The translations under genes and the position numbers were made by a program. From Gemmatimonadota bacterium (GTDB taxonomy: Bacteria > Gemmatimonadota > Gemmatimonadetes > Gemmatimonadales > GWC2-71-9): a DNA stretch of 64,000 bases. Shown here piece after piece: positions 1 to 64,000 of this stretch; positions within the stretch are counted from its first letter, which is position 1, and the number at the start of each line of letters is the position of its first letter. The notes under the pieces are model-generated. The model was not told the DNA's origin, ran no database searches, and worked only from the letters and a program-made list of their open reading frames with translations. The stretch is taken from positions 1,426,880 through 1,490,879 of the forward strand of contig PNAE01000007.1 of assembly GCA_003169895.1 (NCBI GenBank), in the 5' to 3' direction.

Positions 1-45
1 TGGCAGGCGAATCCAACGCTACCGTACGCGTCCGATCTGCTAAGT

Positions 46-1359
46 GTGGCCGTGGTACTCAATCGGTTCGATGCTGTTCGCGACGCGGCGGAGTTCGTTC
101 TGTCCCCGTCCGTCGACGCACCCCTAGCCGCCAGGCGCCTCGCCAATCGGGCGTTGAGTATTTCGGAAGAAGAGGCTCCCGACGACTCGGTCGCGGGTCA
201 CGAACAGCGGCTGCGCGCCGCGCTAGCTCGGGCACGAGCACGCCTTCGATTGTATCCTCGCGATCCGTTGGTACTCGTCGATCAATCGAGACTTTATGCG
301 CTCGCTGGCCGATTGGATAAGGCTCAGGATGCGATGAGACGTGCGGTCGCGCTCGCACCCGATGACAGATTTGTGCTGCGCTCCGCAGCCCGGCTGAATC
401 TGCATCAGCACAACCCGAACGAGGCATTACGCCTCTTGCGGGGAAGTACGAGGACGCGAGTAGATCCATGGTTGTTGGCGGCAGAAGTGGCGGCCGCGTC
501 CGTTGCGGGAAAGTCGACGAGATACGTACGCGAGGGGCGGCGAATACTAGCTTCCGATTTGGACCCGTGGCATTTGAACGAACTCGCGAGCGCTTTCGGG
601 ACCTTGGAGATCCAGGATGGTACAAAATCACACGCCCGCCGGTTATTCACCCAGGCCCTCCGCGCGCCGACGGACAATACGATTGCGCAAGTTCAATGGG
701 CCGAGCGATACGTTCCGTCCCTTACACTTTCCGCGGATATGTGGAAACGCCCGAGAGTCTACGAGGCGCGAGCATGGGATAAGTACGCATCGGGCCACTG
801 GAGGGAAGCGTTCGCGGCGTCTGAAGAGTGGCTCAAGGACGAATTGTTTGCCTCGCGACCCGCGCTAATGGGCACCTTTGTTTCCGCGGTGTTACTCGAA
901 GACTTCGAAGCGAGCGCGCGAATAGCACGTATCGGACTTCACGCAAACCCTGACGAACAGGTCCTTCGCAATAACTTAGTTTTCGCTCTTGCAAGCGCAG
1001 GCAGGATAGACGAGGCCGAAAAGGAAGCATCCACTGTGAGAGCTAGTCACCTTACCGAGATTGGGGGGCAGATCGCCTGGACGGCGACACGCGGCTTGCT
1101 GGCCTTTCGCCGTGGACGCTTCGATGAGGGAAGATCGCTTTACATGCAAGCGCTCGACGGCAGTAAAGCGTATACCCAGAATCATGCATTCGCCGCGGCG
1201 TTCCTTGCGCGTGAAGAAATCATTGCACGAACACCGGAAGCAAGCGGGGCGCTTCAACGAGCGGAGAACAACGCCAAGACTTTGGGTTCAATGGCAGTCG
1301 GTGACCTCCTGGAACGGCTGCGGAGACTCGCGGCAACGCTCGATGCGCTTCGCGTCTAG
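46..1359 (+). CDS. TPR-like helical-repeat protein, function unknown (possibly 5'-truncated by window edge)
   Basis: 437-aa ORF with Ala/Leu/Arg-rich helical repeats (e.g. RLYALAGRLDKAQDAMRRAVALAPDD, GRFDEGRSLYMQALDG). There is a GTG at 46, but the frame stays open back to nt 1, so the start may lie outside the window. It sits directly 5' of the dcm/REase pair. Confidence 0.5.
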   Translation: MAVVLNRFDAVRDAAEFVLSPSVDAPLAARRLANRALSISEEEAPDDSVAGHEQRLRAALARARARLRLYPRDPLVLVDQSRLYALAGRLDKAQDAMRRAVALAPDDRFVLRSAARLNLHQHNPNEALRLLRGSTRTRVDPWLLAAEVAAASVAGKSTRYVREGRRILASDLDPWHLNELASAFGTLEIQDGTKSHARRLFTQALRAPTDNTIAQVQWAERYVPSLTLSADMWKRPRVYEARAWDKYASGHWREAFAASEEWLKDELFASRPALMGTFVSAVLLEDFEASARIARIGLHANPDEQVLRNNLVFALASAGRIDEAEKEASTVRASHLTEIGGQIAWTATRGLLAFRRGRFDEGRSLYMQALDGSKAYTQNHAFAAAFLAREEIIARTPEASGALQRAENNAKTLGSMAVGDLLERLRRLAATLDALRV

Positions 1360-1458
1360 GGCTGTCACGTCAAGAGCCTATGGAATCCCAAGGATCGCAA
1401 AGGCGGACCCGTCAACAGGCCACTTGCGCCGTAACCGATAGAAGCGGACTTTCCAGCG

Positions 1459-2808
1459 ATGATTGACTCTTCGACCCGGCATTCGGACATTCCGACGTGT
1501 GCCCTCACTTGCGTCGACCTTTTCGCAGGCGCGGGCGGGTTCGGTCTTGGCTTTCGGGCCTCGGGGTTCGAGCACTTGCTCTCTCTCGAACTCGACTCGT
1601 GGGCTGCTGATACACTCAGACACAACCACGCTGGGAACAGCGTGATTGAGGCCGACATCCGGGATTACTGGGAACATGCGACAATCAGGAGTCTGGCCCG
1701 GACGCCGGTCGACGTCCTCGTCGGTGGGCCTCCGTGCCAAGGGTTCAGTATCGCTGGCCCCGCTGCAAAGGATCCGTCCGATCCTCGCAATAGTCTCTTT
1801 CGTGACTTCGCGAATTGGGTCGCTGCGTTGACTCCTCGTGTGTTTGTCATGGAAAACGTTAAAGGATTGCTCTCTAGACGTACCAAGGAGGGTGTTCCCG
1901 TGGTTACCGTCATTCAGGATGCGTTTCGCGAACTCGGCTACAACGTGGAGGTATGGACCCTCAACGCGGCGGCCTTTGGCGTCCCACAAACGCGGGAGCG
2001 CATATTCGTCGTCGGGAATCGGATTGGTGTTCCCGCAATCGGTGGACCGTCGCCAACACACAGCCCGACGCTTCAATGCGCACACAGCGGTTCGCAACTG
2101 CTGTTAGCGCCCGACAGCATGCTGCAGCCGGCGGTGACTCTATGGGAGGCAATTTCTGATCTGCCGGCGCGGGAACCGGGCGAAGGCCTCGAAACTGACA
2201 GGTACGATCGTCCACCGATGAGTGAGTACCAACGTGTCTTGCGCACGGGGACGACCGCTCTGTTCAACCATGTCGCTATGAGCCATTCGTCGCGGTTGGT
2301 AGAGCGGTTCAAGCACGTCGATTGGGGCGAGTCAAGCGCCAACGTTCCAAGTGAGCACTGGGCGCGGAAGCGGGATGGGAGCGGCGATCTCTCCGCCGCG
2401 ATGTACAGTCAAAACAATCGACGCCTTCACCCACACCGGCCTTCCCAAACGATCGCGGCTTCGTTTTATGCGAACTTTCTACATCCCTACCAGCATCGGA
2501 ACCTGACGGCGCGCGAGGGAGCGCGCATTCAATCATTTCCTGATTCTTACCGCTTCCTTGGCAAGAAGACGGTGATGTCGCAAAAGCTACTTCACCGCGA
2601 AGGTCGGCATTCGGAGAAACACGTCTGCCAGTACTCGCAAATTGGGAATGCAGTGCCACCGATCCTGGCGTCCGCAATCGCCACACACTTACGCAAGGTT
2701 TTGACCAATGAGCTTCGTACACGGCTCCAATCTACGGCAAAAGGAAGCTCACCGGACGAAGTACATGGACGAAGAGAGTCGGCGATACTTGCAGGAGATC
2801 CGACCTAG
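1459..2808 (+). CDS. dcm: DNA (cytosine-5)-methyltransferase
   Basis: All canonical C5-MTase motifs are readable: DLFAGAGGFGLGF (I, AdoMet), GGPPCQGFS (IV, catalytic Cys), ENV (VI), QTRERIFVVG (VIII), GNAVPP (X). Confidence 0.93.
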   Translation: MIDSSTRHSDIPTCALTCVDLFAGAGGFGLGFRASGFEHLLSLELDSWAADTLRHNHAGNSVIEADIRDYWEHATIRSLARTPVDVLVGGPPCQGFSIAGPAAKDPSDPRNSLFRDFANWVAALTPRVFVMENVKGLLSRRTKEGVPVVTVIQDAFRELGYNVEVWTLNAAAFGVPQTRERIFVVGNRIGVPAIGGPSPTHSPTLQCAHSGSQLLLAPDSMLQPAVTLWEAISDLPAREPGEGLETDRYDRPPMSEYQRVLRTGTTALFNHVAMSHSSRLVERFKHVDWGESSANVPSEHWARKRDGSGDLSAAMYSQNNRRLHPHRPSQTIAASFYANFLHPYQHRNLTAREGARIQSFPDSYRFLGKKTVMSQKLLHREGRHSEKHVCQYSQIGNAVPPILASAIATHLRKVLTNELRTRLQSTAKGSSPDEVHGRRESAILAGDPT

Positions 2809-3658
2809 GTATGACGATTGGCACAAACAGAACATGGAACTGGTTGGTCCTCGCCTTGAACCGGCCGAAGGCGATCAGGACATCGTTCGGCAGCGAGTAG
2901 TCCTGCTTTCCCAGTACAAAGACTTTCTTGATCAACAACACTACGCGGAGCAGTTCGATTCTCGGTCGAATCTTCATTCGTCCGTGTTGGAGGAGTTTCT
3001 GTACTACTTGTTCAAAGATCTCGTCGGCGACTTCGGAGAGACGGCGCTATTGGGAAAGTCGCATACGTTCAAGGATATGTTCTTTGTTCCACCGAATTAC
3101 AAGTCGCTCGTCGAGCGTCCCTATGCTACCCTCGAAACGAAGGACCATGACTTTGTGATTGGTACCTCGGTGACCGCACGATTGCAGGCTTCCGTGCCTG
3201 TCGATCCCCCGGAGGATGCCGCCGATCCGGCCGAGGTGGCGGATGAACACCAAGACCCATATCTGCCCCGGGTCGTCGGTGCGGAGGAAGTACATCGTTT
3301 TGATCTTCCGGCCGTTGCAATCGAGTGCAAGACTTATCTCGACAAGACGATGCTTGAGGGAGCATCACGCGCTGCCGAGGAACTGAAGGCCCGGGTTCCG
3401 ACCGCCATCTGCGTTGTAGTAATGGAATGGCTAAAACTCACTGAGGCCGTCAACCTGCGAAAGTACAAGGTCGATCAGATCTACGTGCTTCGCCGCCAAC
3501 GAAACACTGATCGAGAGTTCCGATACGCCGAGGATTATGACAAGAGTCCAATTGATGCCGACGTCGTGTGGCACTTGTTTTCGATGGTCCGAAGCCACCT
3601 AGCCGCGGACTGGCAGGGCGGCACGGCGTTCGGCCTTGAGCGAGGGTGGCTGATCTAG
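2765..3658 (+). CDS. putative type II restriction endonuclease, PD-(D/E)XK fold
   Basis: The ORF (track 2708-3658) overlaps the 3' end of dcm. The first ATG is at 2765; an alternative ATG is at 2834. It has a nuclease-like signature KDHDFVIG ... VAIECKTYLD (D...ExK) and forms a classic MTase-REase pair. Family and recognition site cannot be identified by eye. Confidence 0.6.
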   Translation: MDEESRRYLQEIRPRYDDWHKQNMELVGPRLEPAEGDQDIVRQRVVLLSQYKDFLDQQHYAEQFDSRSNLHSSVLEEFLYYLFKDLVGDFGETALLGKSHTFKDMFFVPPNYKSLVERPYATLETKDHDFVIGTSVTARLQASVPVDPPEDAADPAEVADEHQDPYLPRVVGAEEVHRFDLPAVAIECKTYLDKTMLEGASRAAEELKARVPTAICVVVMEWLKLTEAVNLRKYKVDQIYVLRRQRNTDREFRYAEDYDKSPIDADVVWHLFSMVRSHLAADWQGGTAFGLERGWLI

Positions 3659-3784
3659 CGTTGCTGGTCGATGTTCGCCGCAAACCAGGGCGTGAAGTCC
3701 GGCTCTTCATGCTTCCGCACGTCACGCAATTACCGCGATTGTAGCGTAGGCTTCCCCTTGTCGGTCACGGCGCAAAGTAGACTT

Positions 3785-5257
3785 TCAATTTTCTGGGGGG
3801 AGGTCAATCCCGTCGGCCTTTGGCAACGTTTCCACGATCGGTACGGGGTTCACGTCGCCCGCAACTAACTCCGCTGCGGCTGCGAGTCGTGGCGACGCAT
3901 CGATCGGCTCAAGGATCTCGATCTCTTCCCCAGGTCCGACTCCCAAGGCGCGTAACCGCCGTGCCGCCGGCAGCGCGCGGGTTTCGAGTGACCCTACCGC
4001 GGCGTTGTACGCGTTCACCGCCCCCTCCAATCCCTTCTTCACCCTCAGGAGGTGCTCGCCTATGGTGCGCATGCGGGCATATAGGTCCATCGCCGCGTCG
4101 CGGATCTGCTCCGTATTCCGGGCAACGCGCTCCTGTTGCCACCCATAGAACACTGCCTTGAGAACGGTCACCAGCGTCGTGGGGCTGGCAGGGATAACGC
4201 CCCGACTCAATGCGAACTCAATCAGTCTCGGATCTCGTTGGCAGGCGGCGCTGAAGAATGCTTCGCCAGGCAGGAACATGACTACGAAATCGGGCGCCTC
4301 GGTGAACTGGTTCGCATAATCCTTGCTCGCAAGCGTTGAGACATGGTTGCGTACCTGTTTGGCGTGTTGGTCAAGGAAGAGTCCCCGCTCGTCATCGTCG
4401 GTGGCTTCCATCGCGTCCAAGTACGCCGAGAGCGGTGCTTTCGAGTCGACGACAACCACCTTCTCGCCCGGTAGCCGGACAATCAGGTCGGGTCTCAGGC
4501 GGCCGTTGTCGCCTTGCACCGTCTCCTGCTCTACGAAATCGCAATGCTCCAACATTCCCGCCAGTTCCACTACTCGTTTCAGCTGCAGCTCGCCCCATTG
4601 TCCTCGCACTTGTGGCGCCCGCAACGCCCGGACGAGCATCTGGGTCTCGCCAGTGAGTTGCTGCTGGGCTTCGGCCATTGACCGAAGATGCTCCTGCAAC
4701 GACGCCGCACTGATGGCGCGCTCCTTGTCAAATGCTTGGAGCTTCTCGTCGACCCGCTGCAGCCCCTCCTGCATCGGCTTTACCAGTTGATCGATCGCCA
4801 GTTGCCGGCCCTCGATGTCTGACTTCGCCGCCTGCTGAAATTCTCCCATCGAGGCCTTGGCCAGATCGAGAAATGCCCGGTTATTGGCCTGCAGCGCTTG
4901 AGCAGACAGCGCTGCAAACGCCTCGCGCAGCTTGGCCTCGGCTTGGTCAATCGCCCCTAGCCGTTCCTGTGCACTTTGGCGTTCGCTCTCCAATGTTGCC
5001 TTCAGGCGCTCCCTGTCGCCCTCCGCGGTCGCCACACGGTCGCGGAGTACCTCGAACTCAGCGCGCTGCGCACCGACTGCTTGCGCATGGCCGTCGGCCG
5101 CGTGTTGGGCTGCTGCTCGAACGCCCTCAAGTTCACGGTCGCGTTCATCCAACCGCACTTGCAACTCTGTTCTACGCCGAGAGCCAAGGGACCATCCCAA
5201 CCCGCCCGCCGCTAAGGCTCCAACTAGAGCGAATGCGACCCAGGCAAGTTCAGGCAT
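3785..5257 (-). CDS. rmuC: DNA recombination protein RmuC (N-terminal TM, coiled coil, C-terminal nuclease-like domain)
   Basis: N-terminal hydrophobic helix (WVAFALVGALAAGGLGW) followed by a long coiled coil. The conserved RmuC core is present: LPGEKVVVVDSKAPLSAYL ... DFVVMFLPGEAFFSAA ... SPTTLVTVLKAV. It starts 38 nt after the upstream ATPase stop on the same strand. Confidence 0.85.
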   Translation of the reverse strand: MPELAWVAFALVGALAAGGLGWSLGSRRRTELQVRLDERDRELEGVRAAAQHAADGHAQAVGAQRAEFEVLRDRVATAEGDRERLKATLESERQSAQERLGAIDQAEAKLREAFAALSAQALQANNRAFLDLAKASMGEFQQAAKSDIEGRQLAIDQLVKPMQEGLQRVDEKLQAFDKERAISAASLQEHLRSMAEAQQQLTGETQMLVRALRAPQVRGQWGELQLKRVVELAGMLEHCDFVEQETVQGDNGRLRPDLIVRLPGEKVVVVDSKAPLSAYLDAMEATDDDERGLFLDQHAKQVRNHVSTLASKDYANQFTEAPDFVVMFLPGEAFFSAACQRDPRLIEFALSRGVIPASPTTLVTVLKAVFYGWQQERVARNTEQIRDAAMDLYARMRTIGEHLLRVKKGLEGAVNAYNAAVGSLETRALPAARRLRALGVGPGEEIEILEPIDASPRLAAAAELVAGDVNPVPIVETLPKADGIDLPPEN

Positions 5258-5295
5258 ATCCGACTCTCCGTTGTGGTTTTAGCGCAGAAGTATCC

Positions 5296-7656
5296 TTACG
5301 AACCCTTTCCATAGCGCCAACGAAGCTGCCCGCATTGGCATTGCATCCATTCTGAGGCTCTTGCGTTGGTCAACCAAACGGCCTTCCCGCACGATACGCA
5401 CTTGAACATCGAAATCGCTAACTCGCATGCATCGATTAGCTTGCTAGCTTCAGCGGGAACAAGGTCAAACGAATGGGAACCACGGTTTCCCCACGAGAGT
5501 AGAAGGCGATCGGCATTGACGAATGCATCAAGCGCCTCGGTGAAGGTCTCATAGTTTCCTCCGACCCTCTTTTCAAGACACTTCCGTCCATCACCAATCA
5601 GGCGTTCCAGGAACTCATGTGCCATGCGTTTGTCGTTCTTTTCGCCTCGCAAATAGAGCAGCCTGATTTGTAGGCGTTCAGCAATAGGAGCAAGTTCAAC
5701 ATCCATGATCTTCCGGGCGTCGTTGCCCGCCGAATCAGGGCGATCCTTGAGGTGCGAACGCGCGTCGTCGAACGTCGTCGTCTTGTGGGACCAGCGAATC
5801 CCTAGGTCGGGCGTCTCATACGGCAGAAGCGCTTTGAACCCCCAATTCCGTTCGTCAAGTTGTTGCCGGAGTTCGGTGTACCACTCGCGGTCGTGGGTGA
5901 GGATAATGACCTGTCGATCGCCGAATTCCTTCTCGAGAAGGTCAACGATCATCCCCCGGTGATCGCGATCTAGACTCACTACAACGTCATCCAAGAATAC
6001 CGGTCGGTCGTTGACGGCTTCTCGTTGTGCCATGGCCAGAAAAATGCAGAGTCCAAGGCAATTACGATTACCTTCTGAGAGCGTTAGCCTGGGTGAGTCT
6101 TGCTCAATCCCGTAGAATGTGAGGCCGATGTCGATCGCCTTGTCCGTGTCGGGTGGGACGTAGAGCCGCACGTTTTCAATGCCTCCGTGAGGGTGGAGGA
6201 TTCCCCACATCGATCGGATGGCCGCTGAGATCTCGTCGATCACTGCTTGGGCTTGGATCCTAATTTCATCCCGCGTTCCCGCTTCCAAGGCCCGAATGAA
6301 CGATAGGAGGGCTTCTGCTCGAGCTAAAGCTTTCCGCAGTTCGGCGGCTCTAAGCAACGCCTTACCTGCATCAACAACTTGTTTGGCAGCCGATAGCTGT
6401 TGAGCGTCGGCTGGCGCCTCCCGCGAGGCCGCGGCGGCCGCATGGATTAGTGGCACGAGTCTTTGCTGAATGTCATTGAGCTCCGCCTCCCCGCACGAAC
6501 CCCTGAGGGAGTCAATATTGATACCCTCAAGGTGTGCCAGATGCGCACCCGATGGCCCGGCGGCCAGGGCATCTCGCCACGATCGCACATCTGGTTTCTC
6601 CAGTGCGGCTTTGAGGTCTCGGACGGTATCGCAGAGGGTTCCGAATGCGGCCTTTCGCTTCTCGAACACATCGATGAGTCGTACAAGACGCCTGCGTTCA
6701 GACTCCACGTGTTCTCGAAAGTGCAGAACGGAGATGAGGCGCCCACAAGCTGGACAAGTTACCGCCTCTTCGTCTGTCAATCCTTCGACGTAACTGGCGG
6801 TAGATTGCAACACCTCGAGTTTCTCGACCAGCAGAGGCTCCACAGCACCGACCAACTGGGCGTTCAAGTCTCGCGCGGCTCCAACTTGGCCGTCGAGATC
6901 CAGAGCGGCAGCGCCTATTAGGATGACGTGCCGGCGTTGGTCAATCGAGGACCCTGCCACTCGGGAGGCAATAGCTGTGGTAAGATCCTCGCAAAGGGGT
7001 AGTGGCTCGCGGGAATCCGGTTCACCGGGACAGTAATGGGTATGAAGCTCCTTGATCTTGGCGACTACCTCCTCGTCGGTGGCGGACCCAAAGACGGCCT
7101 GACGTACATTCTCCAGCTGTCCTAGCGCGCCTCGTGTCTCTGCAATGCGCGATTGTTCCTCAATTGACCTTGCCAGTTGACGGAGGTTTTCGGCTGCCAC
7201 CTCCATGTGGTGCAGCCCCAAGAGCGGAAGGAGCGCAGAGTACTTGACACCCTTGGTGTCACGAATGAACGCGGCTACCTCGTCTTGCCGCAGAACTGTG
7301 CGGCGATAGTCCCAGTTCGTCATGGAGGCAGATTCGCCACCGGAGCTCGTAGAGGTGCCGTTCGGCATGATTTGAATGGCCAGCATGGAGTCGTCTTGGA
7401 ATGTGAGCCGCAGCTCCGTCTGGCGGTTCTGTGGAGTACGGCGGTTCGGAATGGCCTTCTCCTGGCGTCTGCCGCTGTACTCATGGGCGAGGTGCTCGAT
7501 CTTCCCATTGTGGAGCACGTACTCGATGGCGTCCACAAAGGAAGACTTGCCCGCGCCATTCGTGCCGTATACCACGAGTGACTTGCAGGAGGTATCCAAG
7601 GTCACCGAGTCCGCGGCGCCGCGGAACCATGCCAATTCTACGGCCTTTATCCTCAC
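5296..7656 (-). CDS. SMC/Rad50-like ABC ATPase with CxxC hook and C-terminal extension (PrrC/RloC-like or Lamassu LmuB-like)
   Basis: Walker A GTNGAGKSSFVDAIEYVL and an ABC signature LSEGNRNCLGLCIFLAMAQ. Walker B/D-loop is VFLDDVVVSLD, followed by ILTHD. A roughly 450-aa helical insert carries TCPACGRL. The C-terminal ~190 aa contain NDARKIMD ... GNRGSHS and a terminal zinc ribbon CVSCG...CQCG. Confidence 0.8.
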   Translation of the reverse strand: MRIKAVELAWFRGAADSVTLDTSCKSLVVYGTNGAGKSSFVDAIEYVLHNGKIEHLAHEYSGRRQEKAIPNRRTPQNRQTELRLTFQDDSMLAIQIMPNGTSTSSGGESASMTNWDYRRTVLRQDEVAAFIRDTKGVKYSALLPLLGLHHMEVAAENLRQLARSIEEQSRIAETRGALGQLENVRQAVFGSATDEEVVAKIKELHTHYCPGEPDSREPLPLCEDLTTAIASRVAGSSIDQRRHVILIGAAALDLDGQVGAARDLNAQLVGAVEPLLVEKLEVLQSTASYVEGLTDEEAVTCPACGRLISVLHFREHVESERRRLVRLIDVFEKRKAAFGTLCDTVRDLKAALEKPDVRSWRDALAAGPSGAHLAHLEGINIDSLRGSCGEAELNDIQQRLVPLIHAAAAASREAPADAQQLSAAKQVVDAGKALLRAAELRKALARAEALLSFIRALEAGTRDEIRIQAQAVIDEISAAIRSMWGILHPHGGIENVRLYVPPDTDKAIDIGLTFYGIEQDSPRLTLSEGNRNCLGLCIFLAMAQREAVNDRPVFLDDVVVSLDRDHRGMIVDLLEKEFGDRQVIILTHDREWYTELRQQLDERNWGFKALLPYETPDLGIRWSHKTTTFDDARSHLKDRPDSAGNDARKIMDVELAPIAERLQIRLLYLRGEKNDKRMAHEFLERLIGDGRKCLEKRVGGNYETFTEALDAFVNADRLLLSWGNRGSHSFDLVPAEASKLIDACELAISMFKCVSCGKAVWLTNARASEWMQCQCGQLRWRYGKGS

Positions 7657-7961
7657 TCTTTGGTCGGAGTTTCAGGTTGGGAGGAGCCCATAGCATTTAG
7701 AAGCTCTTGGGCAGTTCTCTTGAGCAACGCCGCCGGCAGTGCATGGTCGCTTAGGTCCCGCAGTAGCAGCGTACTCATTAGAGCGATTGCATCCACCGTG
7801 ACCGACGGATGCTCGTTCCGCGCCTGGGACAAGCGCGCTGCAACCCATGTTTGGTCATCTGCCATCGGTCGAGACTCCACAGACGCCAATAAATTCCACG
7901 GCCGGTCTTCCGAACGCCACCTAACGACCTCCGCTTCTGGTTCGGCGCCGCAGCGACACAC
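7653..7961 (-). CDS. small hypothetical protein, translationally coupled to the ATPase
   Basis: 102-aa ORF whose stop overlaps the ATPase start by 4 nt (7653-7656). A more likely ATG at 7865 gives a 70-aa product, MADDQTWVAARLSQ... No recognisable domain. Confidence 0.4.
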   Translation of the reverse strand: MCRCGAEPEAEVVRWRSEDRPWNLLASVESRPMADDQTWVAARLSQARNEHPSVTVDAIALMSTLLLRDLSDHALPAALLKRTAQELLNAMGSSQPETPTKE

Positions 7962-8056
7962 TGCCGCGACGCGTCGTTGACCTCACCACATCACCGGAAC
8001 TTCGGCCCGCGGTGCGGGGCGCCGGCGCCGGCAGCGGCAACCGCCGGTTAGGTGCA

Positions 8057-8896
8057 TCACTTCCGTGCTACGCCCGGCTTGAATTCGAAGTCATATACAA
8101 CCTTTGCCTCACGCGCGACTTCCTTGATGATGTACTCATCCCGAGGAGCATCAGATCCGAGAAGTTCATGCAATAGATAGAGGCGAGCCTGCTCGGTCTT
8201 GCATTGCGGGAATCGTGCGTCCGCGGCGGCTTGACGTGCCACGTCTGTTTTCTTCTGTCGCGTCCAGAGCTTCCGCTCGGCTTGATGCGCCTCCCACTCG
8301 GGATCAGGCGGCGAGTTAAGCACTTCGCCGTCGTGCGGAGCGAACAGGAGGTCGTACCATTTCGCCGTCAACGCGAAACGGAGAATCAACTCGTTCGTGC
8401 TAACGAAAATGTCCACCGCGACTGACGCGGCCTGACCCACGTGTCGAGTGCACTCGCGCACGTGGCTGACAGTCTCCGCGTCGGCACCACGCTCCTGCAG
8501 CTGATCAAGCGCGTCTTGAACGTCCTCAGCTGTAAGCTCATGTACGGTTAGCACGACAACGGTTGGCTTGAGCTTGCCGGCAGTGGCCAAGAAGGGCGCG
8601 ACGTCTTTCGGCGAGTTGACCTCCGCGAAACACACGGCGATCGGAGCTTCCTTGTCAAGCAGTCCCCGAACCACCGGGAGATTATGCGCCTCGGCCCAGC
8701 CGATCACGGAGTCCACCACCTGCTGAACTGAGTCGCTCGCAACTTCTGGCATCTGATGTCTCCTCCCGGCACGGGCCCAAACGGCTGACACGGCCGTTGA
8801 GGCTTGGTCGAGGCCGCCCGGCTCGGTGACAAGGCTTCCACTCATGAAGTCGAAGGCCTGTGTGGGAGAGGACTGACGGCGTCGTGTTGTCATCAA
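8057..8896 (-). CDS. hypothetical protein (279 aa), first gene of the ATPase/RmuC transcription unit
   Basis: Long ORF on the same strand, 95 nt upstream of the small ORF. An ATG at 8893 lies immediately downstream of the TATAAT-containing repeat element. No motif recognised by eye. Confidence 0.55.
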   Translation of the reverse strand: MMTTRRRQSSPTQAFDFMSGSLVTEPGGLDQASTAVSAVWARAGRRHQMPEVASDSVQQVVDSVIGWAEAHNLPVVRGLLDKEAPIAVCFAEVNSPKDVAPFLATAGKLKPTVVVLTVHELTAEDVQDALDQLQERGADAETVSHVRECTRHVGQAASVAVDIFVSTNELILRFALTAKWYDLLFAPHDGEVLNSPPDPEWEAHQAERKLWTRQKKTDVARQAAADARFPQCKTEQARLYLLHELLGSDAPRDEYIIKEVAREAKVVYDFEFKPGVARK

Positions 8897-8915
8897 GAAC
8901 TCGTGTGCCAGCTTG

Positions 8916-9013
8916 CTCGCAATTATACAGCGAAGCGGCGGCTTAGGCTGCTGAATTGAGGCCGTCCGTCAGTAACAAGGACGCTTGTCCGCGAACCCGG
9001 GGAGGCGAGCCTC
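8916..9013 (-). promoter_or_regulatory. repeated promoter-like element, copy 1 (TATAATTGCGAG core plus upstream CCCGGGTTCGCG..CAAGCG.CCTTGTT block)
   Basis: The minus strand reads ...GAGGCTCGCCTCCCCGGGTTCGCGGACAAGCGTCCTTGTT-N38-CTTCGCTGTATAATTGCGAGCAAG, about 25 nt before the ATG at 8893. The TATAAT is the complement of 8922-8927. Paralogous copies lie at 10484-10580 and 12337-12355. Confidence 0.55.
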
Positions 9014-9088
9014 TTGCCAACTGGGCCTGTGAACGCGACCTGGAGCCCAAAGTGGCGTCGTTGCTGTTTTGTGGGCGGCATCCGCATG

Positions 9089-10438
9089 CTAGCTTGCCGT
9101 CTTCGGACGTGCCCAATTGCAATAGCGATGAGTAAGCCGAGCGTTGTCAGGCACCGTTGCTCCCCCAAGCCAGTACATCTTGACGTGGTCCACCGCCGCA
9201 TCGTCGATTTCAGCAATGTGCTGGTCGCAGAGAGAGCAGGTCGGGTTGTTATCGAACAATCGCTGCTTCAATTCTCTCGAGAAACAGCGCGGCTGATTCG
9301 TCGTTGACTGAAGCACCGACTCAAGTGCGGTTCTCCACCGATCAAAGCGAAGCTGTATGGACTTGATTGAGCTCGTCGACAGCTCGATCGCCTCAATGAA
9401 CTCTTGATCGTCGGTCATAATGGAGAGTAGCGCCTCCCGAATCGAATCGAGGCACGCCATGACCCGGTTCTTATCAACCCGCGCCATGGACCACATCAAC
9501 ACGTCGTAGATTGAAGCGTTGAACTTCTTTGCCTCCCAACGACCGTTCGGCGATTTTCCGTCTCCTCGGTAGAACCTCTTGAACGCGTTCTTACCAAGAA
9601 GAGAACGGACAAGTGCGACGGCGTTCTTGAACGCTTTGGCAAGCTCGGTCGCGTCCTGAGGCGATATCTCTTGGTACCGCTTCATATCTTCATTCATGAA
9701 GCGCTCCATCGACGGCCGGTAGTTCAAATAGCTCGCATGATAGAACGCTGAAAAGCGTAAGACGTACTCAACGTCTTTCATGCGTTTCTCGGGGCCCTTG
9801 AAGCCCATGCTTGCCATGTAGTCTGGGTCGCGCGACAATTCGTGAAGGAGGTCGTTGTACGGGCCGCGGTAGATGCAGTTGCGCAGTTCTTGTGCGTTCA
9901 GCGGCATTGCCCCAGTATTCAGCCGTTCGAAGATCTGAAAGCGGAGGCTTTCGTCCGACTCCTTCTTGAAAACGATAGTCCGAACAGAGCAGTTCCGGAG
10001 CTGCTTCTGGTAGTTCTCATCCAAATCCTGATACGTCTTCCCATTCAGAGTGCGCCATTCCTTCAATCCCTTTAGGGCAAACCCATTGTCAAGATACCTG
10101 AAGAAGGCGTTCAATCTCTGTTGCCCGTCGATGACCTCTTCGGTCCCATCCTGGTTTTCAGCGAGATAGAAGATTGGCAGCGGTACTTCGAGCAACGCAG
10201 ACTCGATTAGCCGACTTGAACGAGCATCATCCCATACCTTGCGGCGTTGAAATGTCGGATTGAGCACCAAATCGCCTGACTTGAAGCTCTGATGGAGCCC
10301 ACTGACCTTGGGATCCAGCTTGTCGGTGAAGATTCGACGGCGACCGTCATCCGCCCCGGGGGATTCGTCATCCACATCGGCATCCACCTCATCCTCAAAA
10401 AGCTCTTCAAGATCTTGAAAGTCATCATGGTTCTTCAC
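9089..10438 (-). CDS. DUF262 (ParB/GmrSD-type DGQQR NTPase) - HNH endonuclease fusion; putative type IV (modification-dependent) restriction enzyme
   Basis: The N-terminal part has the DUF262 hallmark EVIDGQQRLNAFFRYL. The C-terminal part is an HNH/His-Me finger with a Zn site: CSLCDQHI...DHVKMYWLGGATVPDNARLTHRYCNWARP. GTG start at 10438. Lower-GC codon usage (K/N/I/F/Y rich). Confidence 0.85.
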   Translation of the reverse strand: MKNHDDFQDLEELFEDEVDADVDDESPGADDGRRRIFTDKLDPKVSGLHQSFKSGDLVLNPTFQRRKVWDDARSSRLIESALLEVPLPIFYLAENQDGTEEVIDGQQRLNAFFRYLDNGFALKGLKEWRTLNGKTYQDLDENYQKQLRNCSVRTIVFKKESDESLRFQIFERLNTGAMPLNAQELRNCIYRGPYNDLLHELSRDPDYMASMGFKGPEKRMKDVEYVLRFSAFYHASYLNYRPSMERFMNEDMKRYQEISPQDATELAKAFKNAVALVRSLLGKNAFKRFYRGDGKSPNGRWEAKKFNASIYDVLMWSMARVDKNRVMACLDSIREALLSIMTDDQEFIEAIELSTSSIKSIQLRFDRWRTALESVLQSTTNQPRCFSRELKQRLFDNNPTCSLCDQHIAEIDDAAVDHVKMYWLGGATVPDNARLTHRYCNWARPKTAS

Positions 10439-10483
10439 GTCTAACGCCCCTTTCTTGCAGCTGCCGGACCACGATCAGGCTAA

Positions 10484-10580
10484 CTCACAACTATACCACG
10501 AAGTTGCAACGTCGGCCGTTGAACTAGCGCGCTCATCACGAACAAGGCCGCTTGCGCGCGAACCCGGGCAACCGAGCCTC
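10484..10580 (-). promoter_or_regulatory. repeated promoter-like element, copy 2
   Basis: The minus strand reads GAGGCTCGGTTGCCCGGGTTCGCGCGCAAGCGGCCTTGTT-N37-CTTCGTGGTATAGTTGTGAGTTAG (TGgTATAGT is an extended -10 type). It ends about 45 nt upstream of the DUF262-HNH start. The spacing between the two blocks matches copy 1 (38 vs 37 nt). Confidence 0.55.
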
Positions 10581-10816
10581 AAGCCCAACCCAGCGTGAGG
10601 GCCGGAAGCGCCGACAACGTGTTACCTATGTTCCCGGCTTACTTCGTCACCGATCTGCCCCGATTGTTCACCGAGTCACGAGCGGCGCGAAGGCGCTCAA
10701 GTTCAGCGCGGCCGCCAGCAGCAAATGCTTGTTAGGCTGCCACTTCTCAATCATGGTGGCGCTTCTCCATTTCTTCAGGGAACGGGCATGTCGCGAATAC
10801 TGCCAAGCGTATCGCA

Positions 10817-11524
10817 TCACCCGTTGCCCATCGATTTCTCCCACTCAAAGTACGGATTTCTGTGGCCTGCGACGACCATGTTCACGAATATGCTGTGGTT
10901 GAGGGCATCCATGGGCCCAGGCAAGAGGCTTCCCAGGCCAAGCATGCTTCGGACCTGGTCCTCCTCCCAAATGAGCATTGACGTGATGAACGGCCGCAAC
11001 CAGTCTTTGTCGTTGTCGAGATCGTCGAATTCAATACGCACACAATTGAAGCCATTTAGGTAGTAGAGAAGGACCAGGCATCGTGAGTTGCAAAACGAGA
11101 TTAGTTCATCGCTGGATAGGTCGGGATGTTTCCACTTGAACTCCCGAAGCCCACCATGGTGCTCGACCATCTTATCGATGTGCCGGTATAACACACCTGA
11201 AATGTACGGGGAGTCAGAATAATAGGCGTTGCGCTTCTCCTCCTCAGTCAGACAGAGCACCTGGTAACCAGTGTATTCAATCACGTACGAGGCGAGGAGT
11301 TCGCGCATCGCGAGGAATGGGTTTTCTGCTAGCGACAAACCTCCGACGGCGTTGTAGAAATCGCGTACGATCTTGTCCTTGGTCTCGGTGGTGAGGTTGG
11401 CGAGACGCGGGTACTGCGTAAAGTACTCTTGCGTATGCGCTGCGAGTGCCTTTCCAATTGTAGAGGCCTTCCAGAGGCGAATGGCTTGCTTCTCTTTCAA
11501 ACGATTGAGGAATGCCCGGATCAT
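10817..11524 (-). CDS. hypothetical protein (235 aa), partner of the upstream protease
   Basis: ORF 85 nt downstream of the protease gene on the same strand, in a low-GC, K/N/Y/F-rich region. No signal peptide and no recognisable catalytic motif. Confidence 0.6.
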   Translation of the reverse strand: MIRAFLNRLKEKQAIRLWKASTIGKALAAHTQEYFTQYPRLANLTTETKDKIVRDFYNAVGGLSLAENPFLAMRELLASYVIEYTGYQVLCLTEEEKRNAYYSDSPYISGVLYRHIDKMVEHHGGLREFKWKHPDLSSDELISFCNSRCLVLLYYLNGFNCVRIEFDDLDNDKDWLRPFITSMLIWEEDQVRSMLGLGSLLPGPMDALNHSIFVNMVVAGHRNPYFEWEKSMGNG

Positions 11525-11608
11525 TGCCTCTACCTCTGTTTGCGTTTACAGCCCTGAGATTCCGCTGCCGCGCCGGCACGCTCGCCCTCGGTCGGCAGTA
11601 AGCGCTTG

Positions 11609-12343
11609 TCAGACTGCGCCTGAAATGATGTCAGAATGTATCCGTCTGATGATCGCGTAGATTCGCGAAGAATCAATGAAATGACAGATCTCCCCTCCTG
11701 CCTCCACGATCATTCCAACAAATCCGAAGGAAGGTGGATTGAATGCGTAGACCGGAGAACCACTGATACCGGCCCAGGACGCGAGATCGGCTCGCGGCTT
11801 CAAAGCAGCTCGATGGAGATACTTCCGCTGCGCATCCGGCGCCAGGTACTCAAGATTAAGCGTGAGTGTCTTGGCCGATATCTGACGAACGTCATAGTCT
11901 ATCGCACAGGTCTCACCCGGACACGCAGCTGCCTCGAGGGATGCTCCGGCGGCTAACGCCGACCCTCCGCGTCCGACCACCATATCGCCGAGAGGCAGCG
12001 AGTGCTCTCGTAGTCGCGGGGCATCCGCTTCCGCCTTAGACAGGTCGAACGGAAAGACGGCAACATCGTCGGCATCAATTCCAGATTTCGGAACCATCAT
12101 GCTCGTCAGAGGTAGTCCAATGTTGCTATCGTGTGGAAGGATCAAAAAGTCAGTGGGATTGAGATTACGCACTACGTGTGCAGCTGTAATGAATGCACCC
12201 ATGTTCTCGTAAATGGCAATAAAGCCAGCTCCTCCGAGGAAGTATGGGTAGGGCGAATCCGGTGCTTCCACGATAAGCGGACGAGTAGCATCGAATAAGG
12301 TGGCAGTGTTCAGCGGTTCCTCCGGTTCGCACCTAACTCGCAA
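11609..12343 (-). CDS. cytoplasmic trypsin-like (S1/chymotrypsin-fold) serine protease
   Basis: The catalytic triad context is readable: FITAAHVV (His), DADDVAVFPF (Asp), WAGISGSPVY (GxSGxP Ser). No signal peptide. The TTG at 12343 lies inside the conserved TATAATTGCGAG element, so the real start is probably downstream. Candidates are the in-frame CTG at 12313, 5 nt after GGAGG, or the GTG at 12271. Confidence 0.7.
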   Translation of the reverse strand: MRVRCEPEEPLNTATLFDATRPLIVEAPDSPYPYFLGGAGFIAIYENMGAFITAAHVVRNLNPTDFLILPHDSNIGLPLTSMMVPKSGIDADDVAVFPFDLSKAEADAPRLREHSLPLGDMVVGRGGSALAAGASLEAAACPGETCAIDYDVRQISAKTLTLNLEYLAPDAQRKYLHRAALKPRADLASWAGISGSPVYAFNPPSFGFVGMIVEAGGEICHFIDSSRIYAIIRRIHSDIISGAV

Positions 12344-12355
12344 TTATACCGCGAA
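12337..12355 (-). promoter_or_regulatory. repeated promoter-like element, copy 3 (core only)
   Basis: The minus strand reads CTTCGCGGTATAATTGCGAGTTAG, matching copies 1 and 2. It is followed about 20 nt later by GGAGGA and the protease ORF. Upstream similarity to copy 1 (CGGACG...CTCA) continues weakly to about 12470. Confidence 0.5.
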
Positions 12356-12470
12356 GTGGCGGGTTCGGATGTTGAGCCTGAGCGAGTCGTCCGAGACATG
12401 ACTGCCGGGGACCTCGTTCGAGATCGACTTGAGGTCCGACGGTGCGGCCAACTTCACCTCACGTTAAGCG

Positions 12471-12583
12471 GCATGAGGTCGTGAATTCGAGTGGAGTGGC
12501 CAAAGGTGTCCAATTAGGCGTGAGGTCAAATCGACCTCGACTACCGAAAAGGCGTGAGGTTTGGAGTGGCCAATAGAGTGGCC
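12471..12583 (+). repeat. degenerate tandem fragments related to the tRNA-Ile 3' half (GCRTGAGGT and GAGTGGCC motifs)
   Basis: GCATGAGGTC at 12471, GCGTGAGGTC at 12518 and GCGTGAGGT at 12552 precede the well-preserved copy at 12700. GAGTGGCC occurs at 12494, 12564 and 12576, and again at 30541 next to the second tRNA remnant. Confidence 0.5.
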
Positions 12584-12692
12584 AAATAGCCCGCGAGGGT
12601 CCGATCTCACGAAAAAGCGATCCGGGCGGATCACGCGAACTGTCAATGAGTTAGCGGTTTTTTCGCGGGATGCGGACCCCCCGTTTTACGAG

Positions 12693-12734
12693 CTGATAAG
12701 CGTGAGGTCGGAGGTTCAACTCCTCCCAGGCCCA
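12693..12734 (+). pseudogene. tRNA-Ile(GAU) 3'-half remnant (anticodon loop to discriminator), att-like
   Basis: The sequence CTGATAAGCGTGAGGTCGGAGGTTCAACTCCTCCCAGGCCCA parses as anticodon loop CU-GAU-AA, 3' anticodon stem, AGGTC variable loop, T-arm GGAGG/TTCAACT/CCTCC, and acceptor CAGGCCC+A. It closely resembles the E. coli tRNA-Ile 3' half. No matching 5' half (GGGCCTG...) lies upstream. Confidence 0.7.
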
Positions 12735-12748
12735 CTGATCGAAAGCAT

Positions 12749-12791
12749 AAGTCCCGCATCGCGTTACCGACTGTGCGGGACTTCGCTTTTT
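12749..12791. terminator. intrinsic-terminator-like hairpin (bidirectional)
   Basis: AAGTCCCGCA-N15-TGCGGGACTT forms a 10-bp stem followed by CGCTTTTTC on the plus strand. The minus strand has TTATGCTTTC after the stem. It lies 15 nt after the tRNA remnant and about 80 nt after the stop of the minus-strand kinase (12868). Confidence 0.55.
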
Positions 12792-12867
12792 CATCGATTC
12801 TGTGCTGGAGTGTCTCGGCGCCTGCGGTCAACCGCGGCGGCTGAGGCCGACCCTACCTGCGGGGCGA

Positions 12868-15537
12868 TCATGGCCGTGTCGCCGCCGGCGCGGTCGAGTC
12901 GGCGTGCTGGAAGATCATCGGCCAGTGCTGGAGGTAGGCCACCGCGAGGCCGGTCGAAGACTGACGCAGAAGATATCGCTCGCCGTCGCCGCCGACGGCG
13001 AAACCGGTGCCGTTATCGTCAAAGGTGGAGCGCCGCCACGTTGGTACCGAAAACAGAGTGCGCGGCGTCCCGGGAGGCGCGCCCGCAGCAGCGATGTCCG
13101 CCACCTGCACGCGGCCGTCAGGCGTGAGGTATGTCAGTTGCCGACCACCATGCGTCCAGGCGGGCCAGCGACCGCCCTCAAGCGAAACCCGCAACGGTGG
13201 ACCGGAAGGCAGCGGCTGTACGTACACCTCATACCGGTCGGTTTCGTCGGACGTGTACGCGACGGAGTGGCCATCAGGGGAAAAGCGCCCATCCGACACT
13301 CGTCCCGGACGGATGATCGATTGCGTCTCGGCGCTACCATCCACCGGGATGATGCGGAGCGTACTGTCCTGTCGCACGAGCAGGAAACGACCGTCTGGCG
13401 ACCAGTCGAGTGGGAACCGGCATTCGCTGTTGCTGGAAAGCGTCGAGATTTCCTTGCCGACGACCCGCTCGACGCTCGTGCGGAGATCGCGATCCACGAT
13501 GCGACAACGATTGCCCCCGCGCATGGCGTAGACGAGGTGCGTGCCGTTGCCGTTGAAGGCCGGATGAGTGGTACCGAATGCGAAACCGGTCGTCGGAAAG
13601 GTGCTGTCCTGCACCAGGACCCGGGTGCCGCGGTTGGCATCGAGATCGTAGAGCCAGATGCCGGCGGTGTTGCCGGCGACAGCTACCATGGCCGGGCCGC
13701 CTCGCGCGGGTCGGACGCTCATAGTCCAGGCGCCATCTACCCGTACGGTGTCCCGGAGCAGCCCGCTGGCATCGTAGACGAGATACGGCCGGTCCTGCCC
13801 GCCGGGGAGGAATGCCAGCACGCCGTTCGACGACACCGCGAAGGTATGGATGCCCGCCTGGGCCCGGACGTCATTGGCGGCCCGGACTACCGGCCCTTCA
13901 AGTGCCAGTGAATTCAGGTTCAGTCGCTGTGCATCAAGGGCGCGCACGTCATTCTGGCTCGCCTTGAGCAGGTAGCCCGGGGCGACGACCGAGAATTCAA
14001 CCGTCCGGACCGGGAGCGTCGCGACGGTCTTCCCGTCAAGACTTGCCGCGATCATGTCGGTGAATTGGCCACGGGCAATCAGCATCCGTTTTCCGTCGGG
14101 AAGAAAGAGTCCCTTGAGCGACGGGCCGGAGCCGCGAGGAACCACGACCTTGCACGTTCCGCCGTCCGCTGGCACCGTCGAAATGCCGTCGCGATGCCCG
14201 AAGAGGATCAGCCCCAACTTGCTCCACGAACCTCCGGTTGCGTCGGCTACTGGGCAAAGCCTCCGCACCTGTCCGTTCGGCTCCGCCACCAGGAGAAACC
14301 CGCCGGCGAAAAATCCCAGCGATCGCCCATCGGGCGACCAGAATGGTGCGTTGGCGCCGTTCGAGCCATTCACGGGCTCGGCGTCCAGGCGATCAACGCC
14401 GCGCACCCAGAGGTTCCGCGACCCGTCCGCTGCGGCAAACACGAATGCGAGGCGACGACCATCCGGCGATAGCGCCAGCGACCGTTGCTCCCCGAAGCTG
14501 CCGCCAGCCGGGGCAAGGATCGACGTGGCCGTGAGTGCTCCGCTGCTCGCTTGACCCGTTCGCCACGGCCGCGCGGCCAGAATGCCGACGACCGCACCGC
14601 CGAGGGCGAGCGCCACGGCGGCAGCGATGACGAGTGGCCGGTTCCTCTTTCGCGTCCCATTGCTCGACGACCCTGTGCTCCGGCGTACGTGCATCTTGAC
14701 TGCGGGCGCGCCACCTTCGCGCAGTGCCGCGCCGAAGTCGGCGGCGGTTGCGAATCGATCTGCCGGCAACTTCTCGAGCGCGTGCAGCACCGCCGCCTCG
14801 ACGTGCTCGGGGACGGCCTTCCGTTGGGCCACGATCCCCCGGGGGTCCTCCGTGATCAGGCGCGCGACGATCGCCTGGACGCTCGGTCCCGTGAATGGTG
14901 GTTCGCCCACGAGCATTTCGTAGGTCACCGCACCGAGCGAGTAGATGTCGCTTCGTGCGTCGATGGCGCGCTCGCCCATGGCCTGTTCGGGGGACATGTA
15001 TTGTGGCGTGCCAAGCGAGAGTCCAGTCTGGGTCATCCGCTGTCCGCCGGCGGTCTGCACCGCGAGCGCGATGCCGAAATCGGCGACCAGTGCGTGGCCA
15101 TCCTGCAGCAGGATGTTCTCCGGCTTGATATCACGGTGAATCACGGCGCGCCCGTGCGCGTAGCTCAGTGCGTCCGCGACTTCCCGCGCAATGCGCATGG
15201 CGTCATCCACCGGTAGCTGGCGCTCGCGTTCGAGGCGAGTGCGCAGTGTTTCGCCGGTGACGAGCGGCATCACGTAGTACAGCAGTCCTTCGGCTTCGCC
15301 GCTGTCAAGCAGCGGCAGGATGTGCGGGTGCTGCAGCGCCGCCGTGGTCGTGATCTCCTGCACGAAGCGATCGGCACCGAGCACGGCAGCCAGTTCGGGC
15401 TTCAGGACCTTGATGGCGACCTTGCGCTTGTGCTTGAGGTCCTCGGCGAGATACACCGTCGCCATGCCGCCCTGGCCCAGTTCGCGGTCGATGCGGTAAC
15501 GGTCGGAAAGGGCCTCCCGAAGGCCGTCACGGCTCAT
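12868..15537 (-). CDS. Ser/Thr protein kinase with TM segment and C-terminal PD40/TolB-like beta-propeller repeats
   Basis: Hanks motifs GQGGMATVYLA, VAIKVL, HRDIKPENILL, DFGIA, YMSPEQ. A TM helix follows (LVIAAAVALALGGAVVGILAA), then repeated WSPDG-type blades (FWSPDGRSL, DWSPDGRFL, RFSPDGHSV). Confidence 0.9.
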   Translation of the reverse strand: MSRDGLREALSDRYRIDRELGQGGMATVYLAEDLKHKRKVAIKVLKPELAAVLGADRFVQEITTTAALQHPHILPLLDSGEAEGLLYYVMPLVTGETLRTRLERERQLPVDDAMRIAREVADALSYAHGRAVIHRDIKPENILLQDGHALVADFGIALAVQTAGGQRMTQTGLSLGTPQYMSPEQAMGERAIDARSDIYSLGAVTYEMLVGEPPFTGPSVQAIVARLITEDPRGIVAQRKAVPEHVEAAVLHALEKLPADRFATAADFGAALREGGAPAVKMHVRRSTGSSSNGTRKRNRPLVIAAAVALALGGAVVGILAARPWRTGQASSGALTATSILAPAGGSFGEQRSLALSPDGRRLAFVFAAADGSRNLWVRGVDRLDAEPVNGSNGANAPFWSPDGRSLGFFAGGFLLVAEPNGQVRRLCPVADATGGSWSKLGLILFGHRDGISTVPADGGTCKVVVPRGSGPSLKGLFLPDGKRMLIARGQFTDMIAASLDGKTVATLPVRTVEFSVVAPGYLLKASQNDVRALDAQRLNLNSLALEGPVVRAANDVRAQAGIHTFAVSSNGVLAFLPGGQDRPYLVYDASGLLRDTVRVDGAWTMSVRPARGGPAMVAVAGNTAGIWLYDLDANRGTRVLVQDSTFPTTGFAFGTTHPAFNGNGTHLVYAMRGGNRCRIVDRDLRTSVERVVGKEISTLSSNSECRFPLDWSPDGRFLLVRQDSTLRIIPVDGSAETQSIIRPGRVSDGRFSPDGHSVAYTSDETDRYEVYVQPLPSGPPLRVSLEGGRWPAWTHGGRQLTYLTPDGRVQVADIAAAGAPPGTPRTLFSVPTWRRSTFDDNGTGFAVGGDGERYLLRQSSTGLAVAYLQHWPMIFQHADSTAPAATRP

Positions 15538-15546
15538 GGGTATGCC

Positions 15547-17832
15547 TCATTGGATGAAATTCAACCGCTTCATCAGCGCAGCGAACCGCGGGTCAGATCG
15601 CAGCGGATCGAAGGTCCAGTCCACCTTCAGCCAGACCATTTGCTGCGAATTGGCCACATAGGCCTGCTCGAGATAGTCGAGCGCGCGAGCGTGATCGCCG
15701 AGGCCGAGATACACCAGTGCCAGGTTGTACGGCGCGACCTTTCCGCCAGGCGAAATCTTCTTCAACTCCCCAAGAGTCACCATCGCGCCGGCGCGATCAC
15801 CCGACTTCCCCTGGGCGTACGCCAGATTGGCGGTCACGAACGGCGGGGCACCCAAGGTCAGCGATTGCTTCAATTTCTCGATCGCCTCGCGGAAATTGCC
15901 CACGTGCAGCGCCATGATCCCTTCCTGCTCGACCGGGAAGTAGAAGGTTGGGTCGAGATCCGCTGCCTTCCGGTCCAGCTCCAGGGCTTTTGCCGTCCGG
16001 CCCGAGAATTCGAGTGACGCCACCTCATCGATCAGGATCGACGGCGAGAGCGGATCCAGCGCCATGGCGCGCTGGCCTTCGGCGATCGCCTCGTCGAAGC
16101 GCCCGATGAGCCCCAGCATCAGGCCGAACTGGTCGTGTGCGAAGGCATAATTGGGATTCAGGGCGATTGCCCGGCGGAGCTCCTGCTCGCTCCCGTCCCA
16201 ATCGTAGTCGAACCACGCCTTGAAGACGCCGAGCGATGTATGCGCCTCGGCCGACATGCTGTCGAGCGCTACCGCGCGTTCGGCGGTTTCCTTCGCTCTC
16301 GGCTTCGCATCGGCGACGGAAATGAATCCTTCGTTGAACGCCGCCCAAGTGTAGGCATCCGACAGCCCCGAGTACGCCGGGACGAACGTCGGGCTCAGCC
16401 TGACCGCAGTATCAAACTGCGCGATCGCCTTCTCAAGGTTTTCATCGCTGGGACGATTGAAGAAATATCGACCCTTGAGATAAGCGTCATGCGCCGCCGG
16501 ATCGACGGTCGGCGCGGCGGAAAGGCGGGACTGCTCGCCCGGCGTGAGCCGCACGTTGATCGCGCTCGCAATGGCCGACGCCAGCTCGGCCTGAAGCGCC
16601 AACACGTCGCTCGAACTGCGCTCGAAGGTCTGGGCCCAGAGGTGCCTGTCGGCGCGAGCGTCGATCAGTTGCGCGTTGATCCGTACCCGGTCGCCGACCC
16701 GGGTCACCGAACCCTCGACGACGGCATCGACGTTGAGGGTCCTGGCGATCGCCGGCGTCGGTGGACGATTGCTCCCCTTGAACTGCATTGCGGACCCACG
16801 CGAGGTGACCCGAAGCTGGCTGATCATCGCCAGGTCACTCGTCAGCTCATCCGTCATGCCCTCGGCGAAGTAGTCCTGGGTGGAATCGGCGGAATAGTTG
16901 TCGAGCGGGAGTACGGCGATCGAGTGGATCGCGGACGTCGGACCAGTGCCGCTCGAGCTCCCGCGTCGCGCGAACAGATACGCCCCGACAATGGCGACGA
17001 AGACGATCCCGACAGCCACCGCAAGCCCCTTCCATCTGCCTGGGCGCGCTTGCGGAGTCGGGGCCGGCGCGGCAGCGGCTCCGCTCGAGAGTGCCTCGGC
17101 AAACTCACGTGCGGTGGCGAACCGATCGATCGGTGCCTTGGCCAGAGCGCGCAAGACGGCCGCGTCGACAGCCGCCGGTACGGTGTCGCGGAGTACGCGC
17201 AACGACATGGCGCGCTCGGTCATCACCTTCGCGATGATCGCCTGGGCCGATGCGCCGGTGACAGGCGGCTCACCGGCGAGCATTTCGTACGTCACCGCCC
17301 CGAGGGCAAAGACGTCGCTGCGAGCGTCGAGGGCGCGCTCTCCGGCGGCTTGTTCGGGGCTCATGTAGCTCGGCGTGCCGAGCGAGAGCCCCGTTCCGGT
17401 GAGGCGGTCGCCGCCGGCCTCGCTCACGGCGAGTGCGATGCCGAAGTCCGTGAGGATCGCCTCGCCTTCGTGCAGCAGAATGTTCTCCGGCTTGATGTCC
17501 CGGTGGATCACGCCGTGGCGGTGGGCGTAGTCGAGCGCCGCAGCGATCTGGCGCGTGATAGTGAGCGCCTCGTCGATCCCGAGCTGCTTCTCCCGTGTGA
17601 GCCTGGCGCGAAGCGATTCTCCGCGCACGAAGGGCATGACATAGAAGAGCGTGCCGTCGACGGTCCCGGAGTCGATCAGCGTCAGGATGTGGGGATGGTC
17701 GAGCCTGGCGGTGATTTTGACTTCCGCGAGGAAGCGTTCTGCCCCGAGTGCCTGGGCGAGCTCGGGACGCAACACCTTGATCGCCACTTCGCGTTCGTGC
17801 TTGAGATCACGGGCGAGATAGACCGTGGCCAT
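15547..17832 (-). CDS. Ser/Thr protein kinase with TM segment, TolB-N-like domain and C-terminal TPR repeats (true start probably upstream, CTG at 17913)
   Basis: HRDIKPENILL, DFGIA, YMSPEQ; IAVLPLDNYSADSTQDYFAEGMTDEL; TPR repeats (AIALNPNYAFAHDQFG...). The first ATG is the Met inside the GAGGMATVYLA P-loop. The frame continues upstream as LSSDATQRLATALADRYTIERELGAGG with no ATG/GTG/TTG. Confidence 0.88.
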   Translation of the reverse strand: MATVYLARDLKHEREVAIKVLRPELAQALGAERFLAEVKITARLDHPHILTLIDSGTVDGTLFYVMPFVRGESLRARLTREKQLGIDEALTITRQIAAALDYAHRHGVIHRDIKPENILLHEGEAILTDFGIALAVSEAGGDRLTGTGLSLGTPSYMSPEQAAGERALDARSDVFALGAVTYEMLAGEPPVTGASAQAIIAKVMTERAMSLRVLRDTVPAAVDAAVLRALAKAPIDRFATAREFAEALSSGAAAAPAPTPQARPGRWKGLAVAVGIVFVAIVGAYLFARRGSSSGTGPTSAIHSIAVLPLDNYSADSTQDYFAEGMTDELTSDLAMISQLRVTSRGSAMQFKGSNRPPTPAIARTLNVDAVVEGSVTRVGDRVRINAQLIDARADRHLWAQTFERSSSDVLALQAELASAIASAINVRLTPGEQSRLSAAPTVDPAAHDAYLKGRYFFNRPSDENLEKAIAQFDTAVRLSPTFVPAYSGLSDAYTWAAFNEGFISVADAKPRAKETAERAVALDSMSAEAHTSLGVFKAWFDYDWDGSEQELRRAIALNPNYAFAHDQFGLMLGLIGRFDEAIAEGQRAMALDPLSPSILIDEVASLEFSGRTAKALELDRKAADLDPTFYFPVEQEGIMALHVGNFREAIEKLKQSLTLGAPPFVTANLAYAQGKSGDRAGAMVTLGELKKISPGGKVAPYNLALVYLGLGDHARALDYLEQAYVANSQQMVWLKVDWTFDPLRSDPRFAALMKRLNFIQ

Positions 17833-18065
17833 GCCGCCGGCACCGAGCTCGCGCTCGATGGTGTAGCGGTCGGCGAGCGCGGTGGCGAGCCGTTGCGTGG
17901 CGTCAGAACTCAGAGAGTGCCCCGCCGGTCAGGGAGAACAGAGTGCCAGGTGATGCCGGAATTGCTGGGGATGGGGACCCCATGAATATGCCCCCGAACC
18001 GGCGGGTGCGAAGTGAGAGCGGCGAGCGAGGTCGACCCGGCGGGGGGGCGCTCGAGGGTCCTTCG

Positions 18066-18109
18066 AGGTGTCCTCCGGGTGTCCGTTGGGTGTCCGTTGG
18101 GTATCTGCT
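18066..18109. repeat. tandem 11-nt repeat GGGTGTCCGTT (2 perfect + 2 degenerate units)
   Basis: aggtgtcctcc-gggtgtccgtt-gggtgtccgtt-gggtatctgct, located about 150-200 nt upstream of the kinase start. The same 11-mer pair recurs at 30430-30451 upstream of a kinase remnant, followed in both places by GTCGGAATCG. Confidence 0.6.
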
Positions 18110-18356
18110 ATCCCGTCGGAATCGGTGAAATATTGAGGCGGCCGCCCACTGGGCGAAATCCTCACCGACCGGCGGGTGCCAAACGTGGCGATAACTATTG
18201 CGATCTAGCGCGCCAGAACCTGAACCCAGGACCTGTTACGGGCAGAGCAGCGGCGCAGTGACGCCCCACGTCGGCTCGATCGCCAGTCGAGGTGTGTTAT
18301 AGCCGGCCAGGAGCGGAACCGCGGTGATGGCGCCGGTTGCGCGCGACCAGCGCGGC

Positions 18357-18956
18357 TTAGCGCACCACCACGGTATCCGGTCCGGCGACCTTCCGCACAT
18401 GACAGCCGTCGCTCCCGAACGTGTAGCTTGCGCTGAATCCCTTCCCGGCCGCGGTTCCAGTCACGCGGACGGCGTCGCCAGATTCGCGGACCTCGCCCAG
18501 GAAATTGTCGCTGAAGATGTCTACCGTGCCGGCGAGGAACACCGCGTCCTGCGGCACCGCGAACCCATGGCCGGTGCGTACGACGGTGTCGGCGACGGCG
18601 AGTCCCGTCACGGGCTGGCCGGCAGCGTCAACAGCAACGGCCGTGATGTAGGCGAAGATCGCGGTGCACGCGCCGCCGTTGCTGGAAGTGGTGCACGCGC
18701 TCGTTGCGACCGCGAGGAGGAGAAGGCGCCAATGGCGCTCCAGAGGAGCTAGTCGGGTCCTTCCTCCTCCAGCGTGATCGGCGCCCTCCTCGGCGCTCAA
18801 GCGCTGCCATTGCCGGATCAGTTGCGGGGCCACCGCCAGTTCCCGGGCCAGTTCGGCGACGGTGAGTTCCTGGCGGCCTAAGCGCGCGACCTGCTCCTGC
18901 CTGAACTGCGGCGTGACGACCCGACGACCATCCGCCTTGCGGCGATGCGTTTCCAT
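18357..18956 (-). pseudogene. chimeric ORF: IS3-family OrfA (HTH) N-terminal fragment fused in frame to a lipoprotein-like C-terminal domain
   Basis: The N-terminal ~55 aa (RRVVTPQFRQEQVARLGRQELTVAELARELAVAPQLIRQWQRL) look like IS3/IS911 OrfA. This is followed by a signal/lipobox-like RLLLLAVATSAC and a ~125-aa Gly/Val/Thr-rich domain. No OrfB and no IS ends are present. Confidence 0.4.
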
Positions 18957-19191
18957 CCGACGACCCTCCGGTGGGAAGTAAACCTACGCTTCCCAAAGTG
19001 CCTCGGCGAATTGGGGTACAGACCAAACCCGAGTTTCGACCAATGAGACTCGTGGCGTCATCACGGCCCCTTCACGGCGGCCCGCAATCCCGCGACATTG
19101 TACAACCGGCCACCGCGAATCACCAACTCCGACTTTCGCAAGTCGCTCACGTGCGCTGCGGGCCGTCCATTCACGACAATGAGATCGGCGA

Positions 19192-19365
19192 TCTTGCGGC
19201 AAATCTTTGAGGTCGACCCGCTCCGGTGCCCGTGCTGCCACGGGACCATGTGGATCATCGCGTGCATCACCCAGACGGCGGTGATCGATCAGATCCTCAC
19301 CCACCGTGGCACGCCGCGCAGAGCCGCGCTACATGCTCAGAGTCCCGATTGAAATTCCTATCGGG
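19192..19365 (+). mobile_element. IS91/Y2-transposase C-terminal tail remnant, copy a
   Basis: Encodes ...ILRQIFEVDPLRCPCCHGTMWIIACITQTAVIDQILTHRGTPRRAA*, the characteristic zinc-ribbon tail of IS91-family transposases. No catalytic domain lies upstream. It is a near-identical direct repeat of 21435-21594. Confidence 0.6.
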
Positions 19366-19458
19366 CACCGGTATCCGGCGATGTCGTGGCACTGGAGGGT
19401 GTAAACGTCTACTTGCTGACCGGCGTGATACCGTGACGTCCTGGGCTGTACACCGTTG

Positions 19459-19592
19459 TCATCCTGAGCGAAGCGCGCGTCGCGCGCGCAGTCGAAGGAC
19501 CTCGGATCCAGGCGCAGGGACCGACATTTCAGCGCGGAACCGCGGTCCTTCGACTGCGTCGGTGCTTCGCACCGACTTCGCTCAGGATGACA
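19459..19592. repeat. 134-nt imperfect palindromic (MITE/REP-like) element
   Basis: GTCATCCTGAGCGAAG (19459-19474) pairs perfectly with CTTCGCTCAGGATGAC (19577-19592). Inner arms CAGTCGAAGGACC (19490-19502) pair with GGTCCTTCGACTG (19545-19557). It lies 20 nt downstream of the amidohydrolase stop. Confidence 0.6.
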
Positions 19593-19612
19593 TGTTCGGT
19601 GGAGCTAGGCTG

Positions 19613-20809
19613 CTACCGGATGGTCGGGCGCCCCAAAGACAGGTACACCACCCCGCCTTTCATCACGAACTTCACCCGCCGCACCGCCTCGATCTCCTGA
19701 AGCGGGTCGCCGTCGAGCGCGATCAGGTCGGCCTGGTATCCCGGGGCGATCGTTCCGATCACACGGCCGAGTCCCAGAGCATCGGCGTTACGTGAAGTGG
19801 CGGTGACCAGTACCGCCATTGGCGATTGTCCCGCTTCCCGCACCCAGCAGACCAGGTCCTCGGCGTTGCGTCCGTGGGCGCCGGCAGTGGCGTCGGTCCC
19901 GTACAGCACCTTGAGGCCGGGCGTGGCGATGGCGGTGCGCAGCAGGCTCGGCAACTTCGGCAGCATCTGCGTCATCAGCGCGAATCCTTCGGAGTCCAAA
20001 CCGCCGATTCCCTCGAAGCGGGCCCGGTTCTCGAGATAGTTGCGGAGCACCAGCCCGCACTGCGGATCGAAGTACACGCCATGGGCAGCGAGAACATTGA
20101 GGCCCGCGGTGGTGGCGAGAAACCCGTGCTCGACCTCGGTGCAGCCGGCGGCCGCGGCTTGGGCAACGGAGGCATCGTCCTGGGCGTGGATCACCGAGCG
20201 GAGCTTGACCCGGCGGGCCTCGCCGCAGAGGGCCGAGAGCTGCTCGAGCGTGAACACGGGAACGCCGCCATCCCGGACGGCATTGGAGGCGAAAATCTTG
20301 ATGAAATCGGCGCGATCGGCTGCGTGGCGCTGCACCAGGCGCCGGAGTGCGTCGGGCGTCGGCGTAGCGTCGTGGATCTGGGACAGCGATGTCAGGATGC
20401 GGGGGCCGGGAAGGGCGCCGGCGTTGATCTTGTCGCGCAGTTCCCCTTCAATCTCGGCGCCCATGCTCGCGACGGTGGTGAACCCGGCCCGCAAGGTGGC
20501 GAGCAGAAGCGCCGCTCGCGCCGTATCGCGCTGTGGCGCGGTCTCACCATCGTCGGTGTTGGCGAGCCGCCCCTGACGGTTGAAGAATCCGTTGAGGTGG
20601 ACGTGCGCGTCGATCAGGCCGGGGAGGACGGTATAGCGGGAGAGGTCGTAGCTGACGGAGTCACCGCGCCAGGGGGCGACACCGGTGATCCGACCATTGA
20701 CCACGGTGATCACCGCGTCGCGCATCTGGCCGCCCCGACCGTCGAGCAGGAGGCCGGCGCGAAGGGTCACCGGCGCCGGGCGGCAGGAAGCACCGGCGAC
20801 GCCGATCAA
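19613..20809 (-). CDS. metal-dependent amidohydrolase (imidazolonepropionase/Xaa-Pro-dipeptidase-like superfamily), exported; copy 1
   Basis: HxH metal motif PGLIDAHVHL and a C-terminal GYQADLIALDGDPL. By eye it is about 85-90% identical to 53883-55127. The track start is TTG at 20809. Homology to copy 2 (LTVV..KRPA.RALL.FWA...AG.SC signal/lipobox) extends to an in-frame CTG at 20875, 1 nt after the stop of peptide P1. Confidence 0.85.
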   Translation of the reverse strand: MIGVAGASCRPAPVTLRAGLLLDGRGGQMRDAVITVVNGRITGVAPWRGDSVSYDLSRYTVLPGLIDAHVHLNGFFNRQGRLANTDDGETAPQRDTARAALLLATLRAGFTTVASMGAEIEGELRDKINAGALPGPRILTSLSQIHDATPTPDALRRLVQRHAADRADFIKIFASNAVRDGGVPVFTLEQLSALCGEARRVKLRSVIHAQDDASVAQAAAAGCTEVEHGFLATTAGLNVLAAHGVYFDPQCGLVLRNYLENRARFEGIGGLDSEGFALMTQMLPKLPSLLRTAIATPGLKVLYGTDATAGAHGRNAEDLVCWVREAGQSPMAVLVTATSRNADALGLGRVIGTIAPGYQADLIALDGDPLQEIEAVRRVKFVMKGGVVYLSLGRPTIR

Positions 20810-20876
20810 TGCCCAGAAGCAGAGAAGCGCCCGGCTGGCCGGGCGCTTCGTTAGGTCTGCACTGACGACGGTCAGC

Positions 20877-20987
20877 CTACTGGTAGGTGAGGGCGTCTTG
20901 GGCTCCCGAGAGGACCGACGCGCCCAAGGTCAATTGGCTCAGGGTCGCCTCTTCCCGGATTACCGGGGCAACGAACTTCTTCTTCAT
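20877..20987 (-). CDS. 36-aa peptide P1 with lasso-type leader: [36 protein letters not shown]
   Basis: GGAGG lies 4 nt before the ATG (20987). The first 21 residues are conserved in three paralogs despite several synonymous codon changes. The stop TAG (20879-20877) is separated by 1 nt from the amidohydrolase reading frame. Confidence 0.6.
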   Translation of the reverse strand: MKKKFVAPVIREEATLSQLTLGASVLSGAQDALTYQ

Positions 20988-21065
20988 GCTTCCTCCGCGG
21001 AGAATCGGGCCATCGCTACGGCCGGGCCATCCCGGGGCGCGCAGCGAGGACCGCCGGCTTAGACA

Positions 21066-21167
21066 CTAATCAAAGTCACGTGCTCCGGAGATGCCCGGGG
21101 AAGCCAGCGTCAACTGACTCAAGGTCGCTTCTTCCCGGATCACCGGGGCGATGAACTGCTTCCTCAT
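21066..21167 (-). CDS. 33-aa peptide P2 with lasso-type leader: MRKQFIAPVIREEATLSQLTL-ASPGISGARDFD
   Basis: GGAGG lies 4 nt before the ATG (21167). It sits 78 nt upstream of P1 on the same strand. The leader is identical to P1 and P3 from position 10 to 21. Confidence 0.6.
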   Translation of the reverse strand: MRKQFIAPVIREEATLSQLTLASPGISGARDFD

Positions 21168-21197
21168 AGCGCCTCCTCAGGGAATGCCACTTTCGGT

Positions 21198-21226
21198 ATC
21201 ATGGATGACGCTGGAGCCGAGCGCAA
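21198..21226 (-). promoter_or_regulatory. putative sigma70-type promoter of the P2-P1-amidohydrolase cassette (TTGCGC-N17-CATGAT)
   Basis: The minus strand reads CCACTCTTGCGC-tcggctccagcgtcatc-CATGAT, about 30 nt upstream of the P2 ATG. The whole ~90-nt upstream region is conserved with the region upstream of P3 (53693-53782). Confidence 0.4.
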
Positions 21227-21434
21227 GAGTGGCGCGAGGGCAACAGGGTGGTGAGGTTGCAACAGTCCAGCGAGCCAGTCGATCAGGCTGATTGGCCACC
21301 CGGGCGTCGGTCAGTTCCCTCAAGCGGCGGCGGGCGCCGGCGCCAGGCCGAGTCCGTTCTGATCGACGCGCCGGTGCCGATCGTCACCACGCCGCGGCTC
21401 GCGCCCACCGAGGCCAGCCGTCGGTGGGCGGCGT

Positions 21435-21594
21435 TCTTGCGGCAGATCTTTGAGGTCGACCCGCTCCGGTGCCCGTGCTGCCACGGGACCATGCGGATCA
21501 TCGCGTGCATCACACCCGAACCGCATGCGGGCTCGTGGCACGCCGCGCAGAGCCGCGCTACATTCTCAGAGTCCCGATTGAAATTCCTATCGGG
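21435..21594 (+). mobile_element. IS91/Y2-transposase C-terminal tail remnant, copy b (internally deleted)
   Basis: Encodes ...WAAFLRQIFEVDPLRCPCCHGTMRIIACIT... The DNA is near-identical to 19192-19270 and 19306-19365, with the segment between them replaced. The shared 3' end is CTCAGAGTCCCGATTGAAATTCCTATCGGG. Confidence 0.6.
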
Positions 21595-21789
21595 TCGCCG
21601 ATGGGATCCGCATTACGCGGACACTTGGTCGAGGCGGTGCCACGGAACGGCGAGTGACGCTCGGCACGGTCGGGGCTCGACACTGGAGCTCGCTGCGGTC
21701 GGCACAAGCGTCGGAGTCGATTGTCCTCCTCGCCAAGGAGTCCCGATCATGATCATGCGCTTCAACCGTCCCGTCGCCGCTATCTTCGC

Positions 21790-22116
21790 GTGCTCGTGCA
21801 TCGCCGCATCGCCGCATCGCTGCTCGCGTGCAGGGACAACACCTCTGACGGCCCGGCGAAGTGCCGGAGTACGCTCAGCCTGTTTACGTCACCCGCGCCT
21901 GGAACGGTGACGCTGAAAGGGCAATTCTACGCGGATGAATCGATCCTGATCTACGACTTCGCAACCAACTCGATCGTTGCGCAAGGAACGCCCGCCACCG
22001 ATCGCACCAGCTTCACGCTCACGGGACTACCGAGCGGCCAGCGCGATTACCTCATCAAGGCGTCATGCGCGAACGGTCAGGAAACAATCGACGAGGGTGT
22101 TTTCACCGTGTCGTGA
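21790..22116 (+). CDS. small putative lipoprotein (108 aa)
   Basis: An in-frame GTG at 21790 gives MLVHRRIAASLLAC (lipobox LLAC). A beta-rich domain follows (GTVTLKGQFYADESILIYDF...SFTLTGLPSGQRDYLIKASC). The track ORF starts earlier, at 21721. Confidence 0.45.
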   Translation: MLVHRRIAASLLACRDNTSDGPAKCRSTLSLFTSPAPGTVTLKGQFYADESILIYDFATNSIVAQGTPATDRTSFTLTGLPSGQRDYLIKASCANGQETIDEGVFTVS

Positions 22117-22319
22117 GGTGTTGGCGTACGATCCGCGGGCGGCAACCCCCTCACCTATCTCGTCGACGTGCTGCGAAGCCTGATGGTGGTGGGCGCGGTC
22201 AGCGCCACCGGCGTCGGACGGGACTTTGCCGTCCTCGGCGCGTTGGGGTCGAACTGCTGATCGCGCTCGCGGCGCGATTCTACGCCGGCCTGGCGCAGTA
22301 GGTCACGGAGACCATCGCG

Positions 22320-22772
22320 ATGCTTGTGCGCCTGATCGTCAACGGGGAGGTGAAGGAACTTGAGGTTCCGACGGGGCGGAGCCTGCTCGCCGTGCTGCGA
22401 GACGACCTCGACCTCACCGGCGCCAAGTACGGCTGTAGCCATGGCGGCTGCGGCGCCTGCATGGTGCTCGTCGATGGCGAGGCGACGCCGTCGTGCGTGA
22501 CTCCGGCGGAGACCATCGTGGGCAGGCAGATCGTCACGATCGAGGGCCTCGCCGCCGGGGCGACACTTCATCCGGTTCAACAGGCATTCCTGGATGAAGA
22601 TGCCATGCAGTGCGGTTACTGCACGACCGGCATGGTGATTAACGCCGTCGCGTTGTTGCAGCGGATCGCCACGCCGTCCGAGCGGCAGATCCGCGAGGCA
22701 CTTGCCGCCAACCTTTGTCGATGCGGCGTCTACCAGCGGGCCATTCGCGCCGTGCAGCGGGCGTCACGATGA
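22320..22772 (+). CDS. (2Fe-2S)-binding small subunit of a molybdenum hydroxylase (IorA/CoxS-like)
   Basis: Two [2Fe-2S] cysteine clusters: GCSHGGCGACMV and QCGYCTTGMV...CRCGVY. Confidence 0.9.
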   Translation: MLVRLIVNGEVKELEVPTGRSLLAVLRDDLDLTGAKYGCSHGGCGACMVLVDGEATPSCVTPAETIVGRQIVTIEGLAAGATLHPVQQAFLDEDAMQCGYCTTGMVINAVALLQRIATPSERQIREALAANLCRCGVYQRAIRAVQRASR

Positions 22773-24769
22773 GCGCGCGGGCCGAGCGCGGTGGCTGGGG
22801 TGAACCGCCGCCCGAACGGGTGGAACAACGCATTGTCATTGAGCGCGACAACACCGTCACCGCCCGATCCGGCAAGGTCGAGTACGGCCAGGGCATCCGC
22901 GCCGGGTTCGCCATGATTGTCGCCGAAGAACTCGGGGTGCGGTTCGACCGGGTTCGCGTCGAACTCGGCGAAACCGATCGTGTGCCGTGGGATATGGGGA
23001 CCTTCGGCAGCATGTCGACCGCGGTTGACGGCTCGTTGCTCCGCGCCGCCGCCGCCGTTGCTCGCGCGATGCTGCTCGAGCGCGCCGCCGCGCGATGGCA
23101 GCTACCGATGGACGGGCTCGACACGCGAGACGGTGCCGTCGTCGCATCCGATGGTCGGACGCTCTCGTTCGCAGCGTTGACGGCGGGCGAGCCGCTCGCT
23201 GGACCGGTGGCCTCCGCGGTGCTGCGACCGATGACCGAGGCGGTCGATCAGCCGCGCCGCACCGGCGCATTCGACATCGTCACCGGCCGGGCGCGCTATC
23301 CTGGCGACATTCGCCTTCCCGGGATGGTGCACGGACACGCGCTGGCGCCGCCGCGGTCCGGGTGCGGGTTGCTCGCACTCGTGGATCGCGGTGCAGCGGC
23401 CGTCTCCGGTGTGATTGCGGTGGTGCGGGATGGCGACTTCGTCGGGGTCGTCGCCGAGCGGGACGAGCAGGCGCACGAAGCGCTCAGGCTCCTCCATGTC
23501 GATTGGGGACCACCACCACCACCGGCCGCGCCGACGCAAATCGAGATGCGCAACGATGGCGGCGTGGACGAGGCGTTCGCTGGCGGGCACGGGATCATCG
23601 CCGCCGAATACTCGGTGCCGCATATCGCCCATGCGTCGATCGGCCCGAGTGCAGCCGTCGCGTCGGTTACGCGCGATCGCACCGACGTGTATGCCGCCAC
23701 GCAGCGCCCATTCGGTCTGCGTGACGAAGTGGCGGGGCTGCTTGCCACCCCTCCCCAGCGGGTGAGCATCCACCCGACCGCGATGGGCGGGATGTACGGG
23801 CGGGGGAACATGAACGATGCCGCGCTCGAGGCGGTGCGCCTCTCACGCGCCGTCCAGCGTCCCGTGATGGTGCAATGGACCAGGACCGAGGAATTCCAGC
23901 GGAGCCCCGCGCGACCGGTCCTCGAGGCTCACCTTGAGGCCGTGCTGACCGACGGCACGATCACCGCGTGGCGCTCGAGCATCCGGACGAACCCGCACGC
24001 CTACGTTGGCGCGGTGGTCCCGCCGCAGGTGCTTGAAATCACGTCGGGACGCAACGCGGTGCCGGCCTACCGGCTTGGGCGGGCGGCTGTCATGCTCGAG
24101 GTGGTCCCGGCGAGCATTCGCACCGGCGCGTTTCGTTCGCTGGCGGCCGCGCCGAACATCTTCGCCATAGAATCGTTCATCGACGAACTTGCCGGCGCCG
24201 CCGGCCGGGATCCGATCGCATTCCGGCTCGAACACCTCGATGATCCGCGCCTGCGTCGCGTCCTCGAAACGGTGCGTGAACGGAGCGGGTGGGACCGCCA
24301 CGGGCAGGTGGCCGGACGCGGGCTTGGTGTCGCCTGCGCCATATACAACGATACCGCGGTGGCGCAGGTGGCAGAGGTCGTCTGCACGGATGGCGCCACG
24401 GTCCGGCTGGAGCGAATCTGGTGCGCGGTCGACGCCGGTCACCTGGTGCATCCCGACGGCGCGCGGAATCAGATCGAGGGAGGGATCCAGCAGGCGGCGA
24501 GCTGGACGCTGCTCGAGGCGCTGGCTGTTGACGATGGCGCGATCGCGACGACGAATTGGCGAGACTATCCCATCGCGACCTTCCGCGACGCACCGGAACG
24601 GATCGACGTAGTGTTCACGACGACACCCGGTCAGCGATCGTCCGGGACGGGTGAGCCCGGCTCGGTGCCGACGGCCGCGGCGATCGCCAACGCGGTGTTC
24701 GCCGCCTGCGGCGTGCGCGTCCGCCGGCTCCCCTTTGCGCGCGGGGTCAACGACGCACGCTCTCCCTGA
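22769..24769 (+). CDS. molybdopterin-binding large subunit (IorB/aldehyde-oxidase-like), no Tat signal
   Basis: The ATG at 22769 overlaps the small-subunit stop (ATGA). It shows EYGQGIRAGFAMIVAEELGV and a C-terminal GTGEPGSVPTAAAIANAVFAACG, typical of this family. Confidence 0.85.
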   Translation: MSARAERGGWGEPPPERVEQRIVIERDNTVTARSGKVEYGQGIRAGFAMIVAEELGVRFDRVRVELGETDRVPWDMGTFGSMSTAVDGSLLRAAAAVARAMLLERAAARWQLPMDGLDTRDGAVVASDGRTLSFAALTAGEPLAGPVASAVLRPMTEAVDQPRRTGAFDIVTGRARYPGDIRLPGMVHGHALAPPRSGCGLLALVDRGAAAVSGVIAVVRDGDFVGVVAERDEQAHEALRLLHVDWGPPPPPAAPTQIEMRNDGGVDEAFAGGHGIIAAEYSVPHIAHASIGPSAAVASVTRDRTDVYAATQRPFGLRDEVAGLLATPPQRVSIHPTAMGGMYGRGNMNDAALEAVRLSRAVQRPVMVQWTRTEEFQRSPARPVLEAHLEAVLTDGTITAWRSSIRTNPHAYVGAVVPPQVLEITSGRNAVPAYRLGRAAVMLEVVPASIRTGAFRSLAAAPNIFAIESFIDELAGAAGRDPIAFRLEHLDDPRLRRVLETVRERSGWDRHGQVAGRGLGVACAIYNDTAVAQVAEVVCTDGATVRLERIWCAVDAGHLVHPDGARNQIEGGIQQAASWTLLEALAVDDGAIATTNWRDYPIATFRDAPERIDVVFTTTPGQRSSGTGEPGSVPTAAAIANAVFAACGVRVRRLPFARGVNDARSP

Positions 24770-24870
24770 CTGAAGCGCCAACGGATCCGACGACACGGAT
24801 TCCACGGGTCACCGGATTCTCAACGAGCACCGAAGCGCCGAGCGCCCCGCGCCGCCATGAAACGGCGGCG

Positions 24871-26772
24871 CTACCGACCAGAGAGGACCGGTTCCAGGCG
24901 GTCCGGAGCGGCAGACTGAGGCTGCGGCTCGGCAAGAGTCACCGCCGGTAGTTGCTCGCGCGTGAGTGTCTCGCGCTCCTGCAGCAGGCGCGCACCGTCG
25001 TCCAGCGCGGCGTGGTTCCTGGTGAGGATCGCGACGGCTCGCTTGAGCGCGGCCGCCACCAGGTTGCGCACGGCGCCTTCGATCTCCCGCGCGGTCGCTT
25101 CGCTGTAGACCCGCGACTCCGGCGCAATCAGTGCGCGAGGACCGAGAAAGGCATTGGTGGGCTCACCATACACCACGTGTCCTACGGTTTCATCCATCCC
25201 GTGGCGCATGACCATTTCGCGGGCCAGTTCGGTGGCCTTGACCAGGTCGTCGGCCGCGCCGGTGGACAACTCGCCGAATGCGACAAGTTCGGCGGCCCGG
25301 CCGCCGAGGAGCACGGTCATCCGTCCCTCGAGCTCCTTGCGGGTGGCGATGTAGCGCTCTTCCAGCGGCCGCTGCAAGGTGAAGCCAAGTGCGCCGAGGC
25401 CGTGCGGAATGATCGACACCTTCTGTACCGGATCGGCGCCGGGGGTGGCAAGCGCCACCAGTGCGTGCCCCATCTCATGGTACGATGTGATCCTCCGCTC
25501 GCGGGCATTCAGCACCCGGCTCTTCTTCTCCAATCCTGCGACGATGCGCTCCACGGCAGCGGTGAAGTCGGCGAGGCCCACCGCGTTCGCGCCGCGGCGC
25601 GTGGCCGTGAGGGCCGCCTCGTTGACCAGATTGGCAAGGTCGGCGCCGGTGAAGCCGGGCGTCATCGCCGCCACGTCATCGAGCGTGAGCGCGGGATCGA
25701 GCGGCACCTTCTTGACATGCACATGGAGGATCTGCACTCGCCCGGCACGATCAGGCCGGTCCACCAGGATCTGGCGGTCGAAGCGGCCCGCCCGCAGCAG
25801 CGCAGGGTCGAGCGTTTCAGGCCGGTTGGTGGCCGCCAGCAATATCACCCGCGATTCCGGGGTGAACCCATCCATCTCGGCGAGGAGCTGATTGAGCGTC
25901 TGCTCCTTCTCGTCGTTGGCGCCGCTCAGCACGCTGGCGCCGCGGGTGCGGCCGAGGGCATCGATCTCGTCGATGAAGATGATGCAGGGAGCACCCTGCC
26001 GGGCGCGGCTGAAGAGGTCGCGTACGCGGGCCGCGCCCACGCCCACGAAGAGTTCGACGAATTCCGATCCGTTGATCGAGTAGAATGGCACGCCGGCCTC
26101 GCCCGCAACGGCCCTGGCCAGCAACGTCTTGCCGGTGCCCGGCGGGCCGACCAGGAGAATGCCCTTGGGAATCCTCGCGCCGAGGCGGCCGAATGACGCC
26201 GGGTCCTTGAGGAACGCTACCACTTCGCGGAGCTCCGCCTTCGCCTCGTCGATGCCGGCCACGTCGTTGAATGTCACCGAGATGTCGCGCTCGGCGAAGA
26301 TCTTGGCGCCGCTGCGTCCGAAGCCAAGGGCCCCGGCCGCCTGCTGGCCCATGACGCGCCGACCCAGGAACATCCAGAGCGCGAAGAACGCCGCCATCGG
26401 CAGGACCCAGGACAGCAGCATCTCGATCCAGCTGTTCGGGGCATCGCCGGCGAACTCGACTCCGCGCGCGCGCAACTCGGCAACGAGGGCCGGATCGATT
26501 CTGGTCGTGACGACCTCGCTGCGGCCGAGCGCATCGGGCGCCTTGAGCGTGGCACGAATGGAGTTGGTTCCCACATCGACCCGGCGTACGCGCCCCGAAT
26601 CGAGCAGCTGCACGAAGGTGCTGTACGGGATGCGCTGCCGGGAGCTCCCGATCAGCAGGCGCGATGCGACCAGGGCCGCAACGACCAGCAACGGAAAGAG
26701 CCAAGCCATGGTGCCGCGAGGGCGGGACCCGTCACGTCGTGGGCCGGCTGGGGGTTCAGGACGATCGGCCAC
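24871..26772 (-). CDS. ftsH: ATP-dependent zinc metalloprotease FtsH
   Basis: AAA+ Walker [23 protein letters not shown], Walker [13 protein letters not shown] region, and the zinc motif HEMGHALV. There is an N-terminal TM pair. Confidence 0.93.
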
Positions 26773-26802
26773 ACATCCTCCGGTTGTCGCGGGTCTGTGC
26801 CA

Positions 26803-27306
26803 TCAGGGTGTCGTGGCAACCTCGGGAACCGGCACGTCGGCTGGACGGAGGGGCTGGCTCTGTGACAGCAGCGAGCGGCCCCACGCCTCGGCCCCGGCGA
26901 GTTCTTCCTGGTTTGGCCGCCCGCGGTTGAAGATCCGCGGGCCGATCCTGCCGATGAGGCGGCTCCACCCACGAGCCGAGATGCCGCCGAGGAAGACCAT
27001 CCCCTTGGCCTCGAACAGCAGCTGCAACTGGTGAATCGTCTTCGCATCGCCCGATGCGTGCATGGTGCAGAATGCTGCGGCTCGCTTGCCCGGCATGGCC
27101 GGCATCCGCGCGATGAACTTGCGGACCGCGCGCGAGGGACCGCCGTATTGCACCGGCGTCCCAACGCAGATCAGATCACAGTCCGGAACCCGGGTCATAT
27201 CCACGCTTTCAAGGCTCACGGCAGCGACGCCGAGACCGGTGGCGACGGCCTGCGCGAGCTTCCGGGTGTTGCCACTTTCCGAGTGGTAGATGACGAGCGC
27301 GCTCAT
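26803..27306 (-). CDS. flavodoxin-family protein
   Basis: MSALVIYHSESGNTRKLAQAV is an FMN-binding loop. The ATG at 27306 is preceded by AAGGAG with a 6-nt spacer. The track start at 27312 is 2 codons upstream. Confidence 0.75.
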   Translation of the reverse strand: MSALVIYHSESGNTRKLAQAVATGLGVAAVSLESVDMTRVPDCDLICVGTPVQYGGPSRAVRKFIARMPAMPGKRAAAFCTMHASGDAKTIHQLQLLFEAKGMVFLGGISARGWSRLIGRIGPRIFNRGRPNQEELAGAEAWGRSLLSQSQPLRPADVPVPEVATTP

Positions 27307-27488
27307 GACCAACTCCTTCTTGACCTTCTGCCGGTGACCAAGCCGGGCTGCCGATTAGCGAGCAGTGCGCGGCACTATAGGTGTTCGCTGCGGCCTAACC
27401 CATCGGGCAATTGCCGACGGTCTGTCGTCAAAGGTCCGACCCGGAATCACCGACACGTTGTCGGCCAATGCCGGACTGACCCTGGCTG

Positions 27489-27527
27489 CTTCCCGGCAGA
27501 ATGGCGGGAATTCCTTGTAGAATCAGG
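27489..27527 (+). repeat. 39-nt repeat R1, copy a
   Basis: CTTCCCGGCAGAATGGCGGGAATTCCTTGTAGAATCAGG is 38/39 identical to 30475-30513. A diverged relative lies at about 18135-18170 (..TGGGCGAAATCCTC..). Confidence 0.7.
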
Positions 27528-27589
27528 AGTTCAATCAGTAGCCTGCTAGAGGTTTAGTAGCGCGCATTGCGGGGAGCCGTTCGGCATCG

Positions 27590-27720
27590 CATCGAGTCGG
27601 GGTCGATCGCTCGCCGCCAATCTCGGCGGAGATTTCCGGACGGAGCACCTTGAGGGCCACGTTACGGCCCCATACTCTGGCACCTGGTGGTTCCGGTTGC
27701 TTCGACGCGGTTTCACAGCG
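27590..27720 (-). pseudogene. decayed N-terminal fragment of a Ser/Thr kinase
   Basis: The minus-strand frame reads IASGMARC...GRNVALKVLRPEISAEIGGER. Compare intact paralogs, GGMATVYLA...R.VAIKVLRPEL...G.ERF. Homology is lost on both sides. Confidence 0.4.
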
Positions 27721-27863
27721 TGCCATGCCACTGGCGATTGAACAGTGCGATGGTTGCAGGGAAGGTCAGTGCACGCGTTCGCCCATGCCGGTGCGACTCA
27801 ACGCGAAACGGACCCCGGCAGGCGGTAAGGACGGCCCCCGTGCGCCCGAGAGCAATGTGTCAC

Positions 27864-28325
27864 TCACGGGCTCGGCGGCAACTCGCCGAGGGCCTCGAGG
27901 TCGCTCAGGTCCTTGCGTCGTCCGGCCGCGCGCTTGTTCGCGATCAGAACCCGCCGGCTGATGAATGCCGCGGGCGCTCCGTCGAGTTCATGCTCGACTC
28001 GGTCGGGCCAGGCGTCATCGAAGGTGGCAACGCCGGTGATGCTGGTGAGCAGGTCAATCCGGTGCGGCGGCAGCCCGAGCTGGATCACGATTCCGGGCCG
28101 CTGAAGATCCTGCACCGTAATGCCGAGCGAATCCATCGGCGCGCCGAATGCAGCCAATGCGCGCCAGGCACGTTCAGCGTTCGAGGCGGCGGGGTCGAGC
28201 CAGATATCGAGGTCCTGCGTACCACGCGGGACTCCGTGCAGCGCGAGCGCGTGGGCGCCGACGATCAGGAACCGCGCGCCGGCCGTCTCCAGGGCGGCGA
28301 GCAAGTCCCGCCAGTCGTCACCCAC
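27864..28325 (-). CDS. minimal nucleotidyltransferase-fold protein (DUF2204/MNT-like), possible TA component
   Basis: FLIVGAHALALHGVPRGTQDLDIWL matches the G..A...hG..R.T.DlD nucleotidyltransferase signature. Its start overlaps the stop of a small upstream ORF by 8 nt. Confidence 0.5.
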   Translation of the reverse strand: MGDDWRDLLAALETAGARFLIVGAHALALHGVPRGTQDLDIWLDPAASNAERAWRALAAFGAPMDSLGITVQDLQRPGIVIQLGLPPHRIDLLTSITGVATFDDAWPDRVEHELDGAPAAFISRRVLIANKRAAGRRKDLSDLEALGELPPSP

Positions 28326-28458
28326 CCGGCCGGATCACTCGTCCGGGCATGTCTGCGCGCCCGTAGCTGGGAATCGGTCGGCCGGTGAGCCGCCACATCC
28401 GGGTCGAAAGCAGTGCCACCATGGCGAGCCGCTCGCCGGCCGTTGTAGTCGCTCGCAT
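28318..28458 (-). CDS. small partner ORF (46 aa) of the nucleotidyltransferase
   Basis: MRATTTAGERLAMVALLSTRMWRLTGRPIPSYGRADMPGRVIRPGG. ATG at 28458; alternative ATGs at 28482 and 28503. It overlaps the downstream gene, suggesting coupling. Confidence 0.35.
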   Translation of the reverse strand: MRATTTAGERLAMVALLSTRMWRLTGRPIPSYGRADMPGRVIRPGG

Positions 28459-28628
28459 GTCGTCGCGCGGCTCCGCACCCATGCGAAAAACCCGGGCCGG
28501 CATCCTGCCGTGAGCTTCTGGATCTCCGGGTGACTTCATCAGCGAAATATAGTTGACCAGGGACAACACCAGCCTGCACGCGGCCGTATTCGCCCCAGAC
28601 CAATGGGTAGGCCAGCACCGTCCACACC

Positions 28629-29006
28629 GTGGCCAACCAGACGCTGACTTTCGGATCGCCGCTGCCGTCATCAGGAGTAATCGCGGGCGCCGGGGCGCCA
28701 TACAAGGTGCTCAACGCTTCGGTCACCTTTGCCGGTGACTACCAATCGCTGTCGCTGTCATACGGGTCGGTTGTCGGCAACAACTTCTCCATGGTAGCGA
28801 GCACGAGCTATGCTGGTGGAAACACCGTGAACCTGGTGGCGCCCAACCTCGCACCGGTCGCCGGCTACCTCACCAGCTGGGCGCCGCCGACGGGCACCGC
28901 CAACTACACGCTCAAGGCGGCCTCGATCAATGACGTCGCCCAGACCACGAACTTCTGCGTCGACGGGTTCAAGTACTTCGCGGCTATGGCCACCGGGACG
29001 ATGTAG
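28629..29006 (+). CDS. hypothetical protein (125 aa), possibly a gene fragment
   Basis: GTG-initiated ORF with an in-frame stop 19 nt upstream. It has a Gly/Ser/Thr/Asn-rich beta-type composition, no signal peptide and no recognisable motif. Confidence 0.3.
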   Translation: MANQTLTFGSPLPSSGVIAGAGAPYKVLNASVTFAGDYQSLSLSYGSVVGNNFSMVASTSYAGGNTVNLVAPNLAPVAGYLTSWAPPTGTANYTLKAASINDVAQTTNFCVDGFKYFAAMATGTM

Positions 29007-29134
29007 CAGCACGGGTAGCGCGGCGAGCGAGAGCTGACCGGGGGCGCTTCACCCCCGCCGTTTGCCGGCGATGCATGGCACGGGATACATTGGCTCCACT
29101 CGCCACGGCCCTCATCTCCAATGGAGTTCAACGC

Positions 29135-29590
29135 ATGAAGAACAACTGGTTCGCTCTCGTAGTCGCCTTTGGGGCGGTGTCGTCGCCCCTTCCTGCGCAG
29201 CAGACAGACGTGATGGTGGCCGTGAACCGCTTTGTCGACGGTTACAACAAGAGTGATGCAAAAATGTTGGCTGCGGCGTGTTCGGACCAGACCTCCATCA
29301 TCGATGAGTTTCCACCCCACGAGTGGCATGGCATGGGCGCTTGCTTGACGTGGATGAAGGACTACGACATCGACGCGAAGAAGAACGGGATTACGGACGG
29401 CGCAGTGGTCCTGGGGAAGCCGTCGCATGTTGACGTTACCGGCGACCGTGCCTACGTGGTCATCCCGTCGAATTACACGTACAAGCAGCGGGGCGCGGCG
29501 ATGAAAGAAGTGGGTTCAGCGTTCACGTTTGCGTTGCACAAGGATCCATCCGGGTGGCGCATTGTCGGCTGGTCCTGGGCGAAGAAGTAG
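29135..29590 (+). CDS. secreted SnoaL/NTF2-like (DUF4440-type) protein
   Basis: The ATG at 29135 follows GGAG with an 8-nt spacer. Signal peptide MKNNWFALVVAFGAVSSPLPAQQ. The body (VNRFVDGYNKSDAKMLAAAC...WRIVGWSW) has NTF2-like size and pattern. Confidence 0.55.
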   Translation: MKNNWFALVVAFGAVSSPLPAQQTDVMVAVNRFVDGYNKSDAKMLAAACSDQTSIIDEFPPHEWHGMGACLTWMKDYDIDAKKNGITDGAVVLGKPSHVDVTGDRAYVVIPSNYTYKQRGAAMKEVGSAFTFALHKDPSGWRIVGWSWAKK

Positions 29591-29694
29591 GCGCCGCCTA
29601 ACACTTTCACGACGTCGATTGAATTTCCTGTCCTTCCGCGGTGTGTGTAAGATAGAGATCCCTAATTCGAATTCAGGCCAATTCAGAACCTCCA

Positions 29695-30141
29695 ATGGAG
29701 ACGAAAGCCATGCGCAGAATGAACGTTCCATTCTCCGGGGCTCTGTCCTTGTCGATGATCGTTCTCATCTCGACGGTCTCCACAGGGGCAGCACAGGCGC
29801 CGGCCGCGCCGGCACATCAACATTACGTGTACTGCATCTCAGGCTCGAGTATGCCAGTCGTCTATTTCAGCGAAGTTTTTGCGGCGGCGACGACAAGCGA
29901 TAAGGTTGGACCGTCTCCCGCGCCGAACAGGTTCTACGAGATCGCCGACCCCTTCAAGGCGTTTCTCGAGAAGAAATATGGCGCCGAGAGCCATTCCACC
30001 ACTCCCCCCAGCTGCCGTGTCACTAACCCGGACCCCGCGGGCCTCGAGGCAGCGCAAAAGGCCAAGCAGGGATTTGAAGACATGTACAAGCAGCAATACA
30101 AGAAACAGATCGTCGAGACCGGTTGGAAATACACGCCATAG
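29695..30141 (+). CDS. secreted hypothetical protein (148 aa)
   Basis: Signal-peptide-like N-terminus ([20 protein letters not shown]) and a Lys/Gln-rich C-terminus. No known motif. Confidence 0.5.
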
Positions 30142-30161
30142 TCCGTCCGCCGCCGCACACG

Positions 30162-30412
30162 ATTGCCGCCGAAGGTGGTGACGGAGTTGCGGCCGGTGGC
30201 TTCGTTGATCGCTTTTGCTACGCCGAAATCGGTCACCAGGGCGTGGCGGCCAGAGAGCATCACGTTGTCGGGCTTGATGTCGCGATGCACCACGCCGTGT
30301 TCGTGTGCCTCGACGAGCGCATCGACCACCTCGGTGATCAGGCGGACCGCCTCCAGCGCAGCTCCATGGGAACGGCGCGCCCTCGGCCGAGCGCAACTTC
30401 GGCGGAACCGTG
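30162..30412 (-). pseudogene. internal fragment of a Ser/Thr kinase (catalytic loop/DFG), frameshifted and truncated at both ends
   Basis: The minus strand encodes [60 protein letters not shown], almost identical to the 50354-53014 kinase. The preceding [11 protein letters not shown] is in another frame. The P-loop region and everything after the DFG segment are missing. Confidence 0.65.
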
Positions 30413-30429
30413 GGCTTGAGATCCCACCT

Positions 30430-30451
30430 AGGTGTCCGTTGGGTGTCCGTT
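30430..30451. repeat. tandem 11-nt repeat (A/G)GGTGTCCGTT x2
   Basis: aggtgtccgtt-gggtgtccgtt followed by agcGGGTCGGAATCG. The module is homologous to 18066-18125. Confidence 0.6.
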
Positions 30452-30474
30452 AGCGGGTCGGAATCGAAAAAACG

Positions 30475-30513
30475 CTTCCCGGCAGAATGGCGGGAAATCC
30501 TTGTAGAATCAGG
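30475..30513 (+). repeat. 39-nt repeat R1, copy b
   Basis: CTTCCCGGCAGAATGGCGGGAAATCCTTGTAGAATCAGG, 38/39 identical to 27489-27527. Confidence 0.7.
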
Positions 30514-30547
30514 CTTTTCGTCGGACTTGCGAAAAATATCGAGTGGC

Positions 30548-30589
30548 CTGATTAGCGTGAGGTCGGAGGTTCAACTCCTCCCAGGCCCA
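30548..30589 (+). pseudogene. tRNA-Ile(GAU) 3'-half remnant, second copy (att-like direct repeat)
   Basis: CTGATTAGCGTGAGGTCGGAGGTTCAACTCCTCCCAGGCCCA is 41/42 identical to 12693-12734 in the same orientation. It is preceded by GAGTGGC, and no 5' half is present. Confidence 0.7.
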
Positions 30590-30659
30590 TACCGTCCACC
30601 TGACGCCGCACCAAGGCTCACGCAACTGGCGGGGCGTTGATTCTCCGGCAAAGAGCGGC

Positions 30660-30928
30660 GTGGTCCTATTGACGCTCCCACCAACCGATCGCACTATTGC
30701 CGTTGAAGGCGTGAGCCCCGCCGCCAAGGCGGCGGGCTCCCCCCCCGCAACCAACCCGCTACCGGAAGGAGCCGCCCATGCGCACAGGCCACATTCGTCA
30801 CCTCCTCCTCCTTCCTTCGACATCGCCGGGGTCACCAAGGGTACGTACACCGTGACCTGGATGCTTTCGTGCGACAATGGCGATGGCGAGGTGGTGATGA
30901 CGTCGACAGTCAAGAATACTACGGTCAC

Positions 30929-30932
<4 letters not shown>
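30660..30932 (+). CDS. hypothetical 90-aa protein upstream of the short kinase
   Basis: GTG-initiated ORF with a Pro/Ala-rich N-terminal half, then FDIAGVTKGTYTVTWMLSCDNGDGEVVMTSTVKNTTVT. Its TGA overlaps an in-frame TTG of the kinase (TTGA at 30929-30932). Confidence 0.3.
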
Positions 30933-31831
<899 letters not shown>

Positions 31832-31931
31832 AAATTCGTTACTGACCCGTGACATACCCGCGGTATATCTCCAAAGACGCCCCGATCGACTCACGGCCAT
31901 CGACCATCGACCAACGACTAACGACTCTACC

Positions 31932-32162
31932 ATGACCGAACCGGAATTGCCGCCCGACCAGGTGCGACTGGTCCTTACCCCCGAGCAGAAAGAGATGGTG
32001 CGCCGCATGTCGGGGCAGAACATCGATGCCATCGAACTTGAACCGGAGGACACCAAGCAGGGCGGCGGGCCGCTGCGGTTCCTCTGGCGCCTGTCATCGA
32101 CGAGCGGCATCCCCCGGCAGCAATGGGCGGAAGGTGCGGAGGATCCCAAGCCGGAGAAGTAG
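31932..32162 (+). CDS. small acidic hypothetical protein (76 aa)
   Basis: ATG at 31932, 100 nt after the kinase stop. MTEPELPPDQVRLVLTPEQKEMVRRMSGQNIDAIELEPED... resembles a widespread LT.EQ....G...(E/A)IEL small-protein pattern. No function known to me. Confidence 0.4.
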   Translation: MTEPELPPDQVRLVLTPEQKEMVRRMSGQNIDAIELEPEDTKQGGGPLRFLWRLSSTSGIPRQQWAEGAEDPKPEK

Positions 32163-32176
32163 GGGCCTGCGTCCTC

Positions 32177-32638
32177 CTAGACTCCGAACTGTCGCAAGTG
32201 ATGATCGACGTGCTTGTACGCCCAGTGATGCCAGTCCCGAAGTGACATCCTGCCGAACCGGAAATGCGTGGGTGATACGCTCTCCGGCGTGGCCACCGCC
32301 AGCGAGCGAAGGCCATCGACCACCCGCGCGCGATCCCTGGCGAAATCCCCCGGGCGGGTTCCTTCCTTCCTCGGGTTCACGCCGGGTCGCGTCTCGACGC
32401 CCTTCGGAAACGGGATCGGCGAGTAGAGCAGCAGCCACTTGATCGGCAGCAGGAGCCGGTTGGAAGGCGCCGTTCCGGGGGGAACCCGGCGTCCAAGCAC
32501 CGCGTCGCCGGCATCGCCCAAATGGCAGAGCATTTCGCCAGGTGTCATGGTGCCCCAGCGTCGCTCGGCATCAGACCGAAGCCGCTCCGCCCGCTGCACC
32601 AGTTCGTCAAGCACGTGGGCATTGCTGATGGTCCTCAT
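32177..32638 (-). CDS. DinB-family (DUF1569/DinB_2-like) four-helix-bundle protein
   Basis: MLCHLGDAGD ... WHHWAYKHVDHHLRQFG shows the His-rich metal triad pattern and the ~150-aa size typical of DinB-like proteins. Confidence 0.7.
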   Translation of the reverse strand: MRTISNAHVLDELVQRAERLRSDAERRWGTMTPGEMLCHLGDAGDAVLGRRVPPGTAPSNRLLLPIKWLLLYSPIPFPKGVETRPGVNPRKEGTRPGDFARDRARVVDGLRSLAVATPESVSPTHFRFGRMSLRDWHHWAYKHVDHHLRQFGV

Positions 32639-33017
32639 GAGGGTCGCTCCGGGAGTTTGGGACGGCAGCGCTTGGCCGTCGAATGCAACGGGATTCGCCG
32701 CTGGAATTCTAGCGCTGCATTGTCCCGACCAGCTGGCTCAGACCGAGGAGAAGCGAGAATCTCGCCGGCCGCGACCGCAAGCGGGAGCGATCGGGCGACG
32801 CCGCGCTCACTGCCACGAAGCCAGACATCGATGGCCGGCTTCGAGGCGGTCGAATGGGGCCGTCATCGCTTCACCTTCGCGGCCTGTCGCGTGGGGCAGG
32901 CGCCGGAGCTTGACTCACGCCGGAAGCTCGGCCTGATTATCCCGGACGCGAAGGCGGTGACATCGTCAGCACGATGAAGAAGGCCACGAAGCGGAAACCC
33001 CAGGAGGATGAGATCCA

Positions 33018-33632
33018 ATGTTCCTTGCCCGGTCTTTTCGTATGGCAGCCGTCGGTGCGGTCGTGCTGACGAGCGGTCTCGCGTGCGCCACCAAGACGAA
33101 GGAACAGCTCGAGAAATCCAGCGTCAGCATGGCACCGGAGGTCGCGGCCGAGTTCAAGAAGCGCGTCGAGGCGTACGCGGACAGTTCCAGGAAACTGGCG
33201 GCCACGTTGCCGAAGCTCCCGAAGGAAGCCACGCCGCAGCAGATTGATCAGGACCAGCGGGCCTTCGAGCAGCTCGTCGTGCAGGAACGGCGTGACGCCA
33301 AGCCCGGCGACCTGTTCATCCCGGAAATGCAGACGTACGTGCGGACACTGCTCGCCGACGTGTTCGCGGGTCCGCTCGGAGCCGCGGAGAGGAAGGCGGT
33401 GCACGACGAATCGCATCCAGTAGCGCCCGTCATCAATAAGCGCTACCCCGATGAAGTGCCGCTCTCGACGATGCCGCCGCGACTCCTGGCGAATTTGCCG
33501 ACACTTCCCGACCAGCTCGAGTACCGCTTTGTCTACAATGATCTGATCCTGATGGACGACCATGCCCACGTCATCCTGGACTTCATCGTGGATGCCATGC
33601 CGCGGGCCCCCATACCAGCATCAAGGCCCTAG
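33018..33632 (+). CDS. putative lipoprotein (204 aa)
   Basis: The N-terminus MAAVGAVVLTSGLAC has a lipobox. The rest is helical and Lys/Glu-rich. No catalytic motif. Confidence 0.55.
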   Translation: MFLARSFRMAAVGAVVLTSGLACATKTKEQLEKSSVSMAPEVAAEFKKRVEAYADSSRKLAATLPKLPKEATPQQIDQDQRAFEQLVVQERRDAKPGDLFIPEMQTYVRTLLADVFAGPLGAAERKAVHDESHPVAPVINKRYPDEVPLSTMPPRLLANLPTLPDQLEYRFVYNDLILMDDHAHVILDFIVDAMPRAPIPASRP

Positions 33633-33647
33633 TCCGCGGAGACTCGA

Positions 33648-34571
33648 ATGCGCACCCGCAGTTTCATCGTCGCAGTCGCTCTGCTCGTGTCGGGGATCCC
33701 GATTGGCCCGGGGATCACTGCCAGGCCGTCTCGAACGCCGGTTCCCGTCCCGCAACAAGGCGCCGCCGCGCAGGCGCCCATTGCGCTTCCGAACAAAAAG
33801 GGATCGTTGAAGTTCATGATATTCGGGGATTTCGGCGACGCGAGCCCTGAGCAGGTTGCGACGGCGGCACAAATGGCCAAGACACGCGCTACGTTTCCGT
33901 TCGAAATCGCCGTCACCACCGGCGATAACCTCCTGGGATCGGAGCGCCCGCAGGACTTTCAGAAGAAGTTCGAGACGCCATACAAACCGCTGCTCGACGC
34001 CGGCGTGACGTTCTATGCGACGCTCGGCAACCACGACGCCCAGGAACAGCGCTACTACAAGCTGTTCAACATGAACGGCAAGCTGTATTACTCCTTCAAG
34101 GCCCCCCAACAGGACGTCCGGTTCTTCATGCTGGAAAGCACCTACATGGACCCGGACCAGGTGAAATGGATCGAAAACGAGCTCAAGACCTCAACGGAAG
34201 CCTGGAAGATCGTCGTGATGCATCATCCCCCCTACTCCTCTGGCGCGACGCACGGTTCCTCCCTGTCGTTGCGGGCGACGCTCGAACCGATGTTCGTCAA
34301 GTACGGCGTGAGCGTGGTCCTCACCGGGCACGACCATATCTATGAGCGCGTCAAGCCCCAGCAGGGGATCACGTATTTCGTCATTGGATCCGGGGGGGAG
34401 TTGCGTCGCGGCGATCTTACGAAGACGGCGCTGACCGACGTCGGCTTTGACACCGACAACGCGTTCGTGGTGGCAGAAATCATCAATCACACGATGTACT
34501 TCAACGCGATTTCTCGCCTTGCGAAGATCGTCGATTCAGGCATCATCACGGCTCGAACCGCGCCGAAATAG
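33648..34571 (+). CDS. secreted metallophosphoesterase (purple-acid/calcineurin-like phosphatase)
   Basis: Signal peptide, then the motif series GDFGD, TGDN, GNHD, MHHPPYSS, GHDHIYER. Confidence 0.85.
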   Translation: MRTRSFIVAVALLVSGIPIGPGITARPSRTPVPVPQQGAAAQAPIALPNKKGSLKFMIFGDFGDASPEQVATAAQMAKTRATFPFEIAVTTGDNLLGSERPQDFQKKFETPYKPLLDAGVTFYATLGNHDAQEQRYYKLFNMNGKLYYSFKAPQQDVRFFMLESTYMDPDQVKWIENELKTSTEAWKIVVMHHPPYSSGATHGSSLSLRATLEPMFVKYGVSVVLTGHDHIYERVKPQQGITYFVIGSGGELRRGDLTKTALTDVGFDTDNAFVVAEIINHTMYFNAISRLAKIVDSGIITARTAPK

Positions 34572-34673
34572 CGAGTAGGTGAAGGGGTCAGACCGTTATT
34601 CTTCGCGTGGCGGCCCCGTTCCCGCCCCGCCTGAGGTGCCATGCATACTCCGCGTGAGTCACGATATACCGCC

Positions 34674-35630
34674 ATGACGTACCAGCGGTGTGGTCGCAGC
34701 GGCCTCAAGCTTCCCGCCGTCTCGCTCGGCCTCTGGCACAATTTTGGTGCGTCCGATCCGTTCGACGCCGGCCGCGACATGGTGCTGCGAGCCTTCGATC
34801 TCGGCATTACGCACTTCGATCTCGCCAACAACTACGGGTTGCCGCCGGGCTCCGCCGAAGTGACGTTCGGGCGGATCCTGCGCGAGGAGCTTGCTGGCCA
34901 CCGTGACGAGCTGATCATATCGTCCAAGGCTGGCTACCTGATGTGGCCTGGGCCGTACGGCGAGTGGGGATCGCGCAAGTACCTGGTCGCGAGCGTCGAC
35001 CAGAGCCTGCGCCGCATGGGGATCGAGTACGTCGACATCTTCTATTCGCACCGCCCCGATCCCGACACGCCGCTCGAGGAAACAATGGGGGCGCTCGATG
35101 CAATCGTGCGTAGCGGCAAGGCCCTGTATGCCGGCATCTCCAGCTACACCGCCGAGCAGACGGAGCGCGCGGCAGCGATCCTGAAGTCACTCGGCACGCC
35201 ATGTCTGATTCACCAGCCGAAATACAGCATGTTCGTCCGCTGGGTCGAGGGTGGGTTGCTCGACGTGCTCGACCACGAGGGGATCGGCTGCATCGCGTTT
35301 TCGCCGCTTGCGCAGGGGCTGCTCACCGATCGCTACCTTGCCGGAATTCCCGCCGGTTCACGAGCATCCAAGCCGAACGGGTTTCTCAAGCCGGCCGAGA
35401 TCACGGCGCAGCGCCTGGCGCAAGTGCGGCGGCTCAATGACATCGCGGCACAGCGCGGACAGCGGCTGGCGCAAATGGCGGTTGCATGGGTGTTGCGCGA
35501 CCGGCGGATGACATCGGCGCTGATCGGTGCGAGCCGCGTCTCACAAGTCGAGGACGCCGTCGCAGCGTTGGCCAATCGGTCGTTCAGCGACGCGGAACTG
35601 CAGCAGATTGATCGGATCCTGGCGGAGTGA
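34674..35630 (+). CDS. aldo/keto reductase (YghZ/Mgr-like)
   Basis: MTYQRCGRSGLKLPAVSLGLWHNFG, ITHFDLANNYG and the rest of the AKR pattern. ATG at 34674; the track ORF begins at 34641. Confidence 0.9.
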   Translation: MTYQRCGRSGLKLPAVSLGLWHNFGASDPFDAGRDMVLRAFDLGITHFDLANNYGLPPGSAEVTFGRILREELAGHRDELIISSKAGYLMWPGPYGEWGSRKYLVASVDQSLRRMGIEYVDIFYSHRPDPDTPLEETMGALDAIVRSGKALYAGISSYTAEQTERAAAILKSLGTPCLIHQPKYSMFVRWVEGGLLDVLDHEGIGCIAFSPLAQGLLTDRYLAGIPAGSRASKPNGFLKPAEITAQRLAQVRRLNDIAAQRGQRLAQMAVAWVLRDRRMTSALIGASRVSQVEDAVAALANRSFSDAELQQIDRILAE

Positions 35631-35827
35631 GCCAACCTGACCCGCTGCGCGGGCTCGCTTACTTTGTCCCTGAAATCAGCGACGCATACTCCACCGCCTT
35701 CGCCGATTTCGCCCACGCCGTGTAGAGTGCGACCAACCGGGGGCGTGTTAACCAGGGGCGGCGCCTCTCCCCCCGTCGGTGGCATTCGGATAGGTTTGTC
35801 GCCTCCCAGCGAAAGGGTGCCAACCGC

Positions 35828-38002
35828 GTGTTGAAGGGTCTTGAAGCGGCGTTATCGGACAACTACAAGATCGAGCGCGAGCTGGGCCGCGGCGGCATGG
35901 CCACCGTCTATCTTGCCCACGACCGCAAGCACGACCGCGCCGTGGCGCTCAAGGTACTCCACCCCGAACTCTCCTCGGCGCTCGGCCCCGACCGCTTCCT
36001 CCGCGAAATCAAGGTTGCCGCCCGCCTCAATCACCCGCACATCCTGCCACTGTATGACTCCGGCGAGGCGGGCGGATTCCTCTATTACGTCATGCCGTAC
36101 GTCGAGGGCGAGTCACTGCGTTCCAAGCTCAATCGCGACGGCAAGTTCCCGCTTGACGAGGCACTGCATCTGGCTCGCGTGATCGCCGGCGCGCTCGACT
36201 ACGCCCACCGGCAGCGCGTGGTGCACCGCGACATCAAGCCCGAAAACGTCATGTTGCACGAAGGCGAGGCGATGGTGATGGATTTCGGCATCGCCAAGGC
36301 GGTGAGTGTCGCCAGCGATGACACGCTCACCCAGATCGGGATGATGGTCGGCACGCCAGCCTACGTCAGCCCCGAGCAGGCGGCCGGCGAGGGCGAAATA
36401 GACGGCCGGAGCGACCAGTACAGCCTGGCGTGCATGCTGTTCGAAATTCTCTCGGGGGAAAAGGCGTTCACCGGCTCGACGGCGCAAGCGGTGCTGAGCA
36501 AGCGGTTTACCGATCCGGTCCCTTCGTTGCACAAGATCAATCCGGGCATTCCGGACGAAATCGATCTGGCGGTGAGCAAGGCGCTGTCGAAGGACCCGCG
36601 CGAGCGATTCACCACGTCGGGCGAATTCGCCAAGGCGCTCATCTGGCCGAAGGTAGCGACGCCAGCCGATCAGCCGGCGGTCAAGCCGACTGCCGCGCCC
36701 AAGTCCATCGCCGTGCTGCCCTTCGCCGACATGAGCGCCGAGCGAGAAAACGGGTACTTCACCGACGGCATGGCGGAGGAGATCATCAACGCCCTGACGA
36801 CGATCCGGGCATTGCGCGTCGCGTCGCGCACGTCGTCGTTCGCGTTCAAGGCCACGACCGAAGACATCCGCCAGGTCGGCAAGAAGCTCGACGTCGCGAC
36901 GGTCCTGGAGGGGAGCGTTCGCAAGGCGGGAAACAAGCTTCGCATCACGGCCCAGCTGGTAAACGTCGCCGACGGGTATCAGCTCTGGTCGCAGCGATAT
37001 GATCGCGACCTGGAAGACGTGTTCGCGATCCAGGACGAGATCGCGACCAGCATCGTCAAGGCGCTGCGCGTCATCCTGAGCGACGATGAGAAGCGGGCGA
37101 TCGAGCGGGTGCCGACCGCGAATGTCGAGGCGTACGACTGTTACCTGCGCGGGCGCCAGTACTTCCACCAGTTCCAGAAACAGAGCCTGGAATTTGCGCG
37201 GCAGATGTTTACCAAGGCGATCGACATCGATCCCACCTACGCGCTGGCGTACGCCGGGGTGGCCGACTGCTGCTCGGTGCTGTACACCAACTTCGACGCC
37301 ACCGAGGCGAACCTCTCCAACGCCGAGACGGCCTCCCGCCGCGCGCTGGAACTGGATCCTGGCCTGGCCGAGGCGCATGTGGCGCGTGGGCTGGCGGTGT
37401 CGTTGCATGGCAACCACAAGGACGCCGAGGGGGAGTTCGAGACGGCGATGAAGCTGAACCCGCAGCTCTTCGATGCGGCCTACATGTACGGCCGGGCGCT
37501 GACGGCGCAGGGTAAGCACGAGAAGGCACTGAAGATGTTCGAGCGGGCGGCCGAGCTGCGCCCCGAAGACTATGTCATTCCGGGCATGGTAGGTGGGGCG
37601 TATGCGAGCCTGGGTCGAACGGCCGAAGCGCAACTCGCCTTCCGGCGCCAGTCAGCGGTGGCTGCCAAGCGGCTGGAACTCAACCCCGACGATCCGCGGG
37701 CCCTCTATATGGGTGCCATCGCGCTGTCGCACCTGGGGGAACTGACGCGGGCGAAGGACTGGGCACGACAGGCACTGGCGATCAATGCCGGCGATGCCAC
37801 GGTGTTGTACAATGTCGCCTGCATGTATGCTGCGAGCGGCGAGAGTGACGAGGCGATCACGCTGCTCGAGCGAGCCATGGCGGCCGGCTTCGGGCACTGG
37901 AACTGGATCGAGAACGATTCGGATCTGGAATCGTTGCGCGGACATCCCCGATTTCTGGCGTTACAGGCGAAGAAACACCAGGAGCCGACGCACGCGTCAT
38001 GA
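35828..38002 (+). CDS. Ser/Thr protein kinase with TolB-N-like domain and TPR repeats
   Basis: GRGGMATVYLA, VALKVL, HRDIKPENVML, DFGIA, SPEQ; IAVLPFADMSAERENGYFTDGMAEEI; C-terminal TPR repeats. Paralog of 15547-17832 and 48047-50299. Confidence 0.9.
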   Translation: MLKGLEAALSDNYKIERELGRGGMATVYLAHDRKHDRAVALKVLHPELSSALGPDRFLREIKVAARLNHPHILPLYDSGEAGGFLYYVMPYVEGESLRSKLNRDGKFPLDEALHLARVIAGALDYAHRQRVVHRDIKPENVMLHEGEAMVMDFGIAKAVSVASDDTLTQIGMMVGTPAYVSPEQAAGEGEIDGRSDQYSLACMLFEILSGEKAFTGSTAQAVLSKRFTDPVPSLHKINPGIPDEIDLAVSKALSKDPRERFTTSGEFAKALIWPKVATPADQPAVKPTAAPKSIAVLPFADMSAERENGYFTDGMAEEIINALTTIRALRVASRTSSFAFKATTEDIRQVGKKLDVATVLEGSVRKAGNKLRITAQLVNVADGYQLWSQRYDRDLEDVFAIQDEIATSIVKALRVILSDDEKRAIERVPTANVEAYDCYLRGRQYFHQFQKQSLEFARQMFTKAIDIDPTYALAYAGVADCCSVLYTNFDATEANLSNAETASRRALELDPGLAEAHVARGLAVSLHGNHKDAEGEFETAMKLNPQLFDAAYMYGRALTAQGKHEKALKMFERAAELRPEDYVIPGMVGGAYASLGRTAEAQLAFRRQSAVAAKRLELNPDDPRALYMGAIALSHLGELTRAKDWARQALAINAGDATVLYNVACMYAASGESDEAITLLERAMAAGFGHWNWIENDSDLESLRGHPRFLALQAKKHQEPTHAS

Positions 38003-38049
38003 ACCGGACGGCGTGACCGAGTGGCGTCACGGACGTCATTCAGTTTGCG

Positions 38050-40685
<2,636 letters not shown>

Positions 40686-40689
<4 letters not shown>

Positions 40690-43328
40690 TTCTTCGCTGG
40701 CCCTGCGTTCGCCACCCAGATGTCGCTTTGCTGGTCACCCAGCGTGACGTAGATCCGTTCCCCGCGGACCCGGAAGCCGAACCGGTGCCAAGGTCGGGTC
40801 GGGTCGTCGAACCGGACGACAATGTACGGGCGCGTTCCGGACACGGGTACGGCGACCACGGCAGCGACGCCGGTCGCACCCTCGGTCAGATGAAAGATCG
40901 TCCGGCCGTCGGCGGACCACTGGGGAAAGGCCCACCCAGCGGTGGCGAACGGCGACGGGATGCGGCGCCCGGCGCCGCCTGCCGCCGGGAAGACGACCAA
41001 ACCGCCAGGACCGCAACCGCAAGCGAGGACGGTACCATCGGGAGACCACACTGCGAGTCCGGGAGTCACGGTGTCAGCGCCGATCACGACGGGAAGGAGC
41101 CGCGGCGCCGACCACCGCCCATCGGCACTCCGCGCGACGATGTAAAGCGCCGGATGAATCCCCCAGTTTGCCAGCACCGCCAGGCGCTGGCCGTCCGGTG
41201 ACCATTCCGGTGACCGCACATCTTCGGCGCCATCGGTAACCGGAACCGGCCGGCCGCCTTCGGCGGGCACTACGAAGACCTGGCGACGTTGTCCGTGAAA
41301 GCTATGGAAAGCGATGGCCTTCCCATCGGGCGACCAGGCAGACCAGAACGAGCCCACGGTGTCCGTCGTCAGCTGCTGCGGTCCCGCCGGCCCGTGGCCA
41401 AGTCGGAGGCGGTAGAGCTGAGTCACTCCGCTGACGTCGGAACTGTAAGCGAGCCATTCGCCATCGAGCGACACGTCGAAGTTTTCTATCGTCTGGTTGC
41501 CCACGGTCACGGGTTGTGCCTGGGAAATCGAACGGCCGCCGCTCGTCACGGGCAGCGACCACACATTCGAGGTTTCAGTGAAACTGGAGTACGCCAGGCG
41601 CGATCCGTCCAGCGACGTCCCGATTCCCAGCGCGTTGAGCCCGGTCGTGAGCCGCACGGGCGAGCCGCTGGCCCCTCCGGAGCTGGAGAGCTTCTGCTGA
41701 TATACGTCGCGGCTCCCCTCACGATCGGAGACGAACAGTAACTCCCCGCGGGATGTCCATGCCGGACTGACGTTGAGAAAGTGTGCTTCGGTGAGCTGCG
41801 TTGGCTTCCCGCCGCTTGCCCGGACCACCTGGACGCTGCTCGGTGCGATGTTCCCGAGAGATCGGTCGTGCGCGCTGACATACTGGGTGTTACCCGAAAC
41901 GAACCCGATCCACCTGCCATCTGGTGACCACGCGGGCGAGTGAATCTCCCGGCCCGTCGTGACCAGTCGCGCTGCGCCGCCATCCACAGGCTTGGCATAT
42001 AGCGAGTCGTGTGAAACGAAGGCGACGGAGCGGCCATCCGGAGCGAGGGCAATTCCGCGCTCGGGGTTGGCTTCGGCAGCCACGAGCCGGGGCGCCCCGC
42101 CGAACGCCGGCACGACTTCCACGCCGTGCGACGAGAGATAGATCAGCCGTTGCCCATTGGGATCCCATGCGGGCCAGCGTCCCGTGCCTTCCGCTTCGCG
42201 GATGACCGAAATCGGATCGCCACCCTCGACCTGGCGGACCAGGAGAACTCCCCCGGCACCGGAGTACGCCAGGAATTTTCCGTCCGGTGAAAGCGCCGGG
42301 TCAATCTCGAGCCCCGGCTCATGGGTAATCTGGCTGCGCCTGCCCAGCGACAATGCGGTTGGTCCGCGACGTGCGAGCAGCAGCAAGCCGGCGACGCCGA
42401 GTAATAGAATGACGGCAAGAATCCCGGTAGCGGCCCCCAAGAATCGACGCCTGCCGCGCGCGGCTCGGTTGAGGCTGGAGCCCGTCTCCGTCGCTGCCCG
42501 GCCCAGGGCATCGGTGAACAGCCCGACCGGATTGAATCGATCTGCCGGCGTCTTTGCCAGCGCGCGTTGAAGTGCTGCAGCGACAGCCACCGGCACGGCG
42601 GGTCGAAGATTGGTGATCGGTGGGGCATTCACGGTGAGGTGCTGGTGGACCACGCTCTCGACCGTTGGGCCGGTGAATGGTGGTTGTCCACCGAGCATCT
42701 CGTACAGCACGCAGCCCAGCGAATACACATCACTCCGACCATCCAGGTCCTTCTCTCCCGCTGCCTGCTCCGGACTCATGTACTGCGGAGTACCGAGCAC
42801 GACGCCGGTCTCGGTCAGCGCCTCCGCGCCCGCGAGGCCGACCGCCTTCGCGATTCCGAAGTCGGTTACCACTGCGTGGCCACTCTCAAACAGGATGTTC
42901 TCCGGTTTGATGTCTCGATGGACGACGCCGTGCCCATGCGCGTAATTCAACGCCTCGCCGACTTCGCCGGCGATCCGGAGGGCATCGTTCACGGGAAGCT
43001 GCTTCTCCCGGTTGAGGCGGTCTCTGAGGCTTTCTCCCTCCACATAAGGCATGGTGTACCACAACTGACCGGCCGCTTCACCAGAATCATGCACACTGAG
43101 GATGTGTGGATGCTGGAGTCTCGCTGCGAGGCGGATCTCCCGCTGGAATCGCTCCGGACCTAGCGCGACGGCAAGTTCCTGCCGCATCACCTTGATGGCG
43201 ACCTGGCGATCGTGCTTCAGGTCCTGCGCGAGGTACACAGTCGCCATCCCGCCGGCACCGAGCTCGCGCTCGATGCGATAGCGGTCGGAGAGGGCGGTAG
43301 CGAGGCGGTGCAGGGCGTCAGCCGTCAA
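40686..43328 (-). CDS. Ser/Thr protein kinase with PD40/TolB-like beta-propeller repeats
   Basis: Same architecture (GAGGMATVYLA, HRDIKPENILF, DFGIA, AWSPDGRWIGF ...). TTG start at 43328. Confidence 0.9.
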
Positions 43329-43441
43329 TCAGTGCCCCGCGCGTCAAGGGGTGCTGCAGCGTGTAGCGATGCCTGGGGAAGGGACCAGACGAATATGCTC
43401 GGCAACCGGCGGGCCGGTAAGGCCAGGTCGTCAGGCGAGGC

Positions 43442-44503
43442 TCACTTCACCAGGAACTTCATCGTCGTCCCCATCTTTGCGGTCACGCTTACGCCATCCG
43501 GCAGGCAGGGCGACCGCACGATCCGTCCGGTGAACTCCACCAGATGCCCCACCAGCTTGTCGGCGTACGCCCTCCCCCACGCGAATTGCAGTTGCGGCGC
43601 ACTGGTGCAGACCGTCAACCCGGCCGATTCCGCGAAGTAGATGATGGCGTACGTCCCAGTCGGCTCCTCGACCACGCGTGAGATCGTGCCATGCATCGTT
43701 CGCGTATCGCCGATCCACTGCGGCGAGAAATTCGCGACGGTGTTTGCGTCGAGTTCCGCCATCCGCCGGATCGAGTCCCGCACGAGAGCGCTATTCACCT
43801 GCCGCACCGCGGCCCGGATATTGTCGAGCGCACTGGGACCCTGTGGCGTGGTGGCCGACACCGTCCCGCCGCCGCCGTTCAAGCTGCGCCCGAGCGGAAT
43901 CGCGCGATCGTTCGATCCGAACCCGACCTGCAACGTCGTGGGAAGGAGTTCCACGCCGGCCCAGACATCCGATTGCAGGTTGTAATCGATCGATGCGGGA
44001 AGCGACACCAGGGCGGGGTCGAGCTTGCAGGCGGCGGCCGGGTCGTTGCCGTCGACGCGGTAGTTGTCACCGTTCTTCGTCACGCAGAGTCGCAGCTTCG
44101 ACCGCCTGAACCACTTGGCGTCGACGTCGTTCCGACCTTGCATCGGCCGGATAGCGGCGGGGTTCACCGTGCCCCCACCCCAGGTACCAGTTGCATCCGT
44201 GAAGGCAAACGCGAGGTGCAGATGCTCGCTGTTGGCCTCGGCAAAAAGCGCAGAGCCCAGTCCATTGTCGAAGTCGTATACATGCGAAAACACTTCAGCG
44301 CAGCTTCCGGGCGAGATGCTGATCCAACGGTGGACCGCCCAAAACTTGGCGGTCAGGGTCTTGTCCTGATACGCAATGGCAACACTGAGCGTGAGCTGTC
44401 CGTTGTTGCAGATCCTGACGGTGTATTGTCGAGGGTCCGCGCGGAGCGCTGAGGCCGCGAGCAGCAGCAGGATCGTCAACAGGAAGACTCGCGGGCGGAT
44501 CAC
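43442..44503 (-). CDS. secreted hypothetical protein (353 aa), N-terminal DUF1036-like region
   Basis: Signal peptide MIRPRVFLLTILLLLAASALRA. TVRICNNGQLTLSVAIAYQD...WISISPGSCAEVF recalls the DUF1036 pattern; this is a tentative recognition from memory. Confidence 0.5.
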   Translation of the reverse strand: MIRPRVFLLTILLLLAASALRADPRQYTVRICNNGQLTLSVAIAYQDKTLTAKFWAVHRWISISPGSCAEVFSHVYDFDNGLGSALFAEANSEHLHLAFAFTDATGTWGGGTVNPAAIRPMQGRNDVDAKWFRRSKLRLCVTKNGDNYRVDGNDPAAACKLDPALVSLPASIDYNLQSDVWAGVELLPTTLQVGFGSNDRAIPLGRSLNGGGGTVSATTPQGPSALDNIRAAVRQVNSALVRDSIRRMAELDANTVANFSPQWIGDTRTMHGTISRVVEEPTGTYAIIYFAESAGLTVCTSAPQLQFAWGRAYADKLVGHLVEFTGRIVRSPCLPDGVSVTAKMGTTMKFLVK

Positions 44504-44701
44504 GTTGCCTCCTTACTCTTCCAGGGCAGTGGGCGAAAAGGTCGTCACCGGGTCAGGGACTCCTGTCGGCAACTTTATCGTAACCCGTCAGTGGGCTTAC
44601 CGTGGCCGCTTCTGTGACTCCACTGATCTGGCCGATCCTGCCCCCACCGACCATTGTTCAGCTGCTCCCGAACAGATGCTCCTCGACCGGACGGTGTTCT
44701 C

Positions 44702-45964
44702 ATGGACAAACGCACGTTCCTCCGCACGCTCGGCGTCGCCGCGCTTGCGACCGTGGTCAAGGACGACCTCTGGGCCCGTCACGCCAGCCTGCCGCCCGAT
44801 CGCCTCGCCGAGGACGAAAAGTTCTGGAATACCATTCGTCGCCAGTATCGCCTCACGCCGGACTACGTCAATCTCGAGAACGGCTACTACTCGATGCAGT
44901 CGCAGCCGGTGCTCGAGGCCTTCATTCACCACGTGCGCGACATCAACCTGCAGGCGTCGCGATACCTGCGCACCCGGCAGTTCGACGACAAGCTCGCCGT
45001 GCGCACCCGCCTCGCTACCCTGGCCGGCTGCTCGCCCGATGAGTTGATCATCACGCGGAACACCACCGAATCCCTTGACACCGTCATCTCCGGGTTCGAC
45101 TGGAAGCCGGGCGACGAAGCGATCATGGCGCAACAGGATTACGGTGCCATGCTCGACATGTTTGCGTTGCAGGCCCGCCGCCACGGCATTGTAAACCGCA
45201 TCGTATCCCTGCCGATGGATCCCAGTTCCGACGACGAAGTCGTCCAGCTCTATGAATCGGTGATCACGCCGCGGACCCGACTGCTCATGGTCTGTCACCT
45301 GGTCAACATTACGGGGCAGATCCTGCCGGTCGCGAAGATCACCGCAATGGCGCACCGCCACGGTGTGCCGGTGATGGTCGACGGGGCGCACGCGTTTGGC
45401 CACCTGGATTTTGCCATTCCCGCCCTTGGCGGCGACTACTACGGTGCATCGCTGCACAAGTGGCTCGGCGCGCCCCTGGGTGCCGGCCTCCTCTACGTGC
45501 GCCGCGATCGCATCGCACCGCTCTGGCCGATCTACGCCGACAGCACCATGCACGACGACGATATCCGCAAGCTGAATCACACGGGCACGCACCCCGTGCA
45601 CACCGACCTCGCCATCAACGACGCGATCGACTATCACCTCGGCATCGGCATCCAGCGGAAGGAAGCGCGCCTGCGCTACCTGCAGCGCTACTGGACCACG
45701 AAGGTGCGCGGCGTGCCGAACATCGTGCTCTACACACCCGAGGACCCGACGCGCTCATGCGCCATCGCCAACGTCGGCGTGCAAGGGATCGCCCCGGCGG
45801 AGCTGGCGAAGACGCTGCTCGACAAGTATCGCATCTGGACCGTGGCAATCGACGGGGCAGGGGTCCACGGCGCCCGGATCACGCCACACCTGTTCATCTC
45901 GACTGGCGAGCTCGACCAGCTGGTACGGGCGCTCAGGGAAATTGCGGCTCGCCAGCCGTCCTGA
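44702..45964 (+). CDS. class-V aminotransferase / cysteine-desulfurase-like PLP enzyme with Tat-like signal
   Basis: The ATG at 44702 gives MDKRTFLRTLGVAALATVV (KRxFL Tat-like). The fold-type-I pattern is present, with SLHKWLGAPLG (PLP Lys). Confidence 0.8.
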   Translation: MDKRTFLRTLGVAALATVVKDDLWARHASLPPDRLAEDEKFWNTIRRQYRLTPDYVNLENGYYSMQSQPVLEAFIHHVRDINLQASRYLRTRQFDDKLAVRTRLATLAGCSPDELIITRNTTESLDTVISGFDWKPGDEAIMAQQDYGAMLDMFALQARRHGIVNRIVSLPMDPSSDDEVVQLYESVITPRTRLLMVCHLVNITGQILPVAKITAMAHRHGVPVMVDGAHAFGHLDFAIPALGGDYYGASLHKWLGAPLGAGLLYVRRDRIAPLWPIYADSTMHDDDIRKLNHTGTHPVHTDLAINDAIDYHLGIGIQRKEARLRYLQRYWTTKVRGVPNIVLYTPEDPTRSCAIANVGVQGIAPAELAKTLLDKYRIWTVAIDGAGVHGARITPHLFISTGELDQLVRALREIAARQPS

Positions 45965-46000
45965 TCCGTTCCGGTATCCGGGCAGGTGTGCGGGACTTCG

Positions 46001-47614
46001 CTACGGTGCGTTCTCCTCCGCTCCTGGCGCGCTGGTCGGTTCGGGATTGACGTACTTGCGGGCGACCACGTCATCGAGCCACCAGGATGCGCCCGGCGGC
46101 ACGATAATCTTTCCGAACCCGACGTTACCGGATGCCAGCTCGGTCTGCCCCGACGCGGTGGTCTGCAGAGTGCCGTTGACGAACAGGTAAAAAGTGCTGC
46201 CGAACATCGCGGTGCCCACGCGATTCCATGTCCCAGCCGCGGGGGCGGCGCCAGCAGGCGCGGCCACCGTCGTGGGGATGCCGCCAACCGACTTTTCGAC
46301 GGTGAGACCGAACGGCGGCAGCAAGTAGAGTCGGGTGCCGTACCCATTTAGCCCGCCGTCTTCGCGAACAGCCTGTGCAATGTCGTAGCCGGTGGACGGA
46401 GTGTCCCGATACCACCACGCGTCGAAATACACGTTGTCGACATTGAGCGCCGGATTGGCTAGGAGAGTGCTGACGGCGCTGCTCTCGGCGGGATACCTGA
46501 GCGCGAAGGTACCAGCATGGGAAAGCGTGTTATCGATCGTCCAGAGTCCCAGGTGCGTCCACTTGCTGAGGTTGCCCGATTCGAAGTCGTCTGCAAACAG
46601 GAAGACGTTGGACTTGTTCGCCGGAGGATTCGTCGCCGCCGGGTTGCTGTAGTAGACGTAGTAATTGTTGTCGACACTGCTTGCGGTGATGGCGGGCACC
46701 GTCATGAACCAGATCGTGGTGGTCGCAGTGTTCCACGCTGACCCGGGGTCGAGCACTCGATCGAGTTCGACCCAGCTCGATCCGGTCCAGTAGACGACGC
46801 GCACATCGTTGCCGGAGGCGAGCGCCTTCCCCGCCGTCACCAGCGAAGCGTGGTCGAATTGCACCGCGACAGAATAGCCTGCGGGCGTGCCCGCCGTGGT
46901 GGTAGTTACGGTGATCTGCTGGCGCAGGTGCCAGGCGGCGTTCCAGGTGCTCTGCGTCACGGTCAGCAGCGCGCCACCGCTCTGGCCCTCGCTGGTCGCC
47001 GTGATGGTGCTGGTCCCGACGCCCACCGTGGTGATGACGCCACCGGTACTGACCGTGGCGACCGTGGTGGTCGACGATTGCCACGTCACCGTACGACCGA
47101 GCAGCACATTGCCGCTGGCATCCTTCAGCACCGCGGTGGCTTGGTCGCCGGCGGTACCAAGGGGGATCAACGGTGTGGCGAGCGTTACTGCAACGCTGCT
47201 CACCGGCGCTGCGGTGGCGGTCACGCTGACAATCAGGAAATCACCGGACGACACCGATCCACGCACGGCTTGCGTCCCGACCGTCGGGCCGAGGATCCAT
47301 GTCAGCGATGCGGATCCGTCCGTCGCGGTGGTGAGCGTGGTCGACGCAGCGCCACCGACCGTCCCCCCGCCTGCCGTGACAGTGACCGTGAAGGTCTTGC
47401 CGCTGGCGGGTTTGGAGCTGCCGTCACTCTCGTTCTCGGTGACGGTGAACGCGATCGGAATCGAAGCCCCCACCTGCGCGGTCGTCGGCGGGGCGGTCTT
47501 GATGGTCACCGTGTAGCCCAGGACAGTGACGGTCGTGCCGCCGCCAGAACTACTGCACCCGGCCACGAACATAAAGGCAAGGGCGAGGATCGCTGCCAGG
47601 GAGTTGCGACGCAT
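46001..47614 (-). CDS. lipoprotein with Ig-like (Big_2-type) repeats, DUF2341 and LamG/ConA-like C-terminal domain
   Basis: Lipobox LAFMFVAGC. It has Thr/Val-rich Ig-like repeats and a DUF2341-like WHLRQQITVTT...GYSVAVQFDHASLV...GNDVRVVYW. The C-terminus is jelly-roll-like (FADDFESGNLSKW...). Confidence 0.7.
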   Translation of the reverse strand: MRRNSLAAILALAFMFVAGCSSSGGGTTVTVLGYTVTIKTAPPTTAQVGASIPIAFTVTENESDGSSKPASGKTFTVTVTAGGGTVGGAASTTLTTATDGSASLTWILGPTVGTQAVRGSVSSGDFLIVSVTATAAPVSSVAVTLATPLIPLGTAGDQATAVLKDASGNVLLGRTVTWQSSTTTVATVSTGGVITTVGVGTSTITATSEGQSGGALLTVTQSTWNAAWHLRQQITVTTTTAGTPAGYSVAVQFDHASLVTAGKALASGNDVRVVYWTGSSWVELDRVLDPGSAWNTATTTIWFMTVPAITASSVDNNYYVYYSNPAATNPPANKSNVFLFADDFESGNLSKWTHLGLWTIDNTLSHAGTFALRYPAESSAVSTLLANPALNVDNVYFDAWWYRDTPSTGYDIAQAVREDGGLNGYGTRLYLLPPFGLTVEKSVGGIPTTVAAPAGAAPAAGTWNRVGTAMFGSTFYLFVNGTLQTTASGQTELASGNVGFGKIIVPPGASWWLDDVVARKYVNPEPTSAPGAEENAP

Positions 47615-47742
47615 GATGGGGTAGTCCGGGTGGAAGTGGCGATGGTCTTGGGGCCTCCCTCATGACCGTCGCTAAAGCCTAGAGACGAACGACCCGGGGT
47701 CACCGGCACGCCTGGTCTCCAGCCAATCGGGCGTGAGTTCGA

Positions 47743-47771
47743 TTGAAAACCCGGCACTCCCGTTCTAGTTT
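47743..47771 (+). promoter_or_regulatory. putative sigma70-type promoter (TTGAAA-N17-TAGTTT)
   Basis: TTGAAA at 47743-47748, an exact 17-nt spacer, then TAGTTT at 47766-47771, in an AT-richer patch. It lies about 45 nt upstream of the perfect Shine-Dalgarno of the 22-codon ORF. Confidence 0.3.
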
Positions 47772-47817
47772 TCTTGTGTTCGCCCGCTGTCCCACCTGAA
47801 ACTGAGGAGGTGATCCC

Positions 47818-47886
47818 TTGCCTAGCAGTTCTAGAACCACCGTCAGCCCGACCTGGGCAAACGGTCGCCACGTGGTGATCGCCTAA
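47818..47886 (+). CDS. candidate 22-codon sORF MPSSSRTTVSPTWANGRHVVIA
   Basis: GGAGGTGATC (47806-47815) is a 10-nt perfect complement of the 16S 3' tail. It sits 7 nt (counted from GGAGG) before a TTG. The ORF is followed by two hairpins and a T-tract. There is no comparative support. Confidence 0.25.
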   Translation: MPSSSRTTVSPTWANGRHVVIA

Positions 47887-47937
47887 GCCGTACGCCCGGC
47901 GTCAGCCGAGCGACCGTCTCGGGCTGACATGGTCTGC

Positions 47938-47979
47938 GCGCCGCTTCCGCCGTAACGGGGAAGCGGCGCGATCCATTTT
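47938..47979 (+). terminator. GC-rich hairpin with downstream T-tract
   Basis: GCGCCGCTTCC-N10-GGAAGCGGCGC forms an 11-bp perfect stem, followed by GATCCATTTTG. It is preceded by a second imperfect hairpin at 47901-47928. It could also serve the minus-strand kinase ending at 48047. Confidence 0.4.
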
Positions 47980-48046
47980 GCGGCGACTTCTTCTGCTTGC
48001 CGAACATGCGTGCTGCCAGCAGCGGGGCGGTGCGCGGCGTCAGACG

Positions 48047-50299
48047 TCAGTGCAATCCGATCTTCCGCACCATGTCGGCGAAGCGCGGATCGGAACGGAG
48101 CGGCCCATAGGCCGGATCCAGATGCAGGTAGATCAACCCGGCCGAGTGCGCGTCCAGCGCCTGCTGGAGACAATCGAAGGCTTTCTCCAGGTCGCCGAGC
48201 GCGGCGAAGCCCATCGCCAGTACCTCGGCACGGAGGTACTCGGTCTTCGCCTGCTGTTCCAGCCGCGCCATGATCGCGGTGGCATCTTCCAACTCGCCCA
48301 GCACCACCAGGGGACGGACGATCATGGCGTCATAGGATCGCACTGCCGCGCTCAGGGATTGCCCGCGACGGAACGCTTTCAGCGACTCCTCGGTGCGGCC
48401 CCGCGCCAGCTCCGCCGCGCCGATATCGAGGTACGCCTGGAAGTAATTGGGCTCGATCTCCAGCGTCTTCTGGCTCTGTTCGATCGCGGCCTCGTACCGC
48501 TCCGCATAGAGGAGGAAGCGCCCCAGCCACCGGCTGAAGTGCGCCGACAGCGGGTCGAGCACCAGCGCCTTGCGCATCTCGTCAATGCCCTCGACGAGGC
48601 GTCCGACCGCCGGCAGGGTGCTGCCATAGACGAAATGCGCCTCGGCGTAGTTCGGATTGTACTCCACGGCTTTGGCCAGCGCGTTCGAGGCGCCCTCGAA
48701 TTCCCACTCGTACCAGCAGAGGACCTTGCCGATCGAGGTGTGGGCCTCACCCAGCGTGGGTTCCAGCTGGATTGCCCGGATCGCGGCCGATTTGGCGCGA
48801 GGATAGGCCTCCTCTGGCGCGACCCAGTCGTCGGCGAGATTGCTCCAGCAGTCGGCGATTCCCGAGTAGGCCCGCGCGTAGCCGGGGTCGGCATCGAGCG
48901 CCTGCTCGAACAGCCCCAGCGCTTTGCGGAGGTCATGTTCTGCCAGGCGGTTGACGAAGAATCGTCCTTTGAGGTAGAGCGTGTAGGCTTCGAGGTTTTC
49001 CGTCGTCGGCTTAACTAGTGCCTGTGCCTGCTCGCCCATCAGCCGCACCTTCAGGGCATCGACAATGGCTCGCGAGATTTCATCCTGGATGGCGAACACG
49101 TCCTCCAGTTGTCGATCGTAGGATTCGGACCAGAGCTGGTAGCCGTTCGCGACGTTCACCAGCTGGGCGGTAATCCGGATCCGATTACCAATTTTCCGGA
49201 CGCTGCCTTCCAGCACCGAGGAGACGCCGAGCTTGGCCCCGATCTGCTGAATGTCCACCGCCTTGTTCTTGAAGGCGAAGGAGGACGTGCGCGAGGCGAC
49301 CTGGAGATCAGGAATTTTCGCGAGCGCGTTGATGATCTCCTCCGTCATCCCATCGCTGAAGTATTCGTTCTCCGGATCGGCGCTCATGTTGGTCAGCGGG
49401 AGCACGACGATCGACTTCTCGGGCGGCGCCGCAGCGGCGCGGGGCGATCCGGTCGGCGTGTGGCTGTCACGCTGGATTTGGAGCAGCGCCTCGGCAAACT
49501 CGCCGGCGGAATGAAATCGATCCACGGGCGTCCGGGCCAGCGAGCGCGTCACGGCCTGATCGAGCTGCTCCGGGACGTCGCGCATGGCGCGCACGTGCGG
49601 CACGGGAGCAATGAACCGCTTGGTGATGATGGCCTGGGCGTTGGGACCGGTGTACGGCTGCTCGCCGGTGAGCATCTCATACAGCACGCAGCCCAGGCTG
49701 TAGAGATCACTGCGGCCGTCCACCGCGGAGTCGGCGGACGCCTGCTCCGGACTCATGTACGCCGGCGTGCCCAGGGCGAACCCGGTCTGCGTGACGGACC
49801 CGCCCGCGGTGCTCAACGCCTTCCCGATGCCGAAGTCGGCCACGAGCGCCGCGTCGTCGTGCATCAGGATATTCTCGGGTTTCACATCCCGGTGGATGAC
49901 ACCCTGCCGGTGAGCGTAATCGAGAGCGGAGGCCACCTCGCACGTGATGCGTAACGCCTCATCCAGCGGGAGCATCTTTTCCTGCGCCATCCGGTCCCGG
50001 AGGGACTTCCCCTCCATGTTCGGCATCACATAGAAGAGCAGGCCTTCGGACTCGCCGGAGTCGAACACGGGCAGGATATGCGGGTGGGTGAGCCGTGCCG
50101 CGAGCTTGATCTCTCGCAGGAAACGGTCCGGACCAATTTCGCTGCCAAGCTCGGGGCGGAGCACTTTGAGGGCGACGGGCCGGTCGTGGCGCAGGTCGTG
50201 GGCCAGGAAGACGACCGCCATCCCGCCCTCACCCAGTTGCCGGTCGATGACATAGCGCCCGGCGAGGCCGCGGTTGAGACGCTCCTGCAGATCAGTCAT
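48047..50299 (-). CDS. Ser/Thr protein kinase with TolB-N-like domain and TPR repeats
   Basis: GEGGMAVVFLA, VALKVL, HRDVKPENILM, DFGIG, SPEQ; IVVLPLTNMSADPENEYFSDGMTEEI; C-terminal TPR repeats. Confidence 0.9.
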   Translation of the reverse strand: MTDLQERLNRGLAGRYVIDRQLGEGGMAVVFLAHDLRHDRPVALKVLRPELGSEIGPDRFLREIKLAARLTHPHILPVFDSGESEGLLFYVMPNMEGKSLRDRMAQEKMLPLDEALRITCEVASALDYAHRQGVIHRDVKPENILMHDDAALVADFGIGKALSTAGGSVTQTGFALGTPAYMSPEQASADSAVDGRSDLYSLGCVLYEMLTGEQPYTGPNAQAIITKRFIAPVPHVRAMRDVPEQLDQAVTRSLARTPVDRFHSAGEFAEALLQIQRDSHTPTGSPRAAAAPPEKSIVVLPLTNMSADPENEYFSDGMTEEIINALAKIPDLQVASRTSSFAFKNKAVDIQQIGAKLGVSSVLEGSVRKIGNRIRITAQLVNVANGYQLWSESYDRQLEDVFAIQDEISRAIVDALKVRLMGEQAQALVKPTTENLEAYTLYLKGRFFVNRLAEHDLRKALGLFEQALDADPGYARAYSGIADCWSNLADDWVAPEEAYPRAKSAAIRAIQLEPTLGEAHTSIGKVLCWYEWEFEGASNALAKAVEYNPNYAEAHFVYGSTLPAVGRLVEGIDEMRKALVLDPLSAHFSRWLGRFLLYAERYEAAIEQSQKTLEIEPNYFQAYLDIGAAELARGRTEESLKAFRRGQSLSAAVRSYDAMIVRPLVVLGELEDATAIMARLEQQAKTEYLRAEVLAMGFAALGDLEKAFDCLQQALDAHSAGLIYLHLDPAYGPLRSDPRFADMVRKIGLH

Positions 50300-50353
50300 G
50301 GGCAGAGAAGATGGCTCCGGACGGAGGGGAGTGCCAGTAAGCGAAGCACTCGT

Positions 50354-53014
50354 TCACTGCTTCAGCCCCTTGACGCTCGCGACCCAGATATCGCTCTGGA
50401 AATCACTCAACGTGAAGTAAAGCCAGCCGCCATACTCGGCGATGCCATTGGACGCGGTGCTGTGCGGTCGCGATGGCTCATCGAACCGCAACACGTCGCG
50501 CCACTCGCCGTCGGCGAGGCGCATGGCACCAACCAGGGCGCGCGGCTGGCCGGCGACATTGCGTTGGGCGAAAAAGTACAACGACTGTCCGTCACTTGAT
50601 CGCGCGCCCATGGTGTTCAGTGCAAGCGCCGTATCGAGGACGCGCGAAGGGATCTGCGGCCGGAACGCACTGCCAGCCACCGGCCATGCGCCGAGGTGCC
50701 CGGTCGAATCGTCGCCGAGAAGTGCCGTCCCCTCGTCGGTCCAGGTCATGAACGCGTCGCCACCGGGGGTTTGGACGGTGAGCGGCGGACCCCACTTGTC
50801 TTGTGCGTCCCGGGTGGCCACCTGTATGTAGCCGCGCACACCCTGAGCAACCAACCACGCGATGCGATGGCCATCCGGTGACCAGCTGACATTGCGCTCA
50901 TCCGGCGCGGCGCCTGGTGATAGCTGGGTCGACCTCCCGCCATCGATTGGTACGCTGAAGATCCGCCGGAGCCCTTTCACAATGGCGTGGTACGCCACCT
51001 CCTTGCCATCGGGCGAGATCGCTGGCTTGAAGGAGGGATTGGAGTCATGCGTGAGCTGCTGCACCGGACCGCCACCAAGTGGCATCCGGAAGATCTGCAT
51101 TACTCCCTGGCGGTTGGAATCGAAGACCAGCCACTTGCCATCGTGCGAGACGTCGAGGCCCTCGATGGTCTGGAGGTCATTCGTCACCGGCAACGCACCC
51201 TGCGTCGAGATAGCCCCGCTTTTCGGGATCGCGACCTTCCAGATGTTCGCATGATACGTCGCGACCGAATACGCCAACTGGGTCCCATCGGCTGAAAGCG
51301 ATATCAGCGACGGATTGAGTCCGGTGGTGACGCGCACCGGCTCGCCGTTCGGATGCCCTGAGCTGTTGACATTGATCTGATAGACATCGCGCACCCCGGC
51401 AAGCACCGATACGATAAGCAGGCGACGGGAGTCCGGCGCCCAGGTCGGGCTCAGGCTCATGCCGCCGGCGGGCGTCAATTGGATTGGCGTGCCGCCCGCA
51501 GATGAAACGAGCCAGACGCTGCTCGGCGCAATGTTGTAGGTACGGAAGTACGGAGAATTGCCCGAGACAAAAGCGATCCATTTTCCATCAGGCGACCACA
51601 CGGGCGAATGCGGGTCGAGTGCTGACGTCACAAACCGCGGTGTCCCGCCATTCGCGTCGCCAACGAACAGTGAATCGCGAATGAAGAAGGCCACCTGCTT
51701 GCCATCTGGCGACCATGATCCGAAGAACGCTTGCGGATCGATCGTCGTCCCCTGGCCACCGAGGGCCGGCTGGCTGACGAGCCCCCGGGCACCCCACACC
51801 AGCAACCGATCACCGGCTGGCGACCACGCCCTCGGGACGATGCCACCGGCGATCTGCACTGCGTCACCGCCATCGGTCCGACGAAACTCGACGTGGGGCG
51901 CACGATCGGAGGGGCCGAAGGCCCGGTAGGCAACCGACTTTCCATCGGGCGAAATGGCAGGGAATTCTTCGGTACCTGCCGCGCGCGTGAGCTGGGTGTT
52001 TGACGTGATCACCGCCGCAGCCGGCGGACGGTTCGTCAGCCAGAGCACCAATGCAGCGCACGCAACGACGCCTGCACCCGCAAGTATGAACTTCGGCCAT
52101 GGACTTGCTGAGCGAATTGCAGCCACCGGCCGCGTCTCCGTCGGTGTCAATCCCCCGCTCGGCGTCGCGAGCGGTTCCAGTGCCGCATGCAGCTCGGCCG
52201 CGGTTTGGAACCGATCAGCCGGTCGCTTCGCGAGGCAACGCATCACGACCGCCTCGATCGCCGGCGGAATTGCCGGACGGCGCTTCGACACCGAGTCGGG
52301 CGCCTCAGTCACGTGCGCGGCAAGGACCTGTTGCGGCGTACTTCCCGTGAAGGGCGGTCGACCGCTGAGCATCTCATACGCCATCACGCCAACAGAGTAG
52401 ATGTCGGAGCGATGGTCGACATGCGGATCGGCGGCGGCCTGTTCCGGTGACATGTACGTTGGCGTGCCCACAGCAACGCCGAGCGTGGTGATCGTGTTAC
52501 GGCCCGTGGCTTCGCTGATCGCCTTCGCCAGGCCGAAATCGGTCACCAGCGCGTGGCGACCCGAGAGCATCACATTGTCTGGCTTGATGTCGCGATGCAC
52601 GACGCCGTGCGCGTGCGCCTCGACGAGCGCGTCGGCCACCTCCGTCAACAGTCGCACCGCTTCGTGGACCGGTAGTTCCCCCTCGCGGGCGAGGCGTTCG
52701 CGAAGGGATTGCCCCTTGATATACGGCATGACGAAAAAGAGGAATCCGTCGGCTTCACCGGAATCGAGCAGCGGCAGGATGTGGGGATGCTGCAGCTGTG
52801 CCGCGATCTTGATCTCGCGGAGGAATCGCCCCGCCCCGAGGGAGGCGGAAAGATCCTCGCGGAGCACCTTGATCGCCACCTCGCGCTCGTGCTTGATGTC
52901 GTGCGCGAGATAGACCGTGGCCATGCCGCCCTGACCGAGCTCGCGCTCGATGCGGTAGCGGTCGGACAAAGCGGCGGTGAGCCTGGTCCTGATGTCAGAC
53001 ACCGACCACCTCAA
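50354..53014 (-). CDS. Ser/Thr protein kinase with PD40/TolB-like beta-propeller repeats
   Basis: [27 protein letters not shown], a TM helix, and blades (SWSPDGKQVAF, VWSPDGKWIAF, SWSPDGHRIAW). The start is TTG at 53014 or the homologous GTG at 53002. Both overlap the vapC 3' end. Confidence 0.9.
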   Translation of the reverse strand: MRWSVSDIRTRLTAALSDRYRIERELGQGGMATVYLAHDIKHEREVAIKVLREDLSASLGAGRFLREIKIAAQLQHPHILPLLDSGEADGFLFFVMPYIKGQSLRERLAREGELPVHEAVRLLTEVADALVEAHAHGVVHRDIKPDNVMLSGRHALVTDFGLAKAISEATGRNTITTLGVAVGTPTYMSPEQAAADPHVDHRSDIYSVGVMAYEMLSGRPPFTGSTPQQVLAAHVTEAPDSVSKRRPAIPPAIEAVVMRCLAKRPADRFQTAAELHAALEPLATPSGGLTPTETRPVAAIRSASPWPKFILAGAGVVACAALVLWLTNRPPAAAVITSNTQLTRAAGTEEFPAISPDGKSVAYRAFGPSDRAPHVEFRRTDGGDAVQIAGGIVPRAWSPAGDRLLVWGARGLVSQPALGGQGTTIDPQAFFGSWSPDGKQVAFFIRDSLFVGDANGGTPRFVTSALDPHSPVWSPDGKWIAFVSGNSPYFRTYNIAPSSVWLVSSAGGTPIQLTPAGGMSLSPTWAPDSRRLLIVSVLAGVRDVYQINVNSSGHPNGEPVRVTTGLNPSLISLSADGTQLAYSVATYHANIWKVAIPKSGAISTQGALPVTNDLQTIEGLDVSHDGKWLVFDSNRQGVMQIFRMPLGGGPVQQLTHDSNPSFKPAISPDGKEVAYHAIVKGLRRIFSVPIDGGRSTQLSPGAAPDERNVSWSPDGHRIAWLVAQGVRGYIQVATRDAQDKWGPPLTVQTPGGDAFMTWTDEGTALLGDDSTGHLGAWPVAGSAFRPQIPSRVLDTALALNTMGARSSDGQSLYFFAQRNVAGQPRALVGAMRLADGEWRDVLRFDEPSRPHSTASNGIAEYGGWLYFTLSDFQSDIWVASVKGLKQ

Positions 53015-53411
53015 GCCCCCTGGCTCGTGCGGCGATCGCTAGTGATTTGTCGTGGGTCGCCATCGTTAACGTGACCTCCCGGGCGTCGCGCCACGCGATC
53101 GCCGTGGAAAGGTGAATGGCGTCGAGTGTGCCGAGGGGCGTGGGGAAGGGCTCGGGCGCGCGACGCAACACGGCACCGCTGATGTCGACCACCTCGACCT
53201 CCTCGAGCAATCGGTAGCATGCCATGCGCCGGTCGGCGACCTCCTGCGGGGAGAGCGAGCCGGTTCGTGCCATCCGGTCAAGGGTACGCAAGCATTCGAC
53301 CTCGGTGAGCGCACTCGTGACCGCTCCAGAATACTGCTGGCGCTTCACCAGCGGTTTCGGCTCGCCAAGGACGAGGCGCAGCACGATCGACGCGTCCAGA
53401 TAGATGATCAT
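52995..53411 (-). CDS. vapC: PIN-domain ribonuclease toxin VapC
   Basis: MIIYLDASIVLRLVLGE (first acidic residue), ...TSALTEVEC..., ...LGTLDAIHLSTA..., ...ATHDKSLAIAARARG. This is the typical PIN acidic quartet spacing in 139 aa. Confidence 0.8.
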   Translation of the reverse strand: MIIYLDASIVLRLVLGEPKPLVKRQQYSGAVTSALTEVECLRTLDRMARTGSLSPQEVADRRMACYRLLEEVEVVDISGAVLRRAPEPFPTPLGTLDAIHLSTAIAWRDAREVTLTMATHDKSLAIAARARGLEVVGV

Positions 53412-53573
53412 CGCGTCGACTGGCGTTCCTCGAGCAGCGAGGCCAGGCTGTCGACCCGGTGTCTGGTCATGTCGGGCAAGCGCCCAAGTCATTGCTTCAG
53501 CCTTGCCCGTCTTGATCTCGGCGAGGAAGCGGTCGGCAATGCAGCGGTGAGCCGGGCCCGGCGTATCAATCAC
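53408..53573 (-). pseudogene. possible disrupted VapB/Phd-type antitoxin
   Basis: The upstream part (GTG 53573: IDTPGPAHRCIADRFLAEIKTGKAEAMT) is in the same frame as vapC, with no stop between them. A second frame gives MTRHRVDSLASLLEERQSTR*, whose TGA overlaps the vapC ATG (ATGA). The two pieces look like one antitoxin split by a frameshift. Confidence 0.25.
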
Positions 53574-53722
53574 GCGGTGTCCTCGTCGTGCGGAATGTGC
53601 GATGTGTATTGGGAAGCCCAAAGGTACCATCGCCGGGGGATTGCGCCATCGAAAAGGCGCCAGGCGCGTGACCTCGTATGCTCGCTTATTCTCTGCCACA
53701 CCCTGTGGCCTTCCCGCCACTC

Positions 53723-53751
53723 TTGCGCCCGGCTCCAACGACCTGCATCAT
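53723..53751 (+). promoter_or_regulatory. putative sigma70-type promoter of the P3-amidohydrolase cassette (TTGCGC-N17-CATCAT)
   Basis: CCACTCTTGCGC-ccggctccaacgacctg-CATCAT. It is homologous position-for-position to the element upstream of P2 (21198-21226, minus strand). Confidence 0.4.
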
Positions 53752-53782
53752 ATTGATAGGCAGGATTCTCTCAGGAGGCAGT

Positions 53783-53881
53783 ATGAAGAAAGAGTTCGTT
53801 GCCCCGACGATCCGGGAAGAGGCGACCCTGAGTCAGTTGACCCTGAGGCAGGGCCTCTCGGGAAGCAACGACGAACTTTAA
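53783..53881 (+). CDS. 32-aa peptide P3 with lasso-type leader: MKKEFVAPTIREEATLSQLTL-RQGLSGSNDEL
   Basis: AGGAGG lies 4 nt before the ATG. The leader is conserved with P1 and P2. The TAA (53879-53881) is followed after 1 nt by the TTG start of the amidohydrolase (53883). Confidence 0.6.
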   Translation: MKKEFVAPTIREEATLSQLTLRQGLSGSNDEL

Positions 53882-53882
53882 G

Positions 53883-55127
53883 TTGACCGTCGTCGCTGCA
53901 TGCGCAAGGAAGCGCCCGGCCACCCGGGCGCTCCTTGTTTTCTGGGCATCGGTCAGCATCGCCGGTACCTCCTGCCAGTCGAGCCCGCTCCCGGTGACCC
54001 TCCGCGCCGGCCTCCTCCTCGACGGGCGGGGCGGCCAGATGCGGGACGCGGTGATCACCGTGGTGAACGGCCGGATCGCGACCGTGGCTCCCTGGCGGGA
54101 CGACTCCGTCACCTACGACCTCTCCCGCTATACCGTCCTCCCCGGCCTGATCGACGCGCACGTCCACCTCAACGGATTCCTCAACCATCTGGGGAGGCTG
54201 GCCAACACCGACGACGGTGAGACGTCGGCACAGCGCGCGGCGGCGCGCGCGGCCGTCGCCCTCGCCACCCTGCGTGCCGGGTTCACCACGGTGGCGAGCA
54301 TGGGCGCCGAGGCCGAAAAGGAACTCCGCGATGAGATCAACGCCGGCGCCCTTCCCGGCCCCCGCATCCTGACCTCCCTGGCCCAGATCCACGGCAACGC
54401 CCTCGCGCCCGATGCACTCCGGCGCCTGGTGCAGCGCCACGCGTCCGACCGCGCCGACTTCATCAAGATCTTCGCATCCAACGCCCTCAGAGATGGCGGC
54501 GTGCCCGTGTTCACCCTCGAGCAGCTCTCGGCCCTCTGCGGCGAGGCCCGCCGACTCAAGCTCCGCTCGGTGGTCCACGCCCAAGACGATGCCTCGCTCC
54601 GCCAGGCTGCGGCCGCCGGTTGCACCGAGGTCGAGCACGGCGCGCTTGCCACTGCGGCGGGCCTCGAGGTTCTCGCCAGCCGCGGCGTGTACTTCGATCC
54701 CCAATGCGGGCTCGTGCTTCGCAACTACCTCGAGAACCGCGCGCGCTTCGAGGGGATCGCCGATTTCGACTCCACCGGATTCGCGCTCATGACGCGGTTG
54801 CTCCCGTTGTTGCCGAACCTCCTGCGCACCGCCCTCGCCACGCCCGGTCTCAAGCTCCTGTACGGGACCGACGCAACCGCCGGCGCCCACGGACGGAACG
54901 CCGAGGACCTGGTCTGCCGGGTCCGGGAGGCGGGACAATCGCCGATGGATGCGCTGGTCACCGCCACTTCCCGGAACGCCGCTGCCTTGGGACTGGGGCG
55001 CGAGATCGGCACGATCGCCCCGGGATACCAGGCCGACCTGATCGCGCTCGACGGCGATCCGCTCCAGAAGATCGAGGCGGTGTTGCGTGTGAAGTTCGTG
55101 ATGAAGGGCGGGGTGGTGTACCACTAG
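53883..55127 (+). CDS. metal-dependent amidohydrolase, exported; copy 2
   Basis: The TTG start gives MTVVAACARKRPATRALLVFWASVSIAGTSC (signal/lipobox-like). PGLIDAHVHL metal motif. Paralog of 19613-20809. Confidence 0.85.
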   Translation: MTVVAACARKRPATRALLVFWASVSIAGTSCQSSPLPVTLRAGLLLDGRGGQMRDAVITVVNGRIATVAPWRDDSVTYDLSRYTVLPGLIDAHVHLNGFLNHLGRLANTDDGETSAQRAAARAAVALATLRAGFTTVASMGAEAEKELRDEINAGALPGPRILTSLAQIHGNALAPDALRRLVQRHASDRADFIKIFASNALRDGGVPVFTLEQLSALCGEARRLKLRSVVHAQDDASLRQAAAAGCTEVEHGALATAAGLEVLASRGVYFDPQCGLVLRNYLENRARFEGIADFDSTGFALMTRLLPLLPNLLRTALATPGLKLLYGTDATAGAHGRNAEDLVCRVREAGQSPMDALVTATSRNAAALGLGREIGTIAPGYQADLIALDGDPLQKIEAVLRVKFVMKGGVVYH

Positions 55128-55164
55128 GCGGCAAAGGATATTCGCCGAGAGCTGCTTGGATGTG

Positions 55165-56424
55165 CTACGGCGCTCCGCCCGCCCCAACAGCTGCCGCCCC
55201 ACTTGGAACCTTGATCCCCACCATCGCCCCGAATGCCGCAAACGCAAACACCGCCAGCTCATTGCCGAGCGGAATCTTCGACGCCAGCGGCAACAGGCTG
55301 ACGCCGAGGCCGCTGTAGATCGCCGTGGCCAGCACCGCACCCAGCACCGCCCCGACGACTTGTCGCACCATGGATGACGTGCGCCCCTGTTTCTTCTGTT
55401 GTGTCTGCGCGTACACGGCACCCAGCACGCCGCCCAGCAGTGCTGCAAGCGCAAACCGCACCGGCAACGCAAAGTCGATCGTCGTCTCCGCCGTTCCCAG
55501 TGTCGCCGATACCACGCGAACCGTAGCCGGCCCGAGCCCGCTCGCCGATCGCAGCGTCACCACTCCGCCAGTGGGTCCGATGCGGAGTTGATTGCTGCTC
55601 AGTATGCCGCGGTCGGCGCTCACCGACACGTCGATCGAGTCCTTCGACGTCACGCCCCGCATGCCGATCACCAGTGTCACGGTCTCGATGCCGTACCCCT
55701 GGATCGATGCCGGCGGCCGTTCGAACGTCAGCGCCGGCTGCACGCTCAGCCAGATCGACACGCCGCGCGGGTCGAATTGCGGCACCACCTGTACCCGGAG
55801 CGAGTCGTGCGGACTACGCGCCACTACGCGCACCCGTTCGTACATTCCGCCGGTGTAGCCGAACGTCAGTGACGCCGGCGTGATCGAGTCGGCGTCGCCG
55901 CCAAAGGTGAGACCGATCGAGCGCGCCAGGCTCACCGAGTCGCCTGAACCATCGACCAGGTCGAGCCGGATCAGGAAATCTCCCTCGAATTCATCGGCTG
56001 CCGGCGCATACCGGAGCCCGCCTTCCGGGATGTACACCGGCTGGTACGCCGGCGTCTTTCCTTCGCGATCGAAGCCGACGAAGGTGAACGGTAGCGCGAA
56101 GGTCGAATCCATCCCCTTTGTCGCGGGACTCCGGCCACCGGTGTGGTTCGCGGACTTGGGCGACACTTTCGACAGCGTGGCTCGCTCACCAGTTCGCGCA
56201 GCCAGCGCCTCACCGGGACGGAGCATCGGCGCAGTGGCCGTCCTGGGCACGGTATCGGGCGTCGACGACGTCAGCCTGACCAAGGCACCGCGGTCGAGTT
56301 GCGCCTGGACGTTCGCCGGAAGCTGCGCCCGCGAAATTGGCCGCGCCTGGCCGCTCGCCGATCTCGCCATCGCCAGGCCCAATCCCAGAACCAGGATCAG
56401 CTGGCCACTCTTGTTGCGATACAT
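55165..56424 (-). CDS. membrane-anchored hypothetical protein (419 aa)
   Basis: Signal peptide LILVLGLGLAMARSASG, a beta-rich middle region, and a C-terminal cluster of Gly/Ala-rich TM helices (FALAALLGGVLGAVYA, VVGAVLGAVLATAIY, AVFAFAAFGAMVGI). GGAGG lies 6 nt before the ATG. Confidence 0.6.
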   Translation of the reverse strand: MYRNKSGQLILVLGLGLAMARSASGQARPISRAQLPANVQAQLDRGALVRLTSSTPDTVPRTATAPMLRPGEALAARTGERATLSKVSPKSANHTGGRSPATKGMDSTFALPFTFVGFDREGKTPAYQPVYIPEGGLRYAPAADEFEGDFLIRLDLVDGSGDSVSLARSIGLTFGGDADSITPASLTFGYTGGMYERVRVVARSPHDSLRVQVVPQFDPRGVSIWLSVQPALTFERPPASIQGYGIETVTLVIGMRGVTSKDSIDVSVSADRGILSSNQLRIGPTGGVVTLRSASGLGPATVRVVSATLGTAETTIDFALPVRFALAALLGGVLGAVYAQTQQKKQGRTSSMVRQVVGAVLGAVLATAIYSGLGVSLLPLASKIPLGNELAVFAFAAFGAMVGIKVPSGAAAVGAGGAP

Positions 56425-56707
56425 CGTCCGCCTCCGGATCGGTCGCCTGGGTGTGTTCGCGCGCGCGCTTCACCAAGTCGGTCACATGCCGCGCGCCCGG
56501 ACGCAACGTGTATGCCGCGCCGAACACGCCCCGCCGCGACCGAACCTCCGCAGCCATCACTCGTTCCACATTTGCCTGCATCCGTTCTGGGTGACGACGT
56601 ATCAGTGAGACAACGTTGTCCGAAAATCTGGACGCTCCGGTCTCGACTTGCCGCTCCGCGGCTCGCTCGACCTGACGACGTTTCTCGATTCGACGGTCGT
56701 TCGTCAC
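56210..56707 (-). CDS. uncertain ORF; only the N-terminal ~90 aa look protein-like
   Basis: MTNDRRIEKRRQVERAAERQVETGASRFSDNVVSLIRRHPERMQANVERVMAAEV... The 3' two thirds overlap the start of 55165-56424 in another frame and are Gly/Pro/Ala noise. The true end is unclear. Confidence 0.25.
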   Translation of the reverse strand: MTNDRRIEKRRQVERAAERQVETGASRFSDNVVSLIRRHPERMQANVERVMAAEVRSRRGVFGAAYTLRPGARHVTDLVKRAREHTQATDPEADDVSQQEWPADPGSGIGPGDGEIGERPGAANFAGAASGERPGATRPRCLGQADVVDARYRAQDGHCADAPSR

Positions 56708-56959
56708 CCCGAGCGATGGCGCAGCCCGAGTCGAGGGGCAACCAGCGCCACATAAGGTCTTGCCGCGTATTGCTTACCTGATCGACGCCGGCAAGACTCG
56801 GCCGCACGACATTACACGTTGCGACTTTGGCACATCCCTCGCCTTGCTCCCGGCCGGTCAGTCGACGGTTGGAGTGCCGATCGATTGCAATCATCCACAG
56901 ACATGTCGCGCGGTGCCCCAACGGCCGAGCCGACTGAAGGATTGCGAAAGGAGCGTCGT

Positions 56960-57709
56960 ATGCAGGCAATGCAGACCTATCGATTCGGCAAGCACCCGCC
57001 CAAGCGCGACTACCGCACGTTGCGCTTTCAGGACTATCTCTCGCCCACGCTCCCCCCGCCGGAACCGGCGCACAACGTCCTGGCCGCAGTCTACGCAAAC
57101 CTCAGGAACGCCGATCCGACGAAGCTGTTTCCATTGGACGGCAACGACACGCTGGGCGACTGCACCATTGCCGCGGTTGCGCACGCTAGTACCGCCTATC
57201 ACGCATTGATCGGCAGGAAGACCATCATGCCGCGGGCCGAGGTGGTGAAATTGTACCTGCATCTCACCGGCGGCATCGACAGCGGCCTCAACGAGCTCGA
57301 TGTCCTCAACTACTGGCGCAAGCACCCGGTCGCGGGTAGCGAGATTCTGGCGTTCGCAGGCGTCGATCCGAGGAACCATACCCACGTGAAGCAGGCGATC
57401 ACGCTCTTTGGTGGCGTGTACCTCGGCTTCCAGGTACAGCGCGACTGCCTCCAGGAGTTTGACGCGCGCACACCGTGGACGGCGGGCCCGCTGACGCCCG
57501 ACGGCCATGCGGTGTTTGCGATTGGATACGATCGCACCGGGGTGACGGTGCTGACGTGGGGCAACACTCAGGCGGCGACGTGGGGCTGGTGGGATGAATG
57601 TGTCGACGAGGCCTACGCCATCTTGCCACTAGAGGCGAAGGAGCCGGGGTTCGCGCCGGGATTCTCCTCGGCGCAGTTGGCGGCGGATCTCACTGCGGTG
57701 GCGAGTTGA
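56960..57709 (+). CDS. papain-fold cysteine peptidase-like protein (249 aa)
   Basis: The ATG at 56960 follows AAAGGAG with a 6-nt spacer. Candidate nucleophile in NDTLGDCTIAAVAHA and candidate His in PDGHAVFAIGYDRTGVTVLTWGN. No signal peptide. Confidence 0.55.
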   Translation: MQAMQTYRFGKHPPKRDYRTLRFQDYLSPTLPPPEPAHNVLAAVYANLRNADPTKLFPLDGNDTLGDCTIAAVAHASTAYHALIGRKTIMPRAEVVKLYLHLTGGIDSGLNELDVLNYWRKHPVAGSEILAFAGVDPRNHTHVKQAITLFGGVYLGFQVQRDCLQEFDARTPWTAGPLTPDGHAVFAIGYDRTGVTVLTWGNTQAATWGWWDECVDEAYAILPLEAKEPGFAPGFSSAQLAADLTAVAS

Positions 57710-58339
57710 CTGATCCTCTCCGGTTGAGCCGCTGGTTGAGCATGGTTCAGTCTATGCATCTGCAGTTGAACTCCGCCGGTGGAGATCTCGTTGCTCCATC
57801 TCGATGTTCCGTCGGGCTCCATGTACAACCCACGTCGCGGGGAAACGACAAGGCACATCCGGTACCGTTGTCCGAGCTTCGCCATCTTCTTCCAGGCTCG
57901 AGCTACGAGGGTTTGCATGCTAGCTCGTTCCGGCATCCCTACGACCATGCACACCCCAGGCATGAGGCGGACGACGAGATACGGCGCGAACGTTACTGAC
58001 TGAGCGGCAGGCGGAGACGCGGCAGGCGTGCGCGGCATGGGAATACCCTTTCGGCCAGATGGGGACCGCACATGGTTCCCGCCACTGCAGCGGGTTGGCG
58101 TTGCCACCGTGAGATGCCGTGGGGCATCGGGGTAACGGCGTGGCGGACGGATCAATGAGCCAGGTCTCTCCCCGTCCTCTTCATGCAGTCGACGGACGTT
58201 CCGCCGATCGGCGAACACTGTCAGTTTGGTGCGAAGTCGGCAAGCCCGACCGATTTCAGTCAGCCGTACCGAAGACCCCCAAGTGGCGGACGGGGGCTTA
58301 CGTTAAATGGCTCTCGCCGATCACCGGAGGTACCAACCC

Positions 58340-58840
58340 ATGCCTTACCAGCTCAAAATCAACGGGAAGACCACAACGGTTGACGTGCCCGCCGACATGC
58401 CCCTGCTCTGGGTGTTGCGCGACGTGCTGGATCTTAAGGGCACCAAGTTCGGCTGCGGCGTGGCGCAGTGCGGTGCGTGCATGGTTCACGTCGCGGGCAC
58501 GGCGACGCGATCGTGTATCCTGCCCGTGTCCGCCGTCGGGGCATCGCCGATCACGACCATCGAGGGCCTCGCTCCCGACGCGTCACACCCGCTCCAGCGC
58601 GCCTGGCAGGAACTCGACGTGTCGCAATGCGGCTACTGCCAGCCGGGCCAATTGATGTCGGCGGCGGCGTTGCTGGTGCGGACACCCAAGCCCACCGACG
58701 CTGATATCGACGCCGCGATGGATGGCAATATCTGCCGCTGCACCACATACCTCAGGATCCGACAGGCGATTCATCATGCAGCGGGCAATTCCGCTCCGCC
58801 CGCCACACCGATGCCCAAGGGCAGCAAGGGGGCGTTGTGA
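58340..58840 (+). CDS. (2Fe-2S)-binding small subunit (IorA-like)
   Basis: [10 protein letters not shown]..., [32 protein letters not shown] at 58340 with GGAGG 9 nt upstream. Confidence 0.9.
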
Positions 58841-61071
58841 GCACGCTCACTGTGGGCCGCCGCGGTTTCCTGAAGGTCACGGTTCTAGCGGGCGGTAGCC
58901 TCCTCCTCGGCGCGTATTTCGAGCCCGTGCGAGCCATCACCGGCAAGGCGTCGCGCGCGGCCGACTTCATGCCCAACGCATACATCAGGATCGCGGCCGA
59001 TGGTGCCGTCACCATCATCGCCAAGAATCCTGAAATCGGCCAGGGAATCAAGACCGCGTTCCCGATGATCATCGCCGACGAGCTCGATGTCGATTGGAAG
59101 AGCGTCACGGTGGAAATGGCGATGGCCGACCAGGCGAAGTATGGCAGTCAGAACGTCGGCGGAAGCAGCTCGACGCCCAACAACTACACGACACTGCGCC
59201 GGGTAGGCGCGGCCGGGCGACAGCTGTTCGTGACCGCTGCCGCCCAGACCTGGAACGTGCCGGAGTCCGAGTGCACCACCGCGTCCGGCACGGTCTTTCA
59301 CCGGAGCAGCAATCGCAAGCTCGGTTACGGCGAGCTGATTGCCAAGGCGGCGACACTGCCGCCACCCGACCTGCAGTCCGTTACGCTCAAGGACCCGAAG
59401 GACTTCAAGATCATCGGCACGCCGGTGCCGAACGTCGACGCACCGGGGATCGTGCGCGGCATGCCGATGTACGGCATCGACGTCACCTTGCCGGGCATGT
59501 TGTACGCCGTGTACGCCAAGTGTCCTGTGTTCGGCGGCAAGGTGGCGAGCGTCGATCTCGCCGCAGTGAAGGCGATGCCCGGCGTGCGACACGCGTTCGT
59601 TGTGGACGGCGCGTCGCCGGGGATGAGCGCCGGCCTCAACCCCGGCGTCGCCATCGTTGCCGATTCCTGGTGGTACGCCAAGACCGCGCGCGACAAGATG
59701 CGCGTCACCTGGGACGAGGGCTCGACGGAGGGACAGAGTACGGCCGAGTTCGCCCAACGGGCGGCAGAACTCTCGCAGCAGTCGCCGGAGCGGTCAGTCC
59801 GCAAGGACGGCGACGTCGATGCTGCGCTGAGCGGCGCGGCGAAGGTCGTTGCAGCCGCCTATAGCTACCCGTTCCTGGCCCACGCGCCGCTCGAGCCGAT
59901 GAACTGCACCGCGTCCTGGCAGAACGGCAAGCTGGAGATGTGGGCGCCATCGCAGGGGCCGTTCGGCGGCGGCCAGCTTGCCGCGAGAACAGTCGGCATT
60001 CCGGAGAGCGACGTCACCGTGCACATCACGCGTGCCGGCGGCGGCTTTGGCCGGCGAGGATTCAACGATTTCATGGCCGAAGCCGCGTGGATCGCGAAGA
60101 CCATTGGCGGGCCGGTGAAGCTGCTATGGACTCGCGAGGACGACATTCAACACGACTATTATCGCCCGGGGGGCTTCCATTTCCTCAAGGGCGGCGTCGA
60201 CGCCGACGGGAAGCTGGTCGCCTGGCACAACCATTTTGTGTCGTTCGGCGAGAACGGTCGGGCCGCCCTCACGGCGGACCTCTCGGCGAGCGAGTTCCCC
60301 GCGCGGTTCGTGCCCAACTATGCGCTCGACATATCGCTCATCCCGCTCCGCGTCCCGACCGGGTGGCTGCGCGCTCCCGGCAGCAATGCACTCGCGTTCG
60401 TCATGCAGTCGTTTATCGACGAGCTTGCGCACGCCGCCGGCAAGGACCCGTTGCAGTTCCGCCTCGACCTCCTCGGCGCGCCTCGCATGGTGACGGACCC
60501 TCCCGGCGCCGGCGGTGCCCGCGGTCGTCGCGGGGGCGGCGGCTACGACGCGGCCCGCATGCGCGGCGTGCTGGAACTGGTACGTGACAAGTCGGGATGG
60601 GACAACCGCCAACTACCCGGTGGCACGGGAATGGGAGTGGCATTTCACTTTTCGCATCGCGGCTACTTCGCGGAGGTCGTCGAAGCCAGCGTCGACGCAA
60701 CGAACCTGCTCAAGGTGCACAAGATCTGGATTGCCGGGGACATCGGCAGTCAGATCATCAATCCGTCGGCCGCGATCGGCCAGGCACAGGGCGCCGCGCT
60801 GGATGGCCTCGCACAGGCGCTCGGGCAGGAGATTACCATCGACAGGGGCCGCGTAGTGCAAAGCAATTTCCACAACTTCGCGCTGCTGCGGCATCGCCAG
60901 GCGCCGGCCGAGGTCGAGGTGCATTTCCGGATCACCGACAATCCGCCCACCGGGCTCGGCGAACCGGCGCTGCCGCCGGTGATTCCGGCACTGTGCAACG
61001 CGATCTTCGCGGCGACAGGCAAGCGGATCCGGGCGTTGCCGATCTCGAAGCAAGGGTTGCGGGTCGCTTGA
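58837..61071 (+). CDS. molybdopterin-binding large subunit (IorB-like) with Tat signal
   Basis: The GTG overlaps the small-subunit stop (GTGA). Tat motif [43 protein letters not shown]; C-terminal [23 protein letters not shown]. Confidence 0.9.
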
Positions 61072-61084
61072 GCGTCGCGGAGCG

Positions 61085-62194
61085 ATGAAACACTGGCAGG
61101 AGGCCCGGCAAGTCTTCGAATGGCTCTCGACGCTGAATACCGAGCAGCGCCGCGCCGCGCTGGCGACCGTAGTGTGCGTTCACGGTTCAGCGTACCGCCG
61201 CGAAGGCGCCAAGATGGCCGTGGCGGAGGACGGTGCCTGCGTCGGGAATGTGAGCGGCGGATGCCTCGAACTGGACGTGCGGGAGGTGGCGTTGCAGGTA
61301 ATCGCCTCGCAGGTTCCCCAGTTGCGCAGCTATTGCTCGGGCGGGGACGAGGTTCGCGCCTGGGATCTCGGCGTCGGTTGTGAGGGAGAGGTCAAGGTAT
61401 TCGTCGAGCCCGCGTACTCCACGTCAGCGATCGAACAGGGACTGTTGGCAGCGGGGCTCCCGTTCGCCGTGTGCACGATGATTCGCACCGAACCAGCAAC
61501 CAACCGGCCAAACCGACTTATTGTCACCGCACGCGGCGTCGAAGGCAATTCTGAGGACAGCGACATCAATACCGCGGTGGTTGCCGAAGCGCGGGGATTG
61601 CTTGCGGTGGATGCGCCAAGCTCGCTTCGGGACGTTGCCGGGACGGCCGTATTCGTCGACGTGTATCGGGTGCCGCCGCATCTGGTGATCGTCAGCGCCG
61701 GCAACGATGCCCGGCCGCTGGCGCGCTTCGCCGTGGAAGCGGGGTTCCGCGTCACGGTGGTCGATCACCGTCCCGGGCTGCTGCTGACCGATCGGTTCCC
61801 CGGTGCCGCCACGCTGATCGACAGCTTCCCCGCGGACCTCGTGCGGCGGGTGCAGTTCGACGACCACACTTTCGCTGTCGTGATGACGCACAACTTCGCG
61901 GACGACGAGCAGTACCTTCGGGCGCTCGTCGCGACCTCCGTTGCTTACATCGGCGTGCTGGGGCCACGTCAGCGCACGGAACGTCTCCTGCGCAATGTCG
62001 CGGGCGACTCGTCGCTCGACACCGATCGCATCTACGCTCCGGTCGGCCTCGACGTCGGCACCGATGGCGCCGAGCAGGTCGCGCTGGCCATCATCGCGGA
62101 GATGCTGGCGGTGCGCGGCGGGCGCCAGCCGCAATCGCTGCGCGAGCGCCCGCTGCCGATTCATGCCGCCGGCGGGGTGGGGCGTGGGGCATGA
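61085..62194 (+). CDS. XdhC/CoxI-family molybdenum-cofactor insertion chaperone
   Basis: N-terminal XdhC_CoxI pattern (ALATVVCVHGSAYRREGAKMAV...GNVSGGCLE) and a C-terminal Rossmann part (HLVIVSAGNDARPLARFA..., VVMTHNFADDEQYL). Confidence 0.85.
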   Translation: MKHWQEARQVFEWLSTLNTEQRRAALATVVCVHGSAYRREGAKMAVAEDGACVGNVSGGCLELDVREVALQVIASQVPQLRSYCSGGDEVRAWDLGVGCEGEVKVFVEPAYSTSAIEQGLLAAGLPFAVCTMIRTEPATNRPNRLIVTARGVEGNSEDSDINTAVVAEARGLLAVDAPSSLRDVAGTAVFVDVYRVPPHLVIVSAGNDARPLARFAVEAGFRVTVVDHRPGLLLTDRFPGAATLIDSFPADLVRRVQFDDHTFAVVMTHNFADDEQYLRALVATSVAYIGVLGPRQRTERLLRNVAGDSSLDTDRIYAPVGLDVGTDGAEQVALAIIAEMLAVRGGRQPQSLRERPLPIHAAGGVGRGA

Positions 62195-62783
62195 CGTCCC
62201 GGCGCGAATCGCGGCTATCGTCCTCGCCGCCGGTGCCTCCCGACGGATGGGCCGCAACAAGATGCTGCTGCCGCTCGACGGCGAATCGCTGGTGCGCCGC
62301 GCCGCCGGGCGCGCGATCGGCGCCAGATTGTCGCCGACGATCGTGGTGCTCGGACACGAACCCGAGAAGGTCCGCGCGGAGCTGACCGGCCTGTCCTGCG
62401 AGTTCGTCACCAATCCCGATTACACCGGCCCCACGAGCACATCGCTGCACCGCGGTCTCGGCGCGCTGCCTGCCGATGCTGATGCCGCAGTCGTGATCCT
62501 CGCTGACATGGTGATGGTGACCGTCGCGATGCTGACGGCGATTGTGATGGCTGCGCGCGCCAACCCGGCGCCGCTGGTCGTATCGCGCTACGGTGACGTC
62601 CTCGCACCGCCGCTCCTGTTCCGGCGATTGCTGTTTCCGGAGCTACTCGCCTGGCGCGATGAGGGATGCGGCAAGCAGGTGGTACTGCGACACCGGGCGG
62701 AGGCGATATTTCTCGACTGGCCCCCGGCTGCACTCCTGGACATCGACACATCGGAAGACTTCGCTGCGCTCACGCGGAGCTGA
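62184..62783 (+). CDS. mocA: molybdenum cofactor cytidylyltransferase (MocA/MobA-like NTP transferase)
   Basis: AAIVLAAGASRRMGRNKMLLPLDG is the hallmark N-terminal loop. Possible starts are GTG at 62184 or ATG at 62163, both overlapping the xdhC-family 3' end. The track ORF begins far upstream (61941) in xdhC antisense-free overlap. Confidence 0.8.
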   Translation: MGHDVPARIAAIVLAAGASRRMGRNKMLLPLDGESLVRRAAGRAIGARLSPTIVVLGHEPEKVRAELTGLSCEFVTNPDYTGPTSTSLHRGLGALPADADAAVVILADMVMVTVAMLTAIVMAARANPAPLVVSRYGDVLAPPLLFRRLLFPELLAWRDEGCGKQVVLRHRAEAIFLDWPPAALLDIDTSEDFAALTRS

Positions 62784-62933
62784 TATACCGCCAGCTCAGC
62801 GCTCAGACCACGGTTCCACTCTCTCAAATTGACCCTCGGCTCGGGGCGAGCGAGGCACCGGTCTGGGGCCGTCTCTTCCGCCGGGCGGGAATCAGTGGCA
62901 GCTTACTGAGGAATTCCCCTTTCGGAGGCGCGC

Positions 62934-63389
62934 GTGCCCAGTTTCACCCTCACCATCAATGGCAAGCAGCAGTCCGTCGACGTTGCCGCGGACACACCGC
63001 TCCTCTGGGTCCTGCGCGATAATCTTGGCCTCACCGGTACCAAGTTCGGTTGCGGCATCGGCGAATGCGGCGCCTGCACCGTCCATATCGACGGCGCCGC
63101 CACTCGCTCATGCTCCACGCCAGTCAGCACCGTCGCCGGCAGGCGGGTGACGACGATCGAGGGACTCTCCAGCGACCGCAGCCACGCAGTGCAGAAAGCC
63201 TGGATCGCCGACGACGTGCCGCAGTGCGGCTACTGCCAGTCCGGCCAGATCATGGTGGCGGCAGCACTCCTGGCGAAGGGTGGCAAGCCCACCGACGTGG
63301 ATATCGACACCGCCATGACCAACATCTGCCGCTGCGGCACCTACCAGCGGATTCGCACAGCGATTCATCACGCCGCCGGGGAGGTGTGA
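62934..63389 (+). CDS. (2Fe-2S)-binding small subunit (IorA-like), third paralog
   Basis: [11 protein letters not shown]..., [29 protein letters not shown]. Confidence 0.9.
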
Positions 63390-63390
63390 C

Positions 63391-64000
63391 ATGAGCGCTC
63401 CCCGCGAAGTCTCCCGCCGCGAATTCATCCAGGCGACGTCGGTCGCCGGCGCCGGGCTGCTGATCGGCTTCTCGCTCACCGGCTGTGCGCCGACACCGAC
63501 AGCACCGGCGGGCCCGCCGGTCCCGCTCAACGCCTGGCTCCGTATCGCGTCCGACGACAGCATTACGGTGATTGTCGACCGATCCGAAATGGGCCAGGGG
63601 GTGACCACCGCGCTGCCGATGCTGCTGGCCGAAGAGCTCGAGGTGGACTGGGCGAAAATCGCGATCGAATTCGCCCCGGCCGACAAGGTGTACACCAATC
63701 CCCTGTTCGGCATGCAGGGCACCGGCGGCAGCAGCAGCGTGCGCGTCGCCTTTGTCCCGCTGCGCCAGACCGGTGCCGCCGCACGCGAGATGCTGATCTC
63801 AGCCGCCGCCACAACCTGGAAGGTGGACCGGAGTGAATGCCACGCCGAAACTGGCGCGGTGATTCACACCAGCAGCAAGCGCAAGCTCCGCTACGGCGAA
63901 CTGGTGAAGGCGGCTGCAGCGCTCCCGGTGCCGAAGGACGTGCCGCTCAAGGATTCCAAGGCGTGGAAGGTGATCGGCACGCGCACCAAGCGCCTCGATA
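63391..64000 (+). CDS. molybdopterin-binding large subunit (IorB-like), 3'-truncated by window end
   Basis: My own translation from the ATG at 63391: MSAPREVSRREFIQATSVAGAGLLIGFSLTGC... (Tat-like plus lipobox), then SEMGQGVTTALPMLLAEELEVDW, collinear with 58837-61071. It is open to the end of the window, so it is not in the ORF track. Confidence 0.85.
   Translation, partial: MSAPREVSRREFIQATSVAGAGLLIGFSLTGCAPTPTAPAGPPVPLNAWLRIASDDSITVIVDRSEMGQGVTTALPMLLAEELEVDWAKIAIEFAPADKVYTNPLFGMQGTGGSSSVRVAFVPLRQTGAAAREMLISAAATTWKVDRSECHAETGAVIHTSSKRKLRYGELVKAAAALPVPKDVPLKDSKAWKVIGTRTKRLD

What the first reader, a model, noticed from the sequence alone, without database searches (positions are those of the whole stretch)
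8916..12470. The three minus-strand units of the island each begin with a paralogous ~20-100-nt element (CTTCG-N3-TATAATTGCGAG-T/C-T/A-AG)
Minus-strand reading of the three core copies:
- copy 1 (8935-8916): CTTCGCTGTATAATTGCGAGCAAG;
- copy 2 (10503-10484): CTTCGTGGTATAGTTGTGAGTTAG;
- copy 3 (12355-12337): CTTCGCGGTATAATTGCGAGTTAG.
Copies 1 and 2 also share a second block, GAGGCTCG..T.CCCGGGTTCGCG..CAAGCG.CCTTGTT. It lies at a fixed distance (38 vs 37 nt) upstream and contains the small inverted repeat ACAAG-N4-CTTGT.
Each copy lies 20-45 nt upstream of the first ORF of a unit (279-aa gene, DUF262-HNH, protease). A weak fourth match (CACGCAATTACCGCGATTG, 3723-3741) lies just past the rmuC stop.
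Inference: unrelated defence modules sharing one promoter/operator suggests common regulation by an unseen repressor. Alternatively it points to a cassette-like assembly mechanism in which each module brought, or was given, the same 5' adaptor.
Basis: seen in the sequence. Interest (0 to 1): 0.6.

Follow-up and report, generated by a model that had tools for sequence, protein, structure and literature searches.

The report
Duplicated promoter before three defence operons
Three unrelated anti-phage gene units in a 17-kb mobile island each sit behind a diverged copy of the same short promoter-like sequence; this is a small, local case of promoter reuse, not a new kind of element.

Summary
CTTCG-N3-TATARTTGYGAG occurs three times on the minus strand (8916-8935, 10484-10503, 12337-12356), against 0.04 expected. 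Copies 1 and 2 share about 108 nt (71%). Copy 3 shares about 46-70 nt. The only two TATAAT hexamers in the 64 kb lie in copies 1 and 3.

Similarity ends a few bases past the expected transcription start. The downstream genes are unrelated: an uncharacterised 279-aa gene plus a LmuB-like ATPase and RmuC, a NsnA/DUF262-HNH gene, and a weakly trypsin-like ORFan pair.

I found no RNA structure, no Rfam match, no -35 box and no terminal inverted repeats. No clearly related copy turned up in the window, 8.5 kb of left flank, GTDB genomes, viral contigs, plasmids or phages. One ambiguous hit came from a peat metagenome. NsnA orthologues at 71-88% identity lack the element, so it was not imported with that gene.

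The units are cargo of a roughly 17-kb integrative island. It has perfect 45-bp tRNA-like direct repeats, a tyrosine integrase and three HTH genes just outside the window.

Best reading: propagated promoter copies, possibly with an operator, giving island-level co-expression. Transcription was not tested. The "fourth copy" is not significant. Interest is modest.

The parts
8906..9044 (-). Element copy 1. Core CTTCGCTGTATAATTGCGAGCAAG at 8935-8912, with TATAAT at 8927-8922. Upstream block 2 (GAGGCTCG..CCCGGGTTCGCG..ACAAGCGTCCTTGTT) within 9018-8969.
   Evidence: (nhmmer 130.8 bits)
10474..10611 (-). Element copy 2. Core CTTCGTGGTATAGTTGTGAGTTAG at 10503-10480, with TATAGT at 10495-10490. Block 2 within 10585-10536.
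   Evidence: (128.0 bits)
12332..12403 (-). Element copy 3, the shorter one. Core CTTCGCGGTATAATTGCGAGTTAG at 12356-12333, with TATAAT at 12348-12343. No block 2. It abuts the arm-type repeats and attR of the island.
   Evidence: (29.6 bits against the copy 1+2 profile)
8057..8896 (-). Unit 1, gene 1: 279-aa protein of unknown function. Only one homologue was found (50% identity). No Pfam, PADLOC or PDB match; the AlphaFold model is poor.
7653..7961 (-). Unit 1, small ORF: 102 aa at its longest. Gene callers use a 70-aa version at 7653-7865.
5296..7656 (-). Unit 1: 786-aa SMC/Rad50-like ATPase, LmuB-like (the Lamassu ATPase).
   Evidence: (LmuB E=3e-23)
3785..5257 (-). RmuC-family protein, 38 nt downstream of the ATPase gene. 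Probably the last gene of unit 1.
9089..10438 (-). Unit 2: 449-aa DUF262 (GmrSD_N) plus HNH protein, NsnA-like.
   Evidence: (NsnA E=1.2e-92)
11609..12343 (-). Unit 3, gene 1: ORFan of 220-244 aa with a weak trypsin-like signal. The start codon is ambiguous.
   Evidence: (Trypsin_2 E=0.0078, below the curated cut-off)
10668..11524 (-). Unit 3, genes 2 and 3: 235-aa protein (10817-11524) and an overlapping 49-aa ORF (10668-10817). Neither has a family match.
12692..12736 (+). attR of the island: 45-bp perfect direct repeat GCTGATAAGCGTGAGGTCGGAGGTTCAACTCCTCCCAGGCCCACT, which looks like the 3' half of a tRNA. The identical left copy lies outside the window, at L072 4302-4346.
3723..3741 (-). Not distinguishable from background.

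Best explanation
The three elements are diverged copies of one promoter region. Each drives one of three unrelated operons in the cargo part of a roughly 17-kb integrative island.

The working part is a strong -10 box (TATAAT or TATAGT). There is no recognisable -35 box. An imperfect inverted repeat, RCT(T)CGY ... RYGAGY, brackets the -10 and could be an operator. Copies 1 and 2, which follow another unit, also keep a 50-nt upstream block at a fixed 37-38 nt distance. That block is either an upstream regulatory site or the 3' end signal of the preceding unit.

The copies arose by duplication or recombination of non-coding DNA inside the island (promoter propagation). For the NsnA unit at least, the copy was not imported with the gene it now precedes.

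The expected result is similar, probably coordinated, expression of the three units. Transcription from these sites and any co-regulation are inferred, not shown.
For: **Shown**
- Three copies against 0.04 expected.
- Pairwise BLAST E-values of 4.5e-13, 3.4e-6 and 2e-4.
- All three copies are in gene orientation, in intergenic DNA, 15-60 nt before the first start codon of a unit.
- The downstream proteins share no similarity.
- The only two TATAAT hexamers on either strand of the 64 kb are in copies 1 and 3. Copy 2 holds one of the three TATAGT hexamers.
- Similarity among copies ends 10-12 nt after the -10 box, about at the expected transcription start. The shared part is therefore upstream DNA, not a leader.
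- The core and block 2 are better conserved than the 37-38 nt between them.
- NsnA orthologues at 88, 79, 78 and 71% identity lack the element. Similarity to the 88% orthologue's upstream region covers only the last ~45 nt before the start codon and none of the element.
- The only homologue of the 279-aa protein also lacks it.
- The stem positions around the -10 box pair in all 18 cells, with one change on both sides.

**Context**
- The island carries its own integrase and three HTH proteins.
- A 2025 preprint reports co-expression of defence islands and suspects local HTH regulators.
- Families of homologous promoters in front of non-homologous genes are documented (PMC3488235).
Against: - No transcription data were available.
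- No -35 hexamer sits at 16-18 nt, and the consensus scan does not call these sites. The island does use a canonical TTGACC-17-TAGCAT promoter elsewhere.
- No terminator-like site separates the units, so they could also be read through as one long transcript.
- Copy 1 has no Shine-Dalgarno sequence before its start codon.
- Three copies are too few to separate functional constraint from recent common descent. The pairing test is not significant: 164 of 500 shuffles do as well.
- Identity is below the published threshold for mobile promoters.
Confidence: 0.55

Rival explanations
1. Operator-centred reading, which is compatible with a promoter. What is conserved is chiefly a binding site for one island-encoded DNA-binding protein. 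That site would be the inverted repeat around the -10 box, or the ACAAG-N4-CTTGT block. The three units would then form a small regulon that is switched together, for example de-repressed on phage attack or island excision.
For: - An imperfect inverted repeat brackets the -10 box in all three copies.
- The bipartite conservation has a fixed spacer.
- There is no -35 box, which suggests dependence on a factor.
- Proteins of 215, 127 and 103 aa sit next to the integrase. The 215-aa one has HTH matches above Pfam's cut-offs; the other two have only weak HTH_17 hits below the cut-off.
- Coordinated expression of defence islands has been reported.
Against: - Block 2 and its palindrome are missing from copy 3.
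- The half-sites are short and differ in copy 2.
- No copy of either motif occurs in front of the HTH/integrase operon or the restriction-modification operon.
- The pairing test has no statistical power.
- No regulator gene lies inside the three units.
Confidence: 0.2
2. Cassette-junction reading. The repeats are scars or substrates of the recombination that inserted the units one after another, for example by single-crossover insertion of a circular element-plus-gene piece. On this reading the -10 box is secondary.
For: - Direct repeats in one orientation sit at each unit boundary.
- The NsnA unit is flanked by the two most similar long copies, with 1567-1568 nt start-to-start spacing.
- The units differ in GC content, 53-62%, which suggests separate origins.
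- NsnA orthologues lack the element.
- The setting is a mobile island with a tyrosine recombinase.
Against: - There is no similarity to the island's att repeat (p>0.1).
- The single strands show no fold signal on either strand (z between -0.9 and 0).
- By inspection, no integron-type GTTRRRY core is present.
- The integrase is about 13-17 kb away and is not arranged like an integron.
- All 16 contig loci fetched for this island from different samples are 100% identical to the window where they overlap it, apart from one length variant at 7928-7993 in L054. None has a different order or number of units.
- The supposed terminal fourth copy is not significant.
Confidence: 0.12
3. Small non-autonomous repeat (REP- or MITE-like) that happens to lie between genes. 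Any promoter activity would be incidental.
For: - It is a short repeated intergenic sequence of 46-140 nt.
- Assembly contig L054 starts 7 nt before copy 3.
Against: - Only three copies exist, all within 3.5 kb. There are none in the other ~60 kb of the window or in 8.5 kb of left flank.
- There are no terminal inverted repeats and no stable hairpin.
- The 49 GTDB-genome hits and 7 viral hits to the core pattern match only the seeded bases.
- There is no match in the plasmid or phage collections.
- All copies share one orientation and position relative to gene starts.
Confidence: 0.06
4. Transcribed RNA or single-stranded DNA hairpin with the TATAAT in its loop, acting as a leader, processing site or nicking site.
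For: A stem of six pairs plus one bulge is kept in all three copies through one double change and two G-U changes.
Against: - Folding energies do not differ from shuffles.
- There is no Rfam match at E<=1.
- The shuffle control reaches the observed values in 164 of 500 trials.
- The island encodes no HUH or relaxase-type protein.
- If the TATAAT is the -10 box, the stem is not transcribed.
Confidence: 0.04

Closest known systems
Putative mobile promoters / promoter propagation (Matus-Garcia, Nijveen and van Passel, Nucleic Acids Res 2012, PMC3488235)
   Same: [quoted passage not shown]
- The family is small (2-3 members), which that paper attributes to duplication by recombination rather than transposition.
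   Different: - The copies here are more diverged than the published cut-off of at least 80% over 50-100 nt. Here it is 80% over 46 nt and 71% over 108 nt.
- All copies lie within 3.5 kb of one mobile island, in front of consecutive units at least two of which carry defence-type genes.
- They are not scattered over a chromosome.
Island-level regulation of defence systems by local regulators (WYL/BrxR family, PMC9122601 and PMC9122589; CapW-type regulators of CBASS; co-expressed defence islands, bioRxiv 10.64898/2025.12.14.694197)
   Same: Several unrelated defence systems sit side by side, and one regulatory input is plausible. DNA-binding proteins are encoded in the same island.
   Different: - No WYL, BrxR or CapW-type gene was seen next to any of the three units.
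- Here the evidence is a shared cis-element, not a shared regulator gene.
- No binding or expression data exist.
Integron cassette arrays (attC sites)
   Same: Unrelated genes lie in one orientation, separated by copies of a related short sequence, in a mobile context that includes a tyrosine recombinase.
   Different: - The repeat lies 5' of each unit and carries a promoter-like box. Integron cassettes are usually promoterless, with attC at the 3' end.
- There is no hairpin-forming imperfect palindrome and no GTTRRRY core.
- The integrase is far away and not adjacent to an attI/Pc arrangement.
tRNA-gene-targeting integrative genomic islands (the context, not the element)
   Same: - There is a tyrosine integrase at one end.
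- Perfect 45-bp direct repeats match the 3' part of a tRNA, from the anticodon loop to the discriminator base.
- Arm-type-like repeats lie inside both ends.
- GC content is lower than in the flanks.
- The cargo includes anti-phage genes.
   Different: - No intact tRNA gene is present in the window or in the 8.5 kb to the left.
- A third, slightly degenerate copy of the repeat lies 17.8 kb to the right, beyond housekeeping-like genes.

Membership tests
Putative mobile promoter family (PMC3488235) | Homologous non-coding sequence within 100-150 nt upstream of the start of predicted transcription units | tested here: met
   The cores end 15-60 nt before the first start codons of three units.
Putative mobile promoter family (PMC3488235) | Downstream coding sequences are not homologous | tested here: met
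   All-against-all BLASTP of the unit proteins gives no pair with E<0.5.
Putative mobile promoter family (PMC3488235) | At least 80% nucleotide identity over 50-100 nt | tested here: not met
   Identity is 80.4% over 46 nt (copies 1/3), 71.3% over 108 nt (copies 1/2) and 73% over 52 nt (copies 2/3). These would count only as the paper's 'diverged copies' (E<1e-4).
Sigma-70-type promoter | -10 hexamer close to TATAAT | tested here: met
   The hexamers are TATAAT, TATAGT and TATAAT. They include the only two TATAAT in the window.
Sigma-70-type promoter | -35 hexamer close to TTGACA, 16-18 nt upstream | tested here: not met
   The consensus scan does not call the sites. The hexamers at 16-18 nt are CAGCCT, CGGCCG and CATCCG by inspection. 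The conserved TTCARC lies 22 nt upstream.
Sigma-70-type promoter | Transcripts start 6-8 nt downstream of the -10 hexamer | not testable with these tools
   No RNA data were available.
Integron attC site / cassette array | Imperfect palindrome that folds as a single strand, bounded by RYYYAAC and GTTRRRY | tested here: not met
   Fold z-scores lie between -0.9 and 0 on both strands. No GTTRRRY or RYYYAAC sits at the element ends, by inspection.
Integron attC site / cassette array | Integron integrase with attI and Pc next to the first cassette | tested here: not met
   The only recombinase is a generic Phage_integrase protein at L072 4455-5633, about 13-17 kb from the three copies, next to the island's att repeat.
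REP / MITE-type dispersed repeat | Many dispersed copies in the genome | tested here: inconclusive
   There are no further copies in about 72 kb of this genome. The rest of the genome could not be scanned.
REP / MITE-type dispersed repeat | Palindromic body or terminal inverted repeats | tested here: not met
   Neither the repeat search nor the folds show any.
Known RNA family (Rfam 15) | Match to a covariance model | tested here: not met
   The only hit in 3000-16000 at E<=1 is a sub-threshold Plastid-ycf2 match at 12674-12735, which is the tRNA-like att repeat.
tRNA-targeting integrative island (context) | Tyrosine integrase plus flanking direct repeats that match a tRNA 3' part | tested here: met
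   The 45-bp repeats are 100% identical, at window 12692-12736 and L072 4302-4346. The integrase lies beside the left repeat. Logan contig L074 (16,947 nt) starts and ends inside the two repeats.
tRNA-targeting integrative island (context) | Intact target tRNA gene at one end | tested here: not met
   ARAGORN finds no tRNA or tmRNA in the window or in L072-L074.
Lamassu defence system (unit 1) | LmuB SMC-like ATPase together with a recognisable LmuA effector and LmuC | tested here: inconclusive
   The LmuB models match at E=3e-23 and 1.5e-22. The 279-aa and 102-aa proteins match no LmuA or LmuC model. The structure model of the 279-aa protein is poor, with no fold match.

The most novel reading that the evidence does not exclude
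The island uses its own promoter/operator as a plug-in adaptor. Each newly captured defence module would be placed, by recombination at the element, behind a copy of one island-specific control sequence. That sequence would be read by an island-encoded HTH protein, so the whole cargo is switched as one regulon. The same sequence would then serve both as the recombination substrate for cargo turnover and as the regulatory site.
Probability: 0.1. Interest if true: 0.55.

Novelty: new member of a known kind. Interest (0 to 1): 0.3.

Why it matters
Expression studies now suggest that neighbouring defence systems are switched together, but the DNA signals behind this are mostly unknown. This case offers a concrete candidate: a shared promoter or operator that arose by copying non-coding DNA inside a mobile island.

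If transcription starts and a binding protein were confirmed, three things would follow:
- A small, tractable example of how islands wire in newly acquired cargo.
- A usable promoter for an Acidobacteria-type host.
- A search handle (the profile plus the att repeat) for related islands.

As it stands it is one local, three-copy case in an uncultured peat bacterium, with no relatives found elsewhere. It is useful as an annotation but not surprising to a specialist.

Tried and rejected
1. **Structured RNA.** Folding both strands of all three copies gave z-scores between -0.9 and 0. Rfam gave nothing relevant.
2. **Widespread motif.**
   - The scan of 185,579 species genomes gave 49 hits and the viral scan gave 7. 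They score only 8-20 bits against a 61-nt profile of the element, against 44-50 for the profile's own members. By eye their flanks are unrelated. The source genome is not among those representatives.
   - The stricter 24-nt pattern in JGI metagenomes gave one sequence, seen in two samples (L055/L056). It lies about 47-68 nt upstream of a class-3 lipase gene. It scores 23.6 bits against the three-copy profile. By my rough reckoning about 0.2-1 such hits are expected by chance. I treat it as possibly related, not as evidence.
3. **Plasmid and phage collections.** No match.
4. **Elements as att sites of serial integrations.** Rejected. Local alignment to the 45-bp att repeat is no better than shuffles.
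5. **Integrase relatives in viral contigs, as a route to sister islands.** Only relatives mostly at 19-37% identity were found, and none carries the element. The att repeat is absent from viral contigs.
6. **Orthologous loci.** Loci of five NsnA relatives and of the single 279-aa homologue were fetched. None has the element.
7. **Function of the 279-aa and 244-aa proteins.** Homologue searches found 1 and 0 relatives. PDB sequence searches were empty or irrelevant. AlphaFold models had mean pLDDT 58.5 and 35.1. Foldseek against the PDB found nothing below E=0.05.
8. **Sigma-54, TTGCGA as a -35 box, and the Bacteroidetes TAnnTTTG motif.** I considered these by eye and dropped them because spacing or bases do not fit.
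9. **Fourth copy at 3723-3741.** Background-level score.
10. **A mistake of mine.** In some searches I submitted 7749-7961, which is the N-terminal part of the 102-aa ORF, not the called 70-aa gene (7653-7865). The full ORF had already been searched without hits.

Full report
**1. The observation**

- **Core counts.** A search for CTTCGNNNTATAATTGCGAG with up to three mismatches finds exactly three sites: 8916-8935, 10484-10503 and 12337-12356. All are on the minus strand. Dinucleotide-preserving shuffles give 0.04 expected.
- **Repeat families.** The repeat finder gives a 46-nt three-copy family, and a 50-nt two-copy family (8969-9018 and 10536-10585) at 80% identity.
- **BLASTN.** Copy 1 vs 2: 108 nt, 71%, E=4.5e-13. 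Copy 1 vs 3: 46 nt, 80%, E=3.4e-6. Copy 2 vs 3: 52 nt, 73%, E=2e-4.
- **Layout.** The two conserved blocks of copies 1 and 2 are separated by 38 and 37 nt of poorly conserved sequence.
- **Fourth match.** The match at 3723-3741 scores 14 in a gapped scan of the whole window. Several unrelated places score the same or higher, and nhmmer does not report it. I do not count it.

**2. What lies downstream**

Each copy sits in intergenic DNA in front of a separate group of minus-strand genes.

- **Copy 1.** It precedes a 279-aa protein with no family match, then a small ORF, a 786-aa SMC/Rad50-like ATPase and an RmuC protein. The ATPase matches PADLOC's LmuB models at E=3e-23.
- **Copy 2.** It precedes a 449-aa DUF262-HNH protein that matches NsnA at E=1.2e-92.
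- **Copy 3.** It precedes an ORFan of 220-244 aa, then a 235-aa protein and a 49-aa ORF without matches. The ORFan has only a weak Trypsin_2 hit (E=0.0078, below the curated cut-off).
- **Unrelated products.** The proteins of the three units show no similarity to each other.
- **"Defence module" label.** It is solid for unit 2. For unit 1 it rests on the LmuB-like ATPase and RmuC only. For unit 3 it is a guess.

**3. What the element is not**

- **Not a structured RNA.** Folding energies of both strands match shuffled controls. Rfam has no relevant hit.
- **Not a canonical -35/-10 promoter.** The consensus scan does not call it.
- **Not a transposon-like repeat.** There are no terminal inverted repeats.
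- **Not dispersed locally.** No further copy exists in the window or in the 8.5 kb to its left, with either a core profile or a long profile.
- **Not widespread.** A scan of 596 billion bases of species-representative genomes gave 49 hits to the core pattern, and viral contigs gave 7. These match only the seeded bases. Plasmid and phage collections have no match.
- **One ambiguous relative.** A stricter 24-nt pattern in JGI metagenomes found one sequence (L055/L056), about 47-68 nt upstream of a lipase gene. By my rough reckoning this is about what chance would give. The promoter-like position is suggestive but not more.

**4. What points to a promoter**

- **The -10 box stands out.** In 64 kb at 64% GC, TATAAT occurs only twice on either strand, and both occurrences are in copies 1 and 3. 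Copy 2 has TATAGT.
- **Similarity stops near the start site.** The similarity among copies stops 10-12 nt after this hexamer, about where transcription would start. What is shared is upstream DNA, not a leader.
- **Orientation and position.** All three copies point towards the genes and lie 15-60 nt before the first start codon.
- **Uneven conservation.** The core and block 2 are better conserved than the spacer between them.
- **Block 2.** It is present only in the two copies that follow another unit. It could be an upstream regulatory site or the 3' end signal of the preceding unit.
- **Inverted repeat.** An imperfect inverted repeat, RCT(T)CGY and RYGAGY, brackets the -10 box. All 18 cells pair, with one double change and two G-U changes. 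With three sequences, 164 of 500 shuffles do as well, so this is a lead only.

**5. Where the element came from**

The NsnA gene has many close relatives. I fetched the loci of five of them, at 88, 79, 78, 71 and 71% protein identity.

- None carries the element.
- Against the 88% orthologue, upstream similarity is limited to about 45 nt before the start codon. It begins near CCTGAT, directly after the end of the element. That stretch is only about 58% identical, so the breakpoint is approximate.
- The single homologue of the 279-aa protein also lacks the element.

So for the NsnA unit the element did not travel with the gene. It was added, or exchanged, in this island.

**6. The wider context**

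- **Source.** The window matches a Stordalen Mire metagenome-assembled genome (GCA_003167595.1) and several ENA and Logan contigs. All 16 contig loci I fetched for the island are 100% identical to the window where they overlap it, apart from one length variant in L054.
- **Left flank.** Extending to the left shows a tyrosine integrase and three small proteins next to it. One (215 aa) has clear HTH matches; the other two (127 and 103 aa) have only weak HTH_17 hits below Pfam's cut-off.
- **Direct repeats.** A 45-bp sequence that looks like the 3' half of a tRNA, from anticodon loop to discriminator base, occurs at window 12692-12736. It recurs, 100% identical, beside the integrase at L072 4302-4346. 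A Logan contig of 16,947 nt starts and ends inside these two repeats.
- **Arm-type-like repeats.** These lie just inside both ends of the island.
- **Composition.** The island has 58% GC against 65.5% in the rest of the window.
- **Conclusion on context.** The three units are cargo of an integrative island of about 17 kb. The element is unrelated to the att repeat.
- **A canonical promoter nearby.** The island also has a TTGACC-17-TAGCAT promoter in front of the HTH/integrase operon. The lack of a -35 box in the three elements is therefore a real difference.

**7. Mechanism**

Most likely (about 0.55) these are three copies of one promoter region, made by duplication or recombination of non-coding DNA inside the island. 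They would give the three cargo units similar expression.

A common repressor or activator is plausible, and candidates are encoded in the island. Nothing here shows binding.

A role of the repeat in cassette insertion cannot be excluded but has no positive evidence:
- no fold signal;
- no recombinase nearby;
- no population variant with a different order or number of units;
- no real terminal copy.

**8. Comparison with what is known**

- **Mobile promoters.** The closest description is the "putative mobile promoter" of Matus-Garcia et al. (PMC3488235). That is homologous DNA within 150 nt upstream of non-homologous genes, with small families ascribed to recombination. Position and non-homology of the genes are met. 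The identity threshold (at least 80% over 50-100 nt) is not met, so these are diverged members at best.
- **Island-level co-expression.** Co-expression of defence systems in one island, with suspected local HTH regulators, has been reported (bioRxiv 10.64898/2025.12.14.694197). WYL/BrxR-type regulators are the known examples (PMC9122601, PMC9122589). No such gene was seen next to any unit here.
- **Integron attC sites.** The defining features were tested and not met.

**9. Verdict**

The promoter reading is reasonable but untested. The repressor idea is open. For the NsnA unit, the idea that the module brought its own adaptor is contradicted.

This is a new, diverged example of a known phenomenon in an uncultured peat bacterium. 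Interest 0.3.

Noticed in passing
window 12692-12736 (+); L072 4302-4346; window 30548-30589 (+): A 45-bp tRNA-like 3' half (anticodon loop CTGATAA, T-arm GGAGGTTCAACTCCTCC, acceptor CAGGCCCA) forms perfect direct repeats that bound a roughly 17-kb island. A third 42-nt copy with one mismatch (A37 to T) lies 17.8 kb further right, beyond FtsH, amidohydrolase and molybdenum-enzyme genes. No intact tRNA or tmRNA gene was found anywhere in the window or the left flank.
   Followed up: partly
L072 4455-7167 (8.5 kb left of the window start): The island's integration and regulation module lies just outside the window. It holds a tyrosine integrase (392 aa), a 215-aa N-terminal HTH protein, two small proteins of 127 and 103 aa with weak HTH_17 hits, and a 64-aa protein with no match. 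Further left are a Dam-type methylase, a wHTH-calcineurin-associated protein and an ORC/CDC6-like protein, possibly a second island.
   Followed up: partly
window about 12480-12600 (-); L074 1-140: Short repeats TTGGCCACTC (x3) and CCTCACGCC (x2) lie just inside attR. Inverted GGAGTGGCCAAATGG-type repeats lie just inside the left att. They look like arm-type integrase binding sites. A similar ATGGCCACC lies in the spacer of the TTGACC-17-TAGCAT promoter of the HTH/integrase operon (L072 about 7190-7230).
   Followed up: no
window 7928-7993: Length polymorphism. In contig L054, 66 nt of a GC-rich repeat between the 279-aa gene and the small ORF are replaced by 32 nt. Contig L051 ends at the same place.
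   Followed up: no
window 12271-12343 (-): The start of the trypsin-like ORFan is unclear. The longest ORF starts at a TTG inside the element. A CTG at 12313 lies 5 nt after a perfect GGAGG. Gene callers chose GTG 12271, which has no ribosome-binding site.
   Followed up: no
window 3700-3785 (-): A TACAAT and a GGTAAT box point into the 3' end of the Bpu10I-like restriction gene. They lie in the 126-nt gap between the convergent rmuC and restriction-enzyme genes. This could be an antisense promoter of the restriction-modification system, which is pure speculation.
   Followed up: no
L159 6049-9880; L160 855-4686: A 71% NsnA homologue in another metagenome also sits beside a Trypsin_2 protein (254 aa) plus a partner of 251-259 aa. 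This echoes the window's NsnA next to its weakly trypsin-like pair, although BLASTP shows no similarity between the two protease pairs.
   Followed up: partly
window 1459-3658 (+): A Bpu10I-like restriction enzyme and a cytosine-5 DNA methylase form a convergent pair with the rmuC operon. They are part of the same island cargo. A Ser/Thr kinase plus TPR gene pair inside the island resembles the many kinase genes in the flanking chromosome.
   Followed up: no

Follow-up and report, generated by a model that had tools for sequence, protein, structure and literature searches.

Only recent work has shown that trypsin-like proteases recur in bacterial immunity as effectors or activators, always as fusions that depend on a sensor for their assembly (Tuck et al., Science 2025, PMC12799240). 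The clade in question is otherwise found N-terminally fused to LmuA, HamA, Avs or reverse transcriptases, and its known defense proteases need oligomerization via the fused domain to act (PMC12799240). The protease analyzed here, encoded in a window of 64,000 nt from a Gemmatimonadota bacterium, resembles those of HamMAB, Avs1b, protease-LmuA and the DRT variants (PMC12799240) in being a predicted cytoplasmic chymotrypsin-fold serine protease with a His/Asp/Ser triad in a defense island. In contrast to these, it stands alone, at about 235 aa, and has no fused sensor or oligomerization domain. In contrast to the nuclease-protease pairs (HamM/HamA, Avs1a/b, and the Lamassu and DRT variants), it is not adjoined by a gene for a 'gated' nuclease of the MBL fold. 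It is followed by a gene for an uncharacterized protein of 235 aa, hereafter the partner. We consider it probable (roughly 0.6) that the two are independently acquired accessory genes that lie side by side by chance in one unit of a tRNA-bounded defense island, and that they do not form an obligate system.

Both ORFs are found on the minus strand, where the earlier note on this DNA had placed them. The longest form of the protease ORF (11609-12343) begins at a TTG (12343) and encodes 244 aa; an alternative GTG start at 12271, used by some gene callers, would give 220 aa. The motifs that had been read as the catalytic triad, AAHVV, DVAV and GISGSPV, are present and correspond to the conserved residues His56 (codon 12176-12178), Asp93 (12065-12067) and Ser194 (11762-11764, all minus strand), in the order His-Asp-Ser and with a serine motif, G-x-S-G-S-P-V, that fits GxSGxP. 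In an alignment of 71 family members His56 and Ser194 are invariant and Asp93 is at least 90% conserved. The AF2 model (pLDDT 94, pTM 0.91) has a chymotrypsin fold with a double beta-barrel, and Foldseek returned 452 PDB matches at E<=1e-3, the best being thrombin, tPA and TMPRSS2 (E about 1e-8, TM about 0.6). As the sequence itself scores 17 bits against Pfam Trypsin_2, below the threshold of 27.6, it is the alignment of the family together with the fold prediction that identifies the product as a PA-clan (S1/chymotrypsin-fold) serine protease. An in-frame TAA codon (12346-12344) immediately precedes the TTG, the first possible start, so that no signal peptide can be hidden upstream. The N-terminus shows no hydrophobic stretch (maximum Kyte-Doolittle mean 1.06 in 10-residue windows over the first 40 aa), and homologs in the family alignment begin about 10 residues ahead of the first strand. 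These features predict a cytoplasmic, not a secreted, protease, in agreement with the earlier reading that an export signal is missing.

An exhaustive HMMER search retrieved 139 representatives of the protease family, which is rare and free-standing with a typical length of about 235 aa; among the matches listed, nearly every member is a bare protease domain of 220-280 aa. A word-index homolog search recovered only the protein itself, tblastn against plasmids gave no protease match and a genome scan with the protease alignment found no locus; viral contigs, scanned for both families, yielded no locus for either the protease or the partner. When 50 family members were tested, 42 matched Trypsin_2 and all 50 matched the PADLOC LmuA model PDLC03855 in its N-terminal part (best E 1.9e-19), with further PADLOC matches to PDC-S45 (20 members), RT-Protease_XI (13 members) and, for some, HamA1 or Avs2. 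For the window protease itself the PDC-S45 match covers only about 21 residues around the catalytic serine, at an E of 0.01. Family members thus match the models of PDC-S45, itself an untried candidate, and of the retron/UG RT-protease fusions, which means that trypsin-like single-gene defense candidates have already been catalogued. Together, the profile matches assign the window protease to the defense-associated trypsin-like clade as a free-standing member. Of the defense-type protease proposed in the earlier note, the cytoplasmic location and the relationship to protease effector domains of defense proteins are retained, and the two-gene module is not.

The similarity to LmuA raises the question of a link with Lamassu, a system of LmuA, the SMC ATPase LmuB and LmuC. 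The window protease resembles the N-terminal effector part of the protease-type LmuA, and the same island holds a Lamassu-like set (5296-8896) that consists of a 279-aa gene, a 102-aa gene and an LmuB-like SMC ATPase and has no recognizable LmuA effector. The protease might act in trans as the effector of this set, with the 235-aa gene incidental, as the LmuA match of every family member tested, the LmuB-like ATPase only 4 kb away and the same promoter-like repeat at the head of both units (a hint at common regulation) would allow. We nevertheless regard this as very unlikely. The LmuA match is restricted to positions 16-172 of 425, roughly 160 positions, and the C-terminal part that would tie LmuA to LmuB is missing from the protease; neither the partner nor the 279-aa protein contains it. 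The protease and LmuB-like genes are not neighbors, with one or two other units, including an unrelated NsnA-like gene, between them. Moreover, no SMC-like gene is found near the protease in five of six foreign loci, and the ATPase at the remaining one (L012) is NsnB/PDC-M55A-like, not LmuB. The 235-aa protein matches no Lamassu component. A split LmuA was likewise considered and rejected, as no PADLOC LmuA match was obtained for the partner, the 279-aa protein or the proteins of 211 aa and 180 aa encoded downstream of two foreign proteases; nor did the partner give a fold match in the PDB.

All seven protease loci, the window included, lie among defense or toxin-antitoxin genes. In one, the protease gene begins before the end of hsdS, within a type I RM operon; in another, a mad2-like methylase gene lies ahead of the protease, with HipA and MmeI near. 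Further copies are located near PycTM and HicAB, after AbiEi/Eii, and before SIR2-APAZ and pAgo. No MBL-fold nuclease (Lactamase_B/MBL) is found among the island proteins or the called genes of the six foreign loci, and it is the island boundary, not a nuclease gene, that lies upstream of the window protease. A free-standing protease that recurs among defense genes without the usual pro-nuclease would imply a different target and control logic, or a reservoir from which fusions are built.

The partner (10817-11524, minus strand) belongs to a small, well conserved family of about 69 homologs (34-72% identity) from Gammaproteobacteria, Alphaproteobacteria and this high-GC soil bacterium; scans found eight metagenome loci, seven of them with a substantial match, and one genome locus, and tblastn against plasmids gave three Rhizobium matches. 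The description of the partner as a non-secreted 235-aa protein of no recognized family stands: no hydrophobic segment was detected, and neither it nor its family has a match in Pfam, NCBIfam, PHROG or PADLOC. The AF2 model (pLDDT 92) is all-alpha, with 12 helices, and the structural comparison that had been proposed gave no fold match in the PDB (copy up to April 2026) or BFVD (best E 1.1 and 0.53). The family alignment shows invariant I108, G110, R163, D168, D174, W175, E188, R192, P224 and W228, and many of the residues conserved across the family are polar, which suggests an enzyme or a ligand-binding pocket.

The earlier note had proposed that protease and partner form a two-gene module, and had named their absence as neighbors elsewhere as grounds for giving this up. 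The pair is not conserved. Among 11 independent foreign partner loci with at least 800 bp of upstream sequence the protease is present in none, and the partner is present in none of six independent foreign protease loci, where the downstream genes are all unrelated. The comparison draws on a small sample: outside this genome, six loci for the protease and about 12 for the partner, several of them on short contigs. When both family HMMs were run on all ORFs of a first set of loci, L001-7, L018-25 and L028-29 gave partner matches without a protease match, and L012-17 and L026-27 gave protease matches without a partner match. In the protease loci L030-34 no called gene resembles the partner in annotation or size, and what follows the protease is a convergent DUF6680 gene, nothing, or SIR2-APAZ. 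The two families co-occur only where the same genome was recovered again, as identical copies, in other metagenomes. The two genes also differ in GC3 (0.54 vs 0.68), consistent with separate histories. A conserved two-gene system did not emerge, and the pair are neighbors in this genome only. The PADLOC models likewise contain no named system that matches the pair, as had been noted from the sequence.

As a rival reading, the two could form a genuine but lineage-specific system, in which the protease has recruited the 235-aa protein as a substrate (a pro-effector freed by cleavage), a regulator or an inhibitor, and in which the downstream partner may be exchanged between lineages. Hachiman, AVAST and Lamassu, where a protease is paired with a pro-nuclease, would be the analogs. 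The single unit with its 84-nt gap and one upstream element would fit such a system, as would the ability of proteases of this clade to activate a separately encoded proenzyme (PMC12799240). A small same-strand gene (180-235 aa) follows the protease within 0-84 nt in three of the seven loci, the window included; in the two foreign cases this tightly coupled gene lies behind a 3-nt gap (211 aa) or overlaps by 4 nt (180 aa, weakly transglutaminase-like). However, the other four loci have no closely coupled downstream gene. The possibility that the downstream proteins are one divergent family was rejected at the sequence level: the protease neighbors showed no relatedness when compared all-against-all by BLASTP, and the 211-aa and 180-aa proteins each aligned to the partner profile with an hhalign probability below 1%. 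The partner family has an invariant PYISG loop, and HamA, the protease of Hachiman, cleaves after Ile, which is suggestive only; against a role as a cleavage site, the loop is modeled as ordered (pLDDT about 97), with no disordered gate, and is equally conserved in genomes without the protease. None of the seven protease loci encodes the known partner of the clade, an MBL-fold nuclease whose gene lies upstream. The 235-aa partner occurs without a gene of the protease family in every foreign locus, including one where it is the sole cargo of a small plasmid, and a pro-effector in need of this protease would be inert there. We therefore consider a two-gene system unlikely. It remains that the two genes appear operonic here, which speaks against their independence. 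Operons usually group functionally linked genes. Adjacency in a defense island and a shared promoter were not enough in this case to define a system.

The independence of the partner is also evident from its occurrence as solitary mobile cargo. In Neptuniibacter, its homolog is an attC-flanked integron cassette (an ORF bounded by the inverted core RYYYAAC...GTTRRRY) within an array of same-strand cassettes: the inverted repeats TCGTATAAC...GTTATACGA flank the partner gene at 7886-7982 and 8710-8791 of the locus (L001) and recur behind each small ORF of the array. No integrase is found within this 16.7-kb locus. A 3,008-bp contig of Acinetobacter guerrae (L035), a Rep_3 plasmid, has only three ORFs of at least 70 aa, encoding a confirmed Rep_3 initiator, a 185-aa protein and the partner homolog; none is the protease. 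Here a perfect XerC/D pdif site (ATTTCGTATAA-GGTGTA-TTATGTTAATT) lies 35 nt upstream of the partner homolog. Downstream, an XerD-like half-site is located at the contig end; the putative second site, whose XerC half is poor, spans the contig junction. Other homologs adjoin IS91/IS200-type transposases, an integrase or a tRNA-like end, and a decayed copy lies beside Shedu on a Rhizobium plasmid. The partner family thus demonstrably moves as a single gene. In this it resembles genes carried by integron cassettes and, putatively, by Acinetobacter dif (pdif) modules, modes of mobility that are typical of self-sufficient adaptive genes; the partner in the window differs from such cargo in that it has no attC or pdif flanks and sits in a tRNA-associated island. 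Some cargo genes of the integron and dif type are described as phage-defense genes (bioRxiv 10.1101/2024.07.02.601719).

The cargo of integron cassettes and of dif modules is varied, and two partner loci have ordinary chromosomal settings, one beside gyrA and one between parE and parC. It may be that neither gene serves in phage defense: the protease could have a regulatory or quality-control role in the cytoplasm or be an addiction-type toxin borne by mobile elements, and the 235-aa protein could be a metabolic or resistance-type enzyme, a sort of cargo often met in such cassettes and modules. This appears quite improbable in view of the company of defense or toxin-antitoxin genes at every protease locus, and of the finding that defense-protein models are the closest sequence models for the protease. 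No housekeeping family matches the protease or the partner, in line with the expectation of the earlier note for the latter.

For two independently acquired genes, the following roles can be envisaged. The protease would be an autonomous or trans-acting effector, latent until infection, that then cleaves a host, phage or pro-effector target. The partner would provide a single-gene accessory function, possibly in defense or counter-defense, and its family would function alone in other bacteria. A defense role of either gene is one that we infer from neighborhood and homology only. More tentatively still, the two may represent distinct single-gene immune modules, both of them undescribed. The protease may be a free-living form of the Hachiman/AVAST/Lamassu protease effector, under a control other than oligomerization by a fused sensor, and the 235-aa family may be an enzyme of a new fold that spreads as a cassette or dif module by conferring phage protection or counter-defense alone. 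A more speculative variant would have the free protease pair with exchangeable downstream pro-effectors, the 235-aa protein being one of them. Being small and self-mobile, with a confident model and no PDB or BFVD fold match, the 235-aa family is a clean candidate for functional screening.

The island in which the two genes reside encodes a type II RM pair, RmuC, the LmuB-like SMC ATPase, an NsnA-like DUF262-HNH protein and a PDC-M71B TPR protein, and by this gene content it is a defense island. Its GC content is 57.6%, against 65.5% for the rest of the window, and is lower still in the partner (52.5%), the protease (54.6%) and the next gene (53.1%). The block is indeed the lowest-GC part of the island, as had been claimed, but the values given were off: 60-nt lines average 54% (range 43-68%), not 42-52%, and the kinase genes have 65-67%, not about 70%.

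The partner does follow the protease, across a spacer of 84 nt (11525-11608, minus strand) and not the 85 nt reported earlier. The spacer contains AGAGG at 11533-11537, 8 nt ahead of the partner ATG. A motif search found no copy of the promoter-like repeat in it, and a scan found no terminator-like site, the nearest on the minus strand lying inside the protease gene (11683-11702). The repeat (family D1) is seen in an alignment of the three upstream regions, and a motif search with its core gave three matches against none expected. Copy 1, a promoter-like or regulatory 46-nt direct repeat (12330-12375, minus strand), heads the protease-partner unit; its core, GGTATAATTGCGAGTTAG at 12333-12350, contains the TATAAT element, and the TAA of the repeat provides the in-frame stop immediately upstream of the protease TTG. 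The earlier statement that each gene has its own TATAAT element thus holds for the protease and fails for the partner. Copy 2 (10477-10585, minus strand), in which the 46 nt are extended by a further 50 nt common to copy 3, precedes the gene for the NsnA-like DUF262-HNH protein and delimits the unit downstream. As one copy of the repeat precedes the pair, the next follows it and none separates the two genes, protease and partner are probably transcribed together, from one of the three promoter-like repeats. Gene callers also predict a 49-aa ORF after the partner (10668-10817), which has no counterpart in any other locus and is doubtful as a gene.

At the other end of the unit, a consensus scan places a terminator-like hairpin with a T-run (12617-12634, minus strand) between the kinase genes and the first unit of the island. 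Beyond it lies a tRNA 3' fragment (12693-12734, plus strand), read from the sequence as a T-arm (GGAGG-TTCAACT-CCTCC) and an acceptor strand (CAGGCCC). ARAGORN detected no complete tRNA at the fragment, and Rfam gave only a chance match over the tRNA-like T-arm in 10400-13000. The fragment is likely an attachment-site copy at the island boundary, and it is here that the GC content rises from about 58% to about 65%.

The trypsin-like protease (11609-12343, minus strand; 244 aa, TTG start) and the 235-aa protein encoded behind it (10817-11524, minus strand; ATG start), here called the partner, are not a module. HMMs of both families were run across every ORF of the loci carrying a homologue of either one, with L030-L035 checked from gene tables or ORF lists instead. 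No protease-family gene was found at any of the 11 independent partner loci with at least 800 bp of upstream sequence (L001/2, L003, L004, L005, L006/7, L018, L022, L023, L028, L029, and L035), and no partner homologue at six independent protease loci. Adjacency was otherwise seen only in identical copies of the same genome, assembled from other metagenomes. The sequence observations of the earlier note were largely right, including that the pair fits no named system (no PADLOC system matched); the two-gene module built on them is not supported, as the families are not neighbours at the other loci. We favour two independent genes in a common transcription unit, with a probability of about 0.6. 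A lineage-specific functional pair, in which the partner is a substrate or regulator of the protease, would fit their arrangement in the window and is unlikely given the separate loci.

On its own the protease remains under the Pfam Trypsin_2 threshold (17 vs 27.6 bits), and a word-indexed homologue search with it returned only the self-match. Exhaustive HMMER searching of 1.84 billion representatives yielded 139 relatives (E<=1e-3), nearly all 220-280 aa long and aligned end to end. In alignments of 50 and of 71 relatives, His56 and Ser194 never vary and Asp93 shows at least 90% conservation; the Trypsin_2 threshold is reached by 42 of 50. An AlphaFold model from the family alignment (pLDDT 94) resembles thrombin, tPA, and TMPRSS2 (E about 1e-8). 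Family conservation and predicted fold thus uphold the His/Asp/Ser triad, which is intact. The lack of an export signal is likewise borne out: the N-terminus is hydrophilic, and a TAA codon lies directly 5' of the TTG start, so that the ORF cannot be extended upstream and a cryptic signal peptide, raised earlier as a possible objection, is excluded. We conclude that this is a cytoplasmic, free-standing serine protease of the chymotrypsin fold.

Its kin are the protease domains of defence proteins. All 50 relatives tested match the PADLOC LmuA model PDLC03855 (best E 1.9e-19), of which the window protease covers just positions 16-172 of 425, and some also match RT-Protease_XI, HamA1, Avs2, or the single-gene candidate PDC-S45. 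The matches to LmuA, RT-Protease_XI, HamA1, and Avs2 agree with the work of Tuck et al. (PMC12799240), in which the protease of fused defence systems activates an MBL-fold pro-nuclease encoded alongside, typically upstream, and needs oligomerisation through the fused domain for its activity. The window protease is related to, and would work like, the protease moiety of HamMAB, Avs1, and protease-Lamassu, but lacks both the fusion to a defence enzyme and the MBL nuclease; its family is the protease part alone of such fused proteins. Nor does it belong to Lamassu, since the C-terminal part of LmuA is missing and LmuB is not its neighbour. The island does hold a Lamassu-like set (5296-8896, minus strand), which the protease might serve; with these differences we regard this as very improbable. 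The protease would rather be an autonomous or trans-acting effector, held inactive until infection by some means other than the fused assembly domain that controls its relatives, which it lacks.

The downstream gene varies at each of the six independent protease loci. It encodes a 211-aa protein of unknown kind 3 nt downstream in L012, a weakly transglutaminase-like 180-aa protein overlapping the protease by 4 nt in L015, a LAGLIDADG-type protein at 187 nt in L026, and SIR2-APAZ with pAgo at 122 nt in L033/34; in L030, with IS1 remnants upstream, there is only a convergent DUF6680 gene, and in L032 no gene follows on the same strand. BLASTP and hhalign detected no kinship of the compared neighbours to each other or to the partner, and no conserved partner or MBL nuclease was found at these loci. 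All seven protease loci, the one in the window included, are surrounded by genes of defence or toxin-antitoxin systems. That neither protease nor partner is related to defence is quite unlikely. In L034 (1321-5304; also in L033) the protease-family, SIR2-APAZ, and short pAgo (Piwi) genes follow in this order on one strand. In L012 (6713-9376) the protease-family gene begins 11 nt inside the end of hsdS of a complete type I RM operon, an arrangement like that of PrrC embedded in an RM locus.

The earlier description of the partner as a protein of unknown kind stands. None of its 69 homologues (34-72% identity) carries a Pfam domain, the window partner and 44 family members gave no consistent Pfam, NCBIfam, PHROG, or PADLOC match, and no fold match was obtained in the two structure libraries compared. 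Conserved polar residues in the alignment suggest catalysis or ligand binding.

Several partner homologues occur in mobile settings. In Neptuniibacter sp. PT34_22 (L001, CP180544.1) the homologue is a cassette flanked by attC sites, in an array of small ORFs that share one strand; at about 6900-12450 at least eight of these each have an attC-like inverted repeat (TATAAC...GTTATA) behind them, and the 16.7-kb locus contains no integrase. A 3,008-bp contig of Acinetobacter guerrae (L035, NZ_LXGN01000019.1), with four iterons, has as its only ORFs of at least 70 aa the homologue (2147-2937), a Rep_3 initiator, and a 185-aa protein. With a perfect XerC/D pdif site 35 nt 5' of it, this homologue looks like a single-gene dif module. 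Other homologues are flanked by IS91-type and IS200-type transposases, adjoin an integrase, or form half of a two-gene islet behind a tRNA-like end, and a decayed copy adjoins Shedu on a Rhizobium plasmid. A gene that moves by itself, in one cassette or dif module, must bring its benefit unaided, and we infer that the partner is self-sufficient. What remains is a known kind of defence protease in free-standing form and an uncharacterised self-mobile gene family, each a reasonable screening candidate and neither yet a system.

On two unrelated metagenomic contigs the homologue lies immediately 5' of gyrA (L004, 8001-8720) or between parE-like and parC-like ORFs (L018, 2207-2974). In both cases, the only two seen, the gene for a type II topoisomerase A subunit follows directly; the site may be a hotspot for insertion, or the position may hint at function.

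In the window the two genes are arranged head to tail, with AGAGG in the spacer 8 nt 5' of the partner ATG; the spacer is short, as reported, but measures 84 rather than 85 nt. They belong to an island block (position 1 to ~12,730) of 55-60% GC compared to 65.5% elsewhere in the window. Its lowest-GC genes are indeed the partner (52.5%), the protease (54.6%), and the gene that comes next (53.1%), although the earlier estimate of 42-52% was too low, the 60-nt lines of this stretch averaging 54%. Third-position GC differs between the two genes (0.54 vs 0.68). The block ends at a 42-nt tRNA 3' fragment (12693-12734, plus strand; T-arm and acceptor strand), possibly from tRNA-Ile GAT, exactly at the step in GC from about 58% up to about 65%. 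Such a fragment is a hallmark of integrated islands, and since ARAGORN found no complete tRNA anywhere in the window, the other, integrase end is placed beyond position 1. The cargo consists of a PDC-M71B-type TPR protein, a C5 methylase with a Bpu10I-like endonuclease, RmuC, an LmuB-like SMC ATPase preceded by two small genes of unknown kind, and an NsnA-like DUF262-HNH protein, so the proposed defence-island setting is genuine.

The minus strand carries three copies of a 46-nt direct repeat (core GGTATAATTGCGAGTTAG), where none is expected by chance, each heading its own defence unit: ahead of the protease (12330-12375), of the NsnA-like gene (10477-10522), and of the 279-aa gene leading the SMC unit (8909-8954). 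The latter two, which span 10477-10585 and 8909-9018 in all, share a further 50 nt with an ACAAG-N4-CTTGT palindrome. Neither the remaining 51 kb of the window nor any foreign locus contains the repeat, which may be a promoter/operator common to the units or a scar of recombination. Bounded by successive copies, protease and partner form one unit and are probably co-transcribed. A TATAAT element does precede the protease, but a single copy serves the pair, instead of one for each gene as first described. This TATAAT (12341-12348 region) overlaps the only canonical upstream start of the protease: its TAA is the stop bounding the ORF and its last T the first base of TTG. Were it to function as a -10 box, transcription would initiate 3' of TTG, making this start unusable. 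The next canonical start, GTG 12271, would cost a conserved, confidently modelled helix (residues 13-19), and public gene calls are divided between 244 and 220 aa.

A 49-aa ORF (10668-10817, minus strand) overlaps the partner stop by 1 nt and is predicted by gene finders in four public assemblies; it has no counterpart beside other partner homologues and is probably not a real gene. The DUF262 (GmrSD_N) and HNH protein (9089-10438, minus strand) matches PADLOC NsnA with E 1e-92. As neither NsnB nor NsnC was found adjoining its gene, a solitary GmrSD-type restriction enzyme is more likely than Menshen. In the SMC unit, the start of the 786-aa LmuB-like ATPase overlaps the stop of a 70-102-aa ORF, itself preceded by one of 231-279 aa, in a Lamassu-like order. 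No LmuA or LmuC model is matched by either small protein, and the unit may represent a variant of Lamassu whose effector is not recognised.

Follow-up and report, generated by a model that had tools for sequence, protein, structure and literature searches.

Within tRNA genes, the anticodon loop is reportedly a sublocation of integration by tyrosine integrases (Williams 2002, NAR 30:866). A described example of a tRNA-integrated island is PYG1 of Pyrococcus yayanosii, with its 44-bp repeats (PMC9897764). Tandem accretion of integrative elements and CIMEs (cis-mobilizable elements) is described for arrays of the ICESt1/ICESt3 type (reviewed in PMC5704250), and the symbiosis ICEs of Bradyrhizobium integrate at tRNA-Ile, a site that also holds element remnants (PMC9239051). 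Tandem accretion at a tRNA gene is a textbook, well-known type of event.

The locus reported here comprises the window, that is the whole 64-kb stretch of DNA that was analysed, and the DNA to its left, where two islands, called X and A, follow a tRNA-Ile gene. As in islands of the PYG1 type, which occupy the 3' part of a tRNA gene, an integrase gene adjoins the rebuilt tRNA, a partial tRNA stands at the far end, and tRNA-derived direct repeats flank the island, the identity beginning in the anticodon loop and ending at the discriminator base. Unlike in that type, the target is a stand-alone tRNA-Ile(GAU) gene of a Gemmatimonadaceae-like soil bacterium, and the integrase clade has no close viral relative in IMG/VR and gives generic NCBIfam matches only. 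The locus resembles the ICESt1/ICESt3-type arrays in its head-to-tail elements at one att site, in its related integrases with the same core specificity, in its probable older units, which appear to have kept att remnants and have no integration genes, and in a number of units that varies by allele; in contrast to those arrays, neither X nor A has a conjugation or relaxase gene on record. With the Bradyrhizobium ICEs it shares tRNA-Ile as an integration site accompanied by element remnants, the kinship of the integrases not having been compared, but those elements are large conjugative symbiosis islands of Alphaproteobacteria. X and A are also like mobile defence islands at hot spots in carrying almost wholly defence genes and in varying among strains, whereas no phage-satellite genes (capsid, primase, packaging) were found in either. 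We propose that the 42-nt repeats of this locus are most probably att cores left by successive integrations of islands into the stand-alone tRNA-Ile(GAU) gene, a reading to which we give a probability of about 0.85.

Results

Two 42-nt cores are found in the window on the forward strand. Copy 1 (12693-12734) reads CTGATAAGCGTGAGGTCGGAGGTTCAACTCCTCCCAGGCCCA and corresponds to positions 32-73 of tRNA-Ile(GAU); copy 2 (30548-30589) has the same sequence with an A to T change at the sixth base (A37 to T relative to the tRNA). The 42-mer runs from the anticodon loop through the 3' strand of the anticodon stem, variable loop, T arm and 3' acceptor strand to the discriminator A. A difference at just one of 42 bases is little for an old, unselected scar. 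When up to 3 mismatches were allowed, these were the only cores detected in the window, against 0 expected from shuffles. The first-pass annotation had described two repeats, different at one base, as the 3' portion of tRNA-Ile(GAU), with no intact tRNA in the window; the sequences read exactly so, and ARAGORN found no tRNA in the 64 kb.

In order to extend the locus to the left, we used public contigs that were 100% identical to the window over their overlap. This walk reached an intact tRNA-Ile(GAT) gene at 20244-20317 of contig L014, about 22.1 kb left of window base 1; a walk with the partial Z1 protein gave a 53% relative only, and a first metagenome scan gave no match. The gene had been predicted to lie outside the window, and a different 3' half had been named as an argument against att scars. 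The 42-nt core sequence is in fact the same in the intact tRNA, in copy 1 and in a further fragment, copy 0, and core identity ends sharply at tRNA positions 32 and 73. Allowing up to 14 mismatches, the 86.8 kb thus covered contain four cores on a single strand, one in the intact gene and three as fragments, with no further decayed core; membership of a dispersed repeat family, the other objection raised at first, does not agree with this count. The tRNA gene stands alone and is immediately preceded by a protein-coding gene. A location in an rRNA operon was considered and rejected, no rRNA being found in the window or in the ~10 kb upstream of the tRNA, so that the expectation that tRNA-Ile(GAU) sits in an rRNA spacer is inapplicable to this copy. 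In several related contigs tRNA-Ile is found near bipA.

The order from left to right is tRNA-Ile, island X, copy 0, island A, copy 1, a 17.9-kb interval and copy 2, with core-to-core spacings of 17,869 bp (X), 16,932 bp (A) and 17,855 bp (interval). The right 12.7 kb of island A occupy window positions 1-12692; the whole island measures 16,932 bp, with its start ~4.2 kb beyond the left edge of the window. A Logan contig of 16,947 bp (L003) corresponds exactly to island A, its ends being 30-nt overlaps within the repeat. The GC content of the islands is 55-60%, against 62-70% elsewhere (in the window, further right).

Each island encodes a tyrosine integrase (PF00589) whose gene lies outside the window. 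The intA gene (392 aa; L001 4455-5633) is situated ~110 nt right of copy 0, and intX (379 aa; L014 18383-19522) is ~720 nt from the tRNA, with a 168-aa ORF between them. The two proteins are 51% identical, and their alignment shows the motifs TGHRIGA, HSLRRKF and CYQ, consistent with the conserved recombinase boxes. X and A have in common a module in which the integrase gene is accompanied by an HTH gene and by a small ORF that weakly resembles HTH_17 and may encode an excision factor. Five of the six intA homologues examined (50-77% identity) have a tRNA-Ile(GAT) gene 35-130 nt away on the opposite strand, while the remaining one adjoins tRNA-Ser(GGA); a homologous integrase gene (L129) adjoins a Prim-Pol/DUF3987 primase gene. 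The best IMG/VR matches of intA were partial and 31-37% identical, no close relative of the clade being found among the viral contigs of that database, and the NCBIfam matches were to generic Xer/integrase models. A search for integrase genes had been proposed at the outset; it yielded intA and intX left of the window and none in the interval, nor does an integrase gene stand beside either in-window core (copies 1 and 2).

The cargo of island A comprises a PDC-M71B-like TPR protein (its 3' part in the window), a Dcm methylase with a Bpu10I-like endonuclease, an RmuC-like protein, an LmuB-like SMC ATPase and a GmrSD/NsnA-like nuclease. The content of both islands is almost wholly restriction-modification and other PADLOC-recognised defence genes, and the islands vary among strains of one population. 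Among the genes called in the two islands, no Pfam family of a relaxase, type IV secretion or coupling protein was detected, a result that speaks against ICEs. Neither island contains detectable capsid, primase or packaging genes, and PHROGs matches were limited to integrase and HTH proteins; a prophage or phage satellite was rejected on this ground and on the weak IMG/VR matches of intA. X and A are classed here as tRNA-integrated islands on their end-located tyrosine recombinase, their tRNA-derived repeats with an intact tRNA, the existence of an unoccupied site and the target of the integrase homologues.

The cores are accompanied by repeats of a second kind. The P arm of island A (12471-12587, forward strand) has two clusters of the repeat GAGTGGCCAA(AT), at 12489-12516 and 12563-12587. 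Interspersed with these clusters are degenerate core-like GCRTGAGGT pieces at 12471, 12518 and 12552, the three extra pieces noticed before copy 1 in the first-pass annotation; the window contains 6 matches to this motif versus 1.29 expected. The motif GAGTGKCCAA occurs twice at each end of A, including just after copy 0, and GGTGTCCGTT occurs twice at each end of X. In both islands these repeats are in direct orientation, ~72-74 nt past the left core and 127-129 nt ahead of the right one, and may function as arm sites. The P' regions follow a common plan of core, hairpin and arm repeats, which is also found in the copy 1 flank and, degraded, in the copy 2 flank and at an 18.0-kb site. The copy 1 flank (12735-12815, forward strand), which adjoins the tRNA directly in the island-free allele, contains a terminator hairpin at 12749-12783, whose T run extends to 12791, and, ~72 nt past the core, the remnant of an arm repeat (GGAGTGTC, 12807-12814). 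A manual count gives ~71% identity between this flank and the P' arm of L125, a related island, so that the flank looks like a truncated relic P' arm. The predicted attP of A is ...GTTTTACGAG, the 42-nt core and CTTTCCCAAACG; that of X is ...GAAGGGGCCG, the 42-nt core and TACCTTCCAAACG. No circular or attP junction was observed among the assembled contigs, those of L003 and L015 being uninformative as their ends lie inside the repeat.

The interval between copies 1 and 2 (12735-30589) differs from these islands. It was present in all contigs examined (about 24 + 24 + 17), which include no interval-free allele; its GC content is the same as that of the sequence to its right, and tblastn revealed no significant remnant of an integrase or other module. 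Its genes are ordinary-looking (FtsH, aldehyde oxidase, kinase paralogues). Two Ser/Thr kinase genes make up its left part (12868-17928, reverse strand); one encodes a PD40 beta-propeller and the other TPR/TolB_N domains, and they have paralogues at 38-43 kb and 48-53 kb. They are followed at 17990-18098 (forward strand) by a P'-arm-like relic with no tRNA core, in which a hairpin remnant, GCCCCCG ... GACCCGGCGGGGGGGC, precedes GGTGTCC repeats (18067-18098) that have the same 11-nt spacing as those beside copy 2. Debris of insertion sequences surrounds an amidohydrolase gene at 18357-21910: an HTH_Tnp_1-like ORF (18357-18956), a direct repeat of ~180 bp (19186-19365 and 21429-21594, two stretches 96% and 98% identical) and an ORF (21248-21910) with weak similarity to the C-terminus of ISCR/IS91 transposases. 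A 567-bp segment with a 143-aa ORF (29603-30169, forward strand) recurs with 99.1% identity elsewhere in the same population, at an unrelated locus, and because of this second copy several contigs break at the segment. It is followed by a Ser/Thr kinase pseudogene fragment (30167-30353, reverse strand), 84% identical to 52477-52663.

Copy 2 is preceded by two arm-type repeats GGTGTCCGTT (30431-30451, forward strand), which start 117 nt upstream of the core. In X this motif recurs with the same geometry, 127 nt ahead of copy 0, with a spacing of 12 nt versus 11 nt beside copy 2. A role of GGTGTCCGTT as a kinase promoter element was rejected: the motif is absent at the 50-53 kb kinase, the closest relative of the pseudogene, and it also borders island X, in which there is no kinase gene. 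To the right of copy 2, the flank (30590-30675, forward strand) resembles a P' region: its terminator hairpin is degenerate, and one arm-like GGCGTGGTCCTATTG lies at 30657-30671, ~70 nt past the core. This flank represents the ancestral one of the tRNA or else another relic. The interval thus has cores at both ends, an intact right arm and a left arm consisting of a hairpin and one partial repeat, and its two borders differ in arm type. We searched for the ancestral state at copy 2 with the Metallophos gene at 33648-34571 as query, in 13 genome and 80 metagenome loci. The nearest relatives compared (66-95% protein identity) had only window 32992-34573 in common; ARAGORN found a tRNA at 0 of the 28 Metallophos loci scanned, and neither the genome nor the metagenome scan revealed the T-arm motif there. 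Copy 2 is most probably a relic attR core, left by an older island whose arm repeats resembled those of X. The interval is probably not a currently mobile island, since it is in every contig examined and contains no integrase gene; only at its borders does it look like relic att arms.

Another possibility is that copy 2 is a working secondary att site and the fixed interval a CIME, so that an integrase with X-like arm specificity would recombine copy 2 with an upstream core and 18-53 kb would be excised or transferred en bloc. The 41 of 42 core bases retained in copy 2, its two perfect GGTGTCCGTT repeats at the right distance and the core-to-core spacings given above speak for this, and for other bacteria both CIMEs and the excision of accreted elements as composites are documented (PMC5704250). 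However, an interval-free allele is absent from the contigs surveyed, the arm spacing at copy 2 differs from that of X, and the P' side beside the tRNA and copy 1 is truncated. We therefore consider a working site at copy 2 improbable, and prefer to regard it as a relic.

Alternative alleles were found in contigs of the same peatland population. Neither X nor A is present in L033, L038 and L040, in which a 163-aa gene, the intact tRNA-Ile and the copy 1 flank are contiguous and the position of copy 1 is the 3' half of the intact tRNA gene. Contig L036 carries X without A; in L032, L034, L035, L037 and L039 island A adjoins copy 1; and the X+A tandem is found in L001, L002, L013 and L014. The junctions are exact across all alleles. 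Copy 1 is the attR core of island A because of the array order, the integrases, the arm repeats, the cargo, these alleles and the sites of the homologues, and island A is still gained or lost within the population. The first-pass suggestion of att scars from serial integration is borne out by the two integrase-bearing islands between the tRNA and copy 1; its proposal of an island array holds, with the correction that the 12.7-30.6 kb interval itself is probably not mobile at present. Conservation in all relatives, which it had set against its idea, does not apply to the islands left of copy 1, which are variable.

As the data are wholly metagenome assemblies, the tandem and alternative alleles could be artefacts in which single-island strains were chained or skipped via the 42-45-nt repeat. 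Logan contigs do break exactly within the repeat, and strains coexist in a sample (L005 and L038 are both from ERZ28655023). Against this, the X-copy 0-A junction recurs in four assemblies that are independent of one another (ENA contig k141_730562, a WOOD18 scaffold, a 1.1-Mb JGI contig and NCBI GCA_003167595.1), the island-free junction in three and the X-only junction in one; moreover, if k141_730562 was assembled by MEGAHIT with k=141, as its name alone suggests, real reads across the 45-nt repeat would have been needed. Such an artefact is thus very improbable. An integrase-independent origin of the 42-mers, as a dispersed repeat or by tRNA duplication and decay, would fit the in-window copies, which have no adjoining integrase, but is effectively refuted by the presence of just four cores, all on one strand and at island borders, the sharp ends of identity, the integrases and arm repeats flanking the upstream copies, and alleles that differ by exactly one island.

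Discussion

Direct observation covers the array with its integrases, arm repeats and alternative alleles, as well as the preference of the integrase family for tRNA-Ile. Together with the cores, these features suggest that the islands integrate site-specifically into positions 32-73 of tRNA-Ile(GAU), from the anticodon loop to the 3' end, with a crossover presumably in or near the anticodon loop. Since the attP of each island would carry the 42 nt, a terminator and its own type of arm repeats, integration would restore a complete tRNA gene and push the old 3' half downstream. Repetition of this event would produce the present succession from tRNA-Ile to copy 2. The interval before copy 2 may then represent the remains of at least one, and probably two, decayed islands, which would have lost their integrases and most left arms while insertion sequences moved in.

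A bolder version can be imagined, in which an undescribed integrase clade shuttles ~17-kb defence cassettes into tRNA-Ile(GAU) of Gemmatimonadota, 30548-30589 is still a working att site, the whole 18-53 kb downstream block is movable and the near-equal unit lengths reflect the size limit of a transfer vehicle. We regard it as a long shot; if it were true, 'chromosomal' genes for kinases, FtsH and an oxidoreductase could move as a unit.

Successive integration into the tRNA gene, which we favour, leaves the general understanding of such systems unchanged. The locus is useful for the annotation of partial tRNAs and for island-finding tools, and IntA and IntX are a candidate orthogonal pair of tRNA-Ile integrases, with predicted att cores and arm sites in hand. 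It provides a cleanly resolved natural example of defence islands exchanged at one tRNA hot spot, in an uncultured peatland Gemmatimonadaceae-like population for which the island-free, single and tandem alleles are all documented.

The repeats match the 3' part of a tRNA-Ile gene outside the window

The first-pass annotation had proposed that two 42-nt direct repeats, here copy 1 (12693-12734) and copy 2 (30548-30589), are att scars of serial integration in an array downstream of a tRNA-Ile gene lying outside the window. On re-reading, both repeats had the sequence described, a single base apart (CTGATAAG vs CTGATTAG), and ARAGORN found no intact tRNA in the window, as had been claimed. Looking up the exact protein of the Dcm methylase gene (1459-2808) gave metagenome contigs that overlap the window and are 100% identical to it over the overlaps; they derive from peatland samples, with MAGs GCA_003167595.1 and GCA_003169745.1 and assemblies labelled WOOD18 among them. 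Joining these pieces produced an 86.8-kb sequence, whose positions are given in window coordinates. It contains an intact 74-nt tRNA-Ile(GAT) gene on the window's + strand, at about -22140 to -22067 (20244-20317 of contig L014; Rfam score 74 bits), immediately after a 163-aa protein-coding gene. A third copy of the 42-mer (copy 0, -4239 to -4198), identical to copy 1, lies about 4.2 kb left of window base 1. Alignment to the intact gene showed that its 3' 42 nt equal copies 0 and 1 exactly, the identity beginning precisely at tRNA position 32 (anticodon loop base 1) and stopping at the discriminator A. Such a layout is known for integrases crossing over in the anticodon loop, and we infer the same crossover position for the integrases described below.

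Neither the window nor the approximately 10 kb upstream of tRNA-Ile was found to contain rRNA. Because this gene is stand-alone, the earlier remark that tRNA-Ile(GAU) belongs in the rRNA spacer does not apply to it. At Rfam gathering thresholds, the only match in the window was a SAM riboswitch (RF00162; 58067-58189, minus strand; 44.8 bits, just over the gathering score). Contig L033 carries two 86-nt class II tRNA genes (13634-13719 and 19162-19247, outside the window), 0.8 and 6.3 kb upstream of tRNA-Ile, with Rfam tRNA scores of 46.6 and 50 bits. They have a long variable arm, A73, no G3:U70 and a body that we judge Leu-like from the D-arm sequence; their anticodon, CGC, reads the alanine codon GCG. 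Both fold as cloverleaves, with compensatory changes in the anticodon stem between the two, and they could be pseudogenes or else tRNAs that mistranslate or recode.

Two islands with related integrases follow the tRNA gene

The 42-nt cores start at -22108, -4239, 12693 and 30548, delimiting three units of 17,869, 16,932 and 17,855 bp: island X, ending at copy 0; island A, ending at copy 1; and a fixed interval, ending at copy 2. The first and third units are 14 bp apart in length, yet have no genes in common. GC content is 55-60% over roughly the first 12.7 kb of the window and 62-70% to the right. The GCRTGAGGT 9-mer occurs six times versus 1.29 expected, and the three pieces previously noted before copy 1 are indeed there, all within 90 nt upstream of it; these degenerate core-like pieces sit inside the P arm of island A, the flank before its right core.

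Each island carries a tyrosine integrase: intA (392 aa), about 110 nt right of copy 0, and intX (379 aa) in island X, 51% identical to each other. Each is preceded by a conserved gene pair, one member encoding an HTH protein (215 or 246 aa), the other being a small ORF (127 or 122 aa). In island A the small ORF is weakly similar to HTH_17, and ORFs at the same position in homologues have faint similarity or none; the small ORF is a candidate excision factor. A separate HTH_17 gene is also present in island X. Between intX and the tRNA gene (L014 19500-20140), the final ~16 codons of intX recur beyond a 168-aa ORF (13/16 residues identical in translation), suggesting that this ORF is an insertion in the 3' end of that integrase gene region.

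After the left core of both islands come a terminator hairpin and then two arm-type repeats (predicted integrase sites) at about +72 to +74 nt. These repeats are found again 127-129 nt before the right core, every copy being in direct orientation; X has the motif GGTGTCCGTT and A the motif GAGTGKCCAA. The islands thus have a common core but different arms, a difference that could allow either integrase to target its own island when the two lie in tandem.

Cargo consists almost wholly of defence genes: in island A, PDC-M71A/B, Dcm with a Bpu10I-like endonuclease, an RmuC-like protein, an LmuB-like ATPase and a GmrSD/NsnA-like nuclease; in island X, EcoRII with Dcm and Vsr, MzaB/C/D-like proteins, a CARF-like protein, a D12 methylase and an ORC/Cdc6-like ATPase. 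Neither island has recorded conjugation, relaxase or phage genes, and intA has no close relative in IMG/VR. A 46-nt repeat whose copies are 65-80% identical occurs at 8909-8954, 10477-10522 and 12330-12375; two copies lie immediately upstream of minus-strand island A cargo genes and the remaining one overlaps the start called for a further such gene. The copy at 12330-12375, the one that was reverse-complemented, has a perfect TATAAT box on the minus strand, and the repeat is therefore probably a shared promoter.

Of six intA homologues examined (50-77% identity), five have a tRNA-Ile(GAT) at a distance of 35-130 nt on the opposite strand, which is also how intA is placed here; the sixth adjoins tRNA-Ser(GGA). 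At three of the loci the other neighbour of tRNA-Ile is bipA, so that a stand-alone tRNA-Ile(GAU) is present in several related contigs.

Alternative alleles at the tRNA-Ile locus

Looking up the kinase gene just right of copy 1 yielded three types of contig. In three (L033, L038, L040), the 163-aa gene, the intact tRNA-Ile and the copy 1 flank are contiguous, without X or A. In L036, the right end of island X is fused directly to the copy 1 flank, and in five others (L032, L034, L035, L037, L039) island A adjoins this flank, as in the window. Junction sequences of all allele types are exact. A chimeric assembly is an unlikely source of the X-A junction, since that junction was found in four independent assemblies. 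Island-bearing and island-free contigs came from one sample (L005 and L038). The alternative alleles, read from assembled contigs, are evidence of the mobility of X and A. With an intact tRNA, two integrase islands and exact allele junctions, the proposal of serial integration beyond an outside tRNA-Ile is supported.

The interval between copy 1 and copy 2

The 17.9-kb interval occurs in all contigs examined, also in those lacking X or A, and no integrase or module remnant was found in it. It contains two Ser/Thr kinase genes (paralogues of kinases farther right), insertion-sequence debris around an amidohydrolase gene, and genes for aldehyde oxidase subunits, an FtsH paralogue, a flavodoxin and a SnoaL-like protein. 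A 567-bp segment (29603-30169; 143-aa ORF) is duplicated elsewhere in the genome, 99.1% identical at an unrelated locus (L123 5894-6460) near a 284-aa integrase, a PemK toxin gene and a transposase fragment; a kinase pseudogene lies at 30167-30353. The amidohydrolase gene is flanked by a direct repeat of about 180 bp (19186-19365 and 21429-21594; two stretches, 96% and 98% identical), which ends in a hairpin. The C-terminal peptide that it encodes weakly resembles an ISCR/IS91 transposase, and the repeat may reflect one-ended transposition. Six large Ser/Thr kinase genes form three adjacent pairs (12868-17928, 38050-43328 and 48047-53038), their N-terminal regions sharing 62-76% DNA identity; a further kinase (320 aa) is encoded at 30869-31831. 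A 40-nt repeat, GCTTCCCGGCAGAATGGCGGGAAWTCCTTGTAGAATCAGG, which includes a short hairpin as well as a TAGAAT box, occurs upstream of the flavodoxin gene (27488-27527) and between arm repeats and copy 2 (30474-30513), with one mismatch.

The borders of the interval look like relic att arms. The flank right of copy 1 is about 71% identical (manual count) to the P' arm, the flank after the left core, of a related island in contig L125, the likeness taking in the entire hairpin as well as a partial arm repeat at +72. Two perfect GGTGTCCGTT repeats lie upstream of copy 2 and start 117 nt from its core. At 18.0-18.1 kb, GGTGTCCGTT repeats come after a hairpin remnant and have the 11-nt spacing seen beside copy 2; no core was found at this relic. 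The flank right of copy 2 has a degenerate hairpin and a single arm-like motif at about +70. On the simplest reading, the interval would comprise at least two decayed islands, roughly 12735-18000 and 18000-30589, and copy 2 would be the surviving attR, or right-end scar, of the older one. Copy 2 is near-perfectly preserved for a relic attR. If the copy 1 flank is indeed what remains of a P' arm, the allele lacking both X and A is no virgin site. Related species have only 32992-34573 in common with the window, whose nearest named relative, a Gemmatimonadaceae MAG, matches it at 89% identity in one gene only.

Relation to known systems

The partial tRNA genes that integrating elements leave behind form a recognised category (PMC9897764), and tandem accretion at one att site, with decayed units termed cis-mobilizable elements (CIMEs), is well described (PMC5704250). 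tRNA-Ile is a known target of the symbiosis ICEs of Bradyrhizobium (PMC9239051). The principle is already known; the novelty lies in the host lineage, the integrase clade and the natural alleles as a set. The locus is an ordinary tandem array of tRNA-integrated islands, unusually well resolved.

Follow-up and report, generated by a model that had tools for sequence, protein, structure and literature searches.

Short peptides with a lasso-type leader, encoded next to a lipoprotein-type amidohydrolase gene, as candidate precursors of a cyclase-less RiPP-like pathway in Gemmatimonadota

Our analysis favors, with fair but not high confidence, the view that three short peptide genes (P1, P2, and P3) in the 64-kb stretch of DNA studied here, referred to as the window, are dispersed precursors of a cyclase-less RiPP-like pathway derived from lasso peptide machinery. 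The pairing of such peptides with an amidohydrolase points to an undescribed variant of RiPP biosynthesis, because most of the inspected copies directly precede a gene for a secreted metal-dependent hydrolase. While Gemmatimonadota are abundant in soil, to our knowledge almost no natural products have been characterized from them, and the peptide family offers a concrete two-to-six-gene system in this group.

The peptide family, its leader, and its cores

The sequence-only reading of the window had reported three small open reading frames, and rereading of the DNA agreed with it on all coordinates and translations (Table 1). Also as reported, GGAGG precedes the ATG by exactly 4 nt in each case, residues 10 to 21 are the same in P1, P2, and P3 despite differing codons, and the cores comprise 11 to 15 residues with the common motif [LI]SG[AS]xD and their first acidic residue at position 9 or 10 (D10 in P1 and P2, D9 in P3). 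When run on the window, an HMM of the family matched exactly these three peptides, at an E value of about 1e-17, and nothing else; three copies in the window are far beyond chance. The P1 protein (P0075) is found in identical form and in the same gene order on 24 public contigs (27 index blocks), and there is likewise an identical record of P2 (P0121) in public assemblies. A literature search with the peptide sequence strings gave no match.

Table 1. Coordinates of the peptide units in the window
Feature	Position	Strand	Description
P1 precursor peptide gene	20877-20987	-	predicted leader MKKKFVAPVIREEATLSQLTL, then predicted core
P2 precursor peptide gene	21066-21167	-	predicted leader MRKQFIAPVIREEATLSQLTL, predicted core ASPGISGARDFD
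P3 precursor peptide gene	53783-53881	+	predicted leader MKKEFVAPTIREEATLSQLTL, predicted core RQGLSGSNDEL
Amidohydrolase 1 (PF01979)	19613-20875	-	lipoprotein-like; signal peptide ends ...VAGASC
Amidohydrolase 2 (PF01979)	53883-55127	+	TTG start 1 nt past P3 stop; signal peptide MTVVAACARKRPATRALLVFWASVSIAGTSC
Upstream element, P2-P1 operon	21198-21244	-	putative promoter plus operator
Inverted repeat, P2-P1	21244-21229	-	GTTGC-N6-GCCAC
Hexamers, P2-P1	21226-21221 and 21203-21198	-	TTGCGC, 17-nt spacer, CATGAT
Upstream element, P3 operon	53705-53751	+	
Inverted repeat, P3	53705-53720	+	GTGGC-N6-GCCAC
Hexamers, P3	53723-53728 and 53746-53751	+	TTGCGC, 17-nt spacer, CATCAT
Hairpin and tract, P1 unit	20812-20849	-	GC-rich 9-bp hairpin plus pyrimidine-rich tract; predicted intrinsic terminator/attenuator
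Hairpin core, P1 unit	20827-20846	-	GCGCCCGG-NNNN-CCGGGCGC
Terminator hairpin, P3 unit	53911-53942	+	AGCGCCCGG-CCAC-CCGGGCGCT, then CCTTGTTTTC

Homologous reading frames exist beyond the window, since profile searches recovered no fewer than 159 distinct peptides of this family from soil Gemmatimonadota, with the leader MKKxFVAPx[LI]RxEAxLxxLTL followed by hypervariable cores of about 14 residues. A concatenated query returned only two relatives, because short peptides miss significance in a database of 5.8e9. A degenerate DNA pattern, which was too strict, matched 2 of 185,579 species genomes, and at first no peptide was seen beside amidohydrolases of 60% identity or less; the resulting notion of a family limited to one narrow clade was overturned by the profile searches. 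Core lengths range from 8 to 20 residues (median, 14) and differ by whole codons. Copies can be clustered, with about 10 within 20 kb at one locus (L098), and there are orphan copies that have the same leader, promoter, and terminator and whose downstream gene is absent or convergent.

Divergence of the leader and of the adjacent enzyme gene was determined by Nei-Gojobori counting (pS and pN). Because the leader pS (0.36) equals that of the enzyme gene (0.38) while the leader pN is 0.10, the data support purifying selection on the protein rather than selection on the RNA, as had been proposed from the codon differences; P1 and P2 differ by 8 synonymous and 3 nonsynonymous changes. This substitution pattern effectively refutes the alternative of a conserved nucleic acid element, such as a small RNA, a mobile unit, or a REP-like repeat, in which the reading frames would be incidental. 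Such an element would fit a unit that is multicopy and has a hairpin and an upstream palindrome conserved at the nucleotide level, but the leader changes at synonymous sites as fast as the enzyme gene does with its amino acids held, the start codon, Shine-Dalgarno (SD) sequence, frame, and F/P/L/T residues are kept in 159 sequences across whole-codon length changes, and there is no Rfam match.

Lasso leaders follow the template YxxPxL...T(-2) (PMC10368454). The sequence-only reading had matched P1 to P3 to this template, and F5, P8, I10, and T20 do fall at -17, -14, -12, and -2 as published (PMC10368454), with Phe in place of the template Tyr. F5, P8, and T20 are invariant among 59 aligned family members; across the 159 distinct members, F5, P8, L16, and T20 are invariant and the reading frames are intact. 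The family thus combines a constant leader with a hypervariable core and shows selection at the protein level, as is generally expected of RiPP precursors with an RRE-dependent leader. Judged by its sequence, the leader is a genuine lasso-type leader, which is supported because relatives adjoin genes for a PqqD RRE and a lasso B2 peptidase (see below). NCBIfam lasso precursor models gave no match to P1, P2, or P3 at an E value of ≤10; against the 59 members, lasso_cyano matched three (best E value, 0.011) and lasso_leader_L3 matched one (E value, 0.13), all far below the cutoffs, and a PDB profile search for cocrystallized lasso leaders found no match. A double-glycine (PCAT) leader cut after SG was considered and rejected, as a variable number of residues (4 to 6) separates LTL from SG and SG is missing from many members.

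Two regularities stand out in the otherwise hypervariable cores. A Ser is present at core positions 3 to 9 in 158 of 159 members (Ser27 in P1 and P2, Ser26 in P3), and Cys residues number either zero (56 cores) or two (101 cores), never one, where a null model expects about 56 cores with one; P1, P2, and P3 are Cys-free variants. Cores open with Gly in 55% of the family, an Asp or Glu occupies positions 7 to 9 in 61 of 159 members, 21 of 159 have no acidic residue, and the tails after the Asp are mostly 2 to 6 residues long. Lasso geometry, taken as G/A/S/C at position 1, D/E at positions 7 to 9, and 6 or more residues in the tail, is found in 10 of 159 cores. None of the three window peptides has the residues required to form the ring (G1/D10 in P1, A1/D10 in P2, and R1/D9 in P3), and their tails of 5, 2, and 2 residues, respectively, are too short to thread. 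The Cys and Ser rules, the family size, the amidohydrolase partner, and the promoter/terminator unit were absent from the sequence-only reading.

B1, B2, and putative kinase genes beside relatives

At two genomic places (L103/L104 and L105), family peptides are encoded directly 5' of genes for a PqqD RRE (PF05402, 57.6 bits) and a lasso B2 peptidase (NF033537, 60 bits versus a cutoff of 33). The order of this cassette is peptide-K-B1-B2-N, in which K is an HPr-kinase-fold protein and N an NTP_transf_5 protein. In assembly GCA_964439025.1, the cassette and three precursors lie on contig 19 and a peptide-amidohydrolase unit lies on contig 1, and the leaders of the two sets of peptides are identical at 17 of 21 positions. 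At the level of genome sequence, an arrangement of cassette and peptide-amidohydrolase unit in trans is thus shown for this one other genome. Six-frame HMM and phmmer searches found none of the cassette proteins in the window, and together with Pfam scans of roughly 50 selected open reading frames they bore out the earlier observation that the 64 kb holds no gene for a cyclase, an RRE, or a B2 protease.

The family of the putative cassette kinase has at least 627 members; the contig of the window is not among the 120 of these 627 homologs that were listed. H124/H126, K148, and D165-D166 are invariant in 47 homologs, and an AF2 model (pLDDT, 93.8) matches the folds of PEPCK and HprK/P with modest TM-scores, while the match at the sequence level is weak (25 bits versus a cutoff of 200; TIGR04352). 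Lasso kinases share an H-K-D-D motif and phosphorylate a Ser before the leader is removed, and in known systems this Ser is either C-terminal or Ser3. Separately, we noted nine Ser/Thr kinase genes in the window and that most other peptide contexts are without an adjacent one, which makes a link between the peptides and neighboring Ser/Thr kinases uninformative; this link was rejected.

An Asn-synthetase-like cyclase (PF00733) was found neither in the window nor in any examined context, up to 20 kb. For the cassettes themselves, there is no cyclase within 10 kb at L103 and none in the 10 kb upstream or the roughly 8.7 kb downstream, up to the contig end, at L105; the cassette contexts seen are two independent ones, and a cyclase could lie further off. 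That a canonical lasso cluster uses these peptides as ordinary precursors, named by the sequence-only reading as the outcome that would deprive them of novelty, is thus not the case in two cassette contexts that are cyclase-free within about 9 to 10 kb. Its suggestion of an orphan or new use of a RiPP-type leader is in line with the finding of B1/B2 neighbors in relatives and of lasso-compatible cores in 10 of 159 members.

These data bear on the idea that the peptides are ordinary lasso precursors, with a cyclase elsewhere in the genome, perhaps unusually large rings, and the amidohydrolase as a lasso-degrading or tailoring accessory. We give this little credence. The fit of the leader to the lasso template at five positions speaks for it, as do Gly1 in 55% of cores, the acidic residue at positions 7 to 9 in 61 members, the subthreshold NCBIfam matches, and the occurrence of lasso clusters in Gemmatimonadota. 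However, P1 and P2 have no acidic residue before position 10, P3 has Arg as its first residue and only two residues in its tail, and few cores in the family combine the features of lasso geometry. In addition, even the three precursors adjacent to the L105 cassette have an ill-placed acceptor or none, cyclases are missing near both cassettes and in the other contexts, and no family member reaches an NCBIfam cutoff.

The amidohydrolase partner and the expression unit

The peptide gene runs directly into an amidohydrolase gene in both window operons; over all 17 distinct places examined, this holds for 12. The two window enzymes are paralogs (84% identical) that score 118 to 122 bits against PF01979. 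At 11 of 12 loci, an ATG, GTG, or TTG start of the enzyme lies between -29 and +28 nt relative to the peptide stop codon, and the enzyme has no SD sequence of its own. At the P1 locus, the frame is open from a CTG at 20875, 1 nt past the P1 stop, and the first canonical start is a TTG at 20809. As the P1 locus has no canonical start 5' of the hairpin, a programmed frameshift or a peptide-enzyme fusion was entertained and set aside, given the nearby start codons at 11 of 12 loci.

A Cys follows the hydrophobic region of the signal peptide at 12 of 12 loci, and the metal-binding motifs (HxH, carboxylated Lys, His, His, and Asp) are intact in 10 of 10 full-length linked enzymes; the L087 sequence is truncated, and the four motifs that it covers are intact. 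Linked enzymes share 58 to 89% identity with each other and no more than 58% with any unlinked relative. The nearest solved relatives are carboxypeptidase-type amidohydrolases (PDB; E values of about 1e-42 to 1e-16), and the two window enzymes, at 185 and 200 bits, do not reach the cutoff of 500 for the Caulobacter Xaa-Pro dipeptidase equivalog NF051886. An internal Asp with at least 2 residues after it is present in 15 of 15 enzyme-linked peptides versus 2 of 12 unlinked peptides, a count over related sequences that is uncorrected for phylogeny. We found no conserved exporter near the peptides in the contexts examined and no hidden RiPP enzymes among the unannotated neighbors.

The element upstream of both window operons is kept in most family loci, orphans included, and at L090 its arms carry compensatory changes. 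Exact matches to the 12-mer GCCACTCTTGCG mark just the two operon starts in the window, and in other loci they are confined to sites 5' of peptides. Its conservation suggests that the element acts as a promoter and operator; a scan with the sigma-70 consensus did not flag the proposed hexamers at either operon. At the other end of the unit, the P1-unit hairpin folds at -25.9 kcal/mol (z = -3.5) and at the same time specifies the n-region (KRPASRALL) of the signal peptide of amidohydrolase 1, and the P3-unit hairpin sits in the corresponding codons (KRPATRALLVF) of amidohydrolase 2. A terminator scan called the P3 copy terminator-like and left the P1 copy uncalled. The stem was invariant, synonymous positions included, in the first six loci aligned, and L087 and L101 have one substitution each. 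In the window, this hairpin is present only at the two peptide units (0 expected by chance), and orphan peptides are followed by the same hairpin and then by clean T-runs.

This layout raises the question of whether the peptides are cis-regulatory leader peptides (uORFs) that control terminator read-through and coupled translation of the enzyme and are themselves functionless. The hairpin, located 30 to 36 nt past the peptide stop codon within the 5' coding region of the enzyme, and an enzyme that lacks its own SD sequence and starts at or near that stop codon are what such regulation would predict. Nevertheless, orphans retain the leader, promoter, and terminator with no downstream gene or a convergent one, and tandem copies (P2-P1 and the L098 arrays) are unexpected for attenuators. 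Moreover, the N-terminal 21 residues are conserved and the stop-proximal part is hypervariable, the reverse of known arrest peptides such as SecM and TnaC. A functional product is indicated by the strict pairing of Cys residues and by the invariant Ser, and RiPP enzyme genes adjoin relatives, leaving the uORF explanation only a slim chance.

Proposed pathway and relation to known systems

We propose the following model for P1, P2, and P3 as dispersed precursors. Each peptide gene forms an independent unit comprising a conserved promoter/operator-like element, a strong SD sequence, a 21-residue leader with the recognition pattern of lasso B1/B2 proteins (F-17, P-14, I/L-12, and T-2), a hypervariable core of about 14 residues, and an intrinsic terminator. 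Because relatives adjoin B1 and B2 genes and one genome has both a cassette and a peptide-amidohydrolase unit, processing in trans can be envisaged, in which a PqqD-type RRE (B1) encoded elsewhere would bind the leader of the window peptides and a transglutaminase-like B2 peptidase would cut after Leu21. By analogy with PadeK, BsfK, PsmK, and PsmN, the HPr-kinase-fold enzyme would phosphorylate the core Ser (Ser27 in P1 and P2, Ser26 in P3), which the NTP_transf_5 protein may decorate further, and no macrolactam or lasso would be formed. In Cys-bearing relatives, the obligate Cys pair is probably a disulfide, which would imply export.

The amidohydrolase is predicted to be made via terminator read-through and translational coupling, so that little of it would be produced relative to the peptide. 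With its lipoprotein-type signal, it would act on the exported peptide, probably by removing the C-terminal residues that follow the conserved Asp. We infer from the signal peptide and the Cys-pair rule that a peptide whose leader is handled in the cytoplasm later encounters a periplasmic lipoprotein. Against tail trimming, the closest characterized enzymes take off one C-terminal residue (from dipeptides, N-acyl amino acids, or ochratoxin) rather than a peptide tail.

A broader proposal, which we put forward tentatively, as possible rather than probable, is that the family represents an unrecognized RiPP class in Gemmatimonadota and neighboring soil phyla. In such a class, dispersed cores of 8 to 20 residues would undergo cyclase-free B1/B2 processing and Ser phosphorylation (perhaps glycosylation), and a periplasmic dinuclear-metal amidohydrolase lipoprotein would be a new class-specific enzyme acting at the conserved Asp, by either tail removal or an Asp-directed cyclization of the dihydroorotase kind. 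Each peptide-enzyme pair would be expressed via a terminator that doubles as signal-peptide codons. An intrinsic terminator that lies within, and encodes, the signal-peptide n-region of the next gene is an unusual architecture, and this placement would set a high peptide-to-enzyme ratio.

The same arrangement can be read in terms of immunity. According to this explanation, the products are secreted bacteriocin-like or signaling peptides with little or no modification, the leader serves export or processing, and the amidohydrolase provides self-protection or turnover in the periplasm, comparable to the immunity lipoprotein LanI or to the NSR peptidase that clips the C terminus of nisin. In the classic layout, a toxin gene comes first and a coupled immunity gene second, here matched by a peptide gene and then a coupled lipoprotein gene, and hypervariable cores in multicopy arrays (such as the L098 locus) are in keeping with diversifying antagonism. 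An extracytoplasmic peptide is implied by the Cys-pair rule, the partner is a hydrolytic enzyme of the carboxypeptidase type, and orphan peptides exist without it. These same orphans also weigh against immunity, under which the enzyme is expected with every toxin copy. Furthermore, the B1, B2, kinase, and NTP_transf_5 genes beside relatives lead one to expect modification in some family members at least, a site for it is suggested by the near-invariant Ser, and the tracking of the enzyme by Asp plus tail is fitted at least as well by tailoring. Altogether, we consider the immunity explanation unlikely, though not negligible.

Among known systems, the cyclase-less pathway proposed here is most readily set beside the clusters for phosphorylated lasso peptides that carry a kinase or nucleotidyltransferase gene, namely paeninodin (pade), pseudomycoidin (psm), and the Bradymonas bsf system, which likewise have an aromatic-xx-P-x-[LI] leader motif and a conserved -2 residue. 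They share with the L103/L105 cassettes a B1 (PqqD RRE) that is split from B2 (transglutaminase-like peptidase) and an NTP_transf_5/"N" protein; their HPr-kinase-like enzyme with H-K-D-D has a putative counterpart in the cassettes, and their kinases phosphorylate a conserved precursor Ser before leader removal. Unlike them, the cassettes have neither a lasso cyclase (C) nor a dedicated ABC exporter (D), the cassette kinase is only remotely related in sequence (25 bits, TIGR04352), the family cores (median, 14 residues) are mostly unable to form a threaded lariat, and the precursors are dispersed as autonomous promoter-peptide-terminator units, many of them joined to an amidohydrolase gene. The presence of a lasso-type leader and of B1 and B2 proteins is taken as diagnostic of a lasso peptide, and mining tools look for the cyclase. 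About 160 precursors and a kinase family of at least 627 members suggest that lasso leader recognition and cleavage have been reused without a cyclase, with short linear or disulfide-looped peptides as the suggested products, which cyclase-based genome mining would miss.

For the partner enzyme, the sole precedent that we found is PurAH/BotAH, so that this would be a second, independent amidohydrolase-fold enzyme dedicated to a ribosomal peptide. PurAH is a dinuclear-zinc amidohydrolase that removes the bottromycin follower peptide; the likeness lies in a metalloenzyme of the amidohydrolase superfamily that is dedicated to a ribosomal peptide and removes its C-terminal part, and the enzyme-linked family peptides are, in parallel, those with an Asp and then a C-terminal tail. 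In contrast, PurAH is cytoplasmic, thiazoline specific, and part of a YcaO pathway, whereas the family enzyme has a lipoprotein signal peptide; the two are set side by side by superfamily and role, the nearest solved relatives of the family enzyme being Cc2672 and ochratoxinase-type carboxypeptidases. The Cc2672 L-Arg/Lys carboxypeptidase, the Sgx9260 "prolidases," and the ochratoxin amidohydrolases (3mtw, 3be7, 3feq, 8ihq, and 4c5y) belong to the same superfamily and subgroup, have the same HxH/Lys/His/His/Asp site, are exported, and cleave the amide bond to a C-terminal residue. The family enzymes differ from this group in having a Cys lipoprotein signal that overlaps a terminator and in being coupled to a peptide gene, features that we know of in no characterized enzyme of the Cc2672/ochratoxinase type.

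The dispersal of the precursors recalls the prochlorosins (ProcA/ProcM), in which many hypervariable precursors with one conserved leader are scattered and are processed in trans by one enzyme. The peptide family similarly combines one leader with extreme core diversity and several copies per genome (about 10 at L098 and 3 in the window), and many copies lie far from maturation genes. The maturation machinery differs, being a lanthionine synthetase there and B1, B2, and a kinase here, and, unlike the prochlorosins, many of the dispersed family copies bring along their own partner hydrolase.

Lasso-type leaders and non-lasso cores

Our data show that the three precursor-peptide reading frames P1, P2 and P3 are real genes and belong to a large family. 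The positions and translations given by the sequence-only reading were confirmed on both strands (P1 has 36 residues, P2 is MRKQFIAPVIREEATLSQLTLASPGISGARDFD and P3 is MKKEFVAPTIREEATLSQLTLRQGLSGSNDEL), as were the GGAGG located 4 bases 5' of each ATG and the identity of residues 10-21 in all three, encoded by different codons. Its proposal that selection acts on the protein rather than the RNA also held. By Nei-Gojobori counts across six orthologous or paralogous loci, pS and pN are 0.36 and 0.10 in the leader (the first 21 residues), compared to 0.38 and 0.13 in the adjoining enzyme gene. At synonymous sites the leader thus drifts like any ordinary gene, yet its amino acids are kept, which argues for a translated gene and against an RNA element; Rfam gave no match at the P1-P3 sites. 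The exact sequences of P1 and P2 are already on public record, and P1 was found on 24 public contigs with gene order unchanged, indicating that the organism of the window has been sampled repeatedly.

A concatenated-peptide query retrieved two metagenomic relatives, each followed by the same enzyme. Of 185,579 species genomes searched with a degenerate back-translation of the leader, two matched, both of them Gemmatimonadota MAGs, and here too the enzyme was present. A narrow distribution of the family was rejected as an artifact of query sensitivity, since profile searches gave far more matches: 51 against 1.84 billion representatives and, with a 59-sequence profile, 133 against 5.8 billion proteins. 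Pooled, these searches yielded 159 distinct peptides. G+C content is 66-71% in all contexts, named records are Gemmatimonadota or Gemmatimonadales, and no description of the family was found in the searchable literature.

In the family alignment, F5, P8, L16 and T20 are invariant and M1, K3, E13 and L21 nearly so. The lasso template comprises YxxPxL at -17 to -12, Thr at -2 and a ring acceptor at core positions 7-9 (PMC10368454); as previously recognized for P1-P3, the family fits its leader part, with Phe in place of Tyr. The cores, in line with the earlier reading, are not lasso-like. Their median length is 14 aa, and in only 10 of 159 is a permissible first residue found together with an acceptor at positions 7-9 and a tail of at least 6 residues; P1 and P2 have Asp at core position 10, and P3 starts with Arg and has a two-residue tail. 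None of the family members reaches the cutoff of an NCBIfam precursor model, though a few give subthreshold lasso matches. The cores follow rules of their own, with Gly first in 55% of the family, Ser at positions 3-9 in 158/159 and Asp in 126/159. Among the 157 cores of up to 30 aa, 56 have no Cys, 101 have two and none has one, compared to about 56 single-Cys cores expected under shuffling. The most frequent pattern is C-S-x(1-3)-C-D; P1-P3 are variants without Cys, with the pattern [LI]SG[AS]xD.

A coupled amidohydrolase and a shared terminator

While the peptides stood as called, the sequence-only reading missed an amidohydrolase frame one base past the P1 and P3 stop codons. The two window enzymes (about 400 aa, 84% identical paralogs) match Amidohydro_1 (PF01979) at 118-122 bits, with the HxH, Lys, His, His and Asp metal-site motifs intact. 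Their nearest solved relatives are of the carboxypeptidase type: ochratoxin amidohydrolase 8ihq, L-Arg carboxypeptidase Cc2672 (3mtw), 3be7, 2qs8 and ochratoxinase 4c5y. Assignment to the Caulobacter Xaa-Pro dipeptidase equivalog was ruled out (185-200 bits against a cutoff of 500).

Of the 17 distinct places examined, 12 have a single peptide or tandem pair running into an amidohydrolase gene (both operons of the window, L001, L002, L003, L004, L085, L087, two sites in L098, L099 and L101), and all other neighboring genes vary between contexts. In 11 of the 12 loci, the enzyme starts between -29 and +28 nt from the peptide stop without a Shine-Dalgarno sequence of its own, which points to translational coupling; the exception is P1, where the start would be CTG at +4 or TTG at +70. 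Linked enzymes share 58-89% identity with one another and at most 58% with any unlinked relative. The amidohydrolase is therefore a conserved, coupled partner of the peptide. It is also probably exported, judging from an N terminus resembling a lipoprotein signal peptide (...RKRPATRALLVFWASVSIAGTSC), a Cys after the hydrophobic region in 12/12 linked enzymes and ordinary Sec signal peptides in remoter relatives.

A 9-bp GC hairpin, GCGCCCGG-NNNN-CCGGGCGC, with a pyrimidine- or T-rich tract behind it, is found at the junction of peptide and enzyme. Its predicted fold is stable, and its stem is unchanged, synonymous positions included, in the first six loci aligned, with one substitution each in L087 and L101. 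In the window it occurs only at the two peptide units (none expected by chance); a terminator scan scored the P3 copy as terminator-like and did not call the P1 copy. Both arms of this intrinsic terminator of the peptide gene encode KRPxxRAL, the n-region of the amidohydrolase signal peptide, as also at L001-L004, L085, L087, L098, L099 and L101, so that a transcription signal is superimposed on a secretion signal. Upstream of each operon, an inverted repeat, GTGGC-N6-GCCAC, abuts TTGCGC, followed by a 17-nt spacer and CATCAT or CATGAT; its conservation makes it a putative promoter/operator, while a consensus promoter scan left it unflagged.

Orphan peptides, lacking the enzyme (L090, L092 and five in L098), retain the leader and a hairpin with clean T-runs, and in most cases the upstream element as well. 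The unit of inheritance is thus promoter, peptide and terminator, and the amidohydrolase gene has been grafted onto its terminator. A 20-kb stretch of L098 holds about ten peptide copies and two amidohydrolases; on the minus strand, close to a PadR gene, three or more of the copies carry a conserved GGTACGAAAGATGCAGTAAAT-like upstream motif instead of GTGGC-N6-GCCAC, which suggests two regulatory classes. In L004, the peptide is directly preceded by an NRPS adenylation-PCP fragment, and the linked amidohydrolase faces a convergent second one to which it is distantly related (28% identity). The L085 unit is flanked 5' by genes for a dienelactone-hydrolase-like lipoprotein, an acyl carrier protein and a GNAT-like protein and 3' by a split TPP enzyme, a PF04199 cyclase and chorismate mutase/prephenate dehydrogenase.

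Coordinates of features in the window and, where a handle is given, on other contigs
Feature	Coordinates	Strand
P1	20877-20987	-
P2	21066-21167	-
P3	53783-53881	+
Amidohydrolase 1, after P1	19613-20875	-
Amidohydrolase 2, after P3	53883-55127	+
Hairpin copies	20812-20849; 53911-53942	-; +
Defense or restriction island	46-11524
C-5 cytosine methylase	1459-2808
Bpu10I-like endonuclease	2708-3658
RmuC	3785-5257
SMC/AAA_13-like ATPase	5296-7656
GmrSD-HNH endonuclease	9089-10438
Ser/Thr protein kinase genes	12868-17832; 29934-31831; 35828-43328; 48047-53014
Parallel neighborhoods	12868-24769; 48047-61071
Transposase-type HTH gene, after amidohydrolase 1	18357-18956	-
PIN-domain ORF	52995-53738	-
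SAM riboswitch (RF00162)	58067-58189	-
L004, NRPS fragment	30-710
L004, second amidohydrolase	2899-4368
L085, peptide-peptide-amidohydrolase unit within larger apparent cluster	4084-9814
L098, peptide copies	8111-10126; 14358-19282	+; -

A cyclase-less cassette and proposed processing

In contigs L103/L104 and L105, family peptides lie directly 5' of four genes, encoding a 280- to 305-aa protein without Pfam annotation, a PqqD protein (PF05402, 57.6 bits; top NCBIfam matches, lasso_PqqD models), a lasso B2 peptidase (NF033537, 60 bits against a cutoff of 33) and an NTP_transf_5 protein (PF14907). These contexts indicate what the leader serves for, as it is of the kind on which lasso B1 and B2 act. 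In the unannotated protein, a GNSxxGKST P-loop is present, matches to HprK-related kinases are weak, and His, Lys and Asp-Asp are invariant across 47 aligned sequences; its AF2 model (pLDDT 93.8) matches the folds of PEP carboxykinase and of HPr kinase/phosphatase. It has at least 627 homologs, and among those listed (P0152-P0271) named records include Gemmatimonadales and Candidatus Rokubacteria, some with Pfam PF27840; the cassette may thus extend well beyond the range over which the peptide family was detected.

Lasso clusters with K and N genes have been characterized: PadeK, ThcoK, SyanK, PsmK and BsfK, which share an H-K-D-D motif, phosphorylate a conserved precursor Ser before leader removal, with B1 helping, and PsmN attaches a hexose to the phospho-Ser. 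Unlike these clusters, the L103 and L105 cassettes have no cyclase, none being found within 10 kb on either side of the former or within 10 kb 5' and about 8.7 kb 3' (contig end) of the latter. L105, with three precursors next to its cassette, belongs to the same assembly (GCA_964439025.1) as L099, so that one genome holds a cassette and a distant peptide-amidohydrolase unit; their leaders are identical at 17/21 positions. As the earlier reading held for lasso machinery, the 64 kb contain no cassette component in any frame, and we infer that processing occurs in trans in the organism of the window, with phosphorylation of the core Ser.

Among peptides of known context, an internal Asp that lies past the hydrophobic-Ser motif and is followed by two or more residues occurs in 15/15 linked and 2/12 unlinked peptides (Fisher p = 8e-6, indicative only, since the peptides are related). 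Given this correlation, the carboxypeptidase-type relatives and the known case of PurAH (a dinuclear-zinc amidohydrolase by which bottromycin loses its follower peptide), the most economical guess is that the enzyme would remove the C-terminal tail at or after Asp. The main alternative would assign it to immunity or turnover. Tail trimming, our preferred reading, would be joined by disulfide formation and export, as the Cys-pair rule fits a peptide reaching an oxidizing compartment, the place in which it would encounter a lipoprotein enzyme. No conserved exporter was found near the peptides in the contexts seen. We read the P1-P3 family as precursors of a RiPP pathway that is probably derived from lasso biosynthesis, lacks the cyclase and has gained a new partner enzyme.

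Surroundings of the window loci

The two peptide-amidohydrolase loci sit in parallel neighborhoods, each flanked at one end by a PD40-kinase and a TPR-kinase and at the other by a [2Fe-2S] and MoCoBD oxidoreductase pair, which suggests an old segmental duplication. Two Ser/Thr kinases flank each locus, and the orphan peptide in L090 also adjoins a kinase; with about nine such genes in 64 kb, most fused to TPR, TolB_N or PD40 beta-propeller domains, this adjacency may be due to chance. The SAM riboswitch (44.8 bits, slightly above the gathering score) has an unannotated ORF on one side and a [2Fe-2S]/molybdopterin oxidoreductase operon on the other. Third-codon-position G+C is 0.63-0.69 in the defense or restriction island, compared to about 0.8 in the remaining window. 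Finally, the P3 promoter region borders directly on the PIN-domain ORF, which in its longest frame extends into the conserved upstream element.
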